DNA of 64,000 bases from an uncultured Chloroflexia bacterium (GCA_963828165.1 CAWHDR010000001.1:160001-224000), one strand, 5' to 3'; positions 1 to 64,000 are shown, numbered from the stretch's first letter. Translations and numbers: made by a program. Notes: generated by a model not told the origin, from the letters alone.

Positions 1-36
1 CCCCGGGCGTGGAGCAGGATCGGCGGTTCCTGAGAA

Positions 37-133
37 TCAGGCGCACTCGTTTTGAGCGCGAAACGGTCGTTTGTGCGCCTGACTCTTCCCCTCTTGTGCG
101 CCTGACCCTTCCCGATAAATGACCTGACTCCGA
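37..133. repeat. Cluster of (T)GTGCGCCTGAC motifs: 20-bp direct repeat plus an inverted copy
   Basis: ttgtgcgcctgactcttccc (71-90) and ttgtgcgcctgacccttccc (94-113), 1 mismatch, 23-bp period; inverted tcaggcgcac at 37-46; degenerate gacctgactcc at 121-131. Confidence 0.75.
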
Positions 134-273
134 GTTGAGATCGACGTTTCCAGGCTCCGTAACGGAGGCCTTTCGTCTCGTCCGCCAAGCCGGATCCGGG
201 CTGTGGCGTCCACCTCGATGATCGCGGCTTCTTTACGTATCTGGCGAGGTCGGTTGGGTACCAGCAGAACCCC

Positions 274-900
274 TCAGATCTCACTCCGCATCCTCTGGGC
301 ACCGCGGTCTCGGCCGAGGCATCGACTCACACAACGTTGACTTCCGCAGCGTCGAGGTCGGACGGGCATGCCCGGGCGGCGCAGCGAACCGCTGGTCGCG
401 AATAAGGTCGCCTCGGAAGTGGCCTCGACCGCGTTGAGCTTGTCGCGCGTGGCGCTCCACCCGGCGAGTTCGCGTAGCCCAGCCTCGGAGGGAGGGCCCG
501 GGTCTGCGGAGTAGGTGACGAGCGTCAATCCTGGATCGGCCGGCAGTTCCATCAGCTCGTAGCCCAGAGTCAGGTCACCGACGAGCGGATGGTGGAGGTG
601 TTTCGTTCCCGAGCGGTGGTTCGGGAGCGCGAGCGCGAGTCCCATCGCGTATGCGTCCGGAGTCAGACGGGCCGAAATAAACTCGGGGCCAACGACAACG
701 ATGCGTTCGTAGAATGCGTTTAGCAGCTCCGCGCGGCCGTCGGAGGTGGCCATTGCCCACGTCTCGGGCAGTGCTCGCAACTTCGCGATCACCTTGTCGG
801 CCGAAGCCACCGCATGAGTCGGCGCACGTTCCTCGGCAATGGCGAGCTCGGTCCGCAGGGTGGCCATCCTTGCCAAGTAGGTCCGGATCGTCGAGCTGAC
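274..900 (-). pseudogene. Chimeric remnant: recombinase-like C-terminal segment joined to an MmyB-like regulator C-terminal fragment
   Basis: LRALPETWAMATSDGRAELLNAFYERIVVVGPEFISARLTP resembles large serine recombinase C-termini; HRSGTKHLHHPLVGDLTLGYELMELPADPGLTLVTYSADPGPPSEAGLRELA is the typical MmyB ligand-binding-domain tail; no catalytic or HTH N-terminus. Confidence 0.55.
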
Positions 901-1380
901 CAGCGGCCGGCTCCCGCCCTGAGGACAGGCCCTCCCCGTGCACGTCGCCAATCGCTAGTGACGGGTCGCGTACCCGAGCAGAACCGGCGAGGAGCCGCTC
1001 GCCGGTGACCCCAAGTATCGTCTGCGTCCTTCGTCGGCGATCACGTCGAGCACCGCCAGCCCGATGGCGGCGGACACCGGGTTCCCACCGGACGTGTCTT
1101 GTTACTGGGGCTGGCCTCCGCGATCACGGAGCCAGGCAGAGATCAACGCGGGCCAGCGTCGCCTCCGGCGGGCCGTGTCGAGACGTTGGGTATTCGATCG
1201 GCGAGACATCGGGCGAGCTCCTGCGAGGCCGCGCCAGTCCGCGGTCCGATCTCAATCGGTCGCGCCGGGAGGGGGATCGACGCGAAAGAAATGACGAATG
1301 AAGACAGGCCAACAGGCGAGGCACTCGGCCAGTTTGCATTGCCCGAGTACCATCGGGCCAGGGTCGGCCCAGGTCGATCG

Positions 1381-1647
1381 ATGTCACAGATCGAGACCCC
1401 GATGCAGAAACTGGTCGCCGAGATCATGGCGGCATGGCGCCGCGCCGAGCGGCTGACGGCTACGCTTCCCGCCGACAGCCTCGAGCACGAGGCCGCGCAA
1501 CGGGCCTGCAGCCGTCTCCGGGACGCGTACCAGGATCTGACGCACTCGGGCGTCGCGGCCGCTCTCACGGCGGCGGAGGCCAGGATGCTCCTTCGGGACG
1601 CAGCTAGCGACGTCGACGTCGCCCCGGACGCAGACACGGAGCCCTAG
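1381..1647 (+). CDS. Small helical hypothetical protein
   Basis: MSQIETPMQKLVAEIMAAWRRAERL...; protein-like composition within ORF 1099..1647. Confidence 0.45.
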   Translation: MSQIETPMQKLVAEIMAAWRRAERLTATLPADSLEHEAAQRACSRLRDAYQDLTHSGVAAALTAAEARMLLRDAASDVDVAPDADTEP

Positions 1648-2034
1648 ACAGGTGGGTGCGGATCACGCCCGCCGCCGTTTGCCGCCACCGGGACGTTCTC
1701 CTACCACTGCACGATCCACACCTACATGGTGGGCAAGGTTGTGGTCCTCGTCGCCGGGGTGACCGCTCCGCCAACGGACACGGACTTTGTGTAGGGGACG
1801 GCAAGCGCGCAGTCGAGCGGCGGCCTGTCGGTAACGCTGCTCCTCGTGGGCCTGAGCGGAGGGATCCTCGCGCTCCGCCGCGTCCGGAAAGACGCGTGAG
1901 CTGCCGAGATCAAGCTATCCCGATCAATCAGCGAGGCTCCGATCTGTCGATAGGGTGCAAGGTTCGGGGTGGAAACGCCGAGGTTCAAGAGTGGGCCCGA
2001 GGACCATGCTCACCTCCATCAGTTGGGGGAATCG

Positions 2035-2265
2035 ATGCTTTCATTCATGCGCTCGGTCGGCTTGACGTCCGACATGTTCTACGTCGCCTCGCTGGGCTCG
2101 ATTCTCGCGTCGCTCGCGCTCTGGTTCATGCCTCGCCGAGGAGACGACTCGGACAAGGGCAGGCCGGAACGCCTCGCGATCTTCGTGGGTCTGTGGCCGC
2201 CGACATTGTTCCTCATGGGCCATGCGCTCCGAGACGAGGAAACACGTGAGCCACGATCACAGTGA
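2035..2265 (+). CDS. Small membrane protein of unknown function
   Basis: Two hydrophobic segments (FYVASLGSILASLALWF; LAIFVGLWPPTLFLMG); GGGGGAA upstream of the ATG. Confidence 0.65.
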   Translation: MLSFMRSVGLTSDMFYVASLGSILASLALWFMPRRGDDSDKGRPERLAIFVGLWPPTLFLMGHALRDEETREPRSQ

Positions 2266-2425
2266 GGGCATCGAGCGCCGCGCATAGGTCCGCGAAACCC
2301 AGACTCAGTGTCGTGCTCCGGAGCACCGCCACCATTATTCGCGCAGCTGGCGCAGAGGTCAGGGCGTTGAGTCAACGCGGGATGCGGCTCCCGAGGCGCG
2401 CTGCGGCCCGCATGAGCACCCGGCG

Positions 2426-3076
2426 GTGAATATCCAGCCATCGCCCACGCAGGCTACGAGAACGGATCGGCGCCGCACACCTGCTCCCGGGCCGGGCGCC
2501 CCGTCCGGACCGTCGGACGACGCCCTGATCGCCGGGCTGGCCGCGGGCCGCCTTGAGGCCTTGGACGCCCTTTACGAGCGCTACGGATCCACAGCGTACG
2601 GATTAGCGCGCCGCATCACAGCGGATGATGGCCTGGCAGCAGATGCGCTCCAGGCGGCATTCCTTGGGGTCTGGCGCGCCGCGGCTAGCCTCGCACCGGA
2701 CCGCCGGACGGCCCGAGGGTGGCTGCTCACGGTGGTCCACGATCACGCGATCGAGGCAGTTCGGCGGCGCCGGGCCGCGGGCGACCCCGCGGACAAGCTC
2801 GAGGGCGTGCGGGCGCTCGAACGACTGGTGAGCCTCGAGACCTGGGACGAGGTCCGGGTGCAACCCGGCGGAGCGACGGTGGTTGCCGCGCTCGCGCACC
2901 TGCCGAGCGACCAGCGTCGATCGCTGGAGATGGCCTACTTCGACGGCCTGTCGGAGTCCGAGATCGCCACCCGTACGGGGGTGCCCGTGCGCACCGTGCG
3001 GAGCCGGCTCCGCCTGGCCCTCATGGGGCTGCGCGGCGAGCTCGAGCGGGGCTGCACGACTACGGCCAGTCGCTGA
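2426..3076 (+). CDS. ECF sigma-70 factor (SigK-like)
   Basis: Region 2 (ALDALYERY...DALQAAFLGVWR...GWLLTVVH) and region 4 (LPSDQRRSLEMAYFDGLSESEIATRTGVPVRTVRSRLR). Confidence 0.85.
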   Translation: MNIQPSPTQATRTDRRRTPAPGPGAPSGPSDDALIAGLAAGRLEALDALYERYGSTAYGLARRITADDGLAADALQAAFLGVWRAAASLAPDRRTARGWLLTVVHDHAIEAVRRRRAAGDPADKLEGVRALERLVSLETWDEVRVQPGGATVVAALAHLPSDQRRSLEMAYFDGLSESEIATRTGVPVRTVRSRLRLALMGLRGELERGCTTTASR

Positions 3077-3277
3077 CGCCGACGAAGGGAGATCACCGAA
3101 CCCGGCGTCGCGGGTCCACGCTGTCGAGCTGGGACGACCGGCCAACGACGGCAGAACTGTCGGGCCGACCCGAATGGTCAGATTGTGATCGCGACCCTCG
3201 ATCGGCACGACGTAGGTTGCTAACCCGCGCCCAACACCTGTCGGGCGCGCCAGTCAAAACGGCCGCTGCTAGCAATG

Positions 3278-3340
3278 GCGCCTGACTCTTTACAGGATCA
3301 CGATGTGCGTCTAACTAGTGCCGGGATGTGCGCTTGACTC
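3278..3340. repeat. Second cluster of GTGCGCCTGACTC-like motifs
   Basis: gcgcctgactctt 3278-3290 identical to 75-87; gatgtgcgtctaact 3302-3316 and gatgtgcgcttgactc 3325-3340 at a 23-bp period. Confidence 0.6.
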
Positions 3341-3411
3341 ATTCCAAGAAATCGGACAGAGATCGCTGTCCTGCACGCTCACGTGACCGCTCGCGAGCCC
3401 TGAATCCGGCG

Positions 3412-3461
3412 TTTGACTCTGGATCAGGAGATCGAAGGTTCGAATCCTTCCTCGCCAGCCA
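3412..3461 (+). tRNA. 3' fragment of tRNA-Gln(CTG), probable att site; not a complete tRNA
   Basis: Anticodon arm tttga-CTCTGGA-tcagg, T arm gaagg-TTCGAAT-ccttc, 3' acceptor strand ctcgcca-GCCA; the complementary 5' strand (tggcgag) and D arm are absent upstream. Confidence 0.8.
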
Positions 3462-3530
3462 TCCCCTCCTCACTGATAGTGGGTCGGACGATCACTCCGC
3501 GGTTTATGCTCGCGTCGGATCCGTCCGACG

Positions 3531-4706
3531 TTGAAGAGGATCGCAGTGCCCGATCAGCCGGAGCCCGCGTGTCTCGTCCTCGCCGACATCAGCGGGTACA
3601 CGAGGTACCTCGCGGGCGTCGAACTCGACCACGCCCAGGACATCCTGGCCGACCTGACTGACGCCGTCGTTCGAGCGCTCCGACCGACTTTCCGCCTCGC
3701 CAAGCTCGAGGGCGACGCGGCCTTTGCCTACGTGGTCACCGACGTGATCGACGGGTCGGTCCTCCAGGACACCATCGAGAACTGCTATAGCGCCTTCCGT
3801 AGGCGACTTCGCGACATCGGCCAAGCGTCACAGTGCGACTGCAACGCGTGCACCTACCTTCCGCGACTCGACCTGAAGTTCGTGGTCCATCACGGGCTGA
3901 TCGCCCGGCAACGGATGGCCGGTCGCGAAGAGCTGGTCGGCCGCGACGTGATCGTCGTCCATCGACTGCTCAAGAACGACGTCCAGGCCGCCTTGGGTAT
4001 CCGCGCCTACGCTCTCTATACGAACGACTGCGTCCGGAAGATGGGACTCGCCGATCCCGCCGCCGCCGGGCTGATCGAGCACCGCGAGACCTACGAGGTC
4101 GTCGGGGAGGTTTCCGGCTGGGTCCGCGACCTCGAGGCCGTCTGGCAGGAGGCCGAGGTTGGTTCGGCATTGATCGTCGGGGCTGCGCAGGCGGCCTGGA
4201 CGACGTCGTTCACATTCGACGGCCCGCCGGCCATCGTCTGGGAATGGATCACCTCTCCCGCCCGCCGACTGCAGTGGCAGATCGGCGTCGTCGCCGTCAA
4301 CGAGGAGTTCAAGGGCGGCCGCCGCGGGGTCGGGACGACGAACCACTGCGTTCACGGCCGCGACGCGATCGTTGAGGAAATCCTCGCCTGGCATCCGCCC
4401 GAGGTCCTCACGACCCGGTTCCAGATGCCGATGCCAGGCGTCCCGAAGTTGACCCGGAGCGAACTGTTCGAGGCGACGCCCGATGGAGCCAAGACGCTCT
4501 TCACCGTCCACGTCCAACGACCATCCTCGGCGAAGGATCGCGCCAAACTCGAGGAGTTGGCGCCATTCCTGGTGCATGCGTATGGCGATGGCCTCGCGAC
4601 GTTGGCGCCCATGATCAAGGCTGATGTCGAGGCGCGGTCCGCATCGGCGACACCAGAACCTGACCTACCCGTTTCGGCTGGACGGAACCTCACCGCAAGG
4701 GCGTAA
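3531..4706 (+). CDS. DUF2652 (class III cyclase-like) domain fused to an SRPBCC domain
   Basis: LADISGYT, KLEGDA, CDCNAC, LKFVVHHG, VIVVHRLLKN; C-terminal PAIVWEWITSP...GVGTTNHCVHG. Confidence 0.85.
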   Translation: MKRIAVPDQPEPACLVLADISGYTRYLAGVELDHAQDILADLTDAVVRALRPTFRLAKLEGDAAFAYVVTDVIDGSVLQDTIENCYSAFRRRLRDIGQASQCDCNACTYLPRLDLKFVVHHGLIARQRMAGREELVGRDVIVVHRLLKNDVQAALGIRAYALYTNDCVRKMGLADPAAAGLIEHRETYEVVGEVSGWVRDLEAVWQEAEVGSALIVGAAQAAWTTSFTFDGPPAIVWEWITSPARRLQWQIGVVAVNEEFKGGRRGVGTTNHCVHGRDAIVEEILAWHPPEVLTTRFQMPMPGVPKLTRSELFEATPDGAKTLFTVHVQRPSSAKDRAKLEELAPFLVHAYGDGLATLAPMIKADVEARSASATPEPDLPVSAGRNLTARA

Positions 4707-4780
4707 GGCCATCGAAGCCGGCTCAGGCGGTCGCCCGTATCGATTCGAGACGATCCGTGAGGTAGATGCGCTCGGATTCG

Positions 4781-4987
4781 CTAGCGGTGAGGGTCCGCTG
4801 CGCGGGCGTACGACTGGCTCGCCTCGTCACAGCGTCCGAGTCTGCGCAACAGGTCGGCGCGTGCGGCGTGGTAAAGGTGGTACTCGGGGAGGTCGAGGCC
4901 GTCGAGGATGTCGAGGCCGGCTGCCGGTCCGCGCACCTCACTTCGGGCGATAGCCCGGTTCATCGCCACCACCGGCGTCGGAGTCAT
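4781..4987 (-). pseudogene. C-terminal fragment of a TPR-tailed ECF sigma factor (DUF6596-type)
   Basis: TPVVAMNRAIARSEVRGPAAGLDILDGL...YHLYHAARADLLRRLGR is the typical tail; no upstream sigma domains. Confidence 0.65.
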
Positions 4988-5162
4988 CGCCAGCAGTGGG
5001 TGGTAGGGGTTTGGCGAGATGGACCCTCTGGGTGTCGTTCTCGGTGGGTCCGTGGGCCATCGAATGCCCGCGGGAGCGGGCCGGTGGAGTCCTGGGAACA
5101 GGAACGACTGCCCGTCCCATCAGCCATCGCGCTCGTGATGTCGCCACTTGCCGTTGGGTACC

Positions 5163-5465
5163 TCACCCGGGACGATCCAACTCTGCGAGACGGTCTGGCG
5201 GCGAGCCCGGGCGATAACGCCAGGCTACGAGCAGTGTCGCAGCGCCTGTCAGCGCGGCCACCGTATTGGGCACGACGAGCACGACGTTCTGGAGCGCGAG
5301 GCCGTACGCCACCCAAAGTCCAAACCCGACTTCAAGAACCGCGAGGTAGCCGAGTGACACGTCGGCCGCGGAGCGGCGGACGACGATGCGCCGGATCTGC
5401 AGAGCTGGAGACACGGCCATCAGGATGCCCCAGAGGGCGGCAGCGGTTGCCAGAAGATCGACCAT
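5163..5465 (-). CDS. SemiSWEET/PQ-loop family small transporter
   Basis: SPALQIRRIVVRRSAADVSLGY...LWVAYG...VVPN; three TM helices. Confidence 0.75.
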   Translation of the reverse strand: MVDLLATAAALWGILMAVSPALQIRRIVVRRSAADVSLGYLAVLEVGFGLWVAYGLALQNVVLVVPNTVAALTGAATLLVAWRYRPGSPPDRLAELDRPG

Positions 5466-5696
5466 AACGAGCCCCAAACGCAGGGCGCTCGACAGATCGA
5501 CCGCGTTCGCTGGCTTGGCCAGGAGGAGCGCACGCGCGGCACCGTGATGGTACCTCGTCGACTCTATCCGGCAGGTTCAACCTCTTTTGCCCGCCGGAAT
5601 CGAACGAATCCGAGTCCACCCACGCTCAGATCCCAGAAGGGTCCCAGAAGGAGCGAGATGCCTTCTCGAGGACCCGCTCGATGTCGAGCTGGGATG

Positions 5697-6134
5697 TCAC
5701 CGGCTCGAGCTCTCCGTTTCGATCTGTTCGAGGGCACCCAGGATCGTGGCGATCACCTGGACCGTCGATGCCGCCGGCAGGTCGATCCGGATCGTCGCGG
5801 CCTCGGTGAGCATCGAGTTGTACGCGCCCGCCGAGCCGGTATGTCCGCGGATGTCCGTCCGAACCAGCACGATCCATTTCTTCAGGCCGAACGCGTAGCC
5901 GACTTCCCAGCTCGTGCCGGAATCGGGGTCCGGACCATCCATGATCGCCACCAGCCCATCGGCCCAGTCGATCCCACCGACATCGGTGGCGAAGATGCCC
6001 GCCGCGTCCCTGCCGGGCTCCTGTTCCTGCGGCAGGAACACCTCGTGGCCGGCTGCCCGCAGGGCGGCGGTGACTTCGGCGTTCCAGGTGCGCTCGGACG
6101 TCGTGAACAGCGGACCGGCGAAATAGACCTTCAT
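5697..6134 (-). CDS. Nucleoside 2-deoxyribosyltransferase family protein
   Basis: MKVYFAGPLF, VFLPQE, D...I..AD, DSGTSWEVGYA, YNSML motifs. Confidence 0.9.
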   Translation of the reverse strand: MKVYFAGPLFTTSERTWNAEVTAALRAAGHEVFLPQEQEPGRDAAGIFATDVGGIDWADGLVAIMDGPDPDSGTSWEVGYAFGLKKWIVLVRTDIRGHTGSAGAYNSMLTEAATIRIDLPAASTVQVIATILGALEQIETESSSR

Positions 6135-6226
6135 CGCCGCCAGTATCGCGGAGCGCGACCGGTGCGCGCCCCGTGGTGCCCGCCCCCGTTTACCCGGGCC
6201 TTGCGCCACGGCGTCACCATGGAGCG

Positions 6227-7072
6227 ATGGGTGCCATCAGACGAAAGAGCTTCGACGACCCGGATGGGCTCCGGGAGTTTCCGCTCCTGACGGTTTCGCT
6301 CGCGAGAATCGGGTCGCACACGATCGGTCGCGGGGTGGTCCAGCCCGGCTGGCACTGGTCGGAGCACCTGGGGCCGGTGATGCGGGCGGAGTCGTGCCCG
6401 GTGCATCACGTCCAGGTGCTGCTCGCCGGTGGTTTCGCGGCGCGAATGGAGGATGGCGAAGAGGTGGTGTTCCAGCCTGGCGACGTGATGGACATCCCGC
6501 CCGGGCACGATGCCTGGGTGGTCGGCGACGAGCCAGCGGTGCTGATCGATTTCGCCGGCAACATCGACGCCCTCGGCCTGCCACGCGAGCATGAGCGCAT
6601 GGTGACGACCCTGCTCATGACCGACATCGTCGACTCGACCCGGACCGCGCGCCGCCTCGGCGACGCCCCCTGGAAGCAGCTCCTGTCCGATCACAACCGG
6701 CTCGTTCGAGCGCAGCTGCTCCGCTTCGGCGGCTCGGAGGTGAACACCACCGGCGACGGCTTCCTCGCCACATTCCGAAGCGCCGTCGCCGGGCTCCGAT
6801 GCGCCGACGCCATCCACGCCGCGCTGCGAGATACCGATATCGAGGTGCGCATTGGCGTCCACACCGGCGAGGTTGAACCGATGGGCGACGACATCGGCGG
6901 CGTCGCGGTGCACGCAGCCGCTCGGATCATGGCGCTCGCCGGCGCATCGGAGGTCTTCGCCTCCGCGATCACGGTCGGTCTCGCCGAAGGGAGCGGCCTC
7001 GCCTTCGAGAGCCGGGGTGCGAAGGAGGTCAAGGGACTTGATCGGCCGATCGAGGTGTACCGGCTGACATGA
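6227..7072 (+). CDS. Cupin-domain adenylate/guanylate cyclase
   Basis: N-terminal cupin (QPGWHWSEH, CPVHH, IPPGHDAWVVG); cyclase motifs MTDIVDST, TTGDGFLA, RIGVHTGE, GVAVHAAARI. Confidence 0.9.
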   Translation: MGAIRRKSFDDPDGLREFPLLTVSLARIGSHTIGRGVVQPGWHWSEHLGPVMRAESCPVHHVQVLLAGGFAARMEDGEEVVFQPGDVMDIPPGHDAWVVGDEPAVLIDFAGNIDALGLPREHERMVTTLLMTDIVDSTRTARRLGDAPWKQLLSDHNRLVRAQLLRFGGSEVNTTGDGFLATFRSAVAGLRCADAIHAALRDTDIEVRIGVHTGEVEPMGDDIGGVAVHAAARIMALAGASEVFASAITVGLAEGSGLAFESRGAKEVKGLDRPIEVYRLT

Positions 7073-7165
7073 CTCCGGAATCACGGAGGGTTGGCGCGGC
7101 CCGAACGGTGGCCCGCGGACGGCACCGACTGAAGGGCGCCGAACGCGAGCACGAGCCGTTCTCCG

Positions 7166-8248
7166 TCAGCGCGGCGGCGCGGCGTGCAGACGTACGGTGA
7201 CGCTGAGCCCGCCAGCGGCCCGGGGGGAGAGGGTGAGAGTGCCGTCGTGTGCCTGCGCGATGCTTTGGACGATCGCCAGGCCGAGGCCGACACCGGCGTG
7301 GTCGGTAAGGATTCGTTCGGTGCCGCGCTGGAACGGCTCGACGAGCGTGGAAACCGTCTGAGGGGTGAGCTTCTCGCCGGTGTTCTCGACCGTGAGCTCC
7401 ACGGTCTCGGAGTCACCGCTGGTCGTGACCCACACCGTGCCCTGTTCAGTCAGGTTGTGGACGATCGCGTTGTGCAGGAGGTTCGTCGTCGTCTGCAGCA
7501 GGAGCGCGTGCGAGCCGACGGTGGGGGTGATGTCGCCGGAGGTCTCGATGGTGACGCCGCGACTTTCTGCGAGCGGAAGAAGCGTTTCAGCGGCTTCTTC
7601 GGCGATGAGGGACAGGTCGACCCGATCTCGGGTGAAAGACCGTTGGTTGGCGCGGCTGAGCAGGAGCAGTGCCTCAGTGAGATCGATCGCTCGGGCGTTG
7701 ACGACGTGGAGGCGTTCGACGAGCGCACCCGTGTCGCGGCTCGGGTCGTTGCGGGCCACGTCCAGAAGCGTCTGCGTGATCGCCAGCGGCGTGCGCAGTT
7801 CGTGGGAGGCATTGGCGGCGAATCTCTGCTGTTCGGCGACGTGCGCTTCGAGCCTCGCGAGCATGGCGTCGAAGGCGTCGGCCAGTTCGCGGAACTCGTC
7901 CTTGCGGCCTGCCAACTGGATCCGGTGGGATAGCGATCCGGTCGCGGCCTTGCGTGTGGCGTCGGTGATACGAGTCAGGGGGGCGAGCATTCGGCCGGCG
8001 AGGATCCACCCTCCCACGAGACCCAGCACCAGCAGGAATGCCAACACCGCGGCCGCCCTGGGGGCGAATGCGCGGAGGAGGTCGGAGCGGTTGGGAACGA
8101 ACTCGAGTGCGGTGATCTCGCGGTCGGGTACGTACCGCAGGAGGAACACCCACACCGCGGCGAGCAACAAGGTGCCTACGAGGATGAGGAACCCGGCGTA
8201 GCTGAGGGTGAGTTTGAGGCGGACACTCAGACCAGGGTCTCTATCCAC
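7166..8248 (-). CDS. vanS: Sensor histidine kinase, actinobacterial VanS type
   Basis: GLSVRLKLTLSYAGF N-terminus, HAMP, FAANASHELRTPL, NLLHNAIVHN, HAGVGLGLAIV; overlaps the vanR stop. Confidence 0.85.
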   Translation of the reverse strand: MDRDPGLSVRLKLTLSYAGFLILVGTLLLAAVWVFLLRYVPDREITALEFVPNRSDLLRAFAPRAAAVLAFLLVLGLVGGWILAGRMLAPLTRITDATRKAATGSLSHRIQLAGRKDEFRELADAFDAMLARLEAHVAEQQRFAANASHELRTPLAITQTLLDVARNDPSRDTGALVERLHVVNARAIDLTEALLLLSRANQRSFTRDRVDLSLIAEEAAETLLPLAESRGVTIETSGDITPTVGSHALLLQTTTNLLHNAIVHNLTEQGTVWVTTSGDSETVELTVENTGEKLTPQTVSTLVEPFQRGTERILTDHAGVGLGLAIVQSIAQAHDGTLTLSPRAAGGLSVTVRLHAAPPR

Positions 8249-8936
8249 GCTCCCCTGCCTCACGCCCCGTGTCTGATCGAGCGTCGATGCGGTAGCCGAC
8301 GCCGGGCACGGTGGCGATCAGCCAGGGTTGGCCGAGTCGTTTCCGCAGGGCCGAGACCGTGATGCGCACGGCGTTCGTGAACGGGTTGGCGTTCGCATCC
8401 CATGCCCGCTCCAGCAAGTCTTCGGCGCTGACGACACCACCTTCGGCAGCGACCAGGACTTCGAGCACGGCGAACTGCTTCCTGGTCAGCGCCACGTAGC
8501 GGCCGTCGCGGTAGACCTCGCGTCGGAACGGGTCCACGCGCAGGCCTGCGATCGTTCGCACGGGTGGCCGGTTGTGCGCTCGCCTGCGGTCGAGGGCTCT
8601 GAGACGGAGCACGAGCTCTCGGAGCTCGAACGGTTTGGTGAGGTAGTCGTCGGCGCCGAGCTCGAACCCGGAGGCCTTGTCATCGAGCCGGTCGGCAGCC
8701 GTCAGCATCAGGATCGGCATCCCGCTGCCGGAGGCGACGATTCTCTCGGCGATCTCGTCGCCGGTAAGTCCGGGGATGTCTCGGTCGAGGACGGCGATGT
8801 CGTAGGCGTTGACGCTCAGCATCTCCAGCGCGGCGTCGCCGTCATCCGCGATGTCGCCCGCGATCGCTTCGAGGCGCAGGCCATCGCGGATGGCTTCTGC
8901 GAGATAGGGCTCGTCCTCAACGATCAGCACACGCAT
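8241..8936 (-). CDS. vanR: OmpR-family response regulator, actinobacterial VanR type
   Basis: MRVLIVEDEPYLAEAIRDGLRLEAIA...VLDRDIPG...NPFTNAVRITVSALRKRLG closely matches Streptomyces VanR as I recall it. Confidence 0.88.
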   Translation of the reverse strand: MRVLIVEDEPYLAEAIRDGLRLEAIAGDIADDGDAALEMLSVNAYDIAVLDRDIPGLTGDEIAERIVASGSGMPILMLTAADRLDDKASGFELGADDYLTKPFELRELVLRLRALDRRRAHNRPPVRTIAGLRVDPFRREVYRDGRYVALTRKQFAVLEVLVAAEGGVVSAEDLLERAWDANANPFTNAVRITVSALRKRLGQPWLIATVPGVGYRIDARSDTGREAGERG

Positions 8937-8945
8937 GCTCCACGG

Positions 8946-9020
8946 ACGCTAACGGGCCGGCATATCGCTGGCATATGGAAACGCACGTACGCGGTGGCAA
9001 CACCACGCTGCCTTCACTGG
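8946..9020. promoter_or_regulatory. vanR/vanY divergent promoter region with tandem GGCATAT boxes
   Basis: ggcatat at 8959-8965 and 8970-8976 (11-bp period, OmpR-type spacing); minus-strand TAGCGT (8946-8951) 9 nt before the vanR ATG suggests a near-leaderless transcript. Confidence 0.55.
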
Positions 9021-9024
9021 CGGC

Positions 9025-9735
9025 ATGCGTCGAACCACAGAAGGACGAACATCGACCCGCAGGACGGTCACGCCCAAGGTCGTCGGCCTGGCCGTCGTCA
9101 CCGCTGCGATCATCGGAAGCCTCGTCTATCAGACAGCGTCGTCATCGTCCTCCTTCAGCGAAGCACACGCGCCGGGCGGTCACCGTGCTGTGCCGCTGTC
9201 ACCATCGTCATCGGCGCCCTCGTTCACCAAGGGCCCTCGTGGCGACCACGGTCTTGCGACGACCGAGGATGACGGTGCCGTCACCGAGGAGGACGGTGCC
9301 CTGCCCGACCGCGTGACGGTGTTGGATGACGAGTATCCCGGCCTGAGCAACCTCGACCCCGATCTGCTCGTGGCCCTGCGCGAAGCGGCGAGGGATGCCG
9401 CCGACGACGGCATCGAGCTCTACGTGAATAGCGGCTGGCGCTCCCCCGAGTACCAGGATCAGCTGCTTCGAGAGGCGGTCGTCGAGTACGGCTCTCAAAA
9501 GGAAGCCGCCCGATGGGTCGCCACCGCGGACACCTCCGCGCACGTGTCCGGGGACGCGGTGGACATCGGATCCATCGATGCCACGGCCTGGCTGTCCGAG
9601 CATGGCGCCCATTACGGTCTCTGCCAGATCTACCGCAACGAATCCTGGCATTTCGAACTGCGTCCCAAGGCGATCGATCGTGGGTGCCCTCCCACCTTTG
9701 CCGACCCCGCGCACGTTCCGAGTGTCCGGAAATGA
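9025..9735 (+). CDS. vanY: D-Ala-D-Ala carboxypeptidase, peptidase M15B
   Basis: N-terminal TM; VNSGWRS, SAHVSGDAVD (SxHxxGxAxD), NESWHFE (ExWH); divergent from vanRS. Confidence 0.85.
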   Translation: MRRTTEGRTSTRRTVTPKVVGLAVVTAAIIGSLVYQTASSSSSFSEAHAPGGHRAVPLSPSSSAPSFTKGPRGDHGLATTEDDGAVTEEDGALPDRVTVLDDEYPGLSNLDPDLLVALREAARDAADDGIELYVNSGWRSPEYQDQLLREAVVEYGSQKEAARWVATADTSAHVSGDAVDIGSIDATAWLSEHGAHYGLCQIYRNESWHFELRPKAIDRGCPPTFADPAHVPSVRK

Positions 9736-9908
9736 CACGGCGCTTCGGCCGTGCGCGCACGCGCACCCCGATCACGCTGGCGATGACCACCTGACCGCGG
9801 ACGGCCACCGACGCGTCGCCGATGGCGCTCGACGACTCCGTCAAGTCGGCGGTACGGTCCCGCACACCCAGTCTTGGATCGGGCGTTGGCGACATCGGAA
9901 GGAGGGAG

Positions 9909-10224
9909 ATGGCGGGTCGGGTCAAGGCGGCGCTGGGCAGTCTAGCCTTCCTGGTCGTGGCCCCCGGCGTGGTCGCCGGCCTGATCCCCTGGCTTCTGCC
10001 GATTCGTCCGGAACCCGATGTACGTGGCGGTCACCGCCCTGATCTTCGGCCAGGCCGTACTCTTCGCTGGCTGGGGCGTGGCCCTCTACGGGGTCGTCAT
10101 CGCGGCGGCTTTCCACACCTTCGTGCGTGTCTATGAGGAGCCGCCCCTGCGCGGGGCCCATGGCGAGCGATACGACGCGTATTGCGCCGTCACTCCCCGC
10201 TGGATCCCCCGGTTCAGGCGCTAG
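9909..10224 (+). pseudogene. Isoprenylcysteine carboxylmethyltransferase/PEMT family, internally deleted
   Basis: N-terminal MAGRVKAALGSLAFLVVAPGVVAGLIPWLL jumps in another frame to RNPMYVAV...VYEEP.L...GERYDAYC..TPRWIP; the middle TM segment is missing. Confidence 0.7.
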
Positions 10225-10266
10225 GCCGTCAGCGGAAATCCCGACCACAAGGAAGGAGCACGAAGC

Positions 10267-10920
10267 ATGTCGCTCGCCCGCGTCCAGTTCTTCTCGGTCT
10301 CGCTCGACGGTTTCGGCACCGGCGACGTTCAGAGTCTCGACGCACCGTTCGGCCATGCCGGCGAGCGGCTTCATGAATGGATGTTCGTCACCAGATGGTG
10401 GCACGAGCGGGTCGGCGAGCCCGGCGGCAGCGGCGGCATCGACGACGCCTTCCTGCGACTGCACGATCAGCGGATCGGCGCCGAGATCATGGGTGCCGGG
10501 AAGTTCGGCCCGCCTGGGTGGCACGAGGACCCGGAGTGGAAGGGGTGGTGGGGTCCCAACCCGCCGTTCCACACACCGACGTTCGTCCTCACGCACCACC
10601 CCCGTCCCTCGGTCGAGATGGAGGGTGGTACGACGTTCCACTTCATCGACGCGTCGCCTGCCGAGGCGCTCGAGGCGGCTCGCGAAGCCGCCCGGGGCCA
10701 GGACATACGACTGGGCGGAGGCGTCACGATGATCCGCGACTTCCTGGCTGCCGGGCTGGTCGACCACCTGCACATCGCGGTGGTCCCGATCCTGCTCGGC
10801 CGAGGCGAACGCTTATGGGATGGACTTGAGGGGCTCGACAAGGACTACGAGATCGAGGCCACCTCCTCTCCCAACGGCGTGACGCATGTGACGTTCACCC
10901 GGGCGGTGTCTGAACCGTAG
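10267..10920 (+). CDS. Dihydrofolate reductase-like (RibD C-terminal) protein
   Basis: FSVSLDGF, GWWGPNPPFHTPTFVLTH, LGGGVTMIRDFL, VPILLGRGERL; GGAG RBS. Confidence 0.9.
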   Translation: MSLARVQFFSVSLDGFGTGDVQSLDAPFGHAGERLHEWMFVTRWWHERVGEPGGSGGIDDAFLRLHDQRIGAEIMGAGKFGPPGWHEDPEWKGWWGPNPPFHTPTFVLTHHPRPSVEMEGGTTFHFIDASPAEALEAAREAARGQDIRLGGGVTMIRDFLAAGLVDHLHIAVVPILLGRGERLWDGLEGLDKDYEIEATSSPNGVTHVTFTRAVSEP

Positions 10921-10925
10921 CGGGG

Positions 10926-11094
10926 TCAGGCAGACTGGCCGCTCAGTGCCCCGATCAGTTGGCGTGCCTGCTCGCCATCCTTGCGGTTCGGGGTGCTGGT
11001 GGTCCGCGACGATCCCGCAGTACACGTCGTGGATCGCCTGGCTCATCCTGGCGACGTCGGCCAACGCGATCCCGTCCTCGCGGAGAGCTGCCAT
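10926..11094 (-). pseudogene. Small hypothetical gene, apparently frameshifted
   Basis: MAALREDGIALADVARMSQAIHDVYCGIVADHQHP continues as NRKDGEQARQLIGALSGQSA* if one base is removed from the G4 run near 10990. Confidence 0.35.
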
Positions 11095-11233
11095 CGCCCC
11101 ATCGGCAGTCCGTGCACGCGGCCAGGTTGAATCAGCACGGGCGTCGCTTCCCGCTCTCCATCTTCGAGATGCTCACGACGACCAGGCGTTCGCGCGTCGC
11201 AGGGTTCTTCGTGGAATCGACCCGGCGTACGCC

Positions 11234-12457
11234 TCAGCGGACAAGGTACGTCGTGTGCCGGCCGAAGCCCTTGATGTCGACCTCGCGCGCCTCGACGTCC
11301 ACGAGGTCGCCCAGCAGCTCCCGGGTGGCGGCTGAGATCTGGATCCGGCCCGATAGACCGGACGACTCCATGCGCGATGCCAGGTTGACCGCGTCGCCCC
11401 AGATGTCGAAGAGGAGTCGGCGTTGGCCGATGACCCCTCCGACGACGGGTCCGCTGGCGACACCGATCCGGATCTGGAGGTCGGCGTCGAGCCGTTGCCG
11501 AACGTCGGCCATACTCGCGATCATCGCTCGAGCCAGCGCGAGGGCTGCCGCTGCATGATCGTGTCGCGGAACGGGGGCACCAGCGACCGCCATATAGCCA
11601 TCGCCGATCGTCCGGATCTTCTCGAGCCCAGACGCCTCGGTCAGCTGGTCGAATGCCGAGAAGATCCCATCGAGCACCGCCACCACCCGATCCGGCGAAG
11701 TCCGCTGGGCCCAAGGCGTGAAGCCCACGATGTCCGCGAACAGGATCGTGGTGTCGAGGTAGGCGTCGGCGATCCGCCGTTCGCCGTGCCGCAGGCGGAA
11801 TGCGATGGCGGCAGGGATCGCGTTCGTCAGCAGCTCGTCAACCCGGGCCTCCGCCGCGAGCCGTCGAATGTCCGTGTAGCGCAGGAGCAGGAAGGTGATG
11901 GCCAGCGGCAGCACGGTGTTCTGTACCTGCCCGAACACGGTGAGCGCATATGGCGACGGCCCGGCCCAGGCGCGCGCCAACGGATCCAGGACGACCATCA
12001 AGGCGACCAACGCAAGGTAGACCACGAACCACCTCGCGGCCCGTCGAGGCCCCAGGGCCAGGATCGCGTAGCCCGGCACGAGGAACGCCCAGACGAGGCC
12101 GGTGCTCGGGCCCGTGATGCCGCCACCCAGGAAGTTCGCCGCCGGCACGAAGACGACCCCGGCAAGGACGAGGGCGACGACAAATCGCTCGAAGACGCCG
12201 GTCTTGGCGAGCACGACCAGGTTCACCAGGCTGAACGCCGATAGGGAGATCCCGATGACCCAGGCGATCTGCGCGTCTGGAACTTGGAGTGGGAGGGTCA
12301 GCGGCGCGATGATCGTCAGCAACCCGGCGGCAACGCCGACCCGCTTGCGGCGCCGGAGATCGTCCTCATCGCCCGGTTCATCCGCGATCGACAGCAGCCG
12401 AAGAACGCTGTTCGAGAGGCGGCGTCGCCACGACCGGTCGATCGCTGGTTCCGTCAT
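11234..12457 (-). CDS. Membrane-anchored adenylate/guanylate cyclase
   Basis: About six TM helices, then LLTNAIP, ILFADIVGFT, EKIRTIGDGYM, FDIWGDAVNLASRMES. Confidence 0.9.
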   Translation of the reverse strand: MTEPAIDRSWRRRLSNSVLRLLSIADEPGDEDDLRRRKRVGVAAGLLTIIAPLTLPLQVPDAQIAWVIGISLSAFSLVNLVVLAKTGVFERFVVALVLAGVVFVPAANFLGGGITGPSTGLVWAFLVPGYAILALGPRRAARWFVVYLALVALMVVLDPLARAWAGPSPYALTVFGQVQNTVLPLAITFLLLRYTDIRRLAAEARVDELLTNAIPAAIAFRLRHGERRIADAYLDTTILFADIVGFTPWAQRTSPDRVVAVLDGIFSAFDQLTEASGLEKIRTIGDGYMAVAGAPVPRHDHAAAALALARAMIASMADVRQRLDADLQIRIGVASGPVVGGVIGQRRLLFDIWGDAVNLASRMESSGLSGRIQISAATRELLGDLVDVEAREVDIKGFGRHTTYLVR

Positions 12458-12731
12458 GGAGCGATCGTAGCCCTGCAGCCCCTCTGGCCTGGTACTCGAC
12501 CGGCAGGCTCTCGAAGAGCTGGTCCGAGGCGTCGATCCACGGACAGGCAGGGGCTGCCGTCGCAAGACCACTGATAGGAAACGACCCGACCGGCGCCTTT
12601 CGCGTGACGGGCCCATCTCGGATGATCGGTTCAGCGGGCCGGTCCGCCTGACATTGACTCGATCGTGAGCGGGAATTGGATGCGTGGAGCCCGAGCCGTT
12701 CGGTGGCATCGCAAGGGAGGAGGGACGAGGG

Positions 12732-13919
12732 GTGCAGAAGGGTGGTGCAGACGACAACCCGAGCCTCTCTGCCCCGCTGCGCATCGGGGTCCTTTCGCCG
12801 CCCATGCTGCCGATCCCGCCTGCCCGGTACGCGGGCACGGAGCGAATCGTTGCCGCCCTTGTCGATGGCCTGCATCGACGTGGGCATCGCGTCACCCTGT
12901 TCGCGCCGGGCGACTCGCAGGTGGATTGCGAACTCGTGCCGACCATCCCGGATAGCCTCTGGTCACGCGGCTACCGAGGCGACCTGAGTCCGTACCTCAA
13001 CATCACATTCGCGAAGGCCTGGTCCAGGGCGGCCGAGTTCGACATCCTCCATTCCCACCTGGACGCGGTGGGTCTGCCATTCGCTCGCTGGTGTCCGACG
13101 CCTGTCGTGTCGACCCTCCATGGCCGGCTGGACGCCGCCGGCCACGCAGCCCTGCTCGACGAGTTCGATGACGTCCCGCTGGTCGCCATCAGCGATAGTC
13201 AGCGTCGCTGGTCCCCACACGCCAACTGGGTGGCGACCATCCCGCACGGCCTGGACCTATCCGGTGTGCCCTTCCGATCAACCGGCGGTCGCTATCTAGC
13301 CTTTGTCGGCCGCATCGCGCCAGAAAAGGGCGTCGCGGATGCGGTCGCGCTCGCGAGGGCGACCGGAATGCCGCTGAAGATGGCCGCCAAGGTCTACGAC
13401 CAACGAGAGCACGAGCTGTTCGCCGAGGTCATCGCTCCAGCGATCGACGAGGGTGTCGTCGAGTTCCTCGGAGAGGTCGGCTCTGCCCAGCGCGACGAGC
13501 TATACGCCGGTGCGCTGGCCACGCTGATGCTTGGGGCGTGGCCGGAACCGTTCGGCCTGGTCGCGATCGAATCGATGGCGACGGGGACACCGGTCATCGC
13601 GCGCCGCGCCGGCGCCCTGCCGGAGATCGTCGAACATGGCCGTTCCGGCTTCCTGATTGACGACCTCCAAGAGGCGGTTCTGGCGGTCGAACGGGCGAAG
13701 GGCGTCGACCGCCGACAGGTGCGCCAACGGGCACTGGGACGATTCTCAGTGGCGAACATGATCGACCGATACGAGCGGGTGTACACGGCGTTGCTCGGGA
13801 GCGGCGTACGCACGCCAGCTGAAACGGGGCCGATCCCGGTCATGGCCGATCGCCGAAGCTCGCGCAACCGCGAAAAGGAAGCGCTCTTGGAAACGGCCTC
13901 TCGCCTCGAGGCCAGCTGA
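12732..13919 (+). CDS. Glycosyltransferase family 4
   Basis: PIPPARYAGTERIV, FVGRIAPEKG, WPEPFGLVAIESMATGTPV. Confidence 0.92.
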   Translation: MQKGGADDNPSLSAPLRIGVLSPPMLPIPPARYAGTERIVAALVDGLHRRGHRVTLFAPGDSQVDCELVPTIPDSLWSRGYRGDLSPYLNITFAKAWSRAAEFDILHSHLDAVGLPFARWCPTPVVSTLHGRLDAAGHAALLDEFDDVPLVAISDSQRRWSPHANWVATIPHGLDLSGVPFRSTGGRYLAFVGRIAPEKGVADAVALARATGMPLKMAAKVYDQREHELFAEVIAPAIDEGVVEFLGEVGSAQRDELYAGALATLMLGAWPEPFGLVAIESMATGTPVIARRAGALPEIVEHGRSGFLIDDLQEAVLAVERAKGVDRRQVRQRALGRFSVANMIDRYERVYTALLGSGVRTPAETGPIPVMADRRSSRNREKEALLETASRLEAS

Positions 13920-13963
13920 GGCGGTCGGTCCCCAGATCACGTCGGCGACAAGGGAGGACACGT

Positions 13964-16084
13964 GTGCCAATGCCGTTGAGCCCGGCTCCGGTAAAAGGTC
14001 GCGCGGTCGACGCGCTCCCGCCGTACGTGTCGAATGGCCTCGTGGGAATGCGCTGCCCCGGTGTCCCGAACCTTCGAGGGACCACCATCGTGGGCGGGTT
14101 CGCGGGCCTCGACCCGGGCGACGGCGTCGAGGGGTTCGCGCGCGCGCCGTATGCGGTGGCCACGGACGTCCAGCTCAACGGTGTGTGGGCATCGATGGCG
14201 CCCGAGTGGATCCGAACCCTCGAGCAGCGCTATGACTTCGCGTCGGGCGAACTCCATACGACCTGGCAATTCGTCGTCGAGGGAACGACGGCGACGGTGG
14301 AGACGTTGGTCTTCTGCCCCCGTTCGATCCCGACCATCGTTGCCTGTGAGGTCGTCGTTCGGCTCGACCGTCCCGCGGACCTCGCGATCGTCGGAGGCCT
14401 GGATCCCTCGGACGTGCCCGGCTTTGCGGATGCCCGAGCGCAGCCGCAGGACCAGGGCCCCAATGAAGGCGTCGACGGACGACTGCGCTGGCATTCGGCC
14501 GGCGACATCGCGACGCTGGGCATCGCCTACTCGACCTCGCTGGAAGGAGACGCGGGTGCGGAGCGAAAGACCAAAGCGAGCGACGAACGGGGTTGGTTCT
14601 CCACTGCTTACGAAATGCGAGCGCGTACTGGCCGGCGATACGCCCTCCACCTGCTCACGGCGCTCGTCCCGGATCTGTCTCATGCCCGGCCGGACGAGCA
14701 AGCTGGTCGGATGGCCGCCATCGGAGCCGAGCAGGGTTTCGATCGCCTTCGCCGCGAGAATCGCGACATCTGGACGGAGGCCTGGCGGGGCCGCATCGAG
14801 ATCGACGGCGCCGACCGTCGCTGGCAGGCCATCACGGACGCCAGCCTGTTCTATCTGTTGAGCTCGGTCCACGCATCGTCGCTTGCGAGCACGTCTCTGT
14901 TCGGTCTGGCGTATTGGCCGAACTACCACTACTACCACGGTCATGTGATGTGGGACATCGAGACCTTCACGGTCCCGCCATTGCTCCTGCTCGATCCGGG
15001 TGCGGCACACGCCTTGCTCGACTACCGGTTCCGGCATCTGCGGGCGGCGCAGGACCATGCGGCGATGCACGGATGGCGAGGAGCGATGTATCCATGGGAG
15101 GCTTGCCCGCTGCATGGAGAAGAGGCGACCCCGGGGGCTCGCCCATACACCGAAGATCACATCAGCGCCGACATCGCGCTCGCCTTCGCCGGCTACGTAC
15201 ATGCGACCGGAGACATCGACTACGCGCGACGGATCGCGTGGCCCGTCCTTCGATCGGTGGCCGACTGGATCGCGTCGCGAGCCGTCCCTTCTCGGCGCGG
15301 CTTCGAGATCCGCGACACCGTGGGCCCTCGCGAGCATTACGAGCGAGTCGACAACGATGCCTTCACGAACATGGCCGCCGCTCAGGCGCTGCGGGAAGCG
15401 ACGGCGTGTGCCCGGTTGATCCACGAGGACGCGCCGCGGGCCTGGCAGGCGATCGCGGACGGCCTCGTCCTCCCACGCAGCGGGCGACGCGGGGCGATCA
15501 TCAATCATGATGGATCCCGCCTCGACGAGGCTCAGGGCGGTGTGCCGGAAGGTGCCGCGGGGCTGTTCCCGGTGGGCTATCGCATGACAGAAGCGGCCGA
15601 GACAGCAACCTATCGCTACGCCGCCGTCGAGCAGGCCCCGCAGTACGTCGGTTCCCCGATGCTTAGCGCGCTGTTGCCCGTCTACGCAGCTCGGGCCGGA
15701 GAACCGGACCTGGCCAGTCGTCTGCTCGAAGCCGGCTACGGCGACTTCATCAACGAGCCGTTTCTCGAGCCCGATGAATACCCGAGATCGCGTACCGATC
15801 GGCCGAGAGCATCTCCGATGTTCGCCAACCTCAGCGCCTACCTGACGGGGTTGATGTACGGCTTCACCGGTCTGCAACTCGGCCACGATGAGCCCGAGTC
15901 GTGGTCGCGGCATCCCGTCCGCCTGCCTTCGGGCTGGCGCGCCATCCGTATCGGGCGTCTGTGGATCCGCGGGCGACCCTGGGCACTCGAGGCGCGCACC
16001 CGGGACGGCTCGTGCAGGTTGACTCCGATCGACGCCGAACGAGTGGACGCCCCACCGGGCGTGCCGGGACGGTCCGGCCCGTAG
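13964..16084 (+). CDS. Glycoside hydrolase family 65-like protein
   Basis: YVSNGLVG, YHGHVMWDIETF, GAMYPWE, EDHISADIA, VGPREHY..VDNDAFTN. Confidence 0.85.
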   Translation: MPMPLSPAPVKGRAVDALPPYVSNGLVGMRCPGVPNLRGTTIVGGFAGLDPGDGVEGFARAPYAVATDVQLNGVWASMAPEWIRTLEQRYDFASGELHTTWQFVVEGTTATVETLVFCPRSIPTIVACEVVVRLDRPADLAIVGGLDPSDVPGFADARAQPQDQGPNEGVDGRLRWHSAGDIATLGIAYSTSLEGDAGAERKTKASDERGWFSTAYEMRARTGRRYALHLLTALVPDLSHARPDEQAGRMAAIGAEQGFDRLRRENRDIWTEAWRGRIEIDGADRRWQAITDASLFYLLSSVHASSLASTSLFGLAYWPNYHYYHGHVMWDIETFTVPPLLLLDPGAAHALLDYRFRHLRAAQDHAAMHGWRGAMYPWEACPLHGEEATPGARPYTEDHISADIALAFAGYVHATGDIDYARRIAWPVLRSVADWIASRAVPSRRGFEIRDTVGPREHYERVDNDAFTNMAAAQALREATACARLIHEDAPRAWQAIADGLVLPRSGRRGAIINHDGSRLDEAQGGVPEGAAGLFPVGYRMTEAAETATYRYAAVEQAPQYVGSPMLSALLPVYAARAGEPDLASRLLEAGYGDFINEPFLEPDEYPRSRTDRPRASPMFANLSAYLTGLMYGFTGLQLGHDEPESWSRHPVRLPSGWRAIRIGRLWIRGRPWALEARTRDGSCRLTPIDAERVDAPPGVPGRSGP

Positions 16085-16357
16085 CCTCGGCGTGCGGCGC
16101 TGCCAGACGAAGGGGCCCGGCGTTCCGTCGAGGAGTGCCGCCGAACCCAGGTCGACGGCCGTCGCTCACGGCCCCCAGTGGGCGGGACGGCCGGCGCCGG
16201 TCGAGAGGTTACGGAGACCCACGCTGCGCCGTCAGTGCGACCGGCGGCGGCGGTATTTCAGCCCGATGACACCCGCCGCCGATGCTCGGCATCCCCGGCC
16301 GGCAGGCTGCCGTCGAATGATGCGCGGCTCACCCGTGATCGCGAAGGAGCGCCCGAT

Positions 16358-16732
16358 TCATGACGGGGCATCTCCTCGGCGCGGGATGGGCGTCTCGATC
16401 GCGGGGGGCAGGACCGGACCGCCTTCCACGCCACCCGATTGGATCAGCTCGGCCAGCCGATGCTTCGTGTAGTCGGCCTCGAGCTTCTGCGACTCGGCCG
16501 TGACGACGGCTTCCAGGTCGTCGTCGCAGGGCCGCTGCTCCCGTCGCCACTCCTCGATGTACTCCTCGTAGGAGCTCTTGCCGGCACGCGCGGCGGCCTT
16601 GTCGATGGCCACCTGGAAGCGAGGGTGGAGCACCAGCGTGCTCTGCCGTCGGCCGTCGCGGGCGAGGACCTGCGCGGGGATGTCGCGCCACCAGATGATC
16701 GTCAACGTGCCCATCGGGTCAGGCGCCTCCAC
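16358..16732 (-). CDS. 'Virulence factor' domain protein (small domain usually found beside corrinoid methyltransferase/MetF genes)
   Basis: TIIWWRDIPAQV...RFQVAIDKAA...YIEEWRR. Confidence 0.8.
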   Translation of the reverse strand: MEAPDPMGTLTIIWWRDIPAQVLARDGRRQSTLVLHPRFQVAIDKAAARAGKSSYEEYIEEWRREQRPCDDDLEAVVTAESQKLEADYTKHRLAELIQSGGVEGGPVLPPAIETPIPRRGDAPS

Positions 16733-17384
16733 GGATCGCGTTCTGGATGGTCGGGGCGAGATCCCCGTAGCCGGTCATCCGGCGCTCGAAGGCCAATCCC
16801 AGCGTCTCGGCCGCGGCCTCCGCTTTCGCGGTCAGCTCCTGATCGTCGGTCTGGGCGAGATAGACGAGCCGGCGATAGCTCCCGAAATAGTCGGACATGA
16901 GCTCCGGATGACGATCGAGGCCGAGTCCGACCATGACGATCGTCTCGAATTGTCGGGCGAGGAAGTCGGTCAGGTAGAAGGTGCCGAGCTCCTCGTCCTG
17001 CATCGCGGCGTAGGTGGCCGAACCCGCGTAGAACTCATAGCAGTGTGCGCCCGCGATTCGCTCCACGCCCTCGCGCTCGAGCACCTCGTCGAGCGCCCCA
17101 CCGGTGCCGCAATCCGCGTAGGCAACGAAGATCTTCACATCCGGACCGAATTCGTCCCGCGTCTTGACGATGCGCTTCGCGACCGCGTCCGCGATCAGGC
17201 TCGGACGCATGTGGAGACGGGCGTCGACGCAGTGGACCTTGACGCCGGGCAGGCCCTTCGTCAGGACGAGCAACTCGCGCGCGAGCGCCCCGCAACCGAT
17301 GACGACGACACGCGGCGCGACCGGCGATGTGGCCTCCTGGCCGAGCGGCGCTCTGCCGACTGTCATCGTCACGTCTTTGCTCAT
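16719..17384 (-). CDS. DUF1638 family protein
   Basis: VIGCGALARE, LHMRP, AYADCGTGG, GAHCYEFYAG, TFYLTDFLAR, YRRLVYLAQT. Confidence 0.88.
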   Translation of the reverse strand: MSKDVTMTVGRAPLGQEATSPVAPRVVVIGCGALARELLVLTKGLPGVKVHCVDARLHMRPSLIADAVAKRIVKTRDEFGPDVKIFVAYADCGTGGALDEVLEREGVERIAGAHCYEFYAGSATYAAMQDEELGTFYLTDFLARQFETIVMVGLGLDRHPELMSDYFGSYRRLVYLAQTDDQELTAKAEAAAETLGLAFERRMTGYGDLAPTIQNAIRGGA

Positions 17385-17391
17385 CCGCGGC

Positions 17392-17880
17392 CTACTGTCC
17401 GCCGTTCGGGCGCGCGCCCCGCGTGTAAACGAGCACCGTGCGCTCGTACGTGATCACCGTCTCGTCGCGTTGATTGAATCCGCGGGTCCGGACCCGGACC
17501 AGGCCCTGCCCCGGCCTGGATCGCGAGGGCCGAGCCTCGAGCACCTCGGACTCGGCGTAGATCGTGTCGCCGGCGAACACGGGCGCCGTCAGCTTCACAT
17601 CGTCCCAGCCGAGGTTCGCCACGGCGTTCTGACTGACATCGGGGACGGACAGGCCCGTCACGATCGCGAGGGTGAGCGTGCTGACCACGAGTGGGCGCCC
17701 GAATTCGGTCCGCGATGCGTAGTCCGCATTGAAGTGGATATCGTGCGTGTTGTTGGTGAGCAGGGTGAACCAGGTGTTGTCGGTCTCGCTGATCGTCCGT
17801 CCGTGGGCGTGGCGGTACACGTCGCCGACGGTGAAGTCCTCGAAGTAGCGACCCTCCCATCCGCGCGTCGGTTCACCCAT
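17392..17880 (-). CDS. MaoC-family acyl-CoA dehydratase
   Basis: GRYFEDFTVGD, GRTISETDN, N.HDIHFN, APVFAGDTIYAESEV. Confidence 0.9.
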   Translation of the reverse strand: MGEPTRGWEGRYFEDFTVGDVYRHAHGRTISETDNTWFTLLTNNTHDIHFNADYASRTEFGRPLVVSTLTLAIVTGLSVPDVSQNAVANLGWDDVKLTAPVFAGDTIYAESEVLEARPSRSRPGQGLVRVRTRGFNQRDETVITYERTVLVYTRGARPNGGQ

Positions 17881-19198
17881 GCCCTGCTCCTCCGTGGCGC
17901 GCGGCGAAGGCGAGCGACGCCTCGGGCGTTTCCGACTCGTCGATGACGTTCAGCAGGCGAGCGCGTTCCGGGTCGAAACGGCCGAGGGCCGTGGCTCGCC
18001 GAAGCACCACCCGCGCATGCCGATCCGTCGCGCGGTCGCTCATCACGCCGGCGATCATCGTGGCGCCCTGGTCCGCCGCGACCGCGGTGCCATATGCCTC
18101 CAGCTTGGCAGCCTCGTGTTCGAGGACCTCGTCCGAACCCATGTCGTCGGCGAGCAGGACGGCGAACAGCTGGGCGGGGTGACCGACCCACTTGCCGAGC
18201 ATCCCAAGCTCGCGCGCGCGGACCGCATCGTCGTAGACCAACCGCATCCGGTCGAGCCAGCGCGTCCGATTCGAGGTTTCGTCGAGCGTCGCATCGGTGA
18301 CCGGGTAGTCGAGGGTCATGCCGTCGATGGCCGGCACGCCGATCGCGCCGGCGACCGCCACGATCTCGGCACGCGCCCAGTCCGCGAGGAGATGGTCGTT
18401 GCGGATCGAGGGGAGCCCCAGGTCGGCGCTGTAGTCGGCCACGCCGAAGATCAGGCTCGAAAGGCGCGGCGCGGCGACGCTGGCGATCGCACCGAGTTGC
18501 GTCGCGCTCCAGCCCGATTCGATGAGCAGGCCGACCCGGATCGAACCGAACGGCAGGTCCAATGCCGCCTCGGCACGGGTGAGGAGATCGTCAAGGAGCT
18601 CGACCTCCTCGGGATGCTCGACCTTGGGAAAGACGATCCCGTCGAGCGGGAAGGCGCCCGATGGCGCCAGCTCGCGGATCCGCCACAGCAGGGTGTAGAG
18701 GTCGCGAACGGTGGTCTCGAGGTTGAACCCGGGCGGGCGGTAGAAGCGCAGCGTCGGCAAGCCGTCCGCGTCGCCCCAGTCGGCCTCCGTCAGCGTCATC
18801 GCGGCGACCGACATGGCACGGGCGGCCATCTCGTCACCGGGCGCGATCGCGTCCTCGCCATCGAGCATCACCAATGGCGCCCGGCTCGATCGCGCGAGCC
18901 GCCCCTCGACCATGGTCGTCGGCAGCTCGAGGCGCTCGGCGAGGTCCGCCCCCGTCAGACTCAGCCGGTCGAGCATCCTCGAAACGGGCGCCGTCCCGCT
19001 TTCGACCGCCTTGCGCGCCATCGAAGCGTCGGCCGCCGGTGTCGTGAGGTGCGCCTGCTGACGCCAGTATCGAAGCGGCAGATCCGCCTTTCGCGAGGCG
19101 AGCCGCCCACGCAGCGCGATCCGGTCTCGATCGCCACCGGCGATCGCCTCCCCGAGATCTGGGCGCGCCGACGAGACGTTCGTGCCCTGGCCGGTCAC
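17873..19198 (-). CDS. CitE/malyl-CoA lyase-like (HpcH/HpaI aldolase/citrate lyase family) with extensions
   Basis: MLDGEDA, GIVFPKVE, LLIES, IFGVADYSADLG, PAIDG, LGMLGKWVGHPAQ. Confidence 0.8.
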   Translation of the reverse strand: MTGQGTNVSSARPDLGEAIAGGDRDRIALRGRLASRKADLPLRYWRQQAHLTTPAADASMARKAVESGTAPVSRMLDRLSLTGADLAERLELPTTMVEGRLARSSRAPLVMLDGEDAIAPGDEMAARAMSVAAMTLTEADWGDADGLPTLRFYRPPGFNLETTVRDLYTLLWRIRELAPSGAFPLDGIVFPKVEHPEEVELLDDLLTRAEAALDLPFGSIRVGLLIESGWSATQLGAIASVAAPRLSSLIFGVADYSADLGLPSIRNDHLLADWARAEIVAVAGAIGVPAIDGMTLDYPVTDATLDETSNRTRWLDRMRLVYDDAVRARELGMLGKWVGHPAQLFAVLLADDMGSDEVLEHEAAKLEAYGTAVAADQGATMIAGVMSDRATDRHARVVLRRATALGRFDPERARLLNVIDESETPEASLAFAARHGGAGHG

Positions 19199-20658
19199 GC
19201 GAACAACTCCTGCAGCAGCTCCAGGGCGGTCCGCTCGATGATGCCCGCCACCTCCGTCGAGAAGGGCGCGGGTTGCCCGTAACCCCGATGCGAGACCGCC
19301 GGCTCGTAGCCGCCATGCGGGTATTCGTCCGGGGTGGCCACGTAGCCGAGGCTGCCCTGGCTGTAACCCGCGAAGATGGTGACCGGGGCGGGCGACGCCG
19401 CGCGGACCGCGGTGCCGATCGCACCAAAGATCTCACCCGGGGCGCCCACGACCGCGCAGTCGCCGATCCTTGCCGCCCAGATCTCGCCATCGACCGCTGT
19501 CGCTCGGCCGCCTTCGGCCTCCTGCGCGAGCGTCGTCTCGAGCCACGAGATGTGGTAGCGGATCGGGTTCATCGTGACCCGCGTCTCGCCGGCTTCGCCA
19601 CGGGCAACCAGGTCGGCCTTCCGTTCGGCGAGCTCGCGCTCGAGGTCGGCGACGCTCGGGGGGTCGAGCAGCGGCAGCGAGACGATCCGGCGCGACGTCC
19701 GCAGCGGCTGCGCGGGCGGATCGTCAGCAACCCGTCGCCGGTACAGGGAGATCGGCGTCACCGAGCCCCAGTCGGACCGGTCGAATTCGACGGGCCACGG
19801 GTCCGCATCCGCGATGGCATGGGCGGCTTCGAGCGCGAGCCGTTCGCCGAAGATGTCGGCCGCGACCTGCGCCCCGTCGTCGTCGCGAAAGGCCTCGAGA
19901 GGCAGGGCATCGCCAGCCGCGCCCTGGAGGAAGACCGTCACGGCGCCCGGTCGCATTCCAACGCTCGCGACGGACGACCGAAGTCCACCCACGAAGTCCG
20001 GGCCCGCGCCCGGGTAGTCCGGACCGATGACCACCGGATGGCAGGCGAACGAGACGAGGGTCGCGATCCCATCCGCGTGGAGTGGGGGCCCGTCCCGCCC
20101 GTCGACGCGGATCGCGACGACGGAATCGTCGCGGACGCCCTCGGGGTTCCAGCCAAGGATGGTCCGCCCGTCCGGCGTCCGCTCCCGGCGATTGACCGCG
20201 AGGCCCTTGGCCTGTCCGACGCCACCGCTCACCCGCGCCGGTGCGAGCCGGCCGACCGCCTCAAGGGCCACCGACGCATATCGATCGGGGACGGAGTCCC
20301 AGTAGTGCAGTTCGGTCTCGGTCCAGCCGTCGAACTCGCCGCCGAGCTTGATCGTCGCGCCGGGCCATGGGGCGGCATGCGTATGGCTCGAATTCAGCAG
20401 CACGGCCGCCGGGTCGCACCCGATGACCTCCGCGACACGCGCGCGGATGCGATCCGCCATCGGCGTCGTCAGCCCGACGACGTCGGCCGCGATGATCGCC
20501 ACGGTCGTCCCGTCCCCCTCGTCGCGGAAGACGCAGGCGCTGGCCATCAGCGGCTCGTAGGCGGACCGCGCGGCGAGGGGCCGGCGGATATAGCCGAGGA
20601 GGTCCACCGGGAAGGGCGGCGTGATGTCGACCTCCGCCGCCCCGGCCATGAGGGTCAA
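19195..20658 (-). CDS. Neutral/alkaline ceramidase-like amidohydrolase
   Basis: AGAAEVDITPP, NSSHTHAAP, AVNRR, SFACHP, FLQGAAGD, PGEIF, YPHGGYE; TTG start overlaps the upstream stop. Confidence 0.85.
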   Translation of the reverse strand: MTLMAGAAEVDITPPFPVDLLGYIRRPLAARSAYEPLMASACVFRDEGDGTTVAIIAADVVGLTTPMADRIRARVAEVIGCDPAAVLLNSSHTHAAPWPGATIKLGGEFDGWTETELHYWDSVPDRYASVALEAVGRLAPARVSGGVGQAKGLAVNRRERTPDGRTILGWNPEGVRDDSVVAIRVDGRDGPPLHADGIATLVSFACHPVVIGPDYPGAGPDFVGGLRSSVASVGMRPGAVTVFLQGAAGDALPLEAFRDDDGAQVAADIFGERLALEAAHAIADADPWPVEFDRSDWGSVTPISLYRRRVADDPPAQPLRTSRRIVSLPLLDPPSVADLERELAERKADLVARGEAGETRVTMNPIRYHISWLETTLAQEAEGGRATAVDGEIWAARIGDCAVVGAPGEIFGAIGTAVRAASPAPVTIFAGYSQGSLGYVATPDEYPHGGYEPAVSHRGYGQPAPFSTEVAGIIERTALELLQELFA

Positions 20659-21380
20659 GACGCCACCTCGGCCCACGGGGCGGGATCCTCGATCGTTCGC
20701 TTGAGCGTGCCCAGGAAGCCGGCCGCCGCGACCCCATCGACGGCCCGATGGTCGGACGAGAGCGTGGCCGTCATCACCCTGCGGGCGACGATCTGTCCGT
20801 CGCGGGCGACAGGTCGCTCGACGGTCTTCGCAGTGGCCAGGATCGCGACCTGCGGCGGGGTGATGATCGCCGTGAACGCCGTCACGTCGTACATCCCGAG
20901 GTTGGACAGCGTGAACGTGCCCTCGCTGACCTCGGCCGCCCGCAGCTTGCCGGCCCGGGTCCGCGTGGCCAGGTCGCCAAGGGCCGCGGCGAGATCCGCG
21001 ATGTCGCGATCGCGGCAATCGAGGAGCGCCGGGGCGATGAGGCCGTCGTCGAGCGCGATGGCCACGCCGATATTGATGGCGTCCCACCGTTCCAGCCGAT
21101 CCCCGGCCCAGGCCGCGTTGAACGCCGGATGCTCCGCCAGGGTCAGCGCGACGGCCCGAAGAAGGAACGCCGTGACCGTGACCCGGGCCTCGCGCGCGCG
21201 TGCGCTGTTGGCCGCCGCGACGACGTCAAGGAGCGCGTCCATCTCGATCTCGGTCGACAGGTAGAAGTGCGGGATCTGCTGCTTGCTCTCGGTCATCCGC
21301 CGCGCGATGGCGCGGCGCATCGCGCTCGGCGCGACCGGCTGCCGACCCGGCGTGACGGGAGGATCGGCTTCGGCCGTCAC
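20655..21380 (-). CDS. 2-oxoacid dehydrogenase E2 catalytic (acyltransferase) domain only
   Basis: MRRAIARRMTESKQQIPHFY, GTFTLSNLGM, DHRAVDG catalytic motif. Confidence 0.9.
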   Translation of the reverse strand: MTAEADPPVTPGRQPVAPSAMRRAIARRMTESKQQIPHFYLSTEIEMDALLDVVAAANSARAREARVTVTAFLLRAVALTLAEHPAFNAAWAGDRLERWDAINIGVAIALDDGLIAPALLDCRDRDIADLAAALGDLATRTRAGKLRAAEVSEGTFTLSNLGMYDVTAFTAIITPPQVAILATAKTVERPVARDGQIVARRVMTATLSSDHRAVDGVAAAGFLGTLKRTIEDPAPWAEVAS

Positions 21381-21626
21381 CTACTCGCCGTCCTCGAGCC
21401 ATGCGATCGCCTCACCGACCGGAACCTCGTCGCCGGCATCGTGGACGATCTCGGCGAGGACCCCGGACGCGGTCGCCTCCATCTCGACGGTGGACTTGTC
21501 CGTCTCGATCTCGGCGATGACATCCCCGCGGGCGATCGTGTCGCCGACGCGCTTGAGCCAGCTGCCTACTTTGCCTGATTCCATGTCGTAGCCGAGCTTC
21601 GGCATCTCGACGGCGATCCGCCCCAT
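21381..21626 (-). CDS. Stand-alone lipoyl domain
   Basis: MPKLG...EIETDKSTVE (lipoyl-Lys motif), 81 aa, TAG abuts the E2 GTG. Confidence 0.9.
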   Translation of the reverse strand: MGRIAVEMPKLGYDMESGKVGSWLKRVGDTIARGDVIAEIETDKSTVEMEATASGVLAEIVHDAGDEVPVGEAIAWLEDGE

Positions 21627-21680
21627 CGGGTCTCCTCTACACGTGTCAGACCGCCATCCCCGGCTGCGGCGCCGGTGCGG

Positions 21681-21694
21681 TGCAAGCGTTTCCA
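21681..21694. promoter_or_regulatory. LacI-type operator-like site
   Basis: tgcaagcgtttcca in the divergent intergenic region. Confidence 0.5.
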
Positions 21695-21761
21695 GCCGCT
21701 ATCATACCGGCACCAACGACCGGGCTTACAAGGGCCCGACGACGCACCCGGGAGGCGGTCC

Positions 21762-22055
21762 GTGGAGTTCCTGGTCAACATCGAGATAGGGTGGCCGGCC
21801 GACGGAGATCCCGAGGAGCTGGCGAGGCTCACCGCGGCGGAACGCGTGCGTGGTGCAGAACTCGGGGCGGCCGGCACGATCCGGCGCATGTGGCGGGTCC
21901 CTGGCCGGCGTGCCAACTGGGGCATATGGGAAGCGGAAGATGCGACCGCGCTCCACGCCGCCATCGGTTCCTTGCCGTTCTTCCCGTACCTGGACGTCAA
22001 GGTCATCCCGCTGGCCGCTCACCCCAACGACCCGGAACGCGCCGGCGGCAAGTAG
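21762..22055 (+). CDS. Muconolactone delta-isomerase family protein
   Basis: EFLVNIEI...AAERVRGAEL...MWRVPGRRANWGIW...SLPFFPYLDVKVIPLAAHP; GGAGG RBS. Confidence 0.85.
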   Translation: MEFLVNIEIGWPADGDPEELARLTAAERVRGAELGAAGTIRRMWRVPGRRANWGIWEAEDATALHAAIGSLPFFPYLDVKVIPLAAHPNDPERAGGK

Positions 22056-22120
22056 CGCCCGGTCAAACCTGACGGGGCGGCGACCGAGGCAGTGGCGACC
22101 GTATCGACGCTTCGCTCGGT

Positions 22121-22145
22121 GGTATCGTTTCGGCAATCGTTTCCG
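22121..22145. promoter_or_regulatory. Tandem LacI-type operator-like sites
   Basis: ggtatcgtttcg and ggcaatcgtttccg just upstream of the RBS. Confidence 0.5.
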
Positions 22146-22158
22146 ATGGGAGGTTGTC

Positions 22159-23292
22159 GTGTCGGTCGTGACGCGGGTCCGTGCATTCCCGGTCCAGTAC
22201 ATCGAGCCCAACAACGACGGGAAGCTCCGGTCGTTGACGTTGGTTGCGGTCGATACGGACGACGGAGCGACAGGCTGGGGTGAGGCGATCTCCGGGACGG
22301 TCGAGACGAGTCTGGCGGTCGCCTTCCTCGCGGAACGTCGCCTGGCACCGATGGTCCATGGCAAAAACCCGCGCAACGTGCGACAGATCTGGCAGGACAT
22401 CCGCGATGCGACCTTTTGGGACGGCAACGGCGGCGTGCTCACGTTCGCACACTCAGCCATCGATATGGCCCTGTGGGATCTCGCTGGCATCGTCCAGGAT
22501 CGTCCGCTGTACGAGCTCCTCGGCGGACGCCGCACGGATCGGATCCGAGCGTGCGCAAGCACCATCTTCGCCACCGGCGATCTCGATCGGATCCGCTCCG
22601 AGTACGGCGGATTCGCTGCAGAGGGCTACACCGCCGTGAAAGGCGGCTGGGGCCACGACCTCTCTATCGCCTTCGGACGCGATGCCACTCGCGACCTCGC
22701 CGTCGCCCACGCGGTCCGGGATGCGGTGGGGCCTGACGTGGACGTCATCTGCGACGTCGTGGCGCTGGCCGGGTGGACTGCCGAGCATGGGATCGACGTC
22801 GCGCGGCGGCTGGCCGATGAGGTCGGGCTCTACTGGCTCGAGGACCCGTTCCTCGAGGAGGACCTGGTGGCCTACAGGGCCCTCAAGGATGCCCTGCCCG
22901 ACCAGCGCATCTGCACCGGCGAGAAGGGCTGGATCGAGCCGCACTACCGGCGCCTGGTGGCCAGCGGGATCGACGTCGTGATGCTCGATCCTGGACGAGC
23001 CGAGGGCGTGACCGGGACCTGGAACGTGATCGAGATGGCCCGCCAGGCCGGCAGGTCGTGGAATGCGCACTCGTGGAGCTCCGCCGTCAACACAGCGGCC
23101 TGCCTGCAGATGGCCGCGGCTTCCAGCAACGTCCTGGTCCTGGAGCTCAAGCCCGTCCCATCACCGATGCAGGACGACATCGTGCGCACGCCGATCCGCC
23201 AGGAGGCCGGCTACCTGGCCGTAAGCGATCGACCGGGCCTCGGCGTCGAGGTCGACGAAGCCGCCGTTCGGAGCTTCGTCGTCACTGCCTGA
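22159..23292 (+). CDS. Mandelate racemase/muconate lactonizing enzyme family (enolase superfamily), paralog 1
   Basis: GWGE, SAIDMALWDL, metal ligands in ICDV / WLEDP / TGEK, AHSW, PGLGVEVD. Confidence 0.92.
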   Translation: MSVVTRVRAFPVQYIEPNNDGKLRSLTLVAVDTDDGATGWGEAISGTVETSLAVAFLAERRLAPMVHGKNPRNVRQIWQDIRDATFWDGNGGVLTFAHSAIDMALWDLAGIVQDRPLYELLGGRRTDRIRACASTIFATGDLDRIRSEYGGFAAEGYTAVKGGWGHDLSIAFGRDATRDLAVAHAVRDAVGPDVDVICDVVALAGWTAEHGIDVARRLADEVGLYWLEDPFLEEDLVAYRALKDALPDQRICTGEKGWIEPHYRRLVASGIDVVMLDPGRAEGVTGTWNVIEMARQAGRSWNAHSWSSAVNTAACLQMAAASSNVLVLELKPVPSPMQDDIVRTPIRQEAGYLAVSDRPGLGVEVDEAAVRSFVVTA

Positions 23293-23340
23293 CCCTGCGT
23301 CGAACCAGGAACCAGATCGAGTAGTCAGAGGAGTGCGTAC

Positions 23341-23724
23341 ATGACCAAGCAATTCGTGGGCTACGGCGTGGATGCCGTGTCACTCGCCCCGGTATCACCG
23401 GGCATCGAGGTCGACGGGTGGTTATTCGTCAGTGGCCAGGTTGCGCTCGACCCGGCGGCCGGCAAGCTGCAGCTCGGGACGATCCAGGAGGAGACGCACC
23501 TCGTCCTCCAGAACATCGGCAAGATCCTGGAGCAGGGCGGCTGTGGCTTCGAGGACGTCGTGCGGACCACCATCCACATCGGCACGCTCGACGACTTCGC
23601 CGGCATGAACGAGGTCTACCGCGAGTACTTCACGGGCGTCCTACCGACTCGAACCACGGTCCAGTCAGGGTTGTTCGGCGGCTGCAAGGTCGAGATCGAC
23701 GCGATTGCCCGTATCCCTCGCTGA
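23341..23724 (+). CDS. RidA/YjgF family protein
   Basis: LFVSGQV, FAGMNEVYREYF..LPTRTTV, KVEIDAIA. Confidence 0.92.
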   Translation: MTKQFVGYGVDAVSLAPVSPGIEVDGWLFVSGQVALDPAAGKLQLGTIQEETHLVLQNIGKILEQGGCGFEDVVRTTIHIGTLDDFAGMNEVYREYFTGVLPTRTTVQSGLFGGCKVEIDAIARIPR

Positions 23725-23742
23725 CGCCCGACCAGAGATCGA

Positions 23743-24651
23743 TCAGGCCTCGCCGGTCAGCGCGCGTCGCGGATTCTGGTCGAGGACCTGGTCGATCTCA
23801 TCGTCGCCCATGCCGGCATCGCGTAGGCGTGGGACGACCTTGGTCAGGATGAACCCGTAGCCTGCACCGCCGTGGGCGGCCAGCTGCGACACCGCACAGA
23901 TGTCCTGCGACAGAAGGACGCTGTCAAGGTAGCCCGCATCGACCAGCTCGAGGATGCCCTTGATACGGTCCTCCAGCAGTCGTCCCTCGTTGCGGATCGT
24001 GTCGAACTGCACGAACGCGCCGCGTGCTGCCACGGCCAGCCGATAGCCGGGCGTGGCGACCGTATCGCAGTGGCCGATGATTACCCGCCGTGGGTCGACG
24101 CCGGCCGATTCCAGCACATCGAGCTGCTTGGTCCCGACCGGCCAGACGACCGCATGAGTGGTGATGGTCAGCCCCGTCGCGAGGTGGGCGTACGCCGCCG
24201 CCCGGAAGGACCGTTCCTCAGCGGCTGACATGTACTCGCGGTCGCACCCGATCTCGCCGATGATGCCCGGCCGGACCCCGTCCTGGCCATCCCTGATCTG
24301 GCGGACCATGTCCTCGCCGATCTCGAGATGGTCGTAGCGGTCGAAATACGCCCGGTCCAGGTACGGATCACGGTAGTGACCGACCCCCATGATGATGTGC
24401 AAGCCCGATCTTTCGGCCAGGGCCTTCAGGCGCCGTGGCTGCGGCCGGAGTTCGGCGGTGCTGCACTCCACGATCGTCCTGCCGCCCAAGTCGGCGAAGG
24501 TCGTGATCTCTGACAGGGCCAGTTCGTCGTCGTCCAGAACCCCGTCGCGCCGGAGCTCGCGGAAGAAGCTCGAGAGCAAGTGCTCGTGCATGAGGGTCGT
24601 TCCAAGGACCGCCGCGTCGACAGGCCCGGCCACGGTCATTACATCCGTCAC
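23743..24651 (-). CDS. Phosphotriesterase-related (Php-like) amidohydrolase 1
   Basis: TVAGPV, TLMHEH, GIIGEIG, TTH, IGHCD, LSQD. Confidence 0.92.
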   Translation of the reverse strand: MTDVMTVAGPVDAAVLGTTLMHEHLLSSFFRELRRDGVLDDDELALSEITTFADLGGRTIVECSTAELRPQPRRLKALAERSGLHIIMGVGHYRDPYLDRAYFDRYDHLEIGEDMVRQIRDGQDGVRPGIIGEIGCDREYMSAAEERSFRAAAYAHLATGLTITTHAVVWPVGTKQLDVLESAGVDPRRVIIGHCDTVATPGYRLAVAARGAFVQFDTIRNEGRLLEDRIKGILELVDAGYLDSVLLSQDICAVSQLAAHGGAGYGFILTKVVPRLRDAGMGDDEIDQVLDQNPRRALTGEA

Positions 24652-25586
24652 GTCGGCATCGCTCCTGTATCTGATCCTCCGAGCATGCGGCGGGGGTTAA
24701 GCACCAGCAGCTGGTCGAGTTCGTCGTCGCCGAAGCCGCGAGCACGGAGTCGTGCGGCGAAGTCCAGCAGCACGTGGGCATAGCCACTGCCGCCGAACTG
24801 CACGAGCGCTGGACGCTTGCACACATCGGACGAGATGAGGACCCGGTCCAAGAGGCCCCGATCGGCCAGCCGTGCGACCTGCTCGACTCGCCAGGCGTCC
24901 GAATCCTTGTCCTCCTGGCCGATGGTATCGAAGGCGAGCCAGGCACCTCGAGCGAGGATTTCGTCGTGGTAGACCGTCGATCGACATGTGTCGGCGTGAC
25001 CGATGACCACCCGGCTCGAATCGGCTCCGGCCGCCTCGAGGATGTCGAGTTGGGCGAGTCCCACGGTCGTGAACAGGGCGTGCGTCGCAATGGCGGCCCC
25101 CGTCGCGCGCTGCGCCCGGGCAGCGGCCTGGAAAACTCGGTGCTCGACCGGGTCGATGTCGCGATGACCGGTCGCGATCTCGCCGATAATCCCGGCCCGA
25201 ATCCGGCTGGGCCCGAGGCCGTCCACCAAGGCTTCGACGAAGTAGCGCTCAAGGGCGTCGTCGGACGCTTTGTCCACCCACGGCGGACGGAACTTGCGCC
25301 AGTAGATCCCGACCCCGGCGACGATAAAGACCCCGGACGCCAGAGAGACCCGCCGCAGGCCCTCAAGATCCGGGTGCAACCCAAGCGTCGTCTGTTCGAC
25401 GATGGTGCGCCCGCCGGCGGCCCGGAACATACCGAGTTCCGCCGTGGCGATGTCCTCGTCCAAGAGCACCCCGGCCGCGTTCATCGACACCTCGTACATG
25501 TCGATCAGGACGTGCTCGTGCACGAGCGTGGTGCCCATCGCGGCACTGGCGATGGGACCGGTGACCGTTTGGACCACTGACGTCAC
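24648..25586 (-). CDS. Phosphotriesterase-related amidohydrolase 2
   Basis: QTVTGP, TLVHEH, GIIGEIA, ATH, IGHAD, ISSD. Confidence 0.92.
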   Translation of the reverse strand: MTSVVQTVTGPIASAAMGTTLVHEHVLIDMYEVSMNAAGVLLDEDIATAELGMFRAAGGRTIVEQTTLGLHPDLEGLRRVSLASGVFIVAGVGIYWRKFRPPWVDKASDDALERYFVEALVDGLGPSRIRAGIIGEIATGHRDIDPVEHRVFQAAARAQRATGAAIATHALFTTVGLAQLDILEAAGADSSRVVIGHADTCRSTVYHDEILARGAWLAFDTIGQEDKDSDAWRVEQVARLADRGLLDRVLISSDVCKRPALVQFGGSGYAHVLLDFAARLRARGFGDDELDQLLVLNPRRMLGGSDTGAMPT

Positions 25587-25776
25587 GTCGTCTCGTCCCG
25601 GGCGCTCACCGGCAAGGCGACACGACGTGCTGTGGTCGCGCTCGGCCGGTAGCCATGTGGACATCGCTCCGCGATCGTGCCGTATCGGCGGGTGACGTGG
25701 TCAAGGCATGGACGTCGCGGCGATGATATTGCGCGCAAACCCCACCGTGAAGCCTTGCGTCGGGGTGAGGACGACC

Positions 25777-25845
25777 ATGGACGAGCGGAATCAGGAAGCA
25801 GACGTCGTGATCGTCGGGGACGGGATCATGGGGATGAGCGAAACG
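25777..25845 (+). pseudogene. Orphan N-terminal FAD-binding (Rossmann) fragment
   Basis: MDERNQEADVVIVGDGIMGMS resembles ADVVIVGGGIMG of FAD oxidoreductases; GAGGA upstream; the rest is not protein-like. Confidence 0.4.
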
Positions 25846-25949
25846 CTGAGCCATTCTCGAGATGGACTCCGCACCTACGGGTGTGCTAGCGTCCTGCAAA
25901 CGCTACCGGGATGCATTACGGGAACCCGGATGCGCTCTGAGGAGGTGGC

Positions 25950-27017
25950 ATGCGTCAACGACACGCTCGACCGATCCGCGGGCTCGCACTAGTCGCGGTG
26001 CTCAGCCTGGCGGCCTGCTCGACCGGCGGAGGGTCTACCACAGCTCCATCTGCCTCCACAGGCGCGACGACCGCGCCGGCATCGGGAACTCCATCTGGCC
26101 CGGTAGCGGCGGAATTCAAGCTGCGCGGTGCGAACGCCGTCGGCGGGGACACGTCATTCGGCAAGGCGTACGAGATGTTCGCCACCTGCCTGAACGAGCG
26201 GACGAACGGGTTGATCGAGCTCGAGATCTTCCACGACGCCCAGCTCGGATCTGACGCCGAGGCCCTTGAGCTCGCGCAGAACGGCGCGCTCGACTTCACG
26301 GAGACCACCATCTACAGCAATATCATCCCCCTGGGAACGGTCTTCGACCTGCCCTTCGTCTTCCAGGACGAGGATCACTGGCGTGAAGTCACGACAGGTG
26401 CTCCGGGCCAGGCGGTCATCGACGCCGGCGCCGGCAGCGGCATCAAGATCCTGAGCTACCACCTGGGTGGCTGGCGCGATACCTACGGCAACGTCAAGAT
26501 CGAGAGCGTCGACGACCTCAAGGGCCTCAAGCTGCGGACGCTGCAGTCGCCGGCCTACGTGGAACTCTTCCAGGCGCTCGGCGCCACCCCGGTGCCACTC
26601 GCCTTTGGCGAGGTCTATCTGGCGCTCCAGCAGGGCACCCTCGATGGGGCCGAGACGGCCCTTCCTTCGATGTACGACGCCAAGCATCACGAGGTGTCCA
26701 AGTTCGTCGCCCAAACCCATCACGGCCTGAGCAGCGTCGTCTGGGTCATCGCCGAGGCAACGTGGGACAAGCTCCCGGCCGACGCCCAGACGGTCGTCGT
26801 GGAATGCGACCGCGAGGCGACGGACTTCCAAGTCGAGACCCAACTTGCTGACGCTGAGCGGATCGACCGTGACCTCCAAGAAGTCGAGGGCATGGAGTTC
26901 ACCCAGCCCGATCTCGCCCCATTCCGCACGGTCGCGCAGGACCAGGTCTATCCGAAGCTGATCACGGCCGACGACCAGAAGGCCTTGCTGCAGCAGGTCA
27001 TCGACCTCGGGACCTAA
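25950..27017 (+). CDS. dctP: TRAP transporter substrate-binding lipoprotein
   Basis: Lipobox LAAC; AQLGSD, DLKGLKLR, LGATPVPLAFGEVYLALQQGTLDGAE. Confidence 0.92.
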   Translation: MRQRHARPIRGLALVAVLSLAACSTGGGSTTAPSASTGATTAPASGTPSGPVAAEFKLRGANAVGGDTSFGKAYEMFATCLNERTNGLIELEIFHDAQLGSDAEALELAQNGALDFTETTIYSNIIPLGTVFDLPFVFQDEDHWREVTTGAPGQAVIDAGAGSGIKILSYHLGGWRDTYGNVKIESVDDLKGLKLRTLQSPAYVELFQALGATPVPLAFGEVYLALQQGTLDGAETALPSMYDAKHHEVSKFVAQTHHGLSSVVWVIAEATWDKLPADAQTVVVECDREATDFQVETQLADAERIDRDLQEVEGMEFTQPDLAPFRTVAQDQVYPKLITADDQKALLQQVIDLGT

Positions 27018-27071
27018 TTCGGGACACATCGAGCGCGGGGCATATGTCCCGCGCTCGGTGTGGCCGTCGCC

Positions 27072-28208
27072 ATGCTCGGTCGCTACGTCCTTGCTGCCCT
27101 CCTGGCCCAATCCGGGTTCCATCTCTTCACCGCGCTGCTGCCGTTCCAGATGGCGCAGCTGGGCGCCGCCGACCTGGCCATCGGGGTCGTCGTCGGGCTC
27201 GGCGGGTTGACCCAGGTCCCGGCCGCTCTGGGCATGGGACGGCTGACCAGCCGCGTCGGCGTCGAGATAGTGCTTCGCATCGCGCTCTTGTGCTATGCGA
27301 TTGGTTCGGTGTTGATCTTCATCGGAGTTAGTCGCGTCGATGTCCTGGTCCCCGCAACGGGTCTTGGGCGATCTCTCCACGGGGTCGGATACGGGCTGCT
27401 CATCCCCGCTTCGCTGACGCTGGTGGCGTCGCTCGCCATTGGTCCGGCGCGCTCGAAGTCACTGGGAGCCACCGCCAGCGCGATGCATGTCGCGTTCATC
27501 GTCTTTCCGCCCATGGCGCTCTTGCTCCACCAGGTCGGAGGTATCGTGCTCGTCGTCTCCGTGGCGCTGGTCCTGCTCGGCCTCTCGTTCGTCGGCTTCC
27601 GTGACGGGGGGCGCGACGGACGAGCGGCCGCGCCCGTCAGCAACGCCATCGCACCCCTGTCGCTCGGATTGCTGGTCCACGTGGGCATCGGCCTGCACCT
27701 GGCCATGCAAGGCGTGCTGTTCACGCGATTGCCGATCTATGCGGACCCACAGATCGCCTCGCTCTTCTTCGTGGCGATCGGCATCGGCGTCGTGTCGGCA
27801 CGACTGCTACTGAGCCGTGTCCCCGCCGCGGATTCGACGGTGGTGCTCGTCGTTTCGACGATCCTGTGCGTCGTCGGCCTCGTCGTGCTGGCCGTAACGC
27901 GTGACGCCGTGGTTGTGCCGTTGACGGGGCTCTTGATGGGCGCAGCCTCGGGCCTGATGATGCAGCTGTTGACCGAGTGGCTGACCGGTGGCCCGGCCTA
28001 TCACCATGCCGTCCATCTGTCGCGCTTCTCGGCAGCCATGGCCATCGGGTTGGGGGTCGGATCCATCGCCTCCTCGTCCTTTCCGGTCGCCGATCCCATC
28101 CGAGGCCCCATCCCAGCTCTAGCCGCCACCGCGATGGTCGCCGCCTGTTGCGCGGCGGTCGGAAAGCGCCATCTCGATACCGCGAACCAACGTCCACGAG
28201 CCACGTAG
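27072..28208 (+). CDS. MFS transporter (divergent)
   Basis: About 12 hydrophobic segments; GRLTSRVG motif-A-like; GRSLHGVG. Confidence 0.75.
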   Translation: MLGRYVLAALLAQSGFHLFTALLPFQMAQLGAADLAIGVVVGLGGLTQVPAALGMGRLTSRVGVEIVLRIALLCYAIGSVLIFIGVSRVDVLVPATGLGRSLHGVGYGLLIPASLTLVASLAIGPARSKSLGATASAMHVAFIVFPPMALLLHQVGGIVLVVSVALVLLGLSFVGFRDGGRDGRAAAPVSNAIAPLSLGLLVHVGIGLHLAMQGVLFTRLPIYADPQIASLFFVAIGIGVVSARLLLSRVPAADSTVVLVVSTILCVVGLVVLAVTRDAVVVPLTGLLMGAASGLMMQLLTEWLTGGPAYHHAVHLSRFSAAMAIGLGVGSIASSSFPVADPIRGPIPALAATAMVAACCAAVGKRHLDTANQRPRAT

Positions 28209-28216
28209 GAGCGCAG

Positions 28217-28762
28217 ATGCGATCACCGACCGATCCCCAGAAGCCGGCCAACGAACTCCCGCTGCCGGCCCTCGGACGCGCCGCGAGCGCCGTTTCCGGC
28301 ATCTTCCTGGCCGCCGTCGTCATCCTCGTGCTCATCGGGGTCATCGCCCGGTACGTCGTGAGCATCTCGCTCCCATGGGCCGAAGAGGTAGCCCGCATGA
28401 TGCTGGTGTGGCTGACCTTCGGCGGGGCGGCGGCGGCCACCTTCCGGATGACCCATATCCGGGTTGACACGATCTACGGGCGCTTCCCTGAGGGACGGGC
28501 CCGAGTCATCCTCGAGATCACGGCGATCGTGCTGACCATCGCGGCACTCGTGGTCCTGATGTGGGCCTCCCGCGGACTCCTGTTCGGTCCGTCAGCGGGA
28601 GCCATCAACCCGGGATCTGGAATCGAAGCACGCTGGACACGGATCGCCCTGCCCATCGCCTCGGTCGTGATGATCGCGTTCCTGATCGCGCAGCTGCGGT
28701 ACGTGATCAAGCACCGGCGCATGCCGACCCCGCCCTCCGAAGGCCCGCGGGACGAGGTCTAG
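28217..28762 (+). CDS. dctQ: TRAP transporter small permease
   Basis: VIARYV..SLPWAEEVARMMLVWLTFGGA, HIRVD. Confidence 0.9.
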   Translation: MRSPTDPQKPANELPLPALGRAASAVSGIFLAAVVILVLIGVIARYVVSISLPWAEEVARMMLVWLTFGGAAAATFRMTHIRVDTIYGRFPEGRARVILEITAIVLTIAALVVLMWASRGLLFGPSAGAINPGSGIEARWTRIALPIASVVMIAFLIAQLRYVIKHRRMPTPPSEGPRDEV

Positions 28763-28765
28763 GCG

Positions 28766-30055
28766 ATGGAAACGCTCGTGCTCATGATGGTCGTCTTCCT
28801 CGCCCTACTGTTCCTGGGTGTCCCTGTCGCCTTCAGCTTCATCCTGGCCGCCGCTGGGTACGTGTACATCTTCGGTTCGAACGTCCCGGATACGATCATC
28901 GCCGCTCGTGGGATCACGCTCGTCAGCGAGTCCTACACGCTGCTGGCCGTGCCTCTCTTCCTGCTGGCCGCGCGCCTGCTGAATGATGCCGGGATGACCG
29001 ATCGGCTCGTCGCCTTCGCGATCGCGGCGATCGGGCACATCCGCGGCGGCGTCGGTCACGCGGTCGTTCTGGCCAATATGGTGATGGCCGGCATGTCCGG
29101 CTCGGCCACGGCCGATGCGGCAGGCATCGGTCAGGCGATGATCCCCGTTCTGCGCAAAGCCGGCTACTCCGCACCGTCGGCGGCGGCCCTGAGCGCGTCG
29201 GCTGCCACGATCGGGCCGATCATCCCGCCCAGTGTGGCGATGGTCCTTTACGCTGCTCTGGCGAGCGTGTCCCTCGGGCAGCTGCTGCTGGCAGGCTTGG
29301 TGCCGGGCATCCTCATGGGCATCTTCCTGATGGTGAGCCTACTGCTGTCCGCCGAGGCCCGCGCGATGGAGCGCTCGAAGTTCAGCCTGCGGCGCCTCGC
29401 CGTCACTGCGCGGGATGCGTTCCTCTCGCTGCTGATGCCGGCGATCATTCTGGGGGGCATGTTCCTGGGCGTGTACACGCCGACCGAGGGGGCAGCGGTT
29501 GCCGTGGCCTATGCGGTCTTCATCGGCGGCGTCGTCTACCGCTCGCTCACCATGAGCAAGCTTTGGGAGGCACTCAAGGGATCGGGGACCACCACTGGCG
29601 CAGTCCTGTTCGTCGTGATGGGAGCCAACTCGGTCGGCTGGATCCTGACCGCGGAGGGCGCCGGTGAGGCGCTACTGCCACTGTTCACCCCGATCCGGGA
29701 CAACCCAGCCGTCGCCCTGCTGATCATCGCTGCGATGACCCTGATCCTGGGAACCGCCATGGAGGAGGTCACGATGCTCGTGCTGATGACCCCCATCCTC
29801 GCTCCGGTCGTCGCAGACATCGGTATCGATCCGATCCACTTCGGCATCGTATTCGTCCTCTCGACCATGATCGGGCTGATCACGCCGCCGGTCGGTATAT
29901 CGATGTTCATCACCTGTCACATAGCCGGCGTCACGAGTGGGGAGTTCACAAGAGCCGTGATTCGCCCATTCACCGCGCTCGTCCTCGTGGTCGTGGTGAT
30001 CTCCATCTTCCCGGACCTCGTCCTGTGGCTCCCGAACACGGTCTTCGGGCGATGA
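28766..30055 (+). CDS. dctM: TRAP transporter large permease
   Basis: LLAVPLFLLA, GMSGSATADAA, IGPIIPPS, TPTEG, IDPIHFG, ITPPVG. Confidence 0.93.
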   Translation: METLVLMMVVFLALLFLGVPVAFSFILAAAGYVYIFGSNVPDTIIAARGITLVSESYTLLAVPLFLLAARLLNDAGMTDRLVAFAIAAIGHIRGGVGHAVVLANMVMAGMSGSATADAAGIGQAMIPVLRKAGYSAPSAAALSASAATIGPIIPPSVAMVLYAALASVSLGQLLLAGLVPGILMGIFLMVSLLLSAEARAMERSKFSLRRLAVTARDAFLSLLMPAIILGGMFLGVYTPTEGAAVAVAYAVFIGGVVYRSLTMSKLWEALKGSGTTTGAVLFVVMGANSVGWILTAEGAGEALLPLFTPIRDNPAVALLIIAAMTLILGTAMEEVTMLVLMTPILAPVVADIGIDPIHFGIVFVLSTMIGLITPPVGISMFITCHIAGVTSGEFTRAVIRPFTALVLVVVVISIFPDLVLWLPNTVFGR

Positions 30056-31041
30056 GTGTGAAGGGCCGCGTACTACTGGCGTCCACGTTCTTGCCCGGGA
30101 TCCAGCGACAGTTGCAGGAGGACATGCCCGACTGGGAGGTCTCGGCTGTCGACCTCGGGACCCGGGACCGACCGCTCGCTGACATCGGGCATCTGGCCGA
30201 TATCATCGCCTCCGCTGATGCGATCATGCCCCTGCGCGGAGTGCTGGATGCCCGGGTTATCGAGCTGGCCGACTCGTGCCGGATCATCCAGCAATTCGGC
30301 GCGGGTGTGGACACGGTCGACATGGCCGCCGCCCGCGCCAGGCGCATCCCGGTCTGCAACGTGCCCTCGAAGAACGGCGGAAATGCCGACTCCGTTGCGG
30401 AGATGGCCCTCTTCCACTTGATCGGCGCCGGGCGCAGCTTCCCCCATCTCCAGGAGCTGGTGGCCCGGGAGGACTTCGCTGCGCCGTTCGGGGTCTCGCT
30501 CTTCGGCAAGACCGTGTGCATCGTCGGATACGGCAACATCGGGACCCGGCTCGGGCGGCTGCTTCGCCCGTTCGGCGGTCGCGTTATCGGCATCCGCCGA
30601 GGCGCTCCCGCTGTACCGAAAGGCGGCCGTGGATCCGAGGTGTGGCCACCGAGTCGCCTGAACGAAGCCCTCGGCCTGGCCGACTTCGTGGTCGTGACGA
30701 TCCCGCTCAGTCCCTCGACGGAAGGCATCATCGGTCCTGCGCAGTTCGATGCGATGAAGCATGGTGCGCGAATCGTCAACGTGTCACGCGGCGGGACCAT
30801 CGAGCGGGCGGCCATGCTCGCTGCGATGGGCTCCGGAAGGGTGGCGGCGGCCGGGCTGGATGTTTTCTGGGAGGAGCCCGTCAAGGCCGACGACCCAATC
30901 CTTGGATTCGACGTGGTCGCCACGCCTCACTGCGGTGGACTCACCGATCACATGCGCGAAGGGACGAGCCGGGTGGCCGCCGCCAATATGATCCGCGCAG
31001 TATCGGGGGGCCGGGCTCGGTACCGAGTGGACGGGGTGTAA
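30052..31041 (+). CDS. D-isomer-specific 2-hydroxyacid dehydrogenase
   Basis: GAGVDTVD, GYGNIG, NVSRG, GLDVFWEEP, TPHCGG. Confidence 0.92.
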   Translation: MSVKGRVLLASTFLPGIQRQLQEDMPDWEVSAVDLGTRDRPLADIGHLADIIASADAIMPLRGVLDARVIELADSCRIIQQFGAGVDTVDMAAARARRIPVCNVPSKNGGNADSVAEMALFHLIGAGRSFPHLQELVAREDFAAPFGVSLFGKTVCIVGYGNIGTRLGRLLRPFGGRVIGIRRGAPAVPKGGRGSEVWPPSRLNEALGLADFVVVTIPLSPSTEGIIGPAQFDAMKHGARIVNVSRGGTIERAAMLAAMGSGRVAAAGLDVFWEEPVKADDPILGFDVVATPHCGGLTDHMREGTSRVAAANMIRAVSGGRARYRVDGV

Positions 31042-31044
31042 GGC

Positions 31045-32259
31045 CTAGAACTGCACGTGCAACGGTCGAAATGACCGAACCACATAGCCGGTGTAGCGGG
31101 GCTCGGGCTGGGCGAGGTCCAGGTGCATGTCGGGCAGCTCTCGTAGGAGCAGGCTGACGGCCTCGTACGCCTCCATCCGGGCGATCGGAGCCCCCGCGCA
31201 CTGGCGCGGTCCGACGTTGAAAGCGAGGTGCGAATAGTAGCCCTTGCGGCCCAGATCGAACGTGTCGGGCGCCTCGTATCGTCCAGGATCGCGATTCGCC
31301 GCGCCGTTCACGGGGTGGACACGATCACCGGCCCTGATGGTCACGCCGCCAAGGACGACGTCCTGGGTGGCGACGCGCGCGCGCCAGTGGACGATGGTCC
31401 GCATCCGCAAGGTCTCCTCGACGAGACGCACGAGCGGTTCGCCGCCGTTGATGACCGAGGCACGCACATCAGCATCCGTGAGCACGGCGTACATGCTGCT
31501 GCAGATGAGGTTGGCCGAGGTATCCGAGCCAGCCTCGAACAGCGGCTTGAGGTTGGCCAACACGTCGATCGCATCCCAGTCCGTGAAGAGGGTCTCGCCG
31601 GCGTCCCACAGGACGCTCGTGAGATCGCCTGTGCGCCGATGGCGTCGCTCCTCGATGATCGGCAAGATCAACGGGTCGAGGCGACTGGAGGCGTTGGCGG
31701 CAGCCTCGATGACCTCGGCATCCTCACCGTACGAGTGGCGCCAGCGCAGGACGATCTCCGTCCATTCCTTGCAGGCCCGGAGCTGCGTTGCATCATCGCT
31801 CGGCAGGCCGATGAGCTCGGCCACCACGGCGATCGGGACGATCGCGGCGAAGTCCTGCCAGAGTTCAGCGTGGCCGTTGTCCCGGAAGGCGTCGATCGTG
31901 CGCAGGATGATGCGTTGGACGAGCGGCTCGCGAATGCCCTCGATGGCCGCTGGCTTCCAGAGCTCGGACAGCTCCTTATGCAGGACCCGATGGGGCTCGC
32001 CGGTCAGCAGGCGGAACTCCCGCGGATGGGTGAGTCGATCCGCGCCAGGGAGGCTCGCGGTCATCTCGGCGAAAAGCTCTTCGTGCCGCTCGACGAAGGC
32101 GCAGTCGTCGTAGCCCACCACGATCCACGCGTTGGCGCGCTCGTCCCAGGTCACCGAGCCCTCGGCGCGGCGGTCCTCGTAGAACGCCCACGGCTCGATG
32201 TCGGCGAGGTCCTTGATGCTGGTCGCCACTCGGGACGACCGGGAGACGCCTGATCCCAT
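31045..32259 (-). CDS. Cytochrome P450
   Basis: I-helix EAGSDTS, ExxR (EETLR), AANRDP, heme motif HLAFNVGPRQCAG; exact start uncertain. Confidence 0.92.
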   Translation of the reverse strand: MGSGVSRSSRVATSIKDLADIEPWAFYEDRRAEGSVTWDERANAWIVVGYDDCAFVERHEELFAEMTASLPGADRLTHPREFRLLTGEPHRVLHKELSELWKPAAIEGIREPLVQRIILRTIDAFRDNGHAELWQDFAAIVPIAVVAELIGLPSDDATQLRACKEWTEIVLRWRHSYGEDAEVIEAAANASSRLDPLILPIIEERRHRRTGDLTSVLWDAGETLFTDWDAIDVLANLKPLFEAGSDTSANLICSSMYAVLTDADVRASVINGGEPLVRLVEETLRMRTIVHWRARVATQDVVLGGVTIRAGDRVHPVNGAANRDPGRYEAPDTFDLGRKGYYSHLAFNVGPRQCAGAPIARMEAYEAVSLLLRELPDMHLDLAQPEPRYTGYVVRSFRPLHVQF

Positions 32260-32320
32260 GGCCACCCTATCGTTCCGGTACAATCGTTTCTGGCAAGGTT
32301 ACCACCGAGCAGGGTGTGCG

Positions 32321-33571
32321 ATGAAGGTTGCGGTCATCGGCGCGGGTGTCATCGGCGTCACCACCGCGTACTACCTCGCTCGAGACGGGCACGAGGTCGA
32401 GGTCATCGAGCGGGCAGGCGAGCCAGCGGCGGTCGCGAGCCGGGCCACCGGTGGCCACATCGCCCCCGGTCACAGCGGCGCCTGGGCGTCACCTCGCTCG
32501 CGCAGCCAGCTGATCCGATCCCTGCGCCGCCGGGACACGGCCTTCCGACTCCGCCTCGGCACAGACGGGGTGTTCCTGCGCTGGACCGCCGCTTTTATGC
32601 GGAACTCGACCGAAGGCCGCTACTGGCAGAATTCGATCACCAAGGCCCGCCTGACGAGGTATAGCCGCGATAGCCTAGTGGAGCTCCGGGCGGACCTGGG
32701 CATCGAGTACGACGGCGCGGCATCGGGGGCGATCTTCCTCTTCCGCTCCGAGGCCGGGTTCGCCGCTGCGCGCGCGCGAGCCGCGACGTGGGCAGCGAAC
32801 GGTCTCGACCTCGACGTCCTGCGGCCCGATGACATCAGGGCCCTTGATGCGCGACTGGCAGGGGTCGCCGACCGCATGGCTGGCGCGCTGTACTCCGAGA
32901 TCGACGAGGTGGGCGACACCCGGATGTTCACCCAGGCGCTCGCTGACCGGGGCCGCGGGCTGGGCGTGACCTTCCAGTTCGAAACGACCGTCCAGCGGCT
33001 CAGGTACACGGGGACACGGATCACGGAGCTGACGACGACCGGCGGCGCTGTCTCGGCCGACGCGTACGTCGTCGCCAACGGCGTCGACTGCCGCCGGCTG
33101 CTGCGACAGGTCGGCCTGCGGGCGCCCGTGTACCCACTACGCGGGTACACCGTGACCCTCAAGCAACGAGGCGATCGGGTGCCGACGATCGGCATGGTCG
33201 ACGAGGAACGCCTGGTGGCCGTCGCCAGGCTGGGCGACCGGGTGCGCCTGGGTGGTGTCGCGGAGCTCGGTCCGCGCGACACCGCGCCGGACCCGGCGGT
33301 GGCCGGCTATATGGTCGACGTGGCCAGAGACCTCTTCCCGGACGGCGCTGACTGGGATTACCCCGACACCTACGCGTGCGAGCGTCCAATGACACCCGAT
33401 GGTCCACCCATTCTGGGCAGGACGCCCCTGGAGAACCTGTTCGCGAACGTCGGTCACGGCCACATCGGCTGGACGATGGCCACCGGCTCCGCCGTCATCA
33501 TCACCGACTTGCTTGCCGGCCGGCGACCGGCCATCGACCTCACCGGGATGACCATCGACCGGTACGTTTGA
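32321..33571 (+). CDS. D-amino acid dehydrogenase-like FAD oxidoreductase (DadA family)
   Basis: MKVAVIGAGVIG, PVYPLRGY, RPMTPDGPPILG, NVGHGHIGWTM. Confidence 0.9.
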   Translation: MKVAVIGAGVIGVTTAYYLARDGHEVEVIERAGEPAAVASRATGGHIAPGHSGAWASPRSRSQLIRSLRRRDTAFRLRLGTDGVFLRWTAAFMRNSTEGRYWQNSITKARLTRYSRDSLVELRADLGIEYDGAASGAIFLFRSEAGFAAARARAATWAANGLDLDVLRPDDIRALDARLAGVADRMAGALYSEIDEVGDTRMFTQALADRGRGLGVTFQFETTVQRLRYTGTRITELTTTGGAVSADAYVVANGVDCRRLLRQVGLRAPVYPLRGYTVTLKQRGDRVPTIGMVDEERLVAVARLGDRVRLGGVAELGPRDTAPDPAVAGYMVDVARDLFPDGADWDYPDTYACERPMTPDGPPILGRTPLENLFANVGHGHIGWTMATGSAVIITDLLAGRRPAIDLTGMTIDRYV

Positions 33572-33776
33572 CGCCCTTGCGACCTGGGTCGGTCAGTCGC
33601 CGCTGGTCATCGGCTCTCCCGTGGCGCGAAGACGGTCGGGCGAAGGACCGTCCGGCGCTCGCCGCCGACCAGGCGCTCGGCTCCTTCAGCACGCTGTTGC
33701 AGTAGGGTCCACGGACGGTGGCACGTGGCTTCCCGGTCGCGCCGAGGTGCGAGTCGGCGGGGTCAGCGTGACCGCC

Positions 33777-33839
33777 TTGACACCCCGCAATGTTGCGCCA
33801 TACCCTCGATCCACCGGCGTTGACGACGTTTCCAGTAAC
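33777..33839 (+). promoter_or_regulatory. Sigma70-type promoter plus operator
   Basis: TTGACA 33777-82, N18, TACCCT 33801-06; tgacgacgtttccagtaac 33821-39. Confidence 0.7.
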
Positions 33840-33870
33840 CATTCTTGCCGGAGCCGACGAGGAGTGTGCA

Positions 33871-34998
33871 ATGGTCACCCACCTGGAGTGGTCGGACACC
33901 ATCGGCAAGCGCGTGCGCAGCGGCGACTGGGCGGACCAGGCGGTCTCGACAGTGGTCAAGATCGAGGAGGAGCTCCAGGCGGCCGGCGACGAATTCGGGC
34001 TGGCCGCCAACCGCCGCGAGAACGCCGCGCAGCTCGTCGACTACTTCATGGAAGAGGCCAAGGTCGTTTACGTCATCTACAAGGTGTGGACGGCGGGCTT
34101 CAAGGACTGGCTCATCGAACAGGGCGTCACCCAGGCGGATATGGACGCCGAAGTGGAGCGGCTCAAGCAGCTGATGGCCTACCCGGACGGGACGCCGCTC
34201 GACCCCGAGCCGCGCTGGGAGGCGCTGGGGCTGCGGGCCGGTCGTCTGGCCAACGGGATCCGGAGCTACGACCTCTCCGTGGCCGACGCGATGGCCGAGC
34301 TCGACGGCGTTCGCGAGGACTGGCGGATGCTCCACGACCGATCGGCCGACCTGATGGCCGGGATCCTGGCCTTCGTCGTGAAGCGGTTCGGCGAGGCCGA
34401 GCTGGAGACCTGCTACCGGGCGATCATGGAGCCCTACCTTCAGGAGCGGTACATGCCGTTCGACGTTCGCGTCACGCCGTACGAGGAGACGCTCGACCGC
34501 AACCTGTACATCAGCCTCGAGGCGATGCGCGGTCACCTCGTGGGCCCGGGCCGGCGTGGGGACATCGAGCTGATCGAGGAGGAGGATCGCTGGGTCATCC
34601 GCTTCGACCCGTGCGCGTCGGGCGGGCGTATCCTGCGTGGCGACCCCGAGGAGGGCACCGGGTCGCGGGTCCTGGCGCCGTACGAGTTCGGCGTGATCGA
34701 GGAGCCCCGTCCCTGGACCTGGGGCGAGACCGGCGTCTGCCACTACTGCGCCCACTGCAACCTGGCCCTCTCGACGATCCCCGCAGAGCGCTGGGGTCAC
34801 CCGGTCCGAACGGTCGATCCGCCCCTCTGGCGTGGCGAGGATGACCCCACGACGATGCGCAAGTGCCAGTGGAGCGTGTGGAAGTCCCTCGAGGCGATCC
34901 CCGAGCGCGAGTACGAGCGCATCGGGCGGACCAAGCCGCCGCTGCCGGTCATCCAGCCGGGGGCTGACGGGCCGACGACGGGAGGCGCCGCCCAGTGA
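33871..34998 (+). CDS. Uncharacterised Cys-rich protein, paralog A
   Basis: GAGGAG RBS; EAMRGHLVGP, FDPCASGGR, GVCHYCAHC, KCQW, GRTKP motifs shared with 57718 and 63703. Confidence 0.85.
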   Translation: MVTHLEWSDTIGKRVRSGDWADQAVSTVVKIEEELQAAGDEFGLAANRRENAAQLVDYFMEEAKVVYVIYKVWTAGFKDWLIEQGVTQADMDAEVERLKQLMAYPDGTPLDPEPRWEALGLRAGRLANGIRSYDLSVADAMAELDGVREDWRMLHDRSADLMAGILAFVVKRFGEAELETCYRAIMEPYLQERYMPFDVRVTPYEETLDRNLYISLEAMRGHLVGPGRRGDIELIEEEDRWVIRFDPCASGGRILRGDPEEGTGSRVLAPYEFGVIEEPRPWTWGETGVCHYCAHCNLALSTIPAERWGHPVRTVDPPLWRGEDDPTTMRKCQWSVWKSLEAIPEREYERIGRTKPPLPVIQPGADGPTTGGAAQ

Positions 34999-35747
34999 GC
35001 GCCGAAGGGCGCCGGGCGATCGTCACGGGCGCCGGGAGCGGAATCGGCCAGGAGGTGGCCCTCCAGCTATTGGCGGCCGGTGCGCGCGTCACCGGCGTGG
35101 ACATCAACGACCGCGGGCTCGACCCGGTCCGCGAGGCGGGCGGTGAAGCGATGGTCGTGGACCTCGCGGATGTAGGTCAGCGCGCCACCGTCATCGCGTC
35201 GGCGCGCGAGGACCCGCCGAACTACCTCGTGAACGCCGCTGCGATCCTGGAAGTGATCGCGCTTGCCGACGTGGACGAGGCGACCTTCCGGCGCCACTTC
35301 ACGGTCAATGTCGAAGCGCCCTGGTTCCTGTGCCGCGACATCGGCGGCGTCCTCGTCGAAGGCGGCGCGATCGTCAACTTCTCGTCGCCGTCGGCGCGCT
35401 GGGCGTACACCCTCGAGACCGCTGTCTACGGCGCTACGAAGACCGCCGTCCAGGGCGTGACCCGTAGCTTCGCCATCGCGCTCGCACCGCGCAAGGTCAG
35501 GGTCAACGCGATCTCGCCCGGGATCACCGACACGCCGATGCAGGAGAAGGTCCTGCGCCAGGTCTCGGCCATGCGCGGGCTGTCGTACGAGGAGCTCAGC
35601 AGCAACCGCACGAAGCTCGTACCACTCGCCAGGTCCGCGCCGCCGTCGGAGATGGCCGGAGTGGTCCTCTGGCTGCTGTCCGATGCTGCGTCCTACATCA
35701 CCGGCCAGACGATCTATGTCGATGGCGGCTACATCATGTCGGCCTGA
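34995..35747 (+). CDS. Short-chain dehydrogenase/reductase
   Basis: TGAGSGIG, VNAA, YGATK, NAISPG. Confidence 0.92.
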   Translation: MSAEGRRAIVTGAGSGIGQEVALQLLAAGARVTGVDINDRGLDPVREAGGEAMVVDLADVGQRATVIASAREDPPNYLVNAAAILEVIALADVDEATFRRHFTVNVEAPWFLCRDIGGVLVEGGAIVNFSSPSARWAYTLETAVYGATKTAVQGVTRSFAIALAPRKVRVNAISPGITDTPMQEKVLRQVSAMRGLSYEELSSNRTKLVPLARSAPPSEMAGVVLWLLSDAASYITGQTIYVDGGYIMSA

Positions 35748-35812
35748 CCGAGGGTCAGAGGGGCTCAGGGTCGGCGGTTTGGTGCCGATCCGCCCCGTCG
35801 GTCGGACGCGAC

Positions 35813-35876
35813 TTGACACGTTCAGAGGTCGAGCCCTAGTCTCCGCTGACTCGGCCCTGACGACGTTTCCAGTAAC
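35813..35876 (+). promoter_or_regulatory. Sigma70-type promoter plus operator
   Basis: TTGACA 35813-18, N18, TAGTCT 35837-42; tgacgacgtttccagtaac 35858-76, identical to 33821-39. Confidence 0.7.
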
Positions 35877-35955
35877 ATTTCTCGCGGGCTTGGCCGTCAA
35901 TACTCGCGACGTTCGTCGGGCGCGGGCATCCCATCGGAAACCTGAGGAGGAACCC

Positions 35956-37023
35956 GTGCAGGAGACCCGTCTCTGGACGGCCACGAGTCGCACGCTCGCG
36001 CGCTGGTCCACCGTCGTCATCGTGGCCTTGCTGGTCGCGGCGTGTACCAATCCGCCGGCAGCCCCAACGTCCGCGGCACCCCCCGCGTCGGCGCCCGCAT
36101 CCGAGGCGCCGGCATCGTCGGCTCCGCCGGCATCCGCAGCCGCGAACAAGTACAAGATCGGCTACATCTCCCTTGGCGATTCGGTCCCGTTCGTGAAGCT
36201 CGTGTCGGACGGCATCAAGGAAGCCGCCGACGCCGCTGGCCAGGAGCTCCTGTTCTGCGACTCCGAGATCGACGCCGCCAAGGCGCTCGCGTGCGCGCAG
36301 AACCTGAAGGTCCAGGGTGCCGAGGGCGTGCTGAACTTCCAGGTCTTCCAGGACAGCTCGCCCGAGATCTGCACCGCCTATGGCAGCGTGCCGACCATCG
36401 CGATCGACATCATCCAGCCGCCGTGCCAGATCGCCTTCATGGGCGCCAACAACCGCGAGGCCGGACGACTCGGTGGCGCCGAGATGGGCAAGTACGCCAA
36501 GGAGAACTGGGACTGCGACTTCACGGCCTACGTGTCGCTCGAGTCGACGGCCGCCGGTGCCGCGAACACCGACCGCATGGGCGGCTGGCGTGACGGCTTC
36601 AAGGAGTCCTGCCCCATCCCGGCTGACAAGGAACGCGTCCTCGACGGCGCGGACCGGACCGACCCGGCCCTCGAGCAGGTGACCAACCTCCTGGGCGCCC
36701 TGCCGGGCGACCGGATCATCGTCGTCGCGATCAACGAGGACGGGATCCTCGGCGCCATCGGCGCCGCGAACACGCTCGGTCGCCAGACCGACCTCTTCTA
36801 CGGCGGCCAGGGTACCGATCCCTCCATCTGGAAGGACGTCGCCTGCAACCCGAACTACATCGCCTCGGTGGCGTACTTCCCGGAACGCTACGGGACCCTG
36901 CTCATCCCGAACATGATCAAGGCCCTCGATGGCGAGACGATCCCGAAGGAGATCTTCACCGAGCACGTCGTCGTGAACAAGGACAACATCCGGACCATCT
37001 ACCCGGAAACGCCGGCCTGTTGA
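35956..37023 (+). CDS. Sugar ABC (RbsB-like) substrate-binding lipoprotein 1
   Basis: Lipobox VAAC, Ala/Pro/Ser linker, KIGYIS, FMGANNREAG, INED, VAYFPERYG. Confidence 0.9.
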   Translation: MQETRLWTATSRTLARWSTVVIVALLVAACTNPPAAPTSAAPPASAPASEAPASSAPPASAAANKYKIGYISLGDSVPFVKLVSDGIKEAADAAGQELLFCDSEIDAAKALACAQNLKVQGAEGVLNFQVFQDSSPEICTAYGSVPTIAIDIIQPPCQIAFMGANNREAGRLGGAEMGKYAKENWDCDFTAYVSLESTAAGAANTDRMGGWRDGFKESCPIPADKERVLDGADRTDPALEQVTNLLGALPGDRIIVVAINEDGILGAIGAANTLGRQTDLFYGGQGTDPSIWKDVACNPNYIASVAYFPERYGTLLIPNMIKALDGETIPKEIFTEHVVVNKDNIRTIYPETPAC

Positions 37024-37051
37024 TGTCCCGGGTCACGATCGAGCCCGCCGC

Positions 37052-38545
37052 ATGACCTTCGCCCTCCAGGCGCGAGGCATCCGCAAGTCCTTCGGCGGCG
37101 TCGAGGTCCTCCATGGCGTGGACCTCGACGCTGTCGGCGGCTCTGTTCTGGCCCTCCTCGGCGAGAACGGCGCCGGCAAGTCCACGCTGGTCAAGATCAT
37201 CGCCGGCGACTACACGCCCGACGCGGGTGAGATCCTCGTCGATGAGACCAGCTACCCATCCCTGACGCCGATCGCGGCGCGCGATCTCGGGGTCGCGATC
37301 ATCTTCCAGGAATTCCAGGACGCCCCGACCCTGTCCGTGGCCGAGAACATCTCGCTCGGCCGGATCCCGAACAAGTTCGGGGTCGTGGATTGGAGAACCG
37401 TCAACCGACGAGCCCGCAAGATCCTCGATGCGCTCGGGGTGGACATCGACCCGGCACGCCGCGTCTCGACGCTGCGGGTCGGCGAACGCCAGATCATCGA
37501 GATCGCCCGGGCATTGTCTCGATCGGCCAGGCTCCTGATCCTGGACGAGCCGACCGCGGCCCTGTCGCATCACGAAGCCGACACGCTGTTCACGTTCATC
37601 CGCCGGCTGCGCGACCAGGGCGTCGCGATCATCTACATCACTCACCGCCTCGACGAAGTCACCGCCATCGCCGACAAGGTGCAGGTGCTGCGCGATGGCA
37701 ACGTCGCCCTCCTGGCGGACGTGGCCTCGACGGACCGGGCCGCGATGATCGAAGCCATGGTGGGTCGGCGGATCTCCGAGATCCCGCGGCCTCCGACCTT
37801 GATCCGCGAGGTCTCCGACGAACCGGTCATCCGCTGGACTGCCGCGGAGTCGGGGGACGCGTTCCACGACGTCTCGCTCGGCGTCCACCGGGGTGAGATC
37901 GTCGCGATCTACGGGAAGCTCGGGTCAGGCGCCGCCGAGGTGGGTGAGACCGCCTACGGGCTCCGACCCATCACGAGCGGCACGATGGAGCTCGAGGGCA
38001 AGGTCGCGAACATCGGTGGCCCAGCTGAAGGCGTCGCGGCCGGGGTCGGGTTCCTGCCCGCGGACCGCAAGGCCGGGGGCGGTTTCATGGTCCGTCCGGT
38101 GGCGGAGAACGTCGCAGTCGCCTCGTGGGGACGTCTCGCGACGCTGGGCCAGCTGATCACCCGCCGGGCTGAGTCGAGGGCCTATCGGCGCTGGCACGAC
38201 AAGCTGTCGATCCGCTCCCGCAACGATCCGCGTCAGGCCATGGGCACGCTCTCGGGCGGCAACCAGCAGAAGGTGCTGCTCGCCCGCTGGCTCGAGCGGA
38301 GCAGCCGCGTCCTCGTGTTGATCGAGCCGACCCGAGGGGTCGACGTCGGCGCCCGGCAGGACATCTACAAGGCGCTCCGCGTGCTGTCGGCGGATGGCGT
38401 GGCCGTCCTGATCAGCACCTCGGATTACGAGGAGGCCGTGCAGGTCGCGGACCGTGTCTACGTCATGTCAAGAGGAGCGATCGTGGGCGACCTGTCGGGC
38501 GACGCGATCACGACGACGCGGCTGCTGGCCGCTGCTGGAGGGTGA
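37052..38545 (+). CDS. Sugar ABC ATP-binding protein (double NBD)
   Basis: GENGAGKST, LDEPTAAL, LSGGNQQK, EPTRGVDVGA. Confidence 0.95.
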   Translation: MTFALQARGIRKSFGGVEVLHGVDLDAVGGSVLALLGENGAGKSTLVKIIAGDYTPDAGEILVDETSYPSLTPIAARDLGVAIIFQEFQDAPTLSVAENISLGRIPNKFGVVDWRTVNRRARKILDALGVDIDPARRVSTLRVGERQIIEIARALSRSARLLILDEPTAALSHHEADTLFTFIRRLRDQGVAIIYITHRLDEVTAIADKVQVLRDGNVALLADVASTDRAAMIEAMVGRRISEIPRPPTLIREVSDEPVIRWTAAESGDAFHDVSLGVHRGEIVAIYGKLGSGAAEVGETAYGLRPITSGTMELEGKVANIGGPAEGVAAGVGFLPADRKAGGGFMVRPVAENVAVASWGRLATLGQLITRRAESRAYRRWHDKLSIRSRNDPRQAMGTLSGGNQQKVLLARWLERSSRVLVLIEPTRGVDVGARQDIYKALRVLSADGVAVLISTSDYEEAVQVADRVYVMSRGAIVGDLSGDAITTTRLLAAAGG

Positions 38546-39588
38546 GCCAAGTGACCGACCAGGAGCCCGCCGCGACCGTGGCCCCCGCCGCTCCCGCGAC
38601 GACGCCCGGGCGGGGCCGCGGCCTCTCGGTCCCCGAGACGGGGGCCCTGCTGGGCGTGCTCGTCATCCTGTTCCTCTACTTCTCGCTCGCGTCACCGTTC
38701 TTCCTGAACCAGGAGAACCTGGTCAACATCCTGCAGAACGTGGCGGTCGTCGGGATCATCGCCTGCCCGGCGACGTTGCTCCTCATCTCGGGGCAGTTCG
38801 ACCTGTCCGTCGGGTCCGGGGTCGGGTTCGCCGGGATGCTCATGGCCGTTACCGCCCTGGCGCCGGGTACCGGTGGGGTCGACCTGCCGTTCGCCATGAA
38901 CATGACCGTGCCGACCGCCTTCCTGGTCGCCGTCGTCGGGACCCTCTTGATCGGCGTGATCAATGCGGTCTGCGTCACCGTCATCGGCATCAACGCGCTG
39001 ATCACGACCCTGGGCACGCTGGCCATCTTCCGCGGCTTGACCAAGGTGCTCGGCGATGGCCAGACGATCCGGATCGAGAATTTCGGCCAATTGGGCGTCT
39101 TGCGGATCGCGGGCATCCCGTTGCCGGTCTACATCTTCGTCGGGGTCGTGATCATTTTCTGGCTGGCCCTGCGCTACACCGTGTACGGCCGGTCGCTGTA
39201 CGCCATCGGGGCGAGCCCGAGCGCGGCGCGCCTCGCCGGCATCCGGACGAAGCGCGTCATCGCCATCGCCTTCCTCCTCTCAGCCCTGTGTGTCGCTTTC
39301 GCGGGCCTGATCCGGCTCTCGCAGGTCGCCGGCGCGTCGGTCAACTCCGGACTCGGGATCGAGCTGTCCGTCGTGACGGCGGTGGTCCTCGGTGGAGCCA
39401 GCCTCTCGGGCGGGCGGGGCGGGATCGGCGGCACGGTCCTGGCGGTGCTCATCGTCGGCGTGCTCGCCAACGGCCTCATCCAGCTCAACGTCCCATCGTT
39501 CTGGATCGAGGTCGCCAACGGCCTGCTGCTCCTGGGAGCCGTGACCGTCGACCGCCTGCGCGTGCGACTGACGCGCGCCGACGTCTGA
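38542..39588 (+). CDS. Sugar ABC permease (RbsC-like)
   Basis: FDLSVGS, LITTLGTL, YGRSLYAIG, VVLGGASLSGGRG. Confidence 0.93.
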   Translation: MSQVTDQEPAATVAPAAPATTPGRGRGLSVPETGALLGVLVILFLYFSLASPFFLNQENLVNILQNVAVVGIIACPATLLLISGQFDLSVGSGVGFAGMLMAVTALAPGTGGVDLPFAMNMTVPTAFLVAVVGTLLIGVINAVCVTVIGINALITTLGTLAIFRGLTKVLGDGQTIRIENFGQLGVLRIAGIPLPVYIFVGVVIIFWLALRYTVYGRSLYAIGASPSAARLAGIRTKRVIAIAFLLSALCVAFAGLIRLSQVAGASVNSGLGIELSVVTAVVLGGASLSGGRGGIGGTVLAVLIVGVLANGLIQLNVPSFWIEVANGLLLLGAVTVDRLRVRLTRADV

Positions 39589-39640
39589 CCGATCCAGCCG
39601 GCCGCGGAGCCGGCCAAGCCACGCGCCGAAGGAGGAGATC

Positions 39641-40534
39641 GTGACCGAGGTCGATCGCAGCATCCCGTTCATCGACACCCACCATCACCTGTGGGAGCTG
39701 GACCGCTTTCACTACGACTGGCTCACGGACCCGGGCTGGCCCGGTCATAGCGAGCTGCTCGGCGACTACAAGATGATCCGCTCGACCATCGGCGCGCCGT
39801 GGCGTCTCTTCAAGGAGTTCTACGGCGCGAATGTCATCAAGAGCGTGCACGTCGAGGCCGCGTACGCAGGGCCCGACGCGCTCGAGGAGACGGTCTGGCT
39901 GGAGACGGTCGGCAAGGAACACGGCTTCCCACATGCCCTGGTGGTCTTCTGCGACATCGAGGCGGACGGAGCCGAAGCGAAGCTGGACCAGCACCTCGCC
40001 GCGTCGGATCGCGTGCGCGGTGTGCGCATCCGTGCGCATCCGGACGATCCGGATACGGCGGCGTTCCGGAACGGCTATGCCGCCCTCGGAAAGCGCGGGC
40101 TCTCGTACGAGCTCAACGCCTCACCGGGCAAGCTGCTGTCGGGTCGCGACGTCGCGAAGGCGCACCCCGACGTCCAGGTGATCCTCGGCCACGCCGGGTT
40201 CCCGGTCCAGCGCGATGCCGAGTACTTCGGCCAGTGGAAGTCGGAGATGACGGCCCTGGGCGAGGCGGAGAACGTGGCCTGCAAGGTGTCGGGGTTCGGG
40301 ATGGCCGAGAATCACTGGACGATCGACTCCATCCGACCGTGGGTTCTTCATTGCATCGAGGCCTTCGGACCCGAACGGATCATGTTCGGCACGAACTGGC
40401 CCGTCGACATCCTCTACGCCACGTACCTCGAGCAGACAGATGCCTATCGGCGGATCCTGGCCGATGCCGGGTTCGGTCGCACTGAGCAGGAAGGGATGCT
40501 GTATCGGAACGCCGAACGCCTGTATCGGATCTGA
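39641..40534 (+). CDS. Amidohydrolase_2 family, L-fuconolactonase-like
   Basis: IDTHHHLW, SVHVEA, ILGHAGFP, NVACKVSG, FGPERIMFGTNWPVD. Confidence 0.88.
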   Translation: MTEVDRSIPFIDTHHHLWELDRFHYDWLTDPGWPGHSELLGDYKMIRSTIGAPWRLFKEFYGANVIKSVHVEAAYAGPDALEETVWLETVGKEHGFPHALVVFCDIEADGAEAKLDQHLAASDRVRGVRIRAHPDDPDTAAFRNGYAALGKRGLSYELNASPGKLLSGRDVAKAHPDVQVILGHAGFPVQRDAEYFGQWKSEMTALGEAENVACKVSGFGMAENHWTIDSIRPWVLHCIEAFGPERIMFGTNWPVDILYATYLEQTDAYRRILADAGFGRTEQEGMLYRNAERLYRI

Positions 40535-40570
40535 GTTCCCCCGCCCCAAACCTGGAGGAGAAACTACCTG

Positions 40571-41608
40571 ATGCGTCGCACCCAATCCCTCGCGATCGTG
40601 GCCGGCCTGGTCATCCTGGTCGCCGCGTGTACCAACCCACCCGCCGCCTCGGTCGCGCCGTCCAGCGCGGCGCCGGCATCGTCGGCACCCGCGTCGGAAG
40701 CCCCGTCGTCCGCCGCGCCGACGGCCATGAAGGTCGGCTACATCTCGCTCGGCGAGGCGATCCCGTTCGTCAGCCTCGTCACCAACAGCATCAAGGAGGA
40801 GGCCGACAAGGTCCCCGGTCTCGAGATCGTCGTGTGCGACTCCGAGATCGACGCGGCCAAGGCCCTTGCCTGCGCCCAGAACCTCAAGGTGCAGGAGGTC
40901 CAGGCCGTCCTGAACTTCCAGCTCTTCGAGGACAGCTCGCCCGAGGTCTGCACGGCCTACGGTGACCTGCCGACCATCGCCATCGACATCCACCAGGCGC
41001 CGTGCGAGGTGGCCTTCATGGGCGCCGATAACACCCTTGCGGGCACCCTGGCCGGCAAGGTCGTCGGCGACGCCCTCAAGGCCGAGAACGACTGCACCTA
41101 CGAGGCCGTCGTGACGCTCGATACCAAGGGTGCCGGCGCAACGACGCTCGCCCGCATGGACGGCATGATCGCCGGGTTCGAGGAGGCGTGCGGCACCATC
41201 GACCCCGCCAAGTTCAAGAGCATCGACGTCGGCGGCACGACCGACCTGGCCCTCGAGAAGTTCGGGAACCAGCTGTCCGCGATCAAGCCGGGCGGCATCA
41301 TCGCCATCCTGAGCCTGAACGACGACATGTCGCTCGGGGCCTTCGCCGCCGCCCGCACCGCGGGTCGCGAGACGGAGCTCCGCCTCGCCGGTCAGGGCGC
41401 CGATCCGACCTCCTGGAAGGAGATCGCCTGCAACCCGCAGTGGCTCGGTGACACCGCGTACTTCCCGGAGCGGTACGGCACCATCCTGGTCCCGGCCGTG
41501 GTCGACCTGCTGAGCGGGAAGACCATCGAGAAGAACCTGTTCACCAAGCACGAGGTCGTCACCAAGGACAACATCCGGACCGTGTATCCGGAAACCCCCG
41601 CCTGCTGA
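40571..41608 (+). CDS. Sugar ABC substrate-binding lipoprotein 2 (close paralog of 35956)
   Basis: Shares CDSEIDAAKALACAQNLKVQ and the KDNIRT.YPETPAC end with SBP 1. Confidence 0.9.
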   Translation: MRRTQSLAIVAGLVILVAACTNPPAASVAPSSAAPASSAPASEAPSSAAPTAMKVGYISLGEAIPFVSLVTNSIKEEADKVPGLEIVVCDSEIDAAKALACAQNLKVQEVQAVLNFQLFEDSSPEVCTAYGDLPTIAIDIHQAPCEVAFMGADNTLAGTLAGKVVGDALKAENDCTYEAVVTLDTKGAGATTLARMDGMIAGFEEACGTIDPAKFKSIDVGGTTDLALEKFGNQLSAIKPGGIIAILSLNDDMSLGAFAAARTAGRETELRLAGQGADPTSWKEIACNPQWLGDTAYFPERYGTILVPAVVDLLSGKTIEKNLFTKHEVVTKDNIRTVYPETPAC

Positions 41609-41623
41609 CCTTCGCTTTCCCAC

Positions 41624-41659
41624 GCTCGGCCCCGCCCTTCCCCCAGGGTGGGGCCGAGC
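41624..41659 (+). terminator. GC-rich hairpin after the SBP gene (terminator or mRNA stabiliser)
   Basis: gctcggccccgccct-loop-agggtggggccgagc, 15-bp stem with one G-U pair; no U-tract. Confidence 0.55.
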
Positions 41660-41681
41660 CATTCCACCCAGGGAGACACCG

Positions 41682-42398
41682 ATGACCGAGTCGCGGGTCG
41701 CGCTCGTGACTGGTAGCGCGCGTGGCATGGGCCGCGCGATGGGCGAGGTGCTCACCGCGTCCGGCCACCGTGTGGTGGGCCTGGATCGCCTGGAGCAGGA
41801 TCCCGGGCCGCTCCATCGAACCGTCGTCGCGGACCTCGCGGATCCGTCCGTCCCGGGCAGGGTGGTCGCGGACATCCTCGCGACCGAGGGTCGCCTCGAC
41901 GTGCTCGTCCACAACGCCGCGGTGCTCGTCCATCAACACCCGCTCGCCGAGGTCACGTTCGAGGACTACGACCTCCAGACCTCGGTCAACCTGCGCGCCG
42001 TGTTCTTCCTGTCGCAGGCCGCGGCCGAGGCGATGCGCCCCAACGGTTTCGGGCGGATCATCGCGATCTCCAGCGTCGGTGCGCGGACCGGCGGGATGTC
42101 CAACTCGGCGATCTACGCCTCGACGAAGGCCGGCGTCATCAGCCTCATGAAGAACTTTGCCCGGAACTACGGCCGCCACGGGATAACGGCGAACGCCGTC
42201 GCGCCCGGCGCGGTCGAAGGGTTCATGACCGAGCACCTGACCGCGGCCGAACGTGAGACGTTCACCGGGCTCGTGCCCCTGGGCCGCTTCGCCGACCCGA
42301 TCGAAGTCGCCCATGTCGTCGACTTCCTCGCCTCGGACCGAGCGAGCTTCGTCAACGGCGCCACCATCGACGTCAATGGCGGCTGGGTCATGGCGTGA
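41682..42398 (+). CDS. Short-chain dehydrogenase/reductase
   Basis: TGSARGMG, HNAA, YASTK, NAVAPG. Confidence 0.92.
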   Translation: MTESRVALVTGSARGMGRAMGEVLTASGHRVVGLDRLEQDPGPLHRTVVADLADPSVPGRVVADILATEGRLDVLVHNAAVLVHQHPLAEVTFEDYDLQTSVNLRAVFFLSQAAAEAMRPNGFGRIIAISSVGARTGGMSNSAIYASTKAGVISLMKNFARNYGRHGITANAVAPGAVEGFMTEHLTAAERETFTGLVPLGRFADPIEVAHVVDFLASDRASFVNGATIDVNGGWVMA

Positions 42399-43466
42399 GC
42401 GACGAGCGCAAGCTCCGCCTCGGGGTCGTCGGCGCGGGGGCCTGGGCGTCCTTCGCACACATCCCGGGATTCCTTCGCCGCCCGGAGATCGAGCCGTGGG
42501 TCGTCAATCGCCGGGACCCGGAGGCGCTAGCCGCGATCCGCTCCCGATTCGGATTCGCCCACGCCACCACGGACTGGCGCGAGGTGATCGACCTTCGGCC
42601 TGACATCGTGGCGCTGACCGGCCCCGGTGCGCTTCGGGCGGAGCAGGCCAAGGCCGCACTCGAGGCGGGAATCCACGTCCTCGCCGAGAAACCATTCACC
42701 ATCGATCCGGCGGACGCCTGGGCGATCGACCGCCTTGCCCGTGACCGCGGCCTCCATGTCGTCCTCTGCTACGCCTGGAACGAGATGGGCATCACCGAGC
42801 ACGCGCGCCGGCTCATCGAGGGCCCGGACGGGATCGGCGAGGTGGAGCACGTGATGGTGGAGATGGCCACGATCGTGCGCGACCTCCTGACCGAGGGCAC
42901 CACCTACCTCGGCGATGCGGACGTGTCGCTTCCGCGTGGGGAGACCTGGTCCGACCCGGCGATCTCCGGGGGAGGCTACGGTCAGGGCCAGCTCACCCAC
43001 GCCCTCGGGTTGGTGATGCGCCTCGTCCCGGACCTCCGCGCCACGGACGTCGCGGCGTTCACGGCGGGCCCCGGCGCAGCGGTCGAGCTCCACGACGCGC
43101 TCGCCATCCGCTTCGAGGGCGGGGCGATCGGCTCGGTCGGGGGCGCGTCGCTGCCCCTCGGTTCGTTCGGCAACCAGCACCAGCTCCAGATCCGCATCAC
43201 CGGTCGGCGCGGCCAGGTGCTGCTCGACATGGCGATGTCCCGGGTCGCGCGCTCGATGGGCGGGGTCGATCTCGAGGTCGCAGCTGTCCGACGAGGACGT
43301 GCGCTGGTCGTTCGACCGCGTGACGGACCGGATGGTCGACCTGGCTCTCGGGCGCACGACCGACAACCCCTCGCCGGCATCGCTCGGGGCGCGTGTCGTC
43401 GATATCCTCGACGGCATGTATCGGAGCGCTGCCTCTGGCCGGATCGAGCCGGTCAGCCGGGGCTGA
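42395..43466 (+). CDS. Gfo/Idh/MocA oxidoreductase with a frameshift near 43280
   Basis: GVVGAGAWA, LAEKP, GGGYGQGQLTH; the C-terminus QLSDEDVRWSFDRVTDRMVDLALG...LGARVVDILDGMYRSAASG lies in another frame ending TGA 43464-66. Confidence 0.85.
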
Positions 43467-44628
43467 CCCCCGCTGGCGGCTCGGTGACGAGCGGCTGGAT
43501 CGGCATCCGCACGCCGGCCCGGACCACCTCGACGGGGGCGAGCCGCTGCCGGGCCTTGCGGACCTCGCCCGCCGAGTCGACGAGGTCGAACCGGCCCTCC
43601 TCCAGGCGCAGGATCGTGACGTCGGCCTCAGACCCGACGGCCAGCGTGCCGATCCGGTCGGACATCCCGAGGGTCGCCGCCGGCGCGGTGGTGACCATGG
43701 CGATGACGTCGTCGAGGGAGAGCCCGAGGATGAGGAACTTCGACATCGTCGTCGCGAGGTCGCGGACCGGACCGGCGATGTTGAAGCGATGGAGGTCCGT
43801 GCTGATCGAGTCCGGAGGGAAGCCGTTCGCCAGGGCCGCCTCGGCAACGCTCCAGCTGAAGCTGCCGCCGCCGTGACCGACATCGAACCGGACGCCCCGG
43901 GCGCGGGCCTCTCGGGCGGCCGCCACGACCCGCCCGTCGTCGCCCAGGATCGTGCCCGGACGCCAGCCGGTGAACGAATGCGTCACGACGTCGCCCGGAC
44001 GAAGGCGATCGACGACCTCGTCGAGCCCGAACGGCGTGCCGCCGATATGGACCATCACCGGTAACGAGGTGGCCTCCCCCGCCTCGAGCGCGCGCTCCAA
44101 CCCCGCGATCCCGTTCGATCCCGACAGCGTCTCCGACACGCGGACCTTGAACCCGACGATCAGGTCGCGGTTGGCCTCGGCGACGGCGATCGCCCGCCCC
44201 GGGTCGACGAAGCGGAGGTCGTGGAGCTCCCCGAGATGCGTGTCGATCTGGCCGGTCGCGCCGATGTTCAGGAACGCCAGGACGCGGCAGCGCGAGGGTT
44301 CCGCTGCGATCTTGCGAAACCCCGCGAACGTGTTCGCTCCGGCCGAGCCTCCATCCACGACGGTCGTCACGCCGCGACCGAGACACGCCCGATCGGCCTC
44401 GACCGAGAGGTCCGCGACACCGGGGTAGACGTGGACGTGGAGATCGATGAGACCGGGCACGACCAGCAGACCCGACGCGTCGATGACATCGGCCACGCCG
44501 GCGGGCACGACGTCCGGTCCGACTGCGGCGATCCGTCCGGACTCGATCAGGATGTCGCCGGTGTCGTGTCGACCGCTGGCCGGATCGATCACCGTGCCGC
44601 CGACGATGTGCAGCGCGTCGCTCGTCAC
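43453..44628 (-). CDS. Dihydroorotase-like amidohydrolase/deacetylase
   Basis: PGLIDLHVH, GVTTVVDGGSAG, VGFKVR, VMVHIG, DVVTH, FDVGHG, ISTDLH. Confidence 0.9.
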   Translation of the reverse strand: MTSDALHIVGGTVIDPASGRHDTGDILIESGRIAAVGPDVVPAGVADVIDASGLLVVPGLIDLHVHVYPGVADLSVEADRACLGRGVTTVVDGGSAGANTFAGFRKIAAEPSRCRVLAFLNIGATGQIDTHLGELHDLRFVDPGRAIAVAEANRDLIVGFKVRVSETLSGSNGIAGLERALEAGEATSLPVMVHIGGTPFGLDEVVDRLRPGDVVTHSFTGWRPGTILGDDGRVVAAAREARARGVRFDVGHGGGSFSWSVAEAALANGFPPDSISTDLHRFNIAGPVRDLATTMSKFLILGLSLDDVIAMVTTAPAATLGMSDRIGTLAVGSEADVTILRLEEGRFDLVDSAGEVRKARQRLAPVEVVRAGVRMPIQPLVTEPPAGVSPG

Positions 44629-44650
44629 GGGCACACCGTCCCAAGCCGGG

Positions 44651-45698
44651 TCATCCGGCCGCGACCGCAAGAAGCCGCGCCGGGTTGTGCACCAGCATGG
44701 CGTCGATGGCCGCCTCGTCGACGCCGAGGTCGCGCAGGAGGGGCACGATGTGTTCCAGGAGATGCGCGTAGCCCCAGCTCCCCCACCGGCGGAGGCGAGT
44801 CCGGACACCGATGTCCTGGCCGAGCACGATCCGGTCCGCGTAGCCATCGTTGACCAGCGCTGCGACGACGGTTGCCACGTCCCGGTCCGACGGTGGCCAC
44901 CGGCCCGGACCCAGCAGCGAATGGTCGAAGCCGAAGAGGTCGAACCCGAGCGTCGAGCCTCGATCGGCCAGGGCGCGCAGGCCGTCAGGCTGGTCGATGG
45001 CCGTGTTGCAGTGCCCCAGGATCACCCGCGTCGGGTCGGCTCCGGCGGCGGTCAGGGTGTCGAGGACGGACCGGCCTTCGTGCCCCCAGGGATGGAGGTG
45101 GACCGAGATCGCCAGGCCGCTGGCGGCGGCAGCGGCAGCCACCCCCTGCAGGAAGCCGGTCTCGGCGGGCTGGACCGGATCCGACGTCCCGATCTCGCCG
45201 AGGATGCCGGGCCGGATCCCCGTCTCGCCGATGCCCGCGTCCACCGTTCGGAGCAGGCGCGTCGTGATCTCGTCGACGCTCGACGTCGCGACCCACGACT
45301 CATGGACCGGGCCGAGGTACTGTCCGGTGCCGATCACCACGTGCAGTCCGGAGCGCTCGGCGATCTCGAGGACCCGCCGGGCGTCCTGGCCAAGGGACGG
45401 CGGGGTCAGCTCGACGACCGTGCCGCCACCGGCTCGGGCGAACGGGGCCAGCTCCTCGACCACGGCGTCGACATCGGTCAGGCGGTAGTTGTCCGTGTGG
45501 ACGCCCGGGTTCCAGCGGGCTTCGGCGGCAGTTCGCGGCGTCCCACCGGCCGGCGGCGGTCGTCTCGTAGCCATGGACCGCGAGAAGTGGCGTCGAATCC
45601 ATCCACAGGTGCTCGTGCATCGTCGTGATCCCGAGCTGCTTCGGGTCGACCGGCCCTCGGACCGTTCGGACCATGCCCTCCGGCCCGACCGCGCTCAT
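44651..45698 (-). CDS. Phosphotriesterase-related amidohydrolase 3 with a frameshift near 45535
   Basis: VRTVRGPV...TTMHEHL in ORF 45300..45698; GILGEIG, SVH, LGHCN, LGQD in ORF 44651..45574. Confidence 0.85.
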
Positions 45699-46804
45699 CG
45701 GAATTCGACCGTCTCGGTGAGCTCCGTCTCGGTGACGCCGGCCAGCGACAGGACGAGGCGGACCTCGTGCGATCCGGCCGGCACGTCATCCGGCAGGCGG
45801 ACTTCGGCCGTCTGCTGGCGGCGGATGTAGAACCCGCGCTCCGGGCCGAGCTCGGACGCCCGCACGCCAACGCCGGTCTCCCCGACCGTCGGGTTGACCA
45901 GCTCGAGCGAGGCACTCGGGATCGAGGCGCCGTCGAGCTGCAACGACAGGCCGGACAGGTAGCGCGACACGGGTCCCGGGTTGGTGAGCAGGAGGGCCGC
46001 CGTCGAGGTGGCACCGCCGGGCAACCCGGCACGACCCGCCAGCAGGAGCCGTTCCGGCCAGTAGCGCTCCACGAACGTGCGCAGGTCCGCGAACGGATCG
46101 AGCGGCTCGCCCCGCAGGACCGCGGCCGCGCGTTCGGCCAGGAGGCCCGCGGCTGCGTCGATCTGCGCCGCGCCCCGTGCCGCGTCCACGGTGAAGCGCG
46201 GGTTCGGCCCGTAGACGCCGACCCGCGTCGCGGCCGGATCGTCGGGCAACCGATCAACGTCCACGAGGTGCGGGGCAAGCGCCGCGACCCACGAGGTCTC
46301 CATCGTCGAACCGTGGTCCACCGCGACCGGCCAAGCCGTCCCGAGCCCGGTCCCGAGGGCGGCGTTCAACTCCAGGTAGCAGAGCCCCATCGCCTGCAGT
46401 CCGGAGCCATCGGCCGAGGCCTCAGCGCACACCCGCTTGATCACGTGGTTCAGGTCGAGGGGGCCGTGGCCGGTGTGGACCACCGCGAGCCGGACGCCGT
46501 ACGCGGGCAACTGGCGGAGGGTCTGGCGCAACGCCTCCTCGACCAGCCCTGGGTCGTACCGGAACGACCAGGGAAGGGCCAGGGTTCCCATCGTGAGATA
46601 CGACCACGGCAGGACGACCCCACCGATCCGCTCGGCCGCCGCCACGAGCAGGCCATGACCGGTCAGCCCGTCCGTGCCGTTGGGCAGGTGGTCGGCGTGG
46701 AATTCCAGGGCGCCAAGCGGGATCCAGGCGATCGGCGCCCGGTCGAGCGCGGCGTCGATCCCGTCCGGTCGCAGGCGCTCGAGCCGGACCTCGGGCGTGG
46801 TCAT
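45695..46804 (-). CDS. Creatininase family amidohydrolase with a C-terminal beta-rich extension
   Basis: PLGALEFHADHLPNGTD, HTGHG, DHGSTMETS; about 90 extra C-terminal residues. Confidence 0.85.
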   Translation of the reverse strand: MTTPEVRLERLRPDGIDAALDRAPIAWIPLGALEFHADHLPNGTDGLTGHGLLVAAAERIGGVVLPWSYLTMGTLALPWSFRYDPGLVEEALRQTLRQLPAYGVRLAVVHTGHGPLDLNHVIKRVCAEASADGSGLQAMGLCYLELNAALGTGLGTAWPVAVDHGSTMETSWVAALAPHLVDVDRLPDDPAATRVGVYGPNPRFTVDAARGAAQIDAAAGLLAERAAAVLRGEPLDPFADLRTFVERYWPERLLLAGRAGLPGGATSTAALLLTNPGPVSRYLSGLSLQLDGASIPSASLELVNPTVGETGVGVRASELGPERGFYIRRQQTAEVRLPDDVPAGSHEVRLVLSLAGVTETELTETVEFR

Positions 46805-46818
46805 CGCAGCGTCCTCGT

Positions 46819-47529
46819 TCAGTCGATCAGGAATCCGCCGTTGATGTCCGTGACTTCGCCGGTGATGTAGCCAGCGTGCTCCGAGGCGAGGAAGGCGACG
46901 AGCGATGCGACCTCGTCGACCGTCCCGAACCGACCGACCGGGATCCGGCTGACGAGGTCACGCGTGTTCGCGATCATCGGCGTGTCGATGAGCGCCGGTG
47001 CCAGGGCGTTGGCCGTGATGCCGAACTTGGCGTATTCGTTGGCGATCGACTTCATGAGGGTCATGACCCCGGCCTTGCTCGCGGCGTACGCGGCGACACT
47101 CCGAGCCCCGCCGGCCTTGCCCGCGCTGGACCCGATCCCGACGATCCGCCCGTACCCGGCCTCGCGCATCGCCGGCAGCGCTCGCCGAGCGGCGAGGAAC
47201 GCGCCGGTCAGGTTGATCGCCATCGTGCGGTCCCAAAGCTCGCGCGTCGTCTCCTCGAACGGCACGATCGGGAAGATCCCGGCGTTGAGGACGAGCACCG
47301 AGACCGGGCCGAGCTCCGTCTCGACCCGATCGAACGCCGCGTCGATGGCGGCTTCGTCGCTGACATCGCAGGCGATCCCGAGGATCCCCGGGTGCCCCGG
47401 TGCCTCGAGGTCGAGCGCCGCCACCTTCGCGCCGTTGCCCTGCAGGACTTCGGCGATGCGCTGGCCGATGCCCCGGCCCGCCCCCGTGACGACGGCCACC
47501 CGGCCGGACAGTCCCTCGACCTGGATCAT
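46819..47529 (-). CDS. Short-chain dehydrogenase/reductase
   Basis: TGAGRGIG, LNAG, YAASK, NALAPA. Confidence 0.92.
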   Translation of the reverse strand: MIQVEGLSGRVAVVTGAGRGIGQRIAEVLQGNGAKVAALDLEAPGHPGILGIACDVSDEAAIDAAFDRVETELGPVSVLVLNAGIFPIVPFEETTRELWDRTMAINLTGAFLAARRALPAMREAGYGRIVGIGSSAGKAGGARSVAAYAASKAGVMTLMKSIANEYAKFGITANALAPALIDTPMIANTRDLVSRIPVGRFGTVDEVASLVAFLASEHAGYITGEVTDINGGFLID

Positions 47530-47627
47530 CGCTGCGCTCCTCGTGTAGCGGGCCGTGCAGGGCGGGCTGGTGACGTTTCCAGTGAGCCGCTAGCATAGGT
47601 CATCACGCGTCGAAGCGAGGGGCCGCA

Positions 47628-48500
47628 GTGCAGATCGGGATCGATAGCTACTCCTATCACCGGCGCTACGGCGAGGCCCGGGTCGGCGAGGCGTCCTCGT
47701 CGTTCGCGCCGTGGCCACTCGAGCCGGAACCGGTCCTGCGCCACGCCCGATCGACCGGCGCCGACATCGTCTTCCTCGAGACCTGCTACCTCCCGGACCC
47801 CGAACGGATCGACGCGGCCATGCTGGCCCCGGCCGGTCCGACACGGGTGGGCTTCTCGTGGGGTCACCCATGGCCGTCGGGCCGGTTCCACGGCCTCGAC
47901 GGCGGCCGCTACTACGGCGCGGAGCTGGAGTTGCGCCGCTGGGTCGACGCCGCGTCCCGCCTCGGCCAGGAGGTCCTGCGCATCACCGGCGGCAGCCCCG
48001 CCTCGCGCGGTGACGAACCGGCCGACGTGCTGGTCGAGCGGCTCGTGGGCCCGGTCCGTCGCGCCGTCGCCTATGCAGCCGACCACGGCGTCCGCCTGGC
48101 CATCGAGAACCACGGTGACCTCCGCGTCCGGGACATCCTGGCCCTGATCGACGCCGTGGCGGCGACCGGTGTGCTCGGCGTCTGCCTCGACAACGTCAAT
48201 CTCGTCCGGGTCGGAGACGACATGGCCGATGGCACCCGCGCCCTTGCGCCGCACACGCTGCTGGTCCAGTTGAAGGATCACGTGGCCGGCGATCCGACGA
48301 TCAGCGGCGGCCCGGTCTGCACCGCTCTCGGCGAGGGCATCGCGGACCTCGATGGGCTCATCGGGATCCTGGCCGACGCCGGGTTCGATGGTCCGGTGTG
48401 CGTCGAGCTGGCATCGCTAGGCCCGTCGGACGTCGACGAGCTCGCGTTGATCGAGCGCAGCGTGGCGTGGCTGCGAGGCCGTCTGGGGCCGGGGCGATGA
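47628..48500 (+). CDS. Sugar phosphate isomerase/epimerase (xylose-isomerase-like TIM barrel)
   Basis: LAIENHGD, CLDNVN, QLKD, LGEG, CVE. Confidence 0.85.
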   Translation: MQIGIDSYSYHRRYGEARVGEASSSFAPWPLEPEPVLRHARSTGADIVFLETCYLPDPERIDAAMLAPAGPTRVGFSWGHPWPSGRFHGLDGGRYYGAELELRRWVDAASRLGQEVLRITGGSPASRGDEPADVLVERLVGPVRRAVAYAADHGVRLAIENHGDLRVRDILALIDAVAATGVLGVCLDNVNLVRVGDDMADGTRALAPHTLLVQLKDHVAGDPTISGGPVCTALGEGIADLDGLIGILADAGFDGPVCVELASLGPSDVDELALIERSVAWLRGRLGPGR

Positions 48501-48525
48501 GGCTCGCCGGTCGGTCGGGCCGGGA

Positions 48526-49539
48526 TCAGCGTGCGGGCGGGCACGACTCCCGCCAGATCACGTCCACCGGCAGGATCACCGTTTCGGGTGCGACGTCGAC
48601 CGCCAGCTGCCGGACGAGGATGCTCGCCGCGGCCACTCCGAGCCCGAACGCGTCCCGGGAGATGGCCGTCAGCGGCGGCCGATGGACGCGATTGATGCCG
48701 ACCTCGTCCGAGGTCACCAGCGCGATATCCGTGCCCGCTCCCAGACCCTGTTCGTGCAGCGCCCCGAGGACGCCTTCGAGCATCTGGTTGCCGCCGACAA
48801 TGAGCGCGCTGACGGCGGGCTGGACGCCGAGCAGCTGGGCCGCGGCGGCATGGCCCGCATCGGCGTCCAACTCACACTCCACGAACTCGACACGAACATT
48901 CCCGGCGATGCCCGCCGCCTCGTTGGCTCCGGCCATTCGCTCGCGCCCCGCCCGATAGCGCAGGGGCCCCGGCAGCAGACCGATCCGGCGATGGCCGAGG
49001 CCGATCAGCCGAGTCATGGCATCCCGGATGCCGGCGCGATGGTCGGAGACCACGATGCTCGTCCCGACGTCAGTCGGCATGTCGGCCTCGATGAGGACCA
49101 CCGGGACCTCGCTCTCTTTCAGGGCGGCTGCGACCGCGGGATGGTAATCCGAGGCCGAGGTCAGAAGGATCGCGTCGGCCCGTCGCGCATGGAGATATCG
49201 GAGGTGGGATGCCTCGATCAGCGGATCGTGTTCGGAGTTCATCACGATCAGCATGAGGCCCGCATCCCGGAACACGGACTCGGCGCCCGATGCGATCAGG
49301 GCCGTCATCGGGTTGGAGAGATCGTCGGTCACGAACCCGACGGCGCGACTGCGACCTTTCCTGAGGCCCTGGGCCATGAAGTTGGGCTGGTAATTCAGCC
49401 GCGCCGCGGCGGCGAGCACACGCTCTCGCAGGTCGACCGCGACAGTCGCGTTGCCCGACATGACCCGCGATACCGTGGCGATGGCGACGCCCGCCTCGCG
49501 AGCAACGTCGCGGATGCTGGGGCGAGAACCTCGCGCCAC
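48526..49539 (-). CDS. LacI-family transcriptional regulator
   Basis: SIRDVAREAGVAIATVSRV, LNYQPNFMAQGL, PPLTAI. Confidence 0.95.
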   Translation of the reverse strand: MARGSRPSIRDVAREAGVAIATVSRVMSGNATVAVDLRERVLAAAARLNYQPNFMAQGLRKGRSRAVGFVTDDLSNPMTALIASGAESVFRDAGLMLIVMNSEHDPLIEASHLRYLHARRADAILLTSASDYHPAVAAALKESEVPVVLIEADMPTDVGTSIVVSDHRAGIRDAMTRLIGLGHRRIGLLPGPLRYRAGRERMAGANEAAGIAGNVRVEFVECELDADAGHAAAAQLLGVQPAVSALIVGGNQMLEGVLGALHEQGLGAGTDIALVTSDEVGINRVHRPPLTAISRDAFGLGVAAASILVRQLAVDVAPETVILPVDVIWRESCPPAR

Positions 49540-49629
49540 CGGGGAACCTCCTGGGTACGCCACGCCGATCGGTCGGTGGCAGCAGAGAATACCTGCCACG
49601 GGCCTTGGGCCATGCCATCGCCGACCGCG

Positions 49630-49677
49630 TTGACACCGGATGGCCGCCGCTCATAGCCTGACCGGGAAACGTTTTTC
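49630..49677 (+). promoter_or_regulatory. Sigma70-type promoter plus LacI-type operator
   Basis: TTGACA 49630-35, N18, TAGCCT 49654-59; gggaaacgtttttc 49664-77; divergent from lacI. Confidence 0.7.
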
Positions 49678-49706
49678 GACCAGGAGGCCCCAGAGCGGAG
49701 GACGAG

Positions 49707-50615
49707 GTGCGGACCGTCGAGACCGTCACGGGCCCCATCGCCGCGGCGGACCTCGGCTTCACCCTGGTCCACGAACACCTGCTCATCGACATGTACGAGG
49801 TCTCGCTCAACTCCGCCGGGGTCCTGCTCGATGAAGGGGCGGCCGCGGAGGAGCTGTCCCTATTCCGCGCCGCCGGGGGCATGACCGTGGTCGACCAGAC
49901 GACGATCGGCCTCCATCCGGACTGGGAGGGGCTGCGCCGGATCTCCCTTGCGACGGGCGTGCAGGTCATCGCAGGAGCCGGGGTGTACTGGCATCGGTTC
50001 AGGCCGGCCTGGGTGGAATCCCTGACTGAGGCAGAACTTGGGGCGCGCTTCGTCACGGAGCTGGCCGAGGGCGTCGGACCGAGTGGGATCCGGGCGGGAC
50101 TGATCGGCGAGATCGCGACCGGCCACCGCGGGATCGATCCCGTGGAGGCACGCGTCCTCAGGGCCGCGGCGCTCGCCCAGCGGGAGACGGGCGCGCCGAT
50201 CGCGACCCACGCATTGTTCACTCGCATCGGACTCGATCAGCTCGACGTCCTGGAAGCTGCCGGCGCGGATCCCGCGAAGGTGCTGATCGGCCACGCTGAC
50301 ACGTGTCCCGACGAAAGCTACCACCTCGCGGTCCTCGAGCGGGGGGCGTGGCTCGGGTTCGACACGGTCGGGCAGGCGGACAAGGCGACCGACGACTGGC
50401 GGGCCGACAGGATTGCGGCCTATGCCGCCGGCGGTCACCTGGATCGGGTCCTCATCTCGTCCGACGTCTGCAAGCGACCGGCCCTCGTCCGCAACGGCGG
50501 CGGAGGGTACGCCACCGTCCTGCGCGATTTCGTCCCGCTGCTTCGCTCCCGCGGCCTCACGCAAGACGACATCACCCGACTGCTGGTGGTGAACCCACGC
50601 AGCTTCTTCGAGTAG
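49707..50615 (+). CDS. Phosphotriesterase-related amidohydrolase 4 (close paralog of 24648..25586)
   Basis: HEHLLIDMYEVSLNSAGVLLDE, GEIATGHR, ATHALFT, ISSDVCKRPALV. Confidence 0.92.
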   Translation: MRTVETVTGPIAAADLGFTLVHEHLLIDMYEVSLNSAGVLLDEGAAAEELSLFRAAGGMTVVDQTTIGLHPDWEGLRRISLATGVQVIAGAGVYWHRFRPAWVESLTEAELGARFVTELAEGVGPSGIRAGLIGEIATGHRGIDPVEARVLRAAALAQRETGAPIATHALFTRIGLDQLDVLEAAGADPAKVLIGHADTCPDESYHLAVLERGAWLGFDTVGQADKATDDWRADRIAAYAAGGHLDRVLISSDVCKRPALVRNGGGGYATVLRDFVPLLRSRGLTQDDITRLLVVNPRSFFE

Positions 50616-50650
50616 GGCCCCGAGCGGAGATTCCTGCGCGCTCCTCCGGG

Positions 50651-51493
50651 CTACCCTCGGACCGACCCGGACAGGAAGCTCCCGACGAGGTGACGCTGGA
50701 ACAGCGCGAACAGGATCGCGCTCGGGAGCGACACGAGCGTGGACGCAGCCATCAGCTGCGCCCACAGAGACTGCTCGATGTTCCTCCCGGTGAAGAACGC
50801 ATGGATCCCCACCGGCGCGGTAAAGCTGCTCTGGTCGCTCAAGAGGATGAACGCGAACAGGAAGTCGTTCCACGAAAGGATGAACGCGTACGCGCCCGCC
50901 GCCAGGAGCCCCGGGGTGGAGAGCGGCAGGACGATGTGACGAAGGACCTGGAGGAGGCTGGCGCCGTCGGTGTAGCCGGCTTCCTCGATCTCGACGGGGA
51001 TGACATCGTAGAAATCGCGCAGGACCCAGGTGCAGAACGGGATCGTCAGGCTGCTGTGGACCAGGACGAGCGCGGGGAGCGAGTTGACCTGCCCGAGGCC
51101 GACCAGCAGGACGAACAGCGGGACCGCGATGGTGACCGAGGGTACGGCGTAGTGGAGGATCAGCATGCCGCCCACCGTCCGGCGCCCGCGAAATCGCAGG
51201 CGTGCCAGGGCGAAGGCCGTTGGCGCCGCGATCAGGAGTGAGAGGACCATCGTGGCGGTCGCGACGCCGACACTCGTCAGCATCCAACCGACGAGGTCGG
51301 CCCGTCGCAGGGCGAGCGCATAGCTCGTGAGGTCCAACGCCACTGGAAGCGCGTCCGCAAGGTCCAGGGAAAGGAACCGGTCCGGGTTCTTGAAGGACGA
51401 GATGACGATCCACAGGAACGGAAAGATCACGACGGCCACCACAACGGCGGCGAACATCGAACGCGACCCATAGCGGATGCGCCGATGCATCAC
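50651..51493 (-). CDS. Carbohydrate ABC permease (MalG-like)
   Basis: FPFLWIVISSFK, IPVEIEEAGYTDGA, WNDFLFA. Confidence 0.92.
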   Translation of the reverse strand: MMHRRIRYGSRSMFAAVVVAVVIFPFLWIVISSFKNPDRFLSLDLADALPVALDLTSYALALRRADLVGWMLTSVGVATATMVLSLLIAAPTAFALARLRFRGRRTVGGMLILHYAVPSVTIAVPLFVLLVGLGQVNSLPALVLVHSSLTIPFCTWVLRDFYDVIPVEIEEAGYTDGASLLQVLRHIVLPLSTPGLLAAGAYAFILSWNDFLFAFILLSDQSSFTAPVGIHAFFTGRNIEQSLWAQLMAASTLVSLPSAILFALFQRHLVGSFLSGSVRG

Positions 51494-52348
51494 CGCGCCC
51501 TCGCGCTGACCCGGAACACGACCGCAAGTGCCACGACGCCGGCCAGGAATACGACGAGGCCGACAGCCGACGCACGACCCATGTCGAGCGCTCGAAATGC
51601 CTGGTTGTACAGCAACAATGGAAGGGTGGTCGTGGAGCCAGACGGCCCGCCGCCGGTCAGCAGGAAGGTGATGTCGAACAGCGCGAAGTTGTAGATCCCG
51701 GACAGGACGCCGGCCAAGGCGATGGACGGCAACAGGTGCGGGAGGACCACGTGGGTGAAGCTGGCAAACGGGCCCGCGCCGTCGACACGGGCCGCGTCGA
51801 CGATCTCGCGCGACAGGGATTGGAGCGACGCGAGGATCAGATGAAGACGAGCGGCAATCCCTTCCAGGCGTGGGCCAGCGTCACCCAGGCCGTCGCCCAG
51901 CCGCGCTCGCCCAGGAACGAGATCGGTTCCGAGAAGAAGCCGGTCGCCAGGCCGATCTGGTTGAACAGGCCGTAGTTGGTGTTGCCGAGCCAGAGGAAGC
52001 CGGTCGCTACGGCGACGGTCGGGATGGCCCACGGCATGGTGACGATCGAGCGCAGGAACGCCCGGCCGGCCAGTGGCCGGTTGAGCAGGAGCGCCAACGG
52101 CACCGCTACGAGGATCTCGAGCAATACGGATCCGACGCTGATGAGCAGGCTGTTCCAGAACGCCGGCAGGAACGCGGGACCCGTCAGCCAGGCAGGTTGG
52201 CGAGACCGAATGCGCCCGAGTCCTTCTCGATCAGGCTCTGGACGACGACCCATACGAAGGGCGCCAGGACGACCGTTGCGGTCAGGAAGACGGCCGGACC
52301 GACCAGGGCCAGCCCGGCCGCCTGGAAGTACGACCGGCTGCCGATCAC
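51490..52348 (-). CDS. Carbohydrate ABC permease (MalF-like) with two frameshifts (near 52194 and 51840)
   Basis: Three consecutive frames: VIGSRSYFQ...FGLANL / AWLTGPAF...WKGLPLVFI / LILASLQSLSREIVDAARVDGA. Confidence 0.8.
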
Positions 52349-52373
52349 CCGAGCGTTGCTCCCCTTGCCGAAC

Positions 52374-53726
52374 TCAGCCCAGCGCTGCCTTGATCGTCTC
52401 GAGCGCGAACTCCATCACTTCTTCCGGGGACTGGTCGTCGGTGACGAGGCGGTCACCGATCTGCTTCTCGACATCGGTGGCGGTCAGCGCGGAGTCCTTC
52501 GCGCTCGGGCCCCAGTAGCCCGTCCCGATCACGCCCACCTTCAGGGACTCGCCACCGAGCTCGATGAATTCACGGATCGGCGCGATCCGCGGGTTGTTCA
52601 GGTAGGTGTCCGTGTAGGCGTCCTGGAGCATCGGCACCCAGCCGACCACCGTACGACCAAGGTATTCCTGGAAGTTGTCTGGCTCCAACTGGAATTCGAT
52701 CGCGAGGCGGGCGATATCGGGCGACTTCGCCTTCGTCGGGATGGTGTTTCCCTGGAAGTCCAGGGACGCTCCCTTGGCTCCCTCCTTGCGCGGATAGAGG
52801 AATCCGCCGAAGCGGGGCAGGTCTTCCGGCTTGAAGTTCGCGGCCATGCTCGTCGTCGTCAGCATGTGCGCGACCTTGCCGTCCACGTAGAGCTGGCGGG
52901 ACTCGAGGTCACTCTGGGACATGCTCCCCGGTGGCGAGTAACTGGCGAGGTCCTTGAAGAACTGCCAGGCCTGGAGCGTCTCGGGCCGATCGAGCGCGAG
53001 CTGGTCCTGCTCGTCGAAGTAGTACGCCCCGTGGGTCCACATCGCCGACTTCAGATTCCACGTGTCGGAGATGGCCTGGTTCGTGACGATGCACCCGTAG
53101 ACGTCCGGTGGGTTGTGCACCGCCGCGATGTTCTCGAGCAGCTGCTCGTGGCTCTCCGGTGCCTGCAGGCCCTTGGCTTCGTACAGGTCCTTGCGGTAGT
53201 AGATGAAGAACGGGAAACCCGTCTGGGGAACGGTGTAGGTATTGCCATCCACGGTGATGCCGTCCAGGGCCGCGGGGATGAACCGATCGCGACCGATCAT
53301 GTCGATCAGGTCGTTGACCGGCTGGGTCAGCCCATCGACGCCGTAGGTATACATGAACTGGCTGTAGGCATAGAGCATGTCCGGAACGGCGCCGGCGGCG
53401 TGCCCCGCCGTGAGCTTGGTCGTGTCGTCCCCGTACGGAACCGTCAATTGGCTGAGCGCCACGCCCGGGTACTGCCGTGCGAACTCCTGGCCCCACCACT
53501 TCTCGGCGGCGAGCGCGTCGTCGCGCGTGTCAGGCGTCCAGCTTTCAAGGGTGCCGGTGAGCGCGTCTCCGCTGCTACCAGCCGGAGGGCTCGAAGTCCC
53601 GGGGCTGGCGGGGCTGGCGGGGCTGGCGGGGCTGCATGCCGCGGCCAGCGGCGCGAGCGCCAGCGCGGCTCCGCCTGCCGCGCCTGATTGGAGTAACTGT
53701 CGCCTTGATAGGCGCGTCGCGAGCAT
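52374..53726 (-). CDS. ABC extracellular solute-binding protein (family 1), Tat-type lipoprotein
   Basis: SRRQLLQ Tat motif, LAAAC lipobox, FFIYYRKDLYEAKG. Confidence 0.9.
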   Translation of the reverse strand: MLATRLSRRQLLQSGAAGGAALALAPLAAACSPASPASPASPGTSSPPAGSSGDALTGTLESWTPDTRDDALAAEKWWGQEFARQYPGVALSQLTVPYGDDTTKLTAGHAAGAVPDMLYAYSQFMYTYGVDGLTQPVNDLIDMIGRDRFIPAALDGITVDGNTYTVPQTGFPFFIYYRKDLYEAKGLQAPESHEQLLENIAAVHNPPDVYGCIVTNQAISDTWNLKSAMWTHGAYYFDEQDQLALDRPETLQAWQFFKDLASYSPPGSMSQSDLESRQLYVDGKVAHMLTTTSMAANFKPEDLPRFGGFLYPRKEGAKGASLDFQGNTIPTKAKSPDIARLAIEFQLEPDNFQEYLGRTVVGWVPMLQDAYTDTYLNNPRIAPIREFIELGGESLKVGVIGTGYWGPSAKDSALTATDVEKQIGDRLVTDDQSPEEVMEFALETIKAALG

Positions 53727-53740
53727 CAGCAGCACCTCCT

Positions 53741-53796
53741 AGGAAACGTTTCCTCCCCGTCAGGTGAGCATAGAGACCGCGCTGCGGCAGTGTCAA
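53741..53796 (-). promoter_or_regulatory. Sigma70-type promoter plus perfect palindromic LacI-type operator
   Basis: Minus strand TTGACA (53791-96), N18, TATGCT (53767-72); AGGAAACGTTTCCT 53741-54. Confidence 0.75.
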
Positions 53797-53849
53797 TACG
53801 GATGTGGCCGGTCGGGCGACCCGGCGTCGGTGGACGGGAGCGCGCCGGG

Positions 53850-54605
53850 CTATCGAGCGCCGGTGATGAACGCCACGACCTCTTCGCCGCTCGTCGCCTC
53901 GACGTTCAGGTTTGCCACGAGGACTCCCCGACGCAACACCAGCACACGCGTGCAGACAGAGAAGATGTGCTGCAGGTTGTGGGCGACGACGAGGATGGCC
54001 ATGTCCCCGCGCCCTGCCGTGTGCGTGATCATCTCCAGGACACCTGCCGATTCCTGCACACCGAGCGCGGCGGTGGGCTCGTCGAGGAGCAGCAGGTGCC
54101 GACCCCAGTAGGCGGCTTTGCTGATGGCAACCACCTGACGCTGGCCACCGGACATCTGGTCGATCGGCGCGTCGAGATCCGGGAACCGCGCCGGCAGCTG
54201 GGCCACCGCGGCCCTGGCTCGGGTCACCATCTCCTGCTTCCGCAGCAGGCCGAACCGCTCCAGCCATCCGGTCCGGACCAGCTCCCGCCCCAGGAACAGG
54301 TTCTCCGTGAGGTCGAACATCTCCACGAGGGCGAGGTCCTGGTACACGGTCTCGACGCCCGCCGCCCGCGCATCGGCCGGCGAGGCGAAATCGTGCTTCG
54401 TCCCGTCAAGGTGGATGTCGCCACTGTCCGGTCGAAGGACTCCGGCGATGCATTTGATGAGCGTCGATTTGCCGGCGCCGTTGTCGCCGACCAGCCCGAC
54501 GACCTCACCCCGGTGGATCTCGAAGCTCACGTTCTTCAGCGCCGCCACCGAGCCATAGCTCTTACTGACCCCCTCAACGGCCAGCAGGGCAGCCTGGTCC
54601 GTCAC
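53850..54605 (-). CDS. Sugar ABC ATP-binding protein (single NBD)
   Basis: GDNGAGKST, VYQDLAL, MSGGQRQ, LDEPTAALG. Confidence 0.93.
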   Translation of the reverse strand: MTDQAALLAVEGVSKSYGSVAALKNVSFEIHRGEVVGLVGDNGAGKSTLIKCIAGVLRPDSGDIHLDGTKHDFASPADARAAGVETVYQDLALVEMFDLTENLFLGRELVRTGWLERFGLLRKQEMVTRARAAVAQLPARFPDLDAPIDQMSGGQRQVVAISKAAYWGRHLLLLDEPTAALGVQESAGVLEMITHTAGRGDMAILVVAHNLQHIFSVCTRVLVLRRGVLVANLNVEATSGEEVVAFITGAR

Positions 54606-55636
54606 AGCTCGAACCGGACGTCTGGCTTGCCGCGCGCGAGCCGTGCCTGGTCGAGCGCGACAGCCGTCACGAGGAGCCCTCCACGAACGACTTCCTGCCA
54701 GAACGACGTGATCCGGAGCAGCGTCAGACCGTTGTCCAGGACCGCGAGGATGAGGATGGCAAGGACCGTCCCCGCCATCGTCCCACGACCGCCGTTCAGG
54801 CTGGCGCCGCCAAGGATGATGCCGGTGATGGCGAGCAGTTCGAGACCTTGCCCGGTCGTCGGGCTGATCGCGCCGAGCTGCGACACGACGATCAGCGCGG
54901 CCAGGCCGACGCTGACCCCCGTCAGCAGGAAGCCGATGATGACATTGCGCTCGAGCCCGATCCCGGCGAGCAAAGCCGCCCGCGGATTGGCTCCCATGCC
55001 GTACATGTGGCGGCCATACCGAGTCTGACTCATGACCACCCAGAACGCGGCGAGCACGGCCAGCAGGATGAACACGCTGAATGGCACACCGATGCCGGCG
55101 ATGTCGATCCGGGTCCGCCCGAGGAAGTCGAAATCCTCGACCGGGATGTTGCGCCCCGACCCCTCGAGTTTCGCGATGCCGCGGAAGGCGGCGAGGGTCC
55201 CAAGCGTCGCGATGAGCGAGTTCACACGGAGTTTCGTGATCGCGAGCGCGTTGATGACGGCGACGAGCAGCGCGGCGCCCATGGCGGCGACGATCGCCGC
55301 GGCGAGCCCGTGACCGGCCTCCGCCACCAGCGCCAGGGTGGTCGCCGAGAATGCGACAGCAGAACCGACTGAGAGATCCACCTGCCGGGCGACCAGGAGC
55401 AGTGTCAACGGCGCCGCGATGATGCCGACCACGACCGTGTTCAGGGTCACGTTCAACAGGTTCCCGGGCGTCAGGAAGAACGGGGTCTGGATCGTGAAGA
55501 ACAGGCAGGTGGCGACGAGCGCGACGAGGCGTGCCGTCATGGGAGTCAGGATCGACCTACGAACCTGCGCCCCTTTCGCGCGGGATGGCGGTTGGCCCGC
55601 TGCGAGTCCACCTTCTGGCTGCGCGCCCTTGATCAC
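54602..55636 (-). CDS. Sugar ABC permease (RbsC-like)
   Basis: VDLSVGS, LIATLGTL, YGRHMYGMG, ILGGASLNGGRG. Confidence 0.92.
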   Translation of the reverse strand: MIKGAQPEGGLAAGQPPSRAKGAQVRRSILTPMTARLVALVATCLFFTIQTPFFLTPGNLLNVTLNTVVVGIIAAPLTLLLVARQVDLSVGSAVAFSATTLALVAEAGHGLAAAIVAAMGAALLVAVINALAITKLRVNSLIATLGTLAAFRGIAKLEGSGRNIPVEDFDFLGRTRIDIAGIGVPFSVFILLAVLAAFWVVMSQTRYGRHMYGMGANPRAALLAGIGLERNVIIGFLLTGVSVGLAALIVVSQLGAISPTTGQGLELLAITGIILGGASLNGGRGTMAGTVLAILILAVLDNGLTLLRITSFWQEVVRGGLLVTAVALDQARLARGKPDVRFEL

Positions 55637-55687
55637 CTCACGAACCGTCGCTACGGCTGAGGGACCGTTCGCTGATCCGCAACGATC

Positions 55688-56770
55688 TCAGCGGGCCGCG
55701 TAGAACTCGTCGATGTTGTCGGCGTTGATAAAGAGGTGCTCGACCAGAACCTCCGTCGCCACCGTCTCGCCCTTGGCGAGAGCGATCGCGAGGGGCATCA
55801 CCAGCTCGCCATACGTCTCTGGGAAGTAGGCCACGGATCCCACCCACTGGGGCTCGTTCCGGATCGCGTCGCGAACGCTCGGGTCGGCTCCGTGCGTCGC
55901 GACCCAGACCTGGTCCTTGCGCCCCGCCACTTCGGCGGCACCCAAGGCGGCAGAACCCATCCCGTCGCCCGACGGCGAGATCACGAGGATGGTCTTCGCC
56001 TCCGGTAAGGTCGTGAGGATGTCGGCCATCTGGCGGCGCGAGTTCTCCGGCTGGTCAGGGCCGCCCGCGAACGTGTCCACCGAGAAGTATTTGTCCCGCG
56101 GGATCGGGCCGCACACGCCCTCGAACCCCTCCACGCTTCCACCCGCCCGAGCAGCATTGATTTCGGCGATCGTCGGAAAATCGAGCGTGATGTAGGCGTC
56201 GTACTGGCATCCGAACTTCTCGGAAGCGAAATCTCCGAGCCCCTTCCCGGCGACCAATCCGGCCTCGCGGTTGTTCGCACCCACGAAGGTTTCCTGACAC
56301 GGCTCCTCCGGCGTGTCGATCGCGACCGTCGGAAGGTTGCCGTAGGCCTCGCAGACCGCTTCCGACGAGTCGGGGAAGAACTGCCAGTTGATCATCGAGT
56401 CCAGCTCCTGGGCTGCGAGTGTCCGGGCGCATGTCAACGCCTTTTCGGCCTCGAACGCGCTGTCACATTCGGAGAGCTCGACGCCAGCCTTGACCGCCTC
56501 AGCTCGGATGCCCTCGGTGACGAGGAGCACGAACGGATCGCTGTCCCCGCCGGAGATGTAGCCGATCCGATGCGTCTCGCCGGGTCCGGACGGGGTCGAT
56601 GACGATCCGGCACCGCTCGACGGGGACGCAGAGGCTCCGGCATCGGCGGTCGGCGCCGACGACGCTACCGGTGTGGAGCAGGCTGCGGCGGCGAGGACCA
56701 CGACCGCGAGAAAGGTCGGCCAGCGAACTGGCTTGCGCCGCATGTCGAATCCGGGACCGGTGTACAGCAC
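55688..56770 (-). CDS. Sugar ABC substrate-binding lipoprotein 3
   Basis: GGAGG RBS; AAAC lipobox; RIGYIS, ECDS...ALTCAR, FVGANNREAG, VAYFPETYG. Confidence 0.88.
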   Translation of the reverse strand: MLYTGPGFDMRRKPVRWPTFLAVVVLAAAACSTPVASSAPTADAGASASPSSGAGSSSTPSGPGETHRIGYISGGDSDPFVLLVTEGIRAEAVKAGVELSECDSAFEAEKALTCARTLAAQELDSMINWQFFPDSSEAVCEAYGNLPTVAIDTPEEPCQETFVGANNREAGLVAGKGLGDFASEKFGCQYDAYITLDFPTIAEINAARAGGSVEGFEGVCGPIPRDKYFSVDTFAGGPDQPENSRRQMADILTTLPEAKTILVISPSGDGMGSAALGAAEVAGRKDQVWVATHGADPSVRDAIRNEPQWVGSVAYFPETYGELVMPLAIALAKGETVATEVLVEHLFINADNIDEFYAAR

Positions 56771-56874
56771 GTTCCCTCCTCCACTCATCACGCGGCGCGC
56801 GACGTCCGATGGACGTCCAGCCGCAAGCAAGAAAACGATACCAGAGTGACCCCGCTGTCTGATAGTCTCCTGCT

Positions 56875-57648
56875 GTGTTCGAGATCGCATCGGGTCGCAA
56901 GGCGGTCATCACCGGTGGTGCTTCCGGCTTCGGTTTCGGGGTCGCGGAGCGGCTGCTGGAAGCCGGAGCATCGGTCGCGATCGCCGATGTCGATGCTGCG
57001 GCCGTCAAGGCCGCCGGGGATCGCCTGCGCGGCGCGGTGACGATCGTCATGGACGTCACGGACCGCTCTTCCGTGGTCGCCGGCATCGGTCAGGCGGCCG
57101 AAACGTTCGGTGGCCTGGACACCCTGGTCAACTGCGCCGGCGTGTTCGAATTCCGGCCGTTCGAGGAAATCTCCGAGCGAGAATGGGACTGGATCCTCGA
57201 CGTCAACCTCAAGGGGGTCTTCCTCTCTTGCCAGGTCGCGCTCCCTCATCTGCGAGCCAGCGGCCGCGGCCGGGTCGTCAACATCTCGTCCGACGCGGGC
57301 AAGAAGGGATACGCGTTGATCGCGAGCTATGTGGCCTCGAAGTTCGGGGTCGTGGGCTTGACGGAGTCCCTCGCTGCGGAGTTCGGGCAATTCGGCGTGA
57401 CCGTGAACGCGGTCTGTCCATCGACGGTAGCCGAGACCCGCATGGGCCAGAAGGTGCTCGAACAAAAGGTCGACCTGTTCAGCAAGCCACCGGAGCGGGT
57501 GCTCGCCGAAGGTGCCCAGTCCTACCCGCTCCGACGACTGGGCACGGTCGCCGACGTGGCCGACACGATCATGTTCCTGATCTCCGACAGCGCCGGTTGG
57601 ATCAGCGGCGAGTCGATCAACATCGACGGTGGGAATTTGTCGGGCTGA
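56875..57648 (+). CDS. Short-chain dehydrogenase/reductase
   Basis: TGGASGFG, NCAG, YVASK, NAVCP. Confidence 0.92.
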   Translation: MFEIASGRKAVITGGASGFGFGVAERLLEAGASVAIADVDAAAVKAAGDRLRGAVTIVMDVTDRSSVVAGIGQAAETFGGLDTLVNCAGVFEFRPFEEISEREWDWILDVNLKGVFLSCQVALPHLRASGRGRVVNISSDAGKKGYALIASYVASKFGVVGLTESLAAEFGQFGVTVNAVCPSTVAETRMGQKVLEQKVDLFSKPPERVLAEGAQSYPLRRLGTVADVADTIMFLISDSAGWISGESINIDGGNLSG

Positions 57649-57717
57649 GAGTCAACAGCAGGCGTGCCGACGGCGAACGCCGGGGCCGAAGGACGCCCAC
57701 CAACACGGGAGGCTCGG

Positions 57718-58854
57718 ATGACGGCTGACGCATCGGGCTGGATCGAGCAGATGCTGGTCGAAGCGGTCGGCCCCGAGGGTGCCGAACCGATCGACGGCGA
57801 TCAGGTCGTCCGGTACTCCGAGACTCTCGGCCGGAGGGTGCGATCGGACGCGACCTGGGCTGAAGCCGCGGTCTCCACCTATACCAAGGCCGTGGAGGCG
57901 ATCAGGGCCGGCGACTGGGATCGTGCCGCGCAGTACGTCGACTTCTTCGTCGATGAAGCCGCCGTCATCTATGGCGTGTTCCGCGGTCTGATCCCGGACG
58001 CCATCTTGTTCCTGGAGCAGCGGGGCGTTGCCCGCCCGAAGCTCCTCGAGATCAACCGACGGCTGCTGGACCTGATCCGGTTGCCGGGCGGGCGGCCGTT
58101 CGTGGCGCGCTCGCGGTGGGCCGAGTTCCAGGCCGACGTTCGCGCCTGCGTGGTCGCGTGCGGCAATGGAGCGACTGATGACGCCCTGGCCCACCTCGCT
58201 GAAGCGAAGGAGACCTGGCGCCAGATCCAGGACCGGGACGTGGATCACCTCTACGGCCTGCTGAACGAGGCGGTGGTGTTCTGGGGAGAACCGGTTGTCG
58301 GTGAGTTCTGGGATGCCATCATCGGCCCCCTGTTCACCGCGCGGTACGAGAAGTTCGACGTCGCGCGGAACCCGTGGGAGGACTCGCTCTGGACGAACGT
58401 GTACCTCGCCTTCGAGGCCATGCGAGGGCATCTCGTCGGGCCGGATCGCGACGGCACGATGGAGTTCAGCGAGGACGCCGAGCGATACACGTGGCGGTTC
58501 GACCCGTGCGGGAGCGGGGGGAGATCGCTGCGGGGCGATCACATCGAGGGCTCGCCGCCAAGGATGGAGGCGCCGTTCGAATATGGCGTGACCGAGGACG
58601 AATACGACTTCGCCTGGAACAAGAAGGGCGTCTGCTACTACTGCGTCAATTGCTGCGTCGTGATGCAGCTCAAGCCGATCGATACGTTCGGCTACCCGGT
58701 TCGAGTCGTCGAACCGCCGACGTACCCGGATCGAGGAGACGCGAAGTGCGTCTGGCACGTGTACAAGGATCCTTCGATGGTCCCCGAGCGGTACTACACG
58801 GACGTCGGCCGGACGAAGCCCGCGACCATCGGGCAGAAGCCGGCGAGCGACTGA
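57718..58854 (+). CDS. Uncharacterised Cys-rich protein, paralog B
   Basis: GGAGG RBS; EAMRGHLVGP, FDPCGSGGR, GVCYYCVNC, KCVW, GRTKP. Confidence 0.85.
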   Translation: MTADASGWIEQMLVEAVGPEGAEPIDGDQVVRYSETLGRRVRSDATWAEAAVSTYTKAVEAIRAGDWDRAAQYVDFFVDEAAVIYGVFRGLIPDAILFLEQRGVARPKLLEINRRLLDLIRLPGGRPFVARSRWAEFQADVRACVVACGNGATDDALAHLAEAKETWRQIQDRDVDHLYGLLNEAVVFWGEPVVGEFWDAIIGPLFTARYEKFDVARNPWEDSLWTNVYLAFEAMRGHLVGPDRDGTMEFSEDAERYTWRFDPCGSGGRSLRGDHIEGSPPRMEAPFEYGVTEDEYDFAWNKKGVCYYCVNCCVVMQLKPIDTFGYPVRVVEPPTYPDRGDAKCVWHVYKDPSMVPERYYTDVGRTKPATIGQKPASD

Positions 58855-59931
58855 ATGCGTCGGGTGCGCGTCGGCGTCGCCGGCGTCGGCCACTGGGCGA
58901 GGACGGCCCATCTTCCGGCGGTGACGTCGCATCCCGGGGCCGAGCTCGTCGCGATCGCCGATCCCGATCGGTCGAACCTTGAACGGTCGCGTGTTCGGTA
59001 CGGGGTGGAGGCCTCCTTCGATGACCCGTTCGAGATGCTCGCGCGATGCGATCTCGACGCCGTGATCGTCGCCACGCCCCATGCCTACCACTACGGGATC
59101 GGAATGACGGCGATCGAGCGAGGCTGCCATGTCCTGATCGAGAAACCGCTCGTCCTGGACCCGGCCGACGGCAGGCGACTGATCGCGGCGGCCACCGCCC
59201 GAGGCGTGGAGATCGTGGTCGGCTACACCTGGCACTACAACCGTCAGGTGCTGCGGGCCCGGGACTGGATCGGCGGGGGTCGGCTCGGATCGATCCAGTA
59301 CGTCCAGTCGTTCTTCGGGTCAAGCCCCATCAACCTGTACCGCGGTGACCCTGAGGCGGACGTGTACGCCTATGGTGCAGGCGAATCATTCGACGGGCCC
59401 CTGAAGACGACCTACTCGGAGCCCCGGCTCGCCGGTGGCGGCCAGGGCCAGACGCAGCTCACACATAGCATCGCCTTGCTGCTGTTCATGACGGCACTCG
59501 ACCCCGAACGGGTGTCCGCGTTCATGGAGAACCACTCGACGGCCGTCGACGTCGTTGACGCCGTCTCGGTCCGCTTCCGTGGCGGAGCGCTCGGTGTCAT
59601 CGGCAGCACGGGCGCCGTGATGCCGGTGAGCCACACCGATACGCTCGAATACATCATCCATGGGTCGGAGGGACACCTTCACTTCGATGTGATGGACGGG
59701 TCGCTGCGGCTCTTTGCCCGCGACGGACAGGTCGACGAGCCCACCTTGGCCCCTGCCGACCGCTATCCCCAGTCCAGCCCGGCCCGCAACCTCATCGACG
59801 TGGCCCTAGGCGCGGACGCCAACGGTTCTCCGGCTGCGATCGGCCAACGGACCGTGGAGGTCCTCCATGCCGCATACCGGAGCGCCGAGCTGGATGGAAC
59901 GGCAATCGACGTGGAGGGATCTGCAACATGA
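58855..59931 (+). CDS. Gfo/Idh/MocA oxidoreductase
   Basis: GVAGVGHWA, VATPH, LIEKP, GGGQGQTQLTH. Confidence 0.92.
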   Translation: MRRVRVGVAGVGHWARTAHLPAVTSHPGAELVAIADPDRSNLERSRVRYGVEASFDDPFEMLARCDLDAVIVATPHAYHYGIGMTAIERGCHVLIEKPLVLDPADGRRLIAAATARGVEIVVGYTWHYNRQVLRARDWIGGGRLGSIQYVQSFFGSSPINLYRGDPEADVYAYGAGESFDGPLKTTYSEPRLAGGGQGQTQLTHSIALLLFMTALDPERVSAFMENHSTAVDVVDAVSVRFRGGALGVIGSTGAVMPVSHTDTLEYIIHGSEGHLHFDVMDGSLRLFARDGQVDEPTLAPADRYPQSSPARNLIDVALGADANGSPAAIGQRTVEVLHAAYRSAELDGTAIDVEGSAT

Positions 59932-60710
59932 CGAGCCTCTCTGGCGAGGGCAACGAGCCAGGAACCCGGGTCGCCATCATCACCGGGGCCGGTGGCGGGC
60001 TCGGTGGCGCCGTCGCCAGGTTGCTGGCGGAAGGGGGCGGCTATCGACTGTGCCTGGTGGACAACCGTCTGGACGCCGTTGAGGGGGTCAGAGCCGAGCT
60101 CGCCGCCTCAGGTGCCGACGTCATGGCGCTCGTCGTGGATCTCGGCGTGTCGGACGAGGCCGAGTCGGTCGTGCCGAAGACGATCGAAGCATTCGGCCGC
60201 CTCGACGTGCTCGTCAACGCCGCGGCGATCCTTCACCGGCAAGCGTACGAGGAGGTCACGCCGCGGGATTTCGACGACGTCTTCCATGTCAACACCCTGG
60301 CCCCGTTCCTCCTGTCGCGCGCGGCGATCCCGGAGATGGCTCGGCGAAACTGGGGACGCATCGTCAATGTGACCTCGACGGGCGTCTACGAGGGCGGCTT
60401 CACGATGACATCCGCGTTGTACGAATCCTCCAAGGGCGCGGTGGCCGTGCTCACGAAGATGCTCGCCCGCCATGGAGCCGAGATGGGCGTCCTCGTGAAT
60501 ACCGTCTGCCCTGGTGGGATGCGGACGGGGATGCTTCTCAACGAGACATCACCGGAGCTGGTCGCGAAGGCCGAACGAGAGATGATTCCCCTGCATCGCC
60601 TTGCCGACCCGACTGAGGTCGGCCGGATCATCGCGTGGCTGGTCAGCGACCTGAACACGTATGCGACCGGGGCCGAGTTCGATATCACCGGCGGTCTGGC
60701 GCTCCACTAG
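59928..60710 (+). CDS. Short-chain dehydrogenase/reductase
   Basis: TGAGGGLG, VNAA, YESSK, NTVCPG. Confidence 0.9.
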   Translation: MTSLSGEGNEPGTRVAIITGAGGGLGGAVARLLAEGGGYRLCLVDNRLDAVEGVRAELAASGADVMALVVDLGVSDEAESVVPKTIEAFGRLDVLVNAAAILHRQAYEEVTPRDFDDVFHVNTLAPFLLSRAAIPEMARRNWGRIVNVTSTGVYEGGFTMTSALYESSKGAVAVLTKMLARHGAEMGVLVNTVCPGGMRTGMLLNETSPELVAKAEREMIPLHRLADPTEVGRIIAWLVSDLNTYATGAEFDITGGLALH

Positions 60711-60730
60711 CGCCGCGCGTCGCAAGCACG

Positions 60731-60772
60731 TTGACAGTCGAGCTGGCGAGCCAGTACGGTGAAAACGATATC
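60731..60772 (+). promoter_or_regulatory. Sigma70-type promoter plus operator-like site
   Basis: TTGACA 60731-36, N18, TACGGT 60755-60; gaaaacgatatc 60761-72. Confidence 0.65.
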
Positions 60773-60849
60773 TCAGGTGCGTTCCGACCCTTGAACCCGC
60801 GCCCTCCACTCCCTCGGTCGAGCGGGCCGGACGCCTATCGGGAGGAATC

Positions 60850-61332
60850 ATGACGACCAGCTCGCGTTTTCGCGCACTCGATCACATCGGGTACGCGGTT
60901 TCCGAGTTGGACCGGTCGATCGCGTTCTACGAGACGCTCCTTGGCGTTCCGCTCCTGATGCGCAAGACCTGGGAAGTCCCGTACGTCGGCGAGATCGTCG
61001 GCTACCCCGACCTCGTCCTCGAGGGCGCCTTCTTCCAGTTACCGAACGGTGTGATCCTGGAGTTGCTCGAGTACAAGACGCCGCCTCCGGGAGCGGTCGA
61101 CATGGAGAGCTACAACGCGGGGAATGCCCATCTCTGCCTCGTCACCGATGACATGGAGGTCGATTTCGCACGTCTGCGCGCCGCTGGTTACGACACGTTC
61201 CGGTCCGCGGCCCCGGTCGGCATCCCGTGGGGGCCGTACCGGGGCGGCCGCGCCTGCTACCTACGCGATCCGGACGGTGTCTCGATCGAGCTGCTCGAAG
61301 AGCCGTCGGGCGGGCCGGACTGGACGGCATGA
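60850..61332 (+). CDS. VOC (glyoxalase/methylmalonyl-CoA epimerase-like) protein
   Basis: LDHIGYAV, LELLEY, GNAHLCL, YLRDPDGVSIELLE. Confidence 0.9.
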   Translation: MTTSSRFRALDHIGYAVSELDRSIAFYETLLGVPLLMRKTWEVPYVGEIVGYPDLVLEGAFFQLPNGVILELLEYKTPPPGAVDMESYNAGNAHLCLVTDDMEVDFARLRAAGYDTFRSAAPVGIPWGPYRGGRACYLRDPDGVSIELLEEPSGGPDWTA

Positions 61333-61365
61333 GCCTTTGAACGGGTGCGATCGCGGGGGGCGTCG

Positions 61366-62493
61366 ATGAAGATCGCTCGTGTCGAGGCATTCCCGGTCCG
61401 CTACCCCGAGCCGAACAACGATGGGAAGGTCCGCTCGCTCACCCTGGTCCGGGTCGAGGCGGACGACGGGCAGACGGGTTGGGGTGAGGCGATCTCCGGA
61501 GCGCAGGAGGTCTCGCTCGCGGTCAAGCTGATCGCTGAGCGCCGCCTGGCCCCGCTGCTCCTCGGTCAGGACCCGCGTGATGTCGTGCGACTCTGGGGGC
61601 GCATGCGCGACGCCACGTATTGGGACGGCAACGGGGGGATCGTCACGTTTGCGATCTCGGCATTGGACATGGCCCTATGGGATCTCAAGGGGAGGATCGA
61701 GGATCGGCCGCTGGTCGAGATGCTCGGCGGACGGCAGCACGATCGCCTTCGCGCATGTGCCAGCACCATCTTTCATTCCGATGACCTGGATCTGATCGGC
61801 GACGAGTTCGCGACGTTCGCGGCGCAGGGCTACACCGCGGTCAAGGGCGGCTGGGGGCACAACCTGGACACCGCATTCGGCCGTGACATGGACCGGGACC
61901 TGCGGATCGCGCGCGCCGTTCGCACGGCCGTCGGCCCGGACGTCGACGTGATCTGCGACGTCGTGGCGCTGGCCGGCTGGACCGTCGAGCACGCCGCCCG
62001 CATGGCTCGGCAGCTCGACGAGGAGGTCGGGTTGTTCTGGCTCGAGGACCCGCTCCCGGAGCAGGACCTGGCCGGTTACCAACGGCTCCGTGAGGCGGTG
62101 AGCACGCGCATCTGTACCGGCGAGAAAGGGTGGACCGGCGACCACTTCGGCCGGCTCATCGACTCGGGAGCCCTGGACGTGATCATGATCGACCCGGGCA
62201 AGGCTGAGGGGATCACCGGGACCTGGAACGTCATCCAGGCGGCCGCTGCGGCGGGCCGTGACTGGAACGCGCATTCCTGGAGCAGTGCGCTCAACACGGC
62301 CGCATCGCTCCACCTGGCCGCGGCGTCCAGCAACGTGCTCGTGATGGAGCTCAAGCCGACGCCGTCACCGATGCAGCACGAGCTCGTTCATGACCCGATC
62401 GAACAGCAGGGCGGCTGGGTCAGCCCGCCCGACGGACCCGGCCTGGGGGTCGAGGTCGACGAGGCCGTTGTCCGCGAGTATCTGTTCAGCTGA
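61366..62493 (+). CDS. Mandelate racemase/muconate lactonizing enzyme family, paralog 2
   Basis: Shares EPNNDGK.RSLTLV, WDGNGG, TAVKGGWGH, TGEKGW, WNAHSWSSA with 22159..23292. Confidence 0.92.
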   Translation: MKIARVEAFPVRYPEPNNDGKVRSLTLVRVEADDGQTGWGEAISGAQEVSLAVKLIAERRLAPLLLGQDPRDVVRLWGRMRDATYWDGNGGIVTFAISALDMALWDLKGRIEDRPLVEMLGGRQHDRLRACASTIFHSDDLDLIGDEFATFAAQGYTAVKGGWGHNLDTAFGRDMDRDLRIARAVRTAVGPDVDVICDVVALAGWTVEHAARMARQLDEEVGLFWLEDPLPEQDLAGYQRLREAVSTRICTGEKGWTGDHFGRLIDSGALDVIMIDPGKAEGITGTWNVIQAAAAAGRDWNAHSWSSALNTAASLHLAAASSNVLVMELKPTPSPMQHELVHDPIEQQGGWVSPPDGPGLGVEVDEAVVREYLFS

Positions 62494-62586
62494 GGCGTTC
62501 CCGGCCGTGCGTCGGAGAGAAGCCCGGGCGCCACTCGGAGGAGGAGAGCGGCGCCCGGGTTTGTGAAAACGGTGACGGTGGCGGCG

Positions 62587-63703
62587 TCAGCCGGCGCCGG
62601 GCAGACCGGCATTGATCACGGGGAGCTCGCGGGCGCCGCTGGCCTTCGACACCGAACGACGTGGGCTTGGTCCGCCCGACGCGCGTGTAGTACTCCTCCG
62701 GCACCTGGGTCGGGTCCTTGAACATCTGCCACTGGCATTTCTGCGCCTCGCCGACCGCGATGTGCTCGGCGTCATACACAGGCGGGTCGACGACCCGGAC
62801 GGGGTAGCCGAAGCGATCCATGGGCATCTCTTCCATGAGGATGATGCAGTGGGTGCAATAGAGGCAGACGCCTGGCGTGTTGTGGTTCCAGGTGTGTGGC
62901 TCCTCGGTCACCTTCCAGTCGTACGGCGGCTGCATCCGCGGCGGCGTGCCCTCGATCGAGTCGCCGCGCAGGGTGCGGCCACCCGAGCCGCATGGGTCGA
63001 AGCGGAGGACGAAGCGATCCTCCAGTTCCACCAGCTCCATATCGCCGGTTCGCTCCGGTCCGACCAGGTGGCCGCGCATCGCCTCGCAGGCGACGAGCAT
63101 GAGGATCTCGAGCGACTCGTCCCACGGGTACTTGTCGACGTCGAACTTCTCGTAGCGCCAGACGAACAGCGGCAGGAGGACGCGGTCGTACATGTCTCGG
63201 ATGGCCAATTCGCCGAGCTGCTCCTTGATGAGGGACATCAGCGCGTACGTGTGGTCGACGTCACGGTCGTGGCACTGCCGCCACGTCTCCTTCATGACAT
63301 CGAGCCGTCGTTTGGCTTCTTCCGGCTGCTCGCGGTACGTCGCCGCGGTGAAGTCCTGGACCTCGGAGAGGAAGCGGTCCCACTGCTTGCGGGGGTGCCA
63401 CGGGCTGCCGTCGGGAAGGGACGCGACGGCGATCGCCTGATCGTTGCGGGCCTTGATCACGGCCTCGTCGACGCCCTTGTCGCGGAGATAGCCGTTGAGG
63501 TCACCGATCCACTGGCGGTAGAGCGTGAAGCAGACGTTCGCCTCGTCCACGAAGTAGCTGCCCAGCTGCGCTGCCTCGTCCCAGCGGGCACCGTCGAGCG
63601 CCTCGATGATCTTGCGGTAGGTGGAGACCTTCTGGTCCTCCCACGGTCCCATCCGCACGCGGCGACCAAGCAGCTCCGTGAAGGCGATGGTCGTCTCGGT
63701 CAC
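62587..63703 (-). CDS. Uncharacterised Cys-rich protein, paralog C (probable frameshift near 62651)
   Basis: EAMRGHLVGP, FDPCGSGGR, GVCLYCTHC, KCQW, GRTKP; the alternative-frame tail ELPVINAG matches paralog A's LPVIQPG. Confidence 0.85.
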
Positions 63704-63815
63704 GTCGTGGTCTCCCGCGCTTCGACTACGATGGAGGACGATACCGGTACCGTTTGCAGCCCGGCATCGACAACGATACCACGCCGCAACCGCCCCGCGG
63801 CCAGCCGGAGGTCGG

Positions 63816-64000
63816 ATGACCGCCCTCGTATTCGGGTTCCTCGCGGCGCTGGCGAACGCCGGTCAGGCGTTGCTCAGCAAGGATCTGACCGACCGGGCAC
63901 CCGCACGGCAGCTCATCGGCGTGTTGTACGCGGGCAATGCCCTCGTGCTGCTGCCATTTGCGCCGTTCGTGGTGTGGACGTGGTCCGCCGAGATCGTCGG
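63816..64000 (+). CDS. DMT/EamA-family transporter, partial (runs off the window)
   Basis: GGAGG RBS; MTALVFGFLAALANAGQALLSK...LIGVLYAGNALVLLPF. Confidence 0.65.
   Translation, partial: MTALVFGFLAALANAGQALLSKDLTDRAPARQLIGVLYAGNALVLLPFAPFVVWTWSAEIV

Follow-up and report, generated by a model that had tools for sequence, protein, structure and literature searches.

Paralogs A, B and C, three genes within one 64,000-nucleotide stretch of DNA from a Chloroflexota bacterium (hereafter the window), encode members of a real, rare and previously unnamed protein family that is nearly always present in several copies, and which we tentatively read as a metal-binding, probably dimeric enzyme acting on an oxidised sugar or sugar-acid intermediate. 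The three proteins share 39–45% pairwise identity in BLASTP (A versus B, 39% over 365 aa, E 1e-80; B versus C, 45% over 350 aa, E 2e-108), which by sequence comparison is far above chance, and a profile of the three copies searched against the whole genome (3.31 Mb in 6 contigs, 87.7% complete) found exactly three places, namely A, B and C. The family comprises 832 clusters at 50% identity (representatives at E <= 0.001). A protein database search found 452 relatives; among the 120 listed, the only name was "hypothetical" and no Pfam domain was present. Searches of Pfam, NCBIfam and PDB sequences with the family gave no match. In 74 representatives scanned at E <= 0.01, Pfam gave three matches, all of them outside the region proper to the family, and of the 42 families matched by any of 68 diverse members at E <= 10, the 25 listed included nothing relevant. 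The first-pass annotation had described a single unassigned family, which agrees with these results; a full-length, confident match to a characterised family was also searched for and none was found.

Paralog A (33871..34998, + strand, 375 aa), a member of the A-type orthogroup, is preceded by a Shine-Dalgarno sequence, GAGGAG, 7 nt 5' of its ATG, and has orthologs of 49–95% identity in Chloroflexota and Actinomycetota MAGs. It is followed on the same strand by an SDR dehydrogenase (34995..35747; Pfam adh_short_C2, E 5.6e-49; top NCBIfam rows glucose 1-dehydrogenase-like, below cut-off), whose GTG start shares 4 nt with the end of A, the overlap that had been claimed. Further along the + strand are a sugar-type ABC importer (35683..39588; Peripla_BP_4, ABC_tran and BPD_transp_2; RbsB-like, E 5e-13) made up of a binding protein, an ATPase (37052-38545) and a permease (38542-39588), an Amidohydro_2 lactonase-like gene (39641..40534; Pfam E 4.8e-37; L-fucono-1,5-lactonase model E 1.8e-23, below cut-off), a second binding protein (40571-41608), another SDR (41682-42398) and a GFO-like protein of 493 aa (42395-43876). 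The proposal that A has its own promoter and operator was not confirmed on either count: scans of 33400-34000 detected no sigma-70-type site, non-canonical promoters lying outside the scan, and no inverted repeat of at least 10 nt.

Paralog B (57718..58854, + strand, 378 aa), whose database relatives are 81–93% identical, sits between an SDR (56875..57648, +; adh_short E 4.8e-55) and a GFO_IDH_MocA dehydrogenase that begins directly after its stop (58855..59931, +; Pfam E 6.4e-26; inositol 2-dehydrogenase-like at E 1.5e-24, below cut-off), just as the earlier annotation had it. A divergent sugar ABC importer consisting of an ATPase, a permease and a binding protein lies alongside (53850..56890, −), and 3' of the GFO_IDH_MocA gene the + strand carries, by Pfam, an SDR (59928-60710) and a glyoxalase/VOC protein (60850-61332), followed by an enolase-superfamily sugar-acid dehydratase (61345-62493; galactonate/arabinonate dehydratase-like, below cut-off).

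For paralog C, on the − strand, the open frame runs over 62486..63703 and encodes 405 aa, with the conserved core at 62633-63703. The coordinates first given for A and B and the start of C at 63703 were correct, but the end of C was not: the table-11 stop of its open frame is at 62486 instead of 62587, and 62587-63703 has a length of 1117 nt, not divisible by 3. Read in the +1-shifted frame, C continues beyond GRTKPTSFG with SKASGARELPVINAGLPGAG and then stops at 62587-62589, and SKASGARELPVINAGLPGAG is the conserved tail of the C-type orthologs (59–91% identity). Because the +1 frame encodes this tail, we attribute the discrepancy to a 1-nt frameshift or an assembly error near the 3' end; to judge by the two frames, the ancestral stop of C is the one at 62587-62589, and the conserved core is intact. 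Divergent from C is an EamA-family transporter that extends beyond the window (63621..64000, +; L097:1621-2640, EamA E 1.4e-15), and 15 of 43 C-type genes have an EamA gene no more than 5 kb away.

All nine motifs reported for the three proteins are present in unchanged order in the three-copy alignment, where the invariant residues include (A numbering) C248, C290, C293, C296, C332 and H222. The accompanying claim of five absolutely conserved cysteines and a histidine is true of the three copies but not of the 68 diverse members, in which (B numbering) C264 and C344 are each found in 66, C312 in 63, C309 in 61 and C306 in 50, while H238 is found in 64, R269 in 60 and Y308 in all 68. The core pattern C-x44-CxxC-x31-C keeps all four cysteines in 57/68 members, and at least one core cysteine is absent in 11. 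In four of these 11, the CxxC pair is lost jointly with C264 and C344 retained, and members without CxxC retain the remaining conserved residues. Since the pair can be lost while C264 and C344 stay, either some members have no metal site or C264 and C344 do something else. Kyte-Doolittle analysis showed no hydrophobic N-terminus in A, B or C, in keeping with the reported absence of a signal peptide or transmembrane segment; the highest 19-residue means were 0.96, 1.72 and 1.14, respectively, and the stretch scoring 1.72 in B is part of a bundle helix (pLDDT 96-98).

An AlphaFold2 model of B, the copy used for modelling (pLDDT 92.6, pTM 0.89), has helices up to residue 237, then strands 249-252 and 256-261, a helix at 310-324 and strands 330-332 and 344-349, an order that makes the C-half a beta-beta-alpha-alpha-beta-beta module bearing the cysteines, so that the helical N-half and Cys-bearing alpha/beta C-half suggested earlier can be seen in the model. 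Foldseek searches with two paralog models gave no match at E 0.001 or better. H-NOX, TRAPPC3 or BcsD accounted for 11/46 and 9/43 of the listed rows, all at E >= 0.27, with a best probability of 0.47; H-NOX chains were the commonest family among these weak rows, and TRAPPC3 and BcsD appeared at E 0.4-1.9. The best-scoring family-specific row, the Shewanella oneidensis H-NOX (PDB 4u99, chain 4u99_A; probability 0.47, non-significant E 0.61), superposed with a target-normalised TM of 0.39 and an rmsd of 6.3 Å over 190 columns, and the order of secondary structure elements in H-NOX presumably matches that of the B model. The matches of both VIA-align runs all fell in the N-terminal helical bundle, so that these searches covered this half only. 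In the ESM-Atlas listing, clusters of ATC_hydrolase and of DUF6125 score 0.78-0.80. B12-binding_2 was weakly indicated, on 12–17% of members in two nearby ESM clusters and in 3/68 family members (best E 0.033).

Membership of the ATC hydrolase or V4R families, in contrast, was not supported. PF14196 (ATC hydrolase) had no Pfam match in A, B or C at E <= 1, none in the 74 representatives at E <= 0.01 and none among the 25 families listed of the 42 matched by the 68 members at E <= 10; V4R (PF02830) and DUF6125 (PF19620) were likewise without a Pfam match in A, B and C, the 74 representatives and the listed families of the 68 members. By hhalign, the family scored 0.9% (P 0.059) and 3.1% (P 0.014) against 13 Chloroflexota PF14196 proteins, 0.43% (P 0.14) against 15 stand-alone V4R proteins and 0.22% (P 0.27) against a small alignment of 4 DUF6125 members, that is 0.2-3% as compared with 93.3% (E 2.7e-7) for the positive control, ATC hydrolase versus V4R. 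The family profile, searched against five genomes with PF14196 genes, found these genes in none of the five at E <= 10. Any likeness would be one of arrangement, without detectable homology: ATC hydrolase and DUF6125 proteins are small, with a helical half and a Cys half, three conserved cysteines and the element order of our family, but the motifs differ, those of the family being DPCGSGGR, GVCxYCxHC and KCxWxxYK. C110, C130 and C159 of ATC hydrolase are invariant or almost so, and C264, C309/C312 and C344 of the family fall in the corresponding secondary-structure elements, a correspondence of elements and not of superposed 3D structures. Because weak Foldseek rows recur while the profile comparisons are non-significant, the earlier idea of an H-NOX/V4R/ATC-hydrolase-like protein survives as a plausible fold, to which the weak but coherent Foldseek and ESM-Atlas results point, and family membership is not supported.

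Within that fold class, a close comparison is with V4R/TRAPPC3 (Bet3) proteins such as the PoxR/MopR phenol-sensor domains and Thorarchaeota TRAPPC3 (PDB 7yh2, 7yh3), which, like the family as modelled, have helices followed by a four-stranded sheet and conserved cysteines at the sheet-helix junction, the latter being Zn-binding and cavity-shaping in V4R/TRAPPC3 according to PMC10933270. The same paper describes Zn bound via Cys residues in Thor-TRAPPC3 and PoxR, where the site ties the sheet to a helix and so makes ligand cavities, assigns H-NOX and AxCeSD to the same fold and treats the Cys clusters of the class as structural Zn ligands (PMC10933270). The family differs in that its long forms have about 150 additional N-terminal helical residues, in a 35-residue insert that separates strand 2 from the long helix, in its wealth of conserved charged residues and in its setting in catabolic operons, the V4R setting being that of regulators; V4R/TRAPPC3 proteins are dimeric, as the family probably would be too.

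The catabolic setting claimed for these genes was recovered both in the window and in a survey of 88 family genes in 75 sources. Within 5 kb of the family gene we found an SDR in 54/88 cases, a FucI/SftI-like isomerase in 39, an ABC permease in 28, an enolase-type dehydratase in 22, a Zn-ADH in 20, a xylose-isomerase-like TIM protein in 19, EamA in 18 and a rhamnose mutarotase-like protein in 17; sugar ABC importers, GFO dehydrogenases, Amidohydro_2 and PTE-type lactonases and LacI-type regulators also occur in the clusters. The immediate same-strand neighbour is a dehydrogenase for 30 of the 88 genes (SDR 16, ADH 10, GFO 4). This setting is like that of non-phosphorylative sugar-acid pathways, with a mutarotase, a sugar dehydrogenase, an Amidohydro_2 lactonase, an enolase-type dehydratase and a second SDR. 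FAH, DHDPS and aldehyde dehydrogenase were absent among the Pfam-scanned representatives of gene clusters recurring in at least three loci, a scan based on 8-kb flanks and crude ORF calling that at a few loci failed to call even the family gene, and the known downstream enzymes could be encoded elsewhere in the same genomes. The short forms of the family adjoin family III CoA-transferases and MFS transporters, not sugar genes, and therefore the shared chemistry may not be sugar-specific.

The enzyme reading that we tentatively prefer would have A, B and C as cytoplasmic proteins in which an N-terminal helical bundle is followed by the beta-beta-alpha-alpha-beta-beta module. By analogy with H-NOX/V4R/TRAPPC3-fold proteins, four cysteines, one ending strand 2, two forming the CxxC that opens the long helix and one opening the last strand (B numbering), most likely bind a metal in a structural role, probably Zn. 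A putative pocket, suited to a small molecule that is polar and anionic, would be ringed by conserved charged residues, R42, D172, D176, E191, E233, R236 and H238 together with R256, R269, Y308, H311, R329 and K350 (B numbering); we infer the pocket and the clustering of the cysteines from secondary-structure positions and conservation alone. The enzyme would serve non-phosphorylative, oxidative sugar catabolism in partnership with an NAD(P)-dependent dehydrogenase, with a keto-sugar, a 2-keto-3-deoxy sugar acid or a 2,4-diketo-3-deoxy sugar acid as candidate substrates, and would supply the downstream dehydration, hydrolysis or C-C cleavage for which the clusters show no known enzyme. Its likeness to the FAH-family 2,4-diketo-3-deoxy-acid hydrolases, 2-keto-3-deoxy-acid dehydratases and DHDPS-type aldolases would be in role only; these have no sequence or fold relation to the family.

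Small-molecule binding is the mode of V4R, TRAPPC3 and H-NOX proteins, and members of this fold class that occur as stand-alone proteins often bind ligands without being enzymes. A possible, if doubtful, alternative is that the family is a non-catalytic binder, whether it acts as a sensor, carries a labile intermediate or assists the neighbouring dehydrogenase as an accessory subunit. The folds that it weakly resembles are ligand-binding ones, ligand binding is the role that the authors of PMC10933270 conclude for TRAPPC3-fold proteins, a dehydrogenase directly adjoins 30 of the 88 surveyed genes on the same strand, and in two singleton representatives the reading frame continues into a GFO domain; but these fusions are single sequences that may be read-through artefacts, the family lacks an output or DNA-binding domain, its charged and polar conservation across the 68 members is very extensive, and the clusters already have LacI-type regulators. 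Unlikely, in our estimate, is an Fe-S enzyme using a [4Fe-4S] or [2Fe-2S] cluster as a Lewis acid (a hydro-lyase) or for redox chemistry, a reading that corresponds to the metal-dependent ring-opening hydrolase or lyase of the first-pass annotation. The four-Cys pattern would suit such a cluster and sugar-acid metabolism makes frequent use of Fe-S hydro-lyases, but no Fe-S assembly or activase gene recurs beside the family, its carriers are mostly Chloroflexota and Actinomycetota from soil, sediment and sponges, and other conserved residues persist in members without CxxC. Structural Zn in the resembled fold class, as PMC10933270 presents it, also speaks against Fe-S.

Genuine but very distant membership of the ATC-hydrolase/DUF6125 lineage, with hydrolytic opening of a heterocyclic or lactone-type ring, is very unlikely. 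The ESM-Atlas clusters and two collinear local hhalign alignments, one pairing the CxxC helix and last-strand Cys with ATC hydrolase cysteines (P 0.059) and the other pairing the GE helix with ATC hydrolase (P 0.014), point that way, as does the cluster of three conserved cysteines that links HNOB, V4R and ATC hydrolase in PMC5847659; against it are the hhalign scores set beside their control, the failure of the family profile to find PF14196 genes, and the Amidohydro_2 and PTE-type lactonases already in the clusters. We consider it extremely improbable that the family is an H-NOX-like cofactor protein for heme or another tetrapyrrole. On that reading H238, which ends the helix preceding strand 1, would serve as axial ligand, and the propionates would be held by Arg residues that follow strand 2. 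H238 and R269, both widely conserved, occupy what we take to be the positions of the H-NOX proximal His and YxSxR region, H-NOX chains lead the Foldseek rows and B12-binding_2 is a weak lead, but every match is weak, the setting is purely catabolic and neither a signalling partner such as a kinase or cyclase nor a heme-handling gene was found near family genes.

To return to the preferred reading of a metal-binding enzyme, it would probably be dimeric, and the two protomers may be different paralogs. The first-pass annotation had proposed either a different substrate for each paralog or subunits of one heteromer. The operons are separate and have transporters of their own, which favours the former. 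At least two family copies are present in 10 of 12 genomes, and A-type and C-type genes are no more than 5 kb apart at 9 of 44 A-type genes; at one locus (L037), an ADH gene lies between the two and all three form one run on the same strand. Tandem-fused double forms make up five representative clusters, two of which recur, in 3 and 4 members, and together with the multi-copy genomes and the A/C-type adjacency they favour some two-protomer unit.

The three ORFs in question, A (33871-34998, +; 375 aa), B (57718-58854, +; 378 aa) and C (62486-63703, -), are clear paralogs by BLASTP and motif alignment, A and B sharing 39% identity over 365 residues (E 1e-80) and B and C 45% over 350 residues (E 2e-108). 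All nine motifs listed in the first-pass annotation were found in identical order in the A/B/C alignment, and five Cys and one His are indeed invariant across the three copies. A profile built from the three copies matched the source genome (3.31 Mb in 6 contigs, 87.7% complete) at the places of A, B and C only. The family had been called unassigned, and Pfam and NCBIfam gave no above-threshold match for A, B or C; the best hit of a profile search against PDB sequences had an E value of 1.2. As described before, the stop of A overlaps the start of an SDR gene, and B is flanked by an SDR and a GFO_IDH_MocA gene. The promoter/operator proposed for A was not confirmed; a good Shine-Dalgarno sequence lies ahead of its ATG at 33871.

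A search of 5.8 billion proteins returned 452 relatives; the 120 of them listed had no Pfam domain and no name other than 'hypothetical protein', as was also true of the members listed from ten clusters. Exhaustive searching of 50%-identity representatives gave 832 at E ≤ 0.001, 503 at ≤ 1e-10 and 156 at ≤ 1e-30. In a Pfam scan of 74 representatives, 71 had no match; a GFO domain lay beyond the family region in two, and the remaining one showed weak TPR matches. With 68 diverse members (alignment A2), V4R, ATC_hydrolase and HNOB were absent among the 25 families listed at E ≤ 10. We rejected as chance level the matches to Pfam FCD in B (E 0.004, below cut-off), to TIGR04358 in C (19.8 bits, cut-off 40) and to B12-binding_2 in 3 of the 68 members (best E 0.033). 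Listings and excerpts of the full-text literature on V4R/H-NOX/zinc and on ATC hydrolase/AtcB/DUF6125 contained no similar family. This is a real, previously unnamed family, in which several hundred sequence clusters are conserved without a name, domain model or structure; it deserves its own model whether its members are enzymes or binders, and recombinant proteins make testing easy. With few exceptions, its named carriers are MAGs, assigned to Chloroflexota (Limnocylindria and others) or to Actinomycetota (Acidimicrobiia, Thermoleophilia and Gaiellales). One cultured Microbacteriaceae strain is also among them, and locus L078 comes from a cultured carrier, Antiquaquibacter soli. Of 151 genomes sampled from the window's class, 3 have the family, among them just 1 of the 9 other genomes of the genus; of 401 sampled from the phylum, 6 have it. 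It is thus rare in the window's own lineage, and the window region is therefore accessory.

The existence and core of ORF C were borne out, and its end was misplaced: the span first assigned to it, ending at 62587, is 1117 nt long, not a multiple of 3, and the table-11 frame stops at 62486, overlapping the end of an enolase-type gene by 8 nt. The earlier end is the stop (62587-62589) of a +1-shifted frame. That frame encodes a conserved C-type tail (...SKASGARELPVINAGLPGAG), while the table-11 frame (62486-62640, -) appends about 55 unrelated residues, which points to a 1-nt frameshift after GRTKPTSFG that may be an assembly error, the core being intact. Sequencing-run contigs from four runs over 62400-63800 leave 62588-62634 uncovered and so speak neither for nor against the frameshift. 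The DNA sequencing runs listed had at most 0.14 of the sampled words in common with the window, and no RNA runs were listed.

An AlphaFold2 model of B, computed from the 68-sequence alignment, had a pLDDT of 92.6 and a pTM of 0.89. It agrees with the predicted helical N-half followed by a Cys-bearing alpha/beta C-half: helices extend to residue 237, followed by a beta-beta-(alpha, long loop)-alpha-beta-beta module. C264 lies after strand 2, C306, C309 and C312 at the opening of helix 310-324, and C344 at the opening of the last strand (B numbering). Among the 68 members, C264 and C344 are each kept in 66, C312 in 63, C309 in 61 and C306 in 50, with H238 in 64 and Y308 in all 68. Foldseek against the PDB returned nothing at E ≤ 0.001 for the models of A and B. 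H-NOX, TRAPPC3 or BcsD chains made up 11 of the 46 matches listed for A and 9 of the 43 listed for B, the best of them (4u99_A) being a weak match with a probability of 0.47 and a TM of 0.39. VIA-align matches were confined to the N-terminal bundle. In the excerpts of one report, H-NOX, TRAPPC3, BcsD and V4R domains belong to one fold class (PMC10933270). On balance, an H-NOX/V4R-like fold is probable, as is a metal held by the cysteines.

The first-pass annotation had likened the proteins to ATC hydrolase and V4R. We aligned true members of these two families and of DUF6125 from Chloroflexota genomes and compared them with our family by hhalign, and membership of none of the three was supported: the probability was 0.9% and 3.1% for ATC hydrolase, 0.4% for V4R and 0.2% for DUF6125, and a control comparison of ATC hydrolase with V4R run identically gave 93% (E 2.7e-7). 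A true ATC-hydrolase-like hydrolase is a reading we consider quite improbable. Both local alignments to ATC hydrolase keep a collinear order and pair the cysteines sensibly, and ESM-Atlas gave ATC_hydrolase and DUF6125 clusters at 0.78-0.80, which suggests that a very remote relation is possible. HNOB, V4R and ATC hydrolase domains are described as similar, with a cluster of 3 conserved Cys common to them, in excerpts of another report (PMC5847659).

We then compared the surroundings of the family genes in 78 related loci and the window. ORFs were called crudely with a GC3 filter, products were clustered, and clusters in at least 3 loci were named by representatives; family genes were called in 75 sources, giving 88 genes, and were missed in a few loci (e.g. 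the A-type gene of locus L020 and those of L058 and L078). The A-type and C-type orthogroups comprise 44 and 43 genes, and B-type orthologs are absent from the 80 loci kept. Within 5 kb, an SDR accompanies 54 of the 88 genes, a FucI/SftI-like isomerase 39, an ABC permease 28, an ABC ATPase 27, an enolase-type dehydratase 22, a Zn-ADH 20, a xylose-isomerase-like TIM 19, EamA 18 and a rhamnose-mutarotase-like gene 17. The SDR and an RbsB-like ABC importer are the main company of A-type genes; the isomerase, ADH, EamA and mutarotase are that of C-type genes. The isomerase matches no Pfam family, and in NCBIfam its hit to sulfoquinovose isomerase (SftI; E 1e-10) falls far short of the cut-off; this family of about 470 aa is represented by L057:4085-5494(-) and 36 similar genes in 35 related loci, none of them called in the window. 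Other neighbours have sub-cut-off NCBIfam matches to L-fucono-1,5-lactonase, to galactonate, arabinonate and L-talarate dehydratases, to glucose and L-rhamnose 1-dehydrogenases, to scyllo-inosose 3-dehydrogenase and to D-apionate lactonase. As annotated, this set is the putative toolkit of non-phosphorylative oxidative sugar catabolism. Such routes usually end in FAH, DHDPS or aldehyde dehydrogenase steps, and no recurrent gene for any of these was found among the named representatives of clusters in at least 3 loci. Some A-type genes also lie near MaoC, HpcH and CoA-transferase genes, with best matches to RipB/RipC of itaconate degradation and to succinyl-CoA:mesaconate transferase, and PDH-like E1/E2 and tartrate-dehydrogenase-like genes are nearby as well; we set all of these aside as adjacent, probably separate modules. 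Gene context links the family to the oxidative catabolism of sugars and organic acids; in uncultured Chloroflexota and Actinomycetota from soil, freshwater and sponges, its link with genes that take up and oxidise sugars is tight.

At least 2 copies are present in ten of the 12 genomes examined: the source genome, G078, G221, G332 and G334 have three, G040, G287, G331, G333 and G335 two, and G186 and G420 (73% complete) one. G331-G335 are complete actinobacterial chromosomes, and one of the three family genes of G332 is split in two. A-type and C-type genes often adjoin each other; in locus L037, the mutarotase, C-type, ADH, A-type and isomerase genes follow one another in this order on one strand. 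Tandem double copies form five representative clusters, two of which recur with 3 and 4 members. Adjacency and doubling point to a two-protomer unit, homo- or heterodimer alike, in keeping with the tendency of this fold class to form dimers. Both complex-prediction runs on the A-type and C-type alignments returned a score of 0.00, which speaks neither for nor against binding. A search for shorter homologues (split forms) found fragments only, and one for longer, fused forms found nothing, which is weak evidence.

As to function, we tentatively prefer an enzyme that binds metal, forms dimers and has an oxidised sugar or sugar-acid intermediate as its substrate; it would fill a so far unassigned step in the oxidative breakdown of sugars, and a sensor-type fold would have been recruited to catalysis. 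The main rival, somewhat less probable, is a non-catalytic binder, which would be a new accessory of sugar dehydrogenases. A dehydrogenase is the immediate same-strand neighbour of 30 of the 88 family genes, and excerpts of the fold-class report describe a Cys-bound Zn that ties sheet to helix and shapes a ligand cavity (PMC10933270). A cofactor-binding protein seems very improbable, and an Fe-S enzyme is unlikely. In the 68 members, the four core Cys occur together in 57, and the CxxC pair is jointly absent in four. Conservation of at least 80% also extends to many charged residues (R42, D172, D176, E191, E233, R236, R256, R269, R329 and K350).

The preferred metal-binding enzyme could be specified further, in a form we regard as a long shot: a new metalloenzyme class on an H-NOX/V4R-like scaffold, its A-type and C-type protomers dimerizing and tandem-fused in some lineages, would catalyze a downstream step on 2-keto-3-deoxy or 2,4-diketo-3-deoxy sugar acids (dehydration, hydrolysis or C-C cleavage) in place of the FAH/DHDPS-type enzymes of known non-phosphorylative pathways, and short forms would perform related chemistry feeding family III CoA-transferases. 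These short forms, of about 230 aa, lack roughly residues 75-150. Three occur in a single Chloroflexota genome, L098:8001-8699(-), L099:7998-8684(-) and L100:8007-8702(+), each with genes for a family III CoA-transferase and an MFS transporter directly downstream; sugar clusters are therefore not the only setting of the family. Around them lie SDR, Amidohydro_2, PTE, enoyl-CoA hydratase and further CoA-transferase genes, and common to both contexts are carboxylic acids, lactonase-type hydrolases and dehydrogenases. P0175, P0208, P0272, P0245 and P0181 are single polypeptides that contain the short form twice in tandem; in the clusters of P0208 (3 members) and P0245 (4 members), the members come from separate contigs.

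Several other genes of the window were identified. Binding proteins adjacent to the family genes are encoded at 35683-37023, 40571-41608 and 55688-56890. A 493-aa product (42395-43876, +) has a GFO_IDH_MocA NAD-binding domain at residues 8-122, the remaining ~370 residues having no family match. Three genes belong to the PTE (lactonase-like) family (24648-25664, -; 44651-45574, -; 49707-50615, +), and an EF_0837-like amidohydrolase (43453-44847) and a creatininase-family gene (45695-46804) are also encoded. A PF13769 ('Virulence_fact') gene and a DUF1638 gene adjoin each other at 16358-17384 (-), upstream of MaoC-like genes (17392-19198); as far as seen, this pair is unrelated to the Cys-rich family. 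The island extends past the window end (L097, 222001-240000), where it includes a further two ABC systems of the sugar type and an additional SDR, together with a luciferase-like monooxygenase and an aldo-keto reductase.
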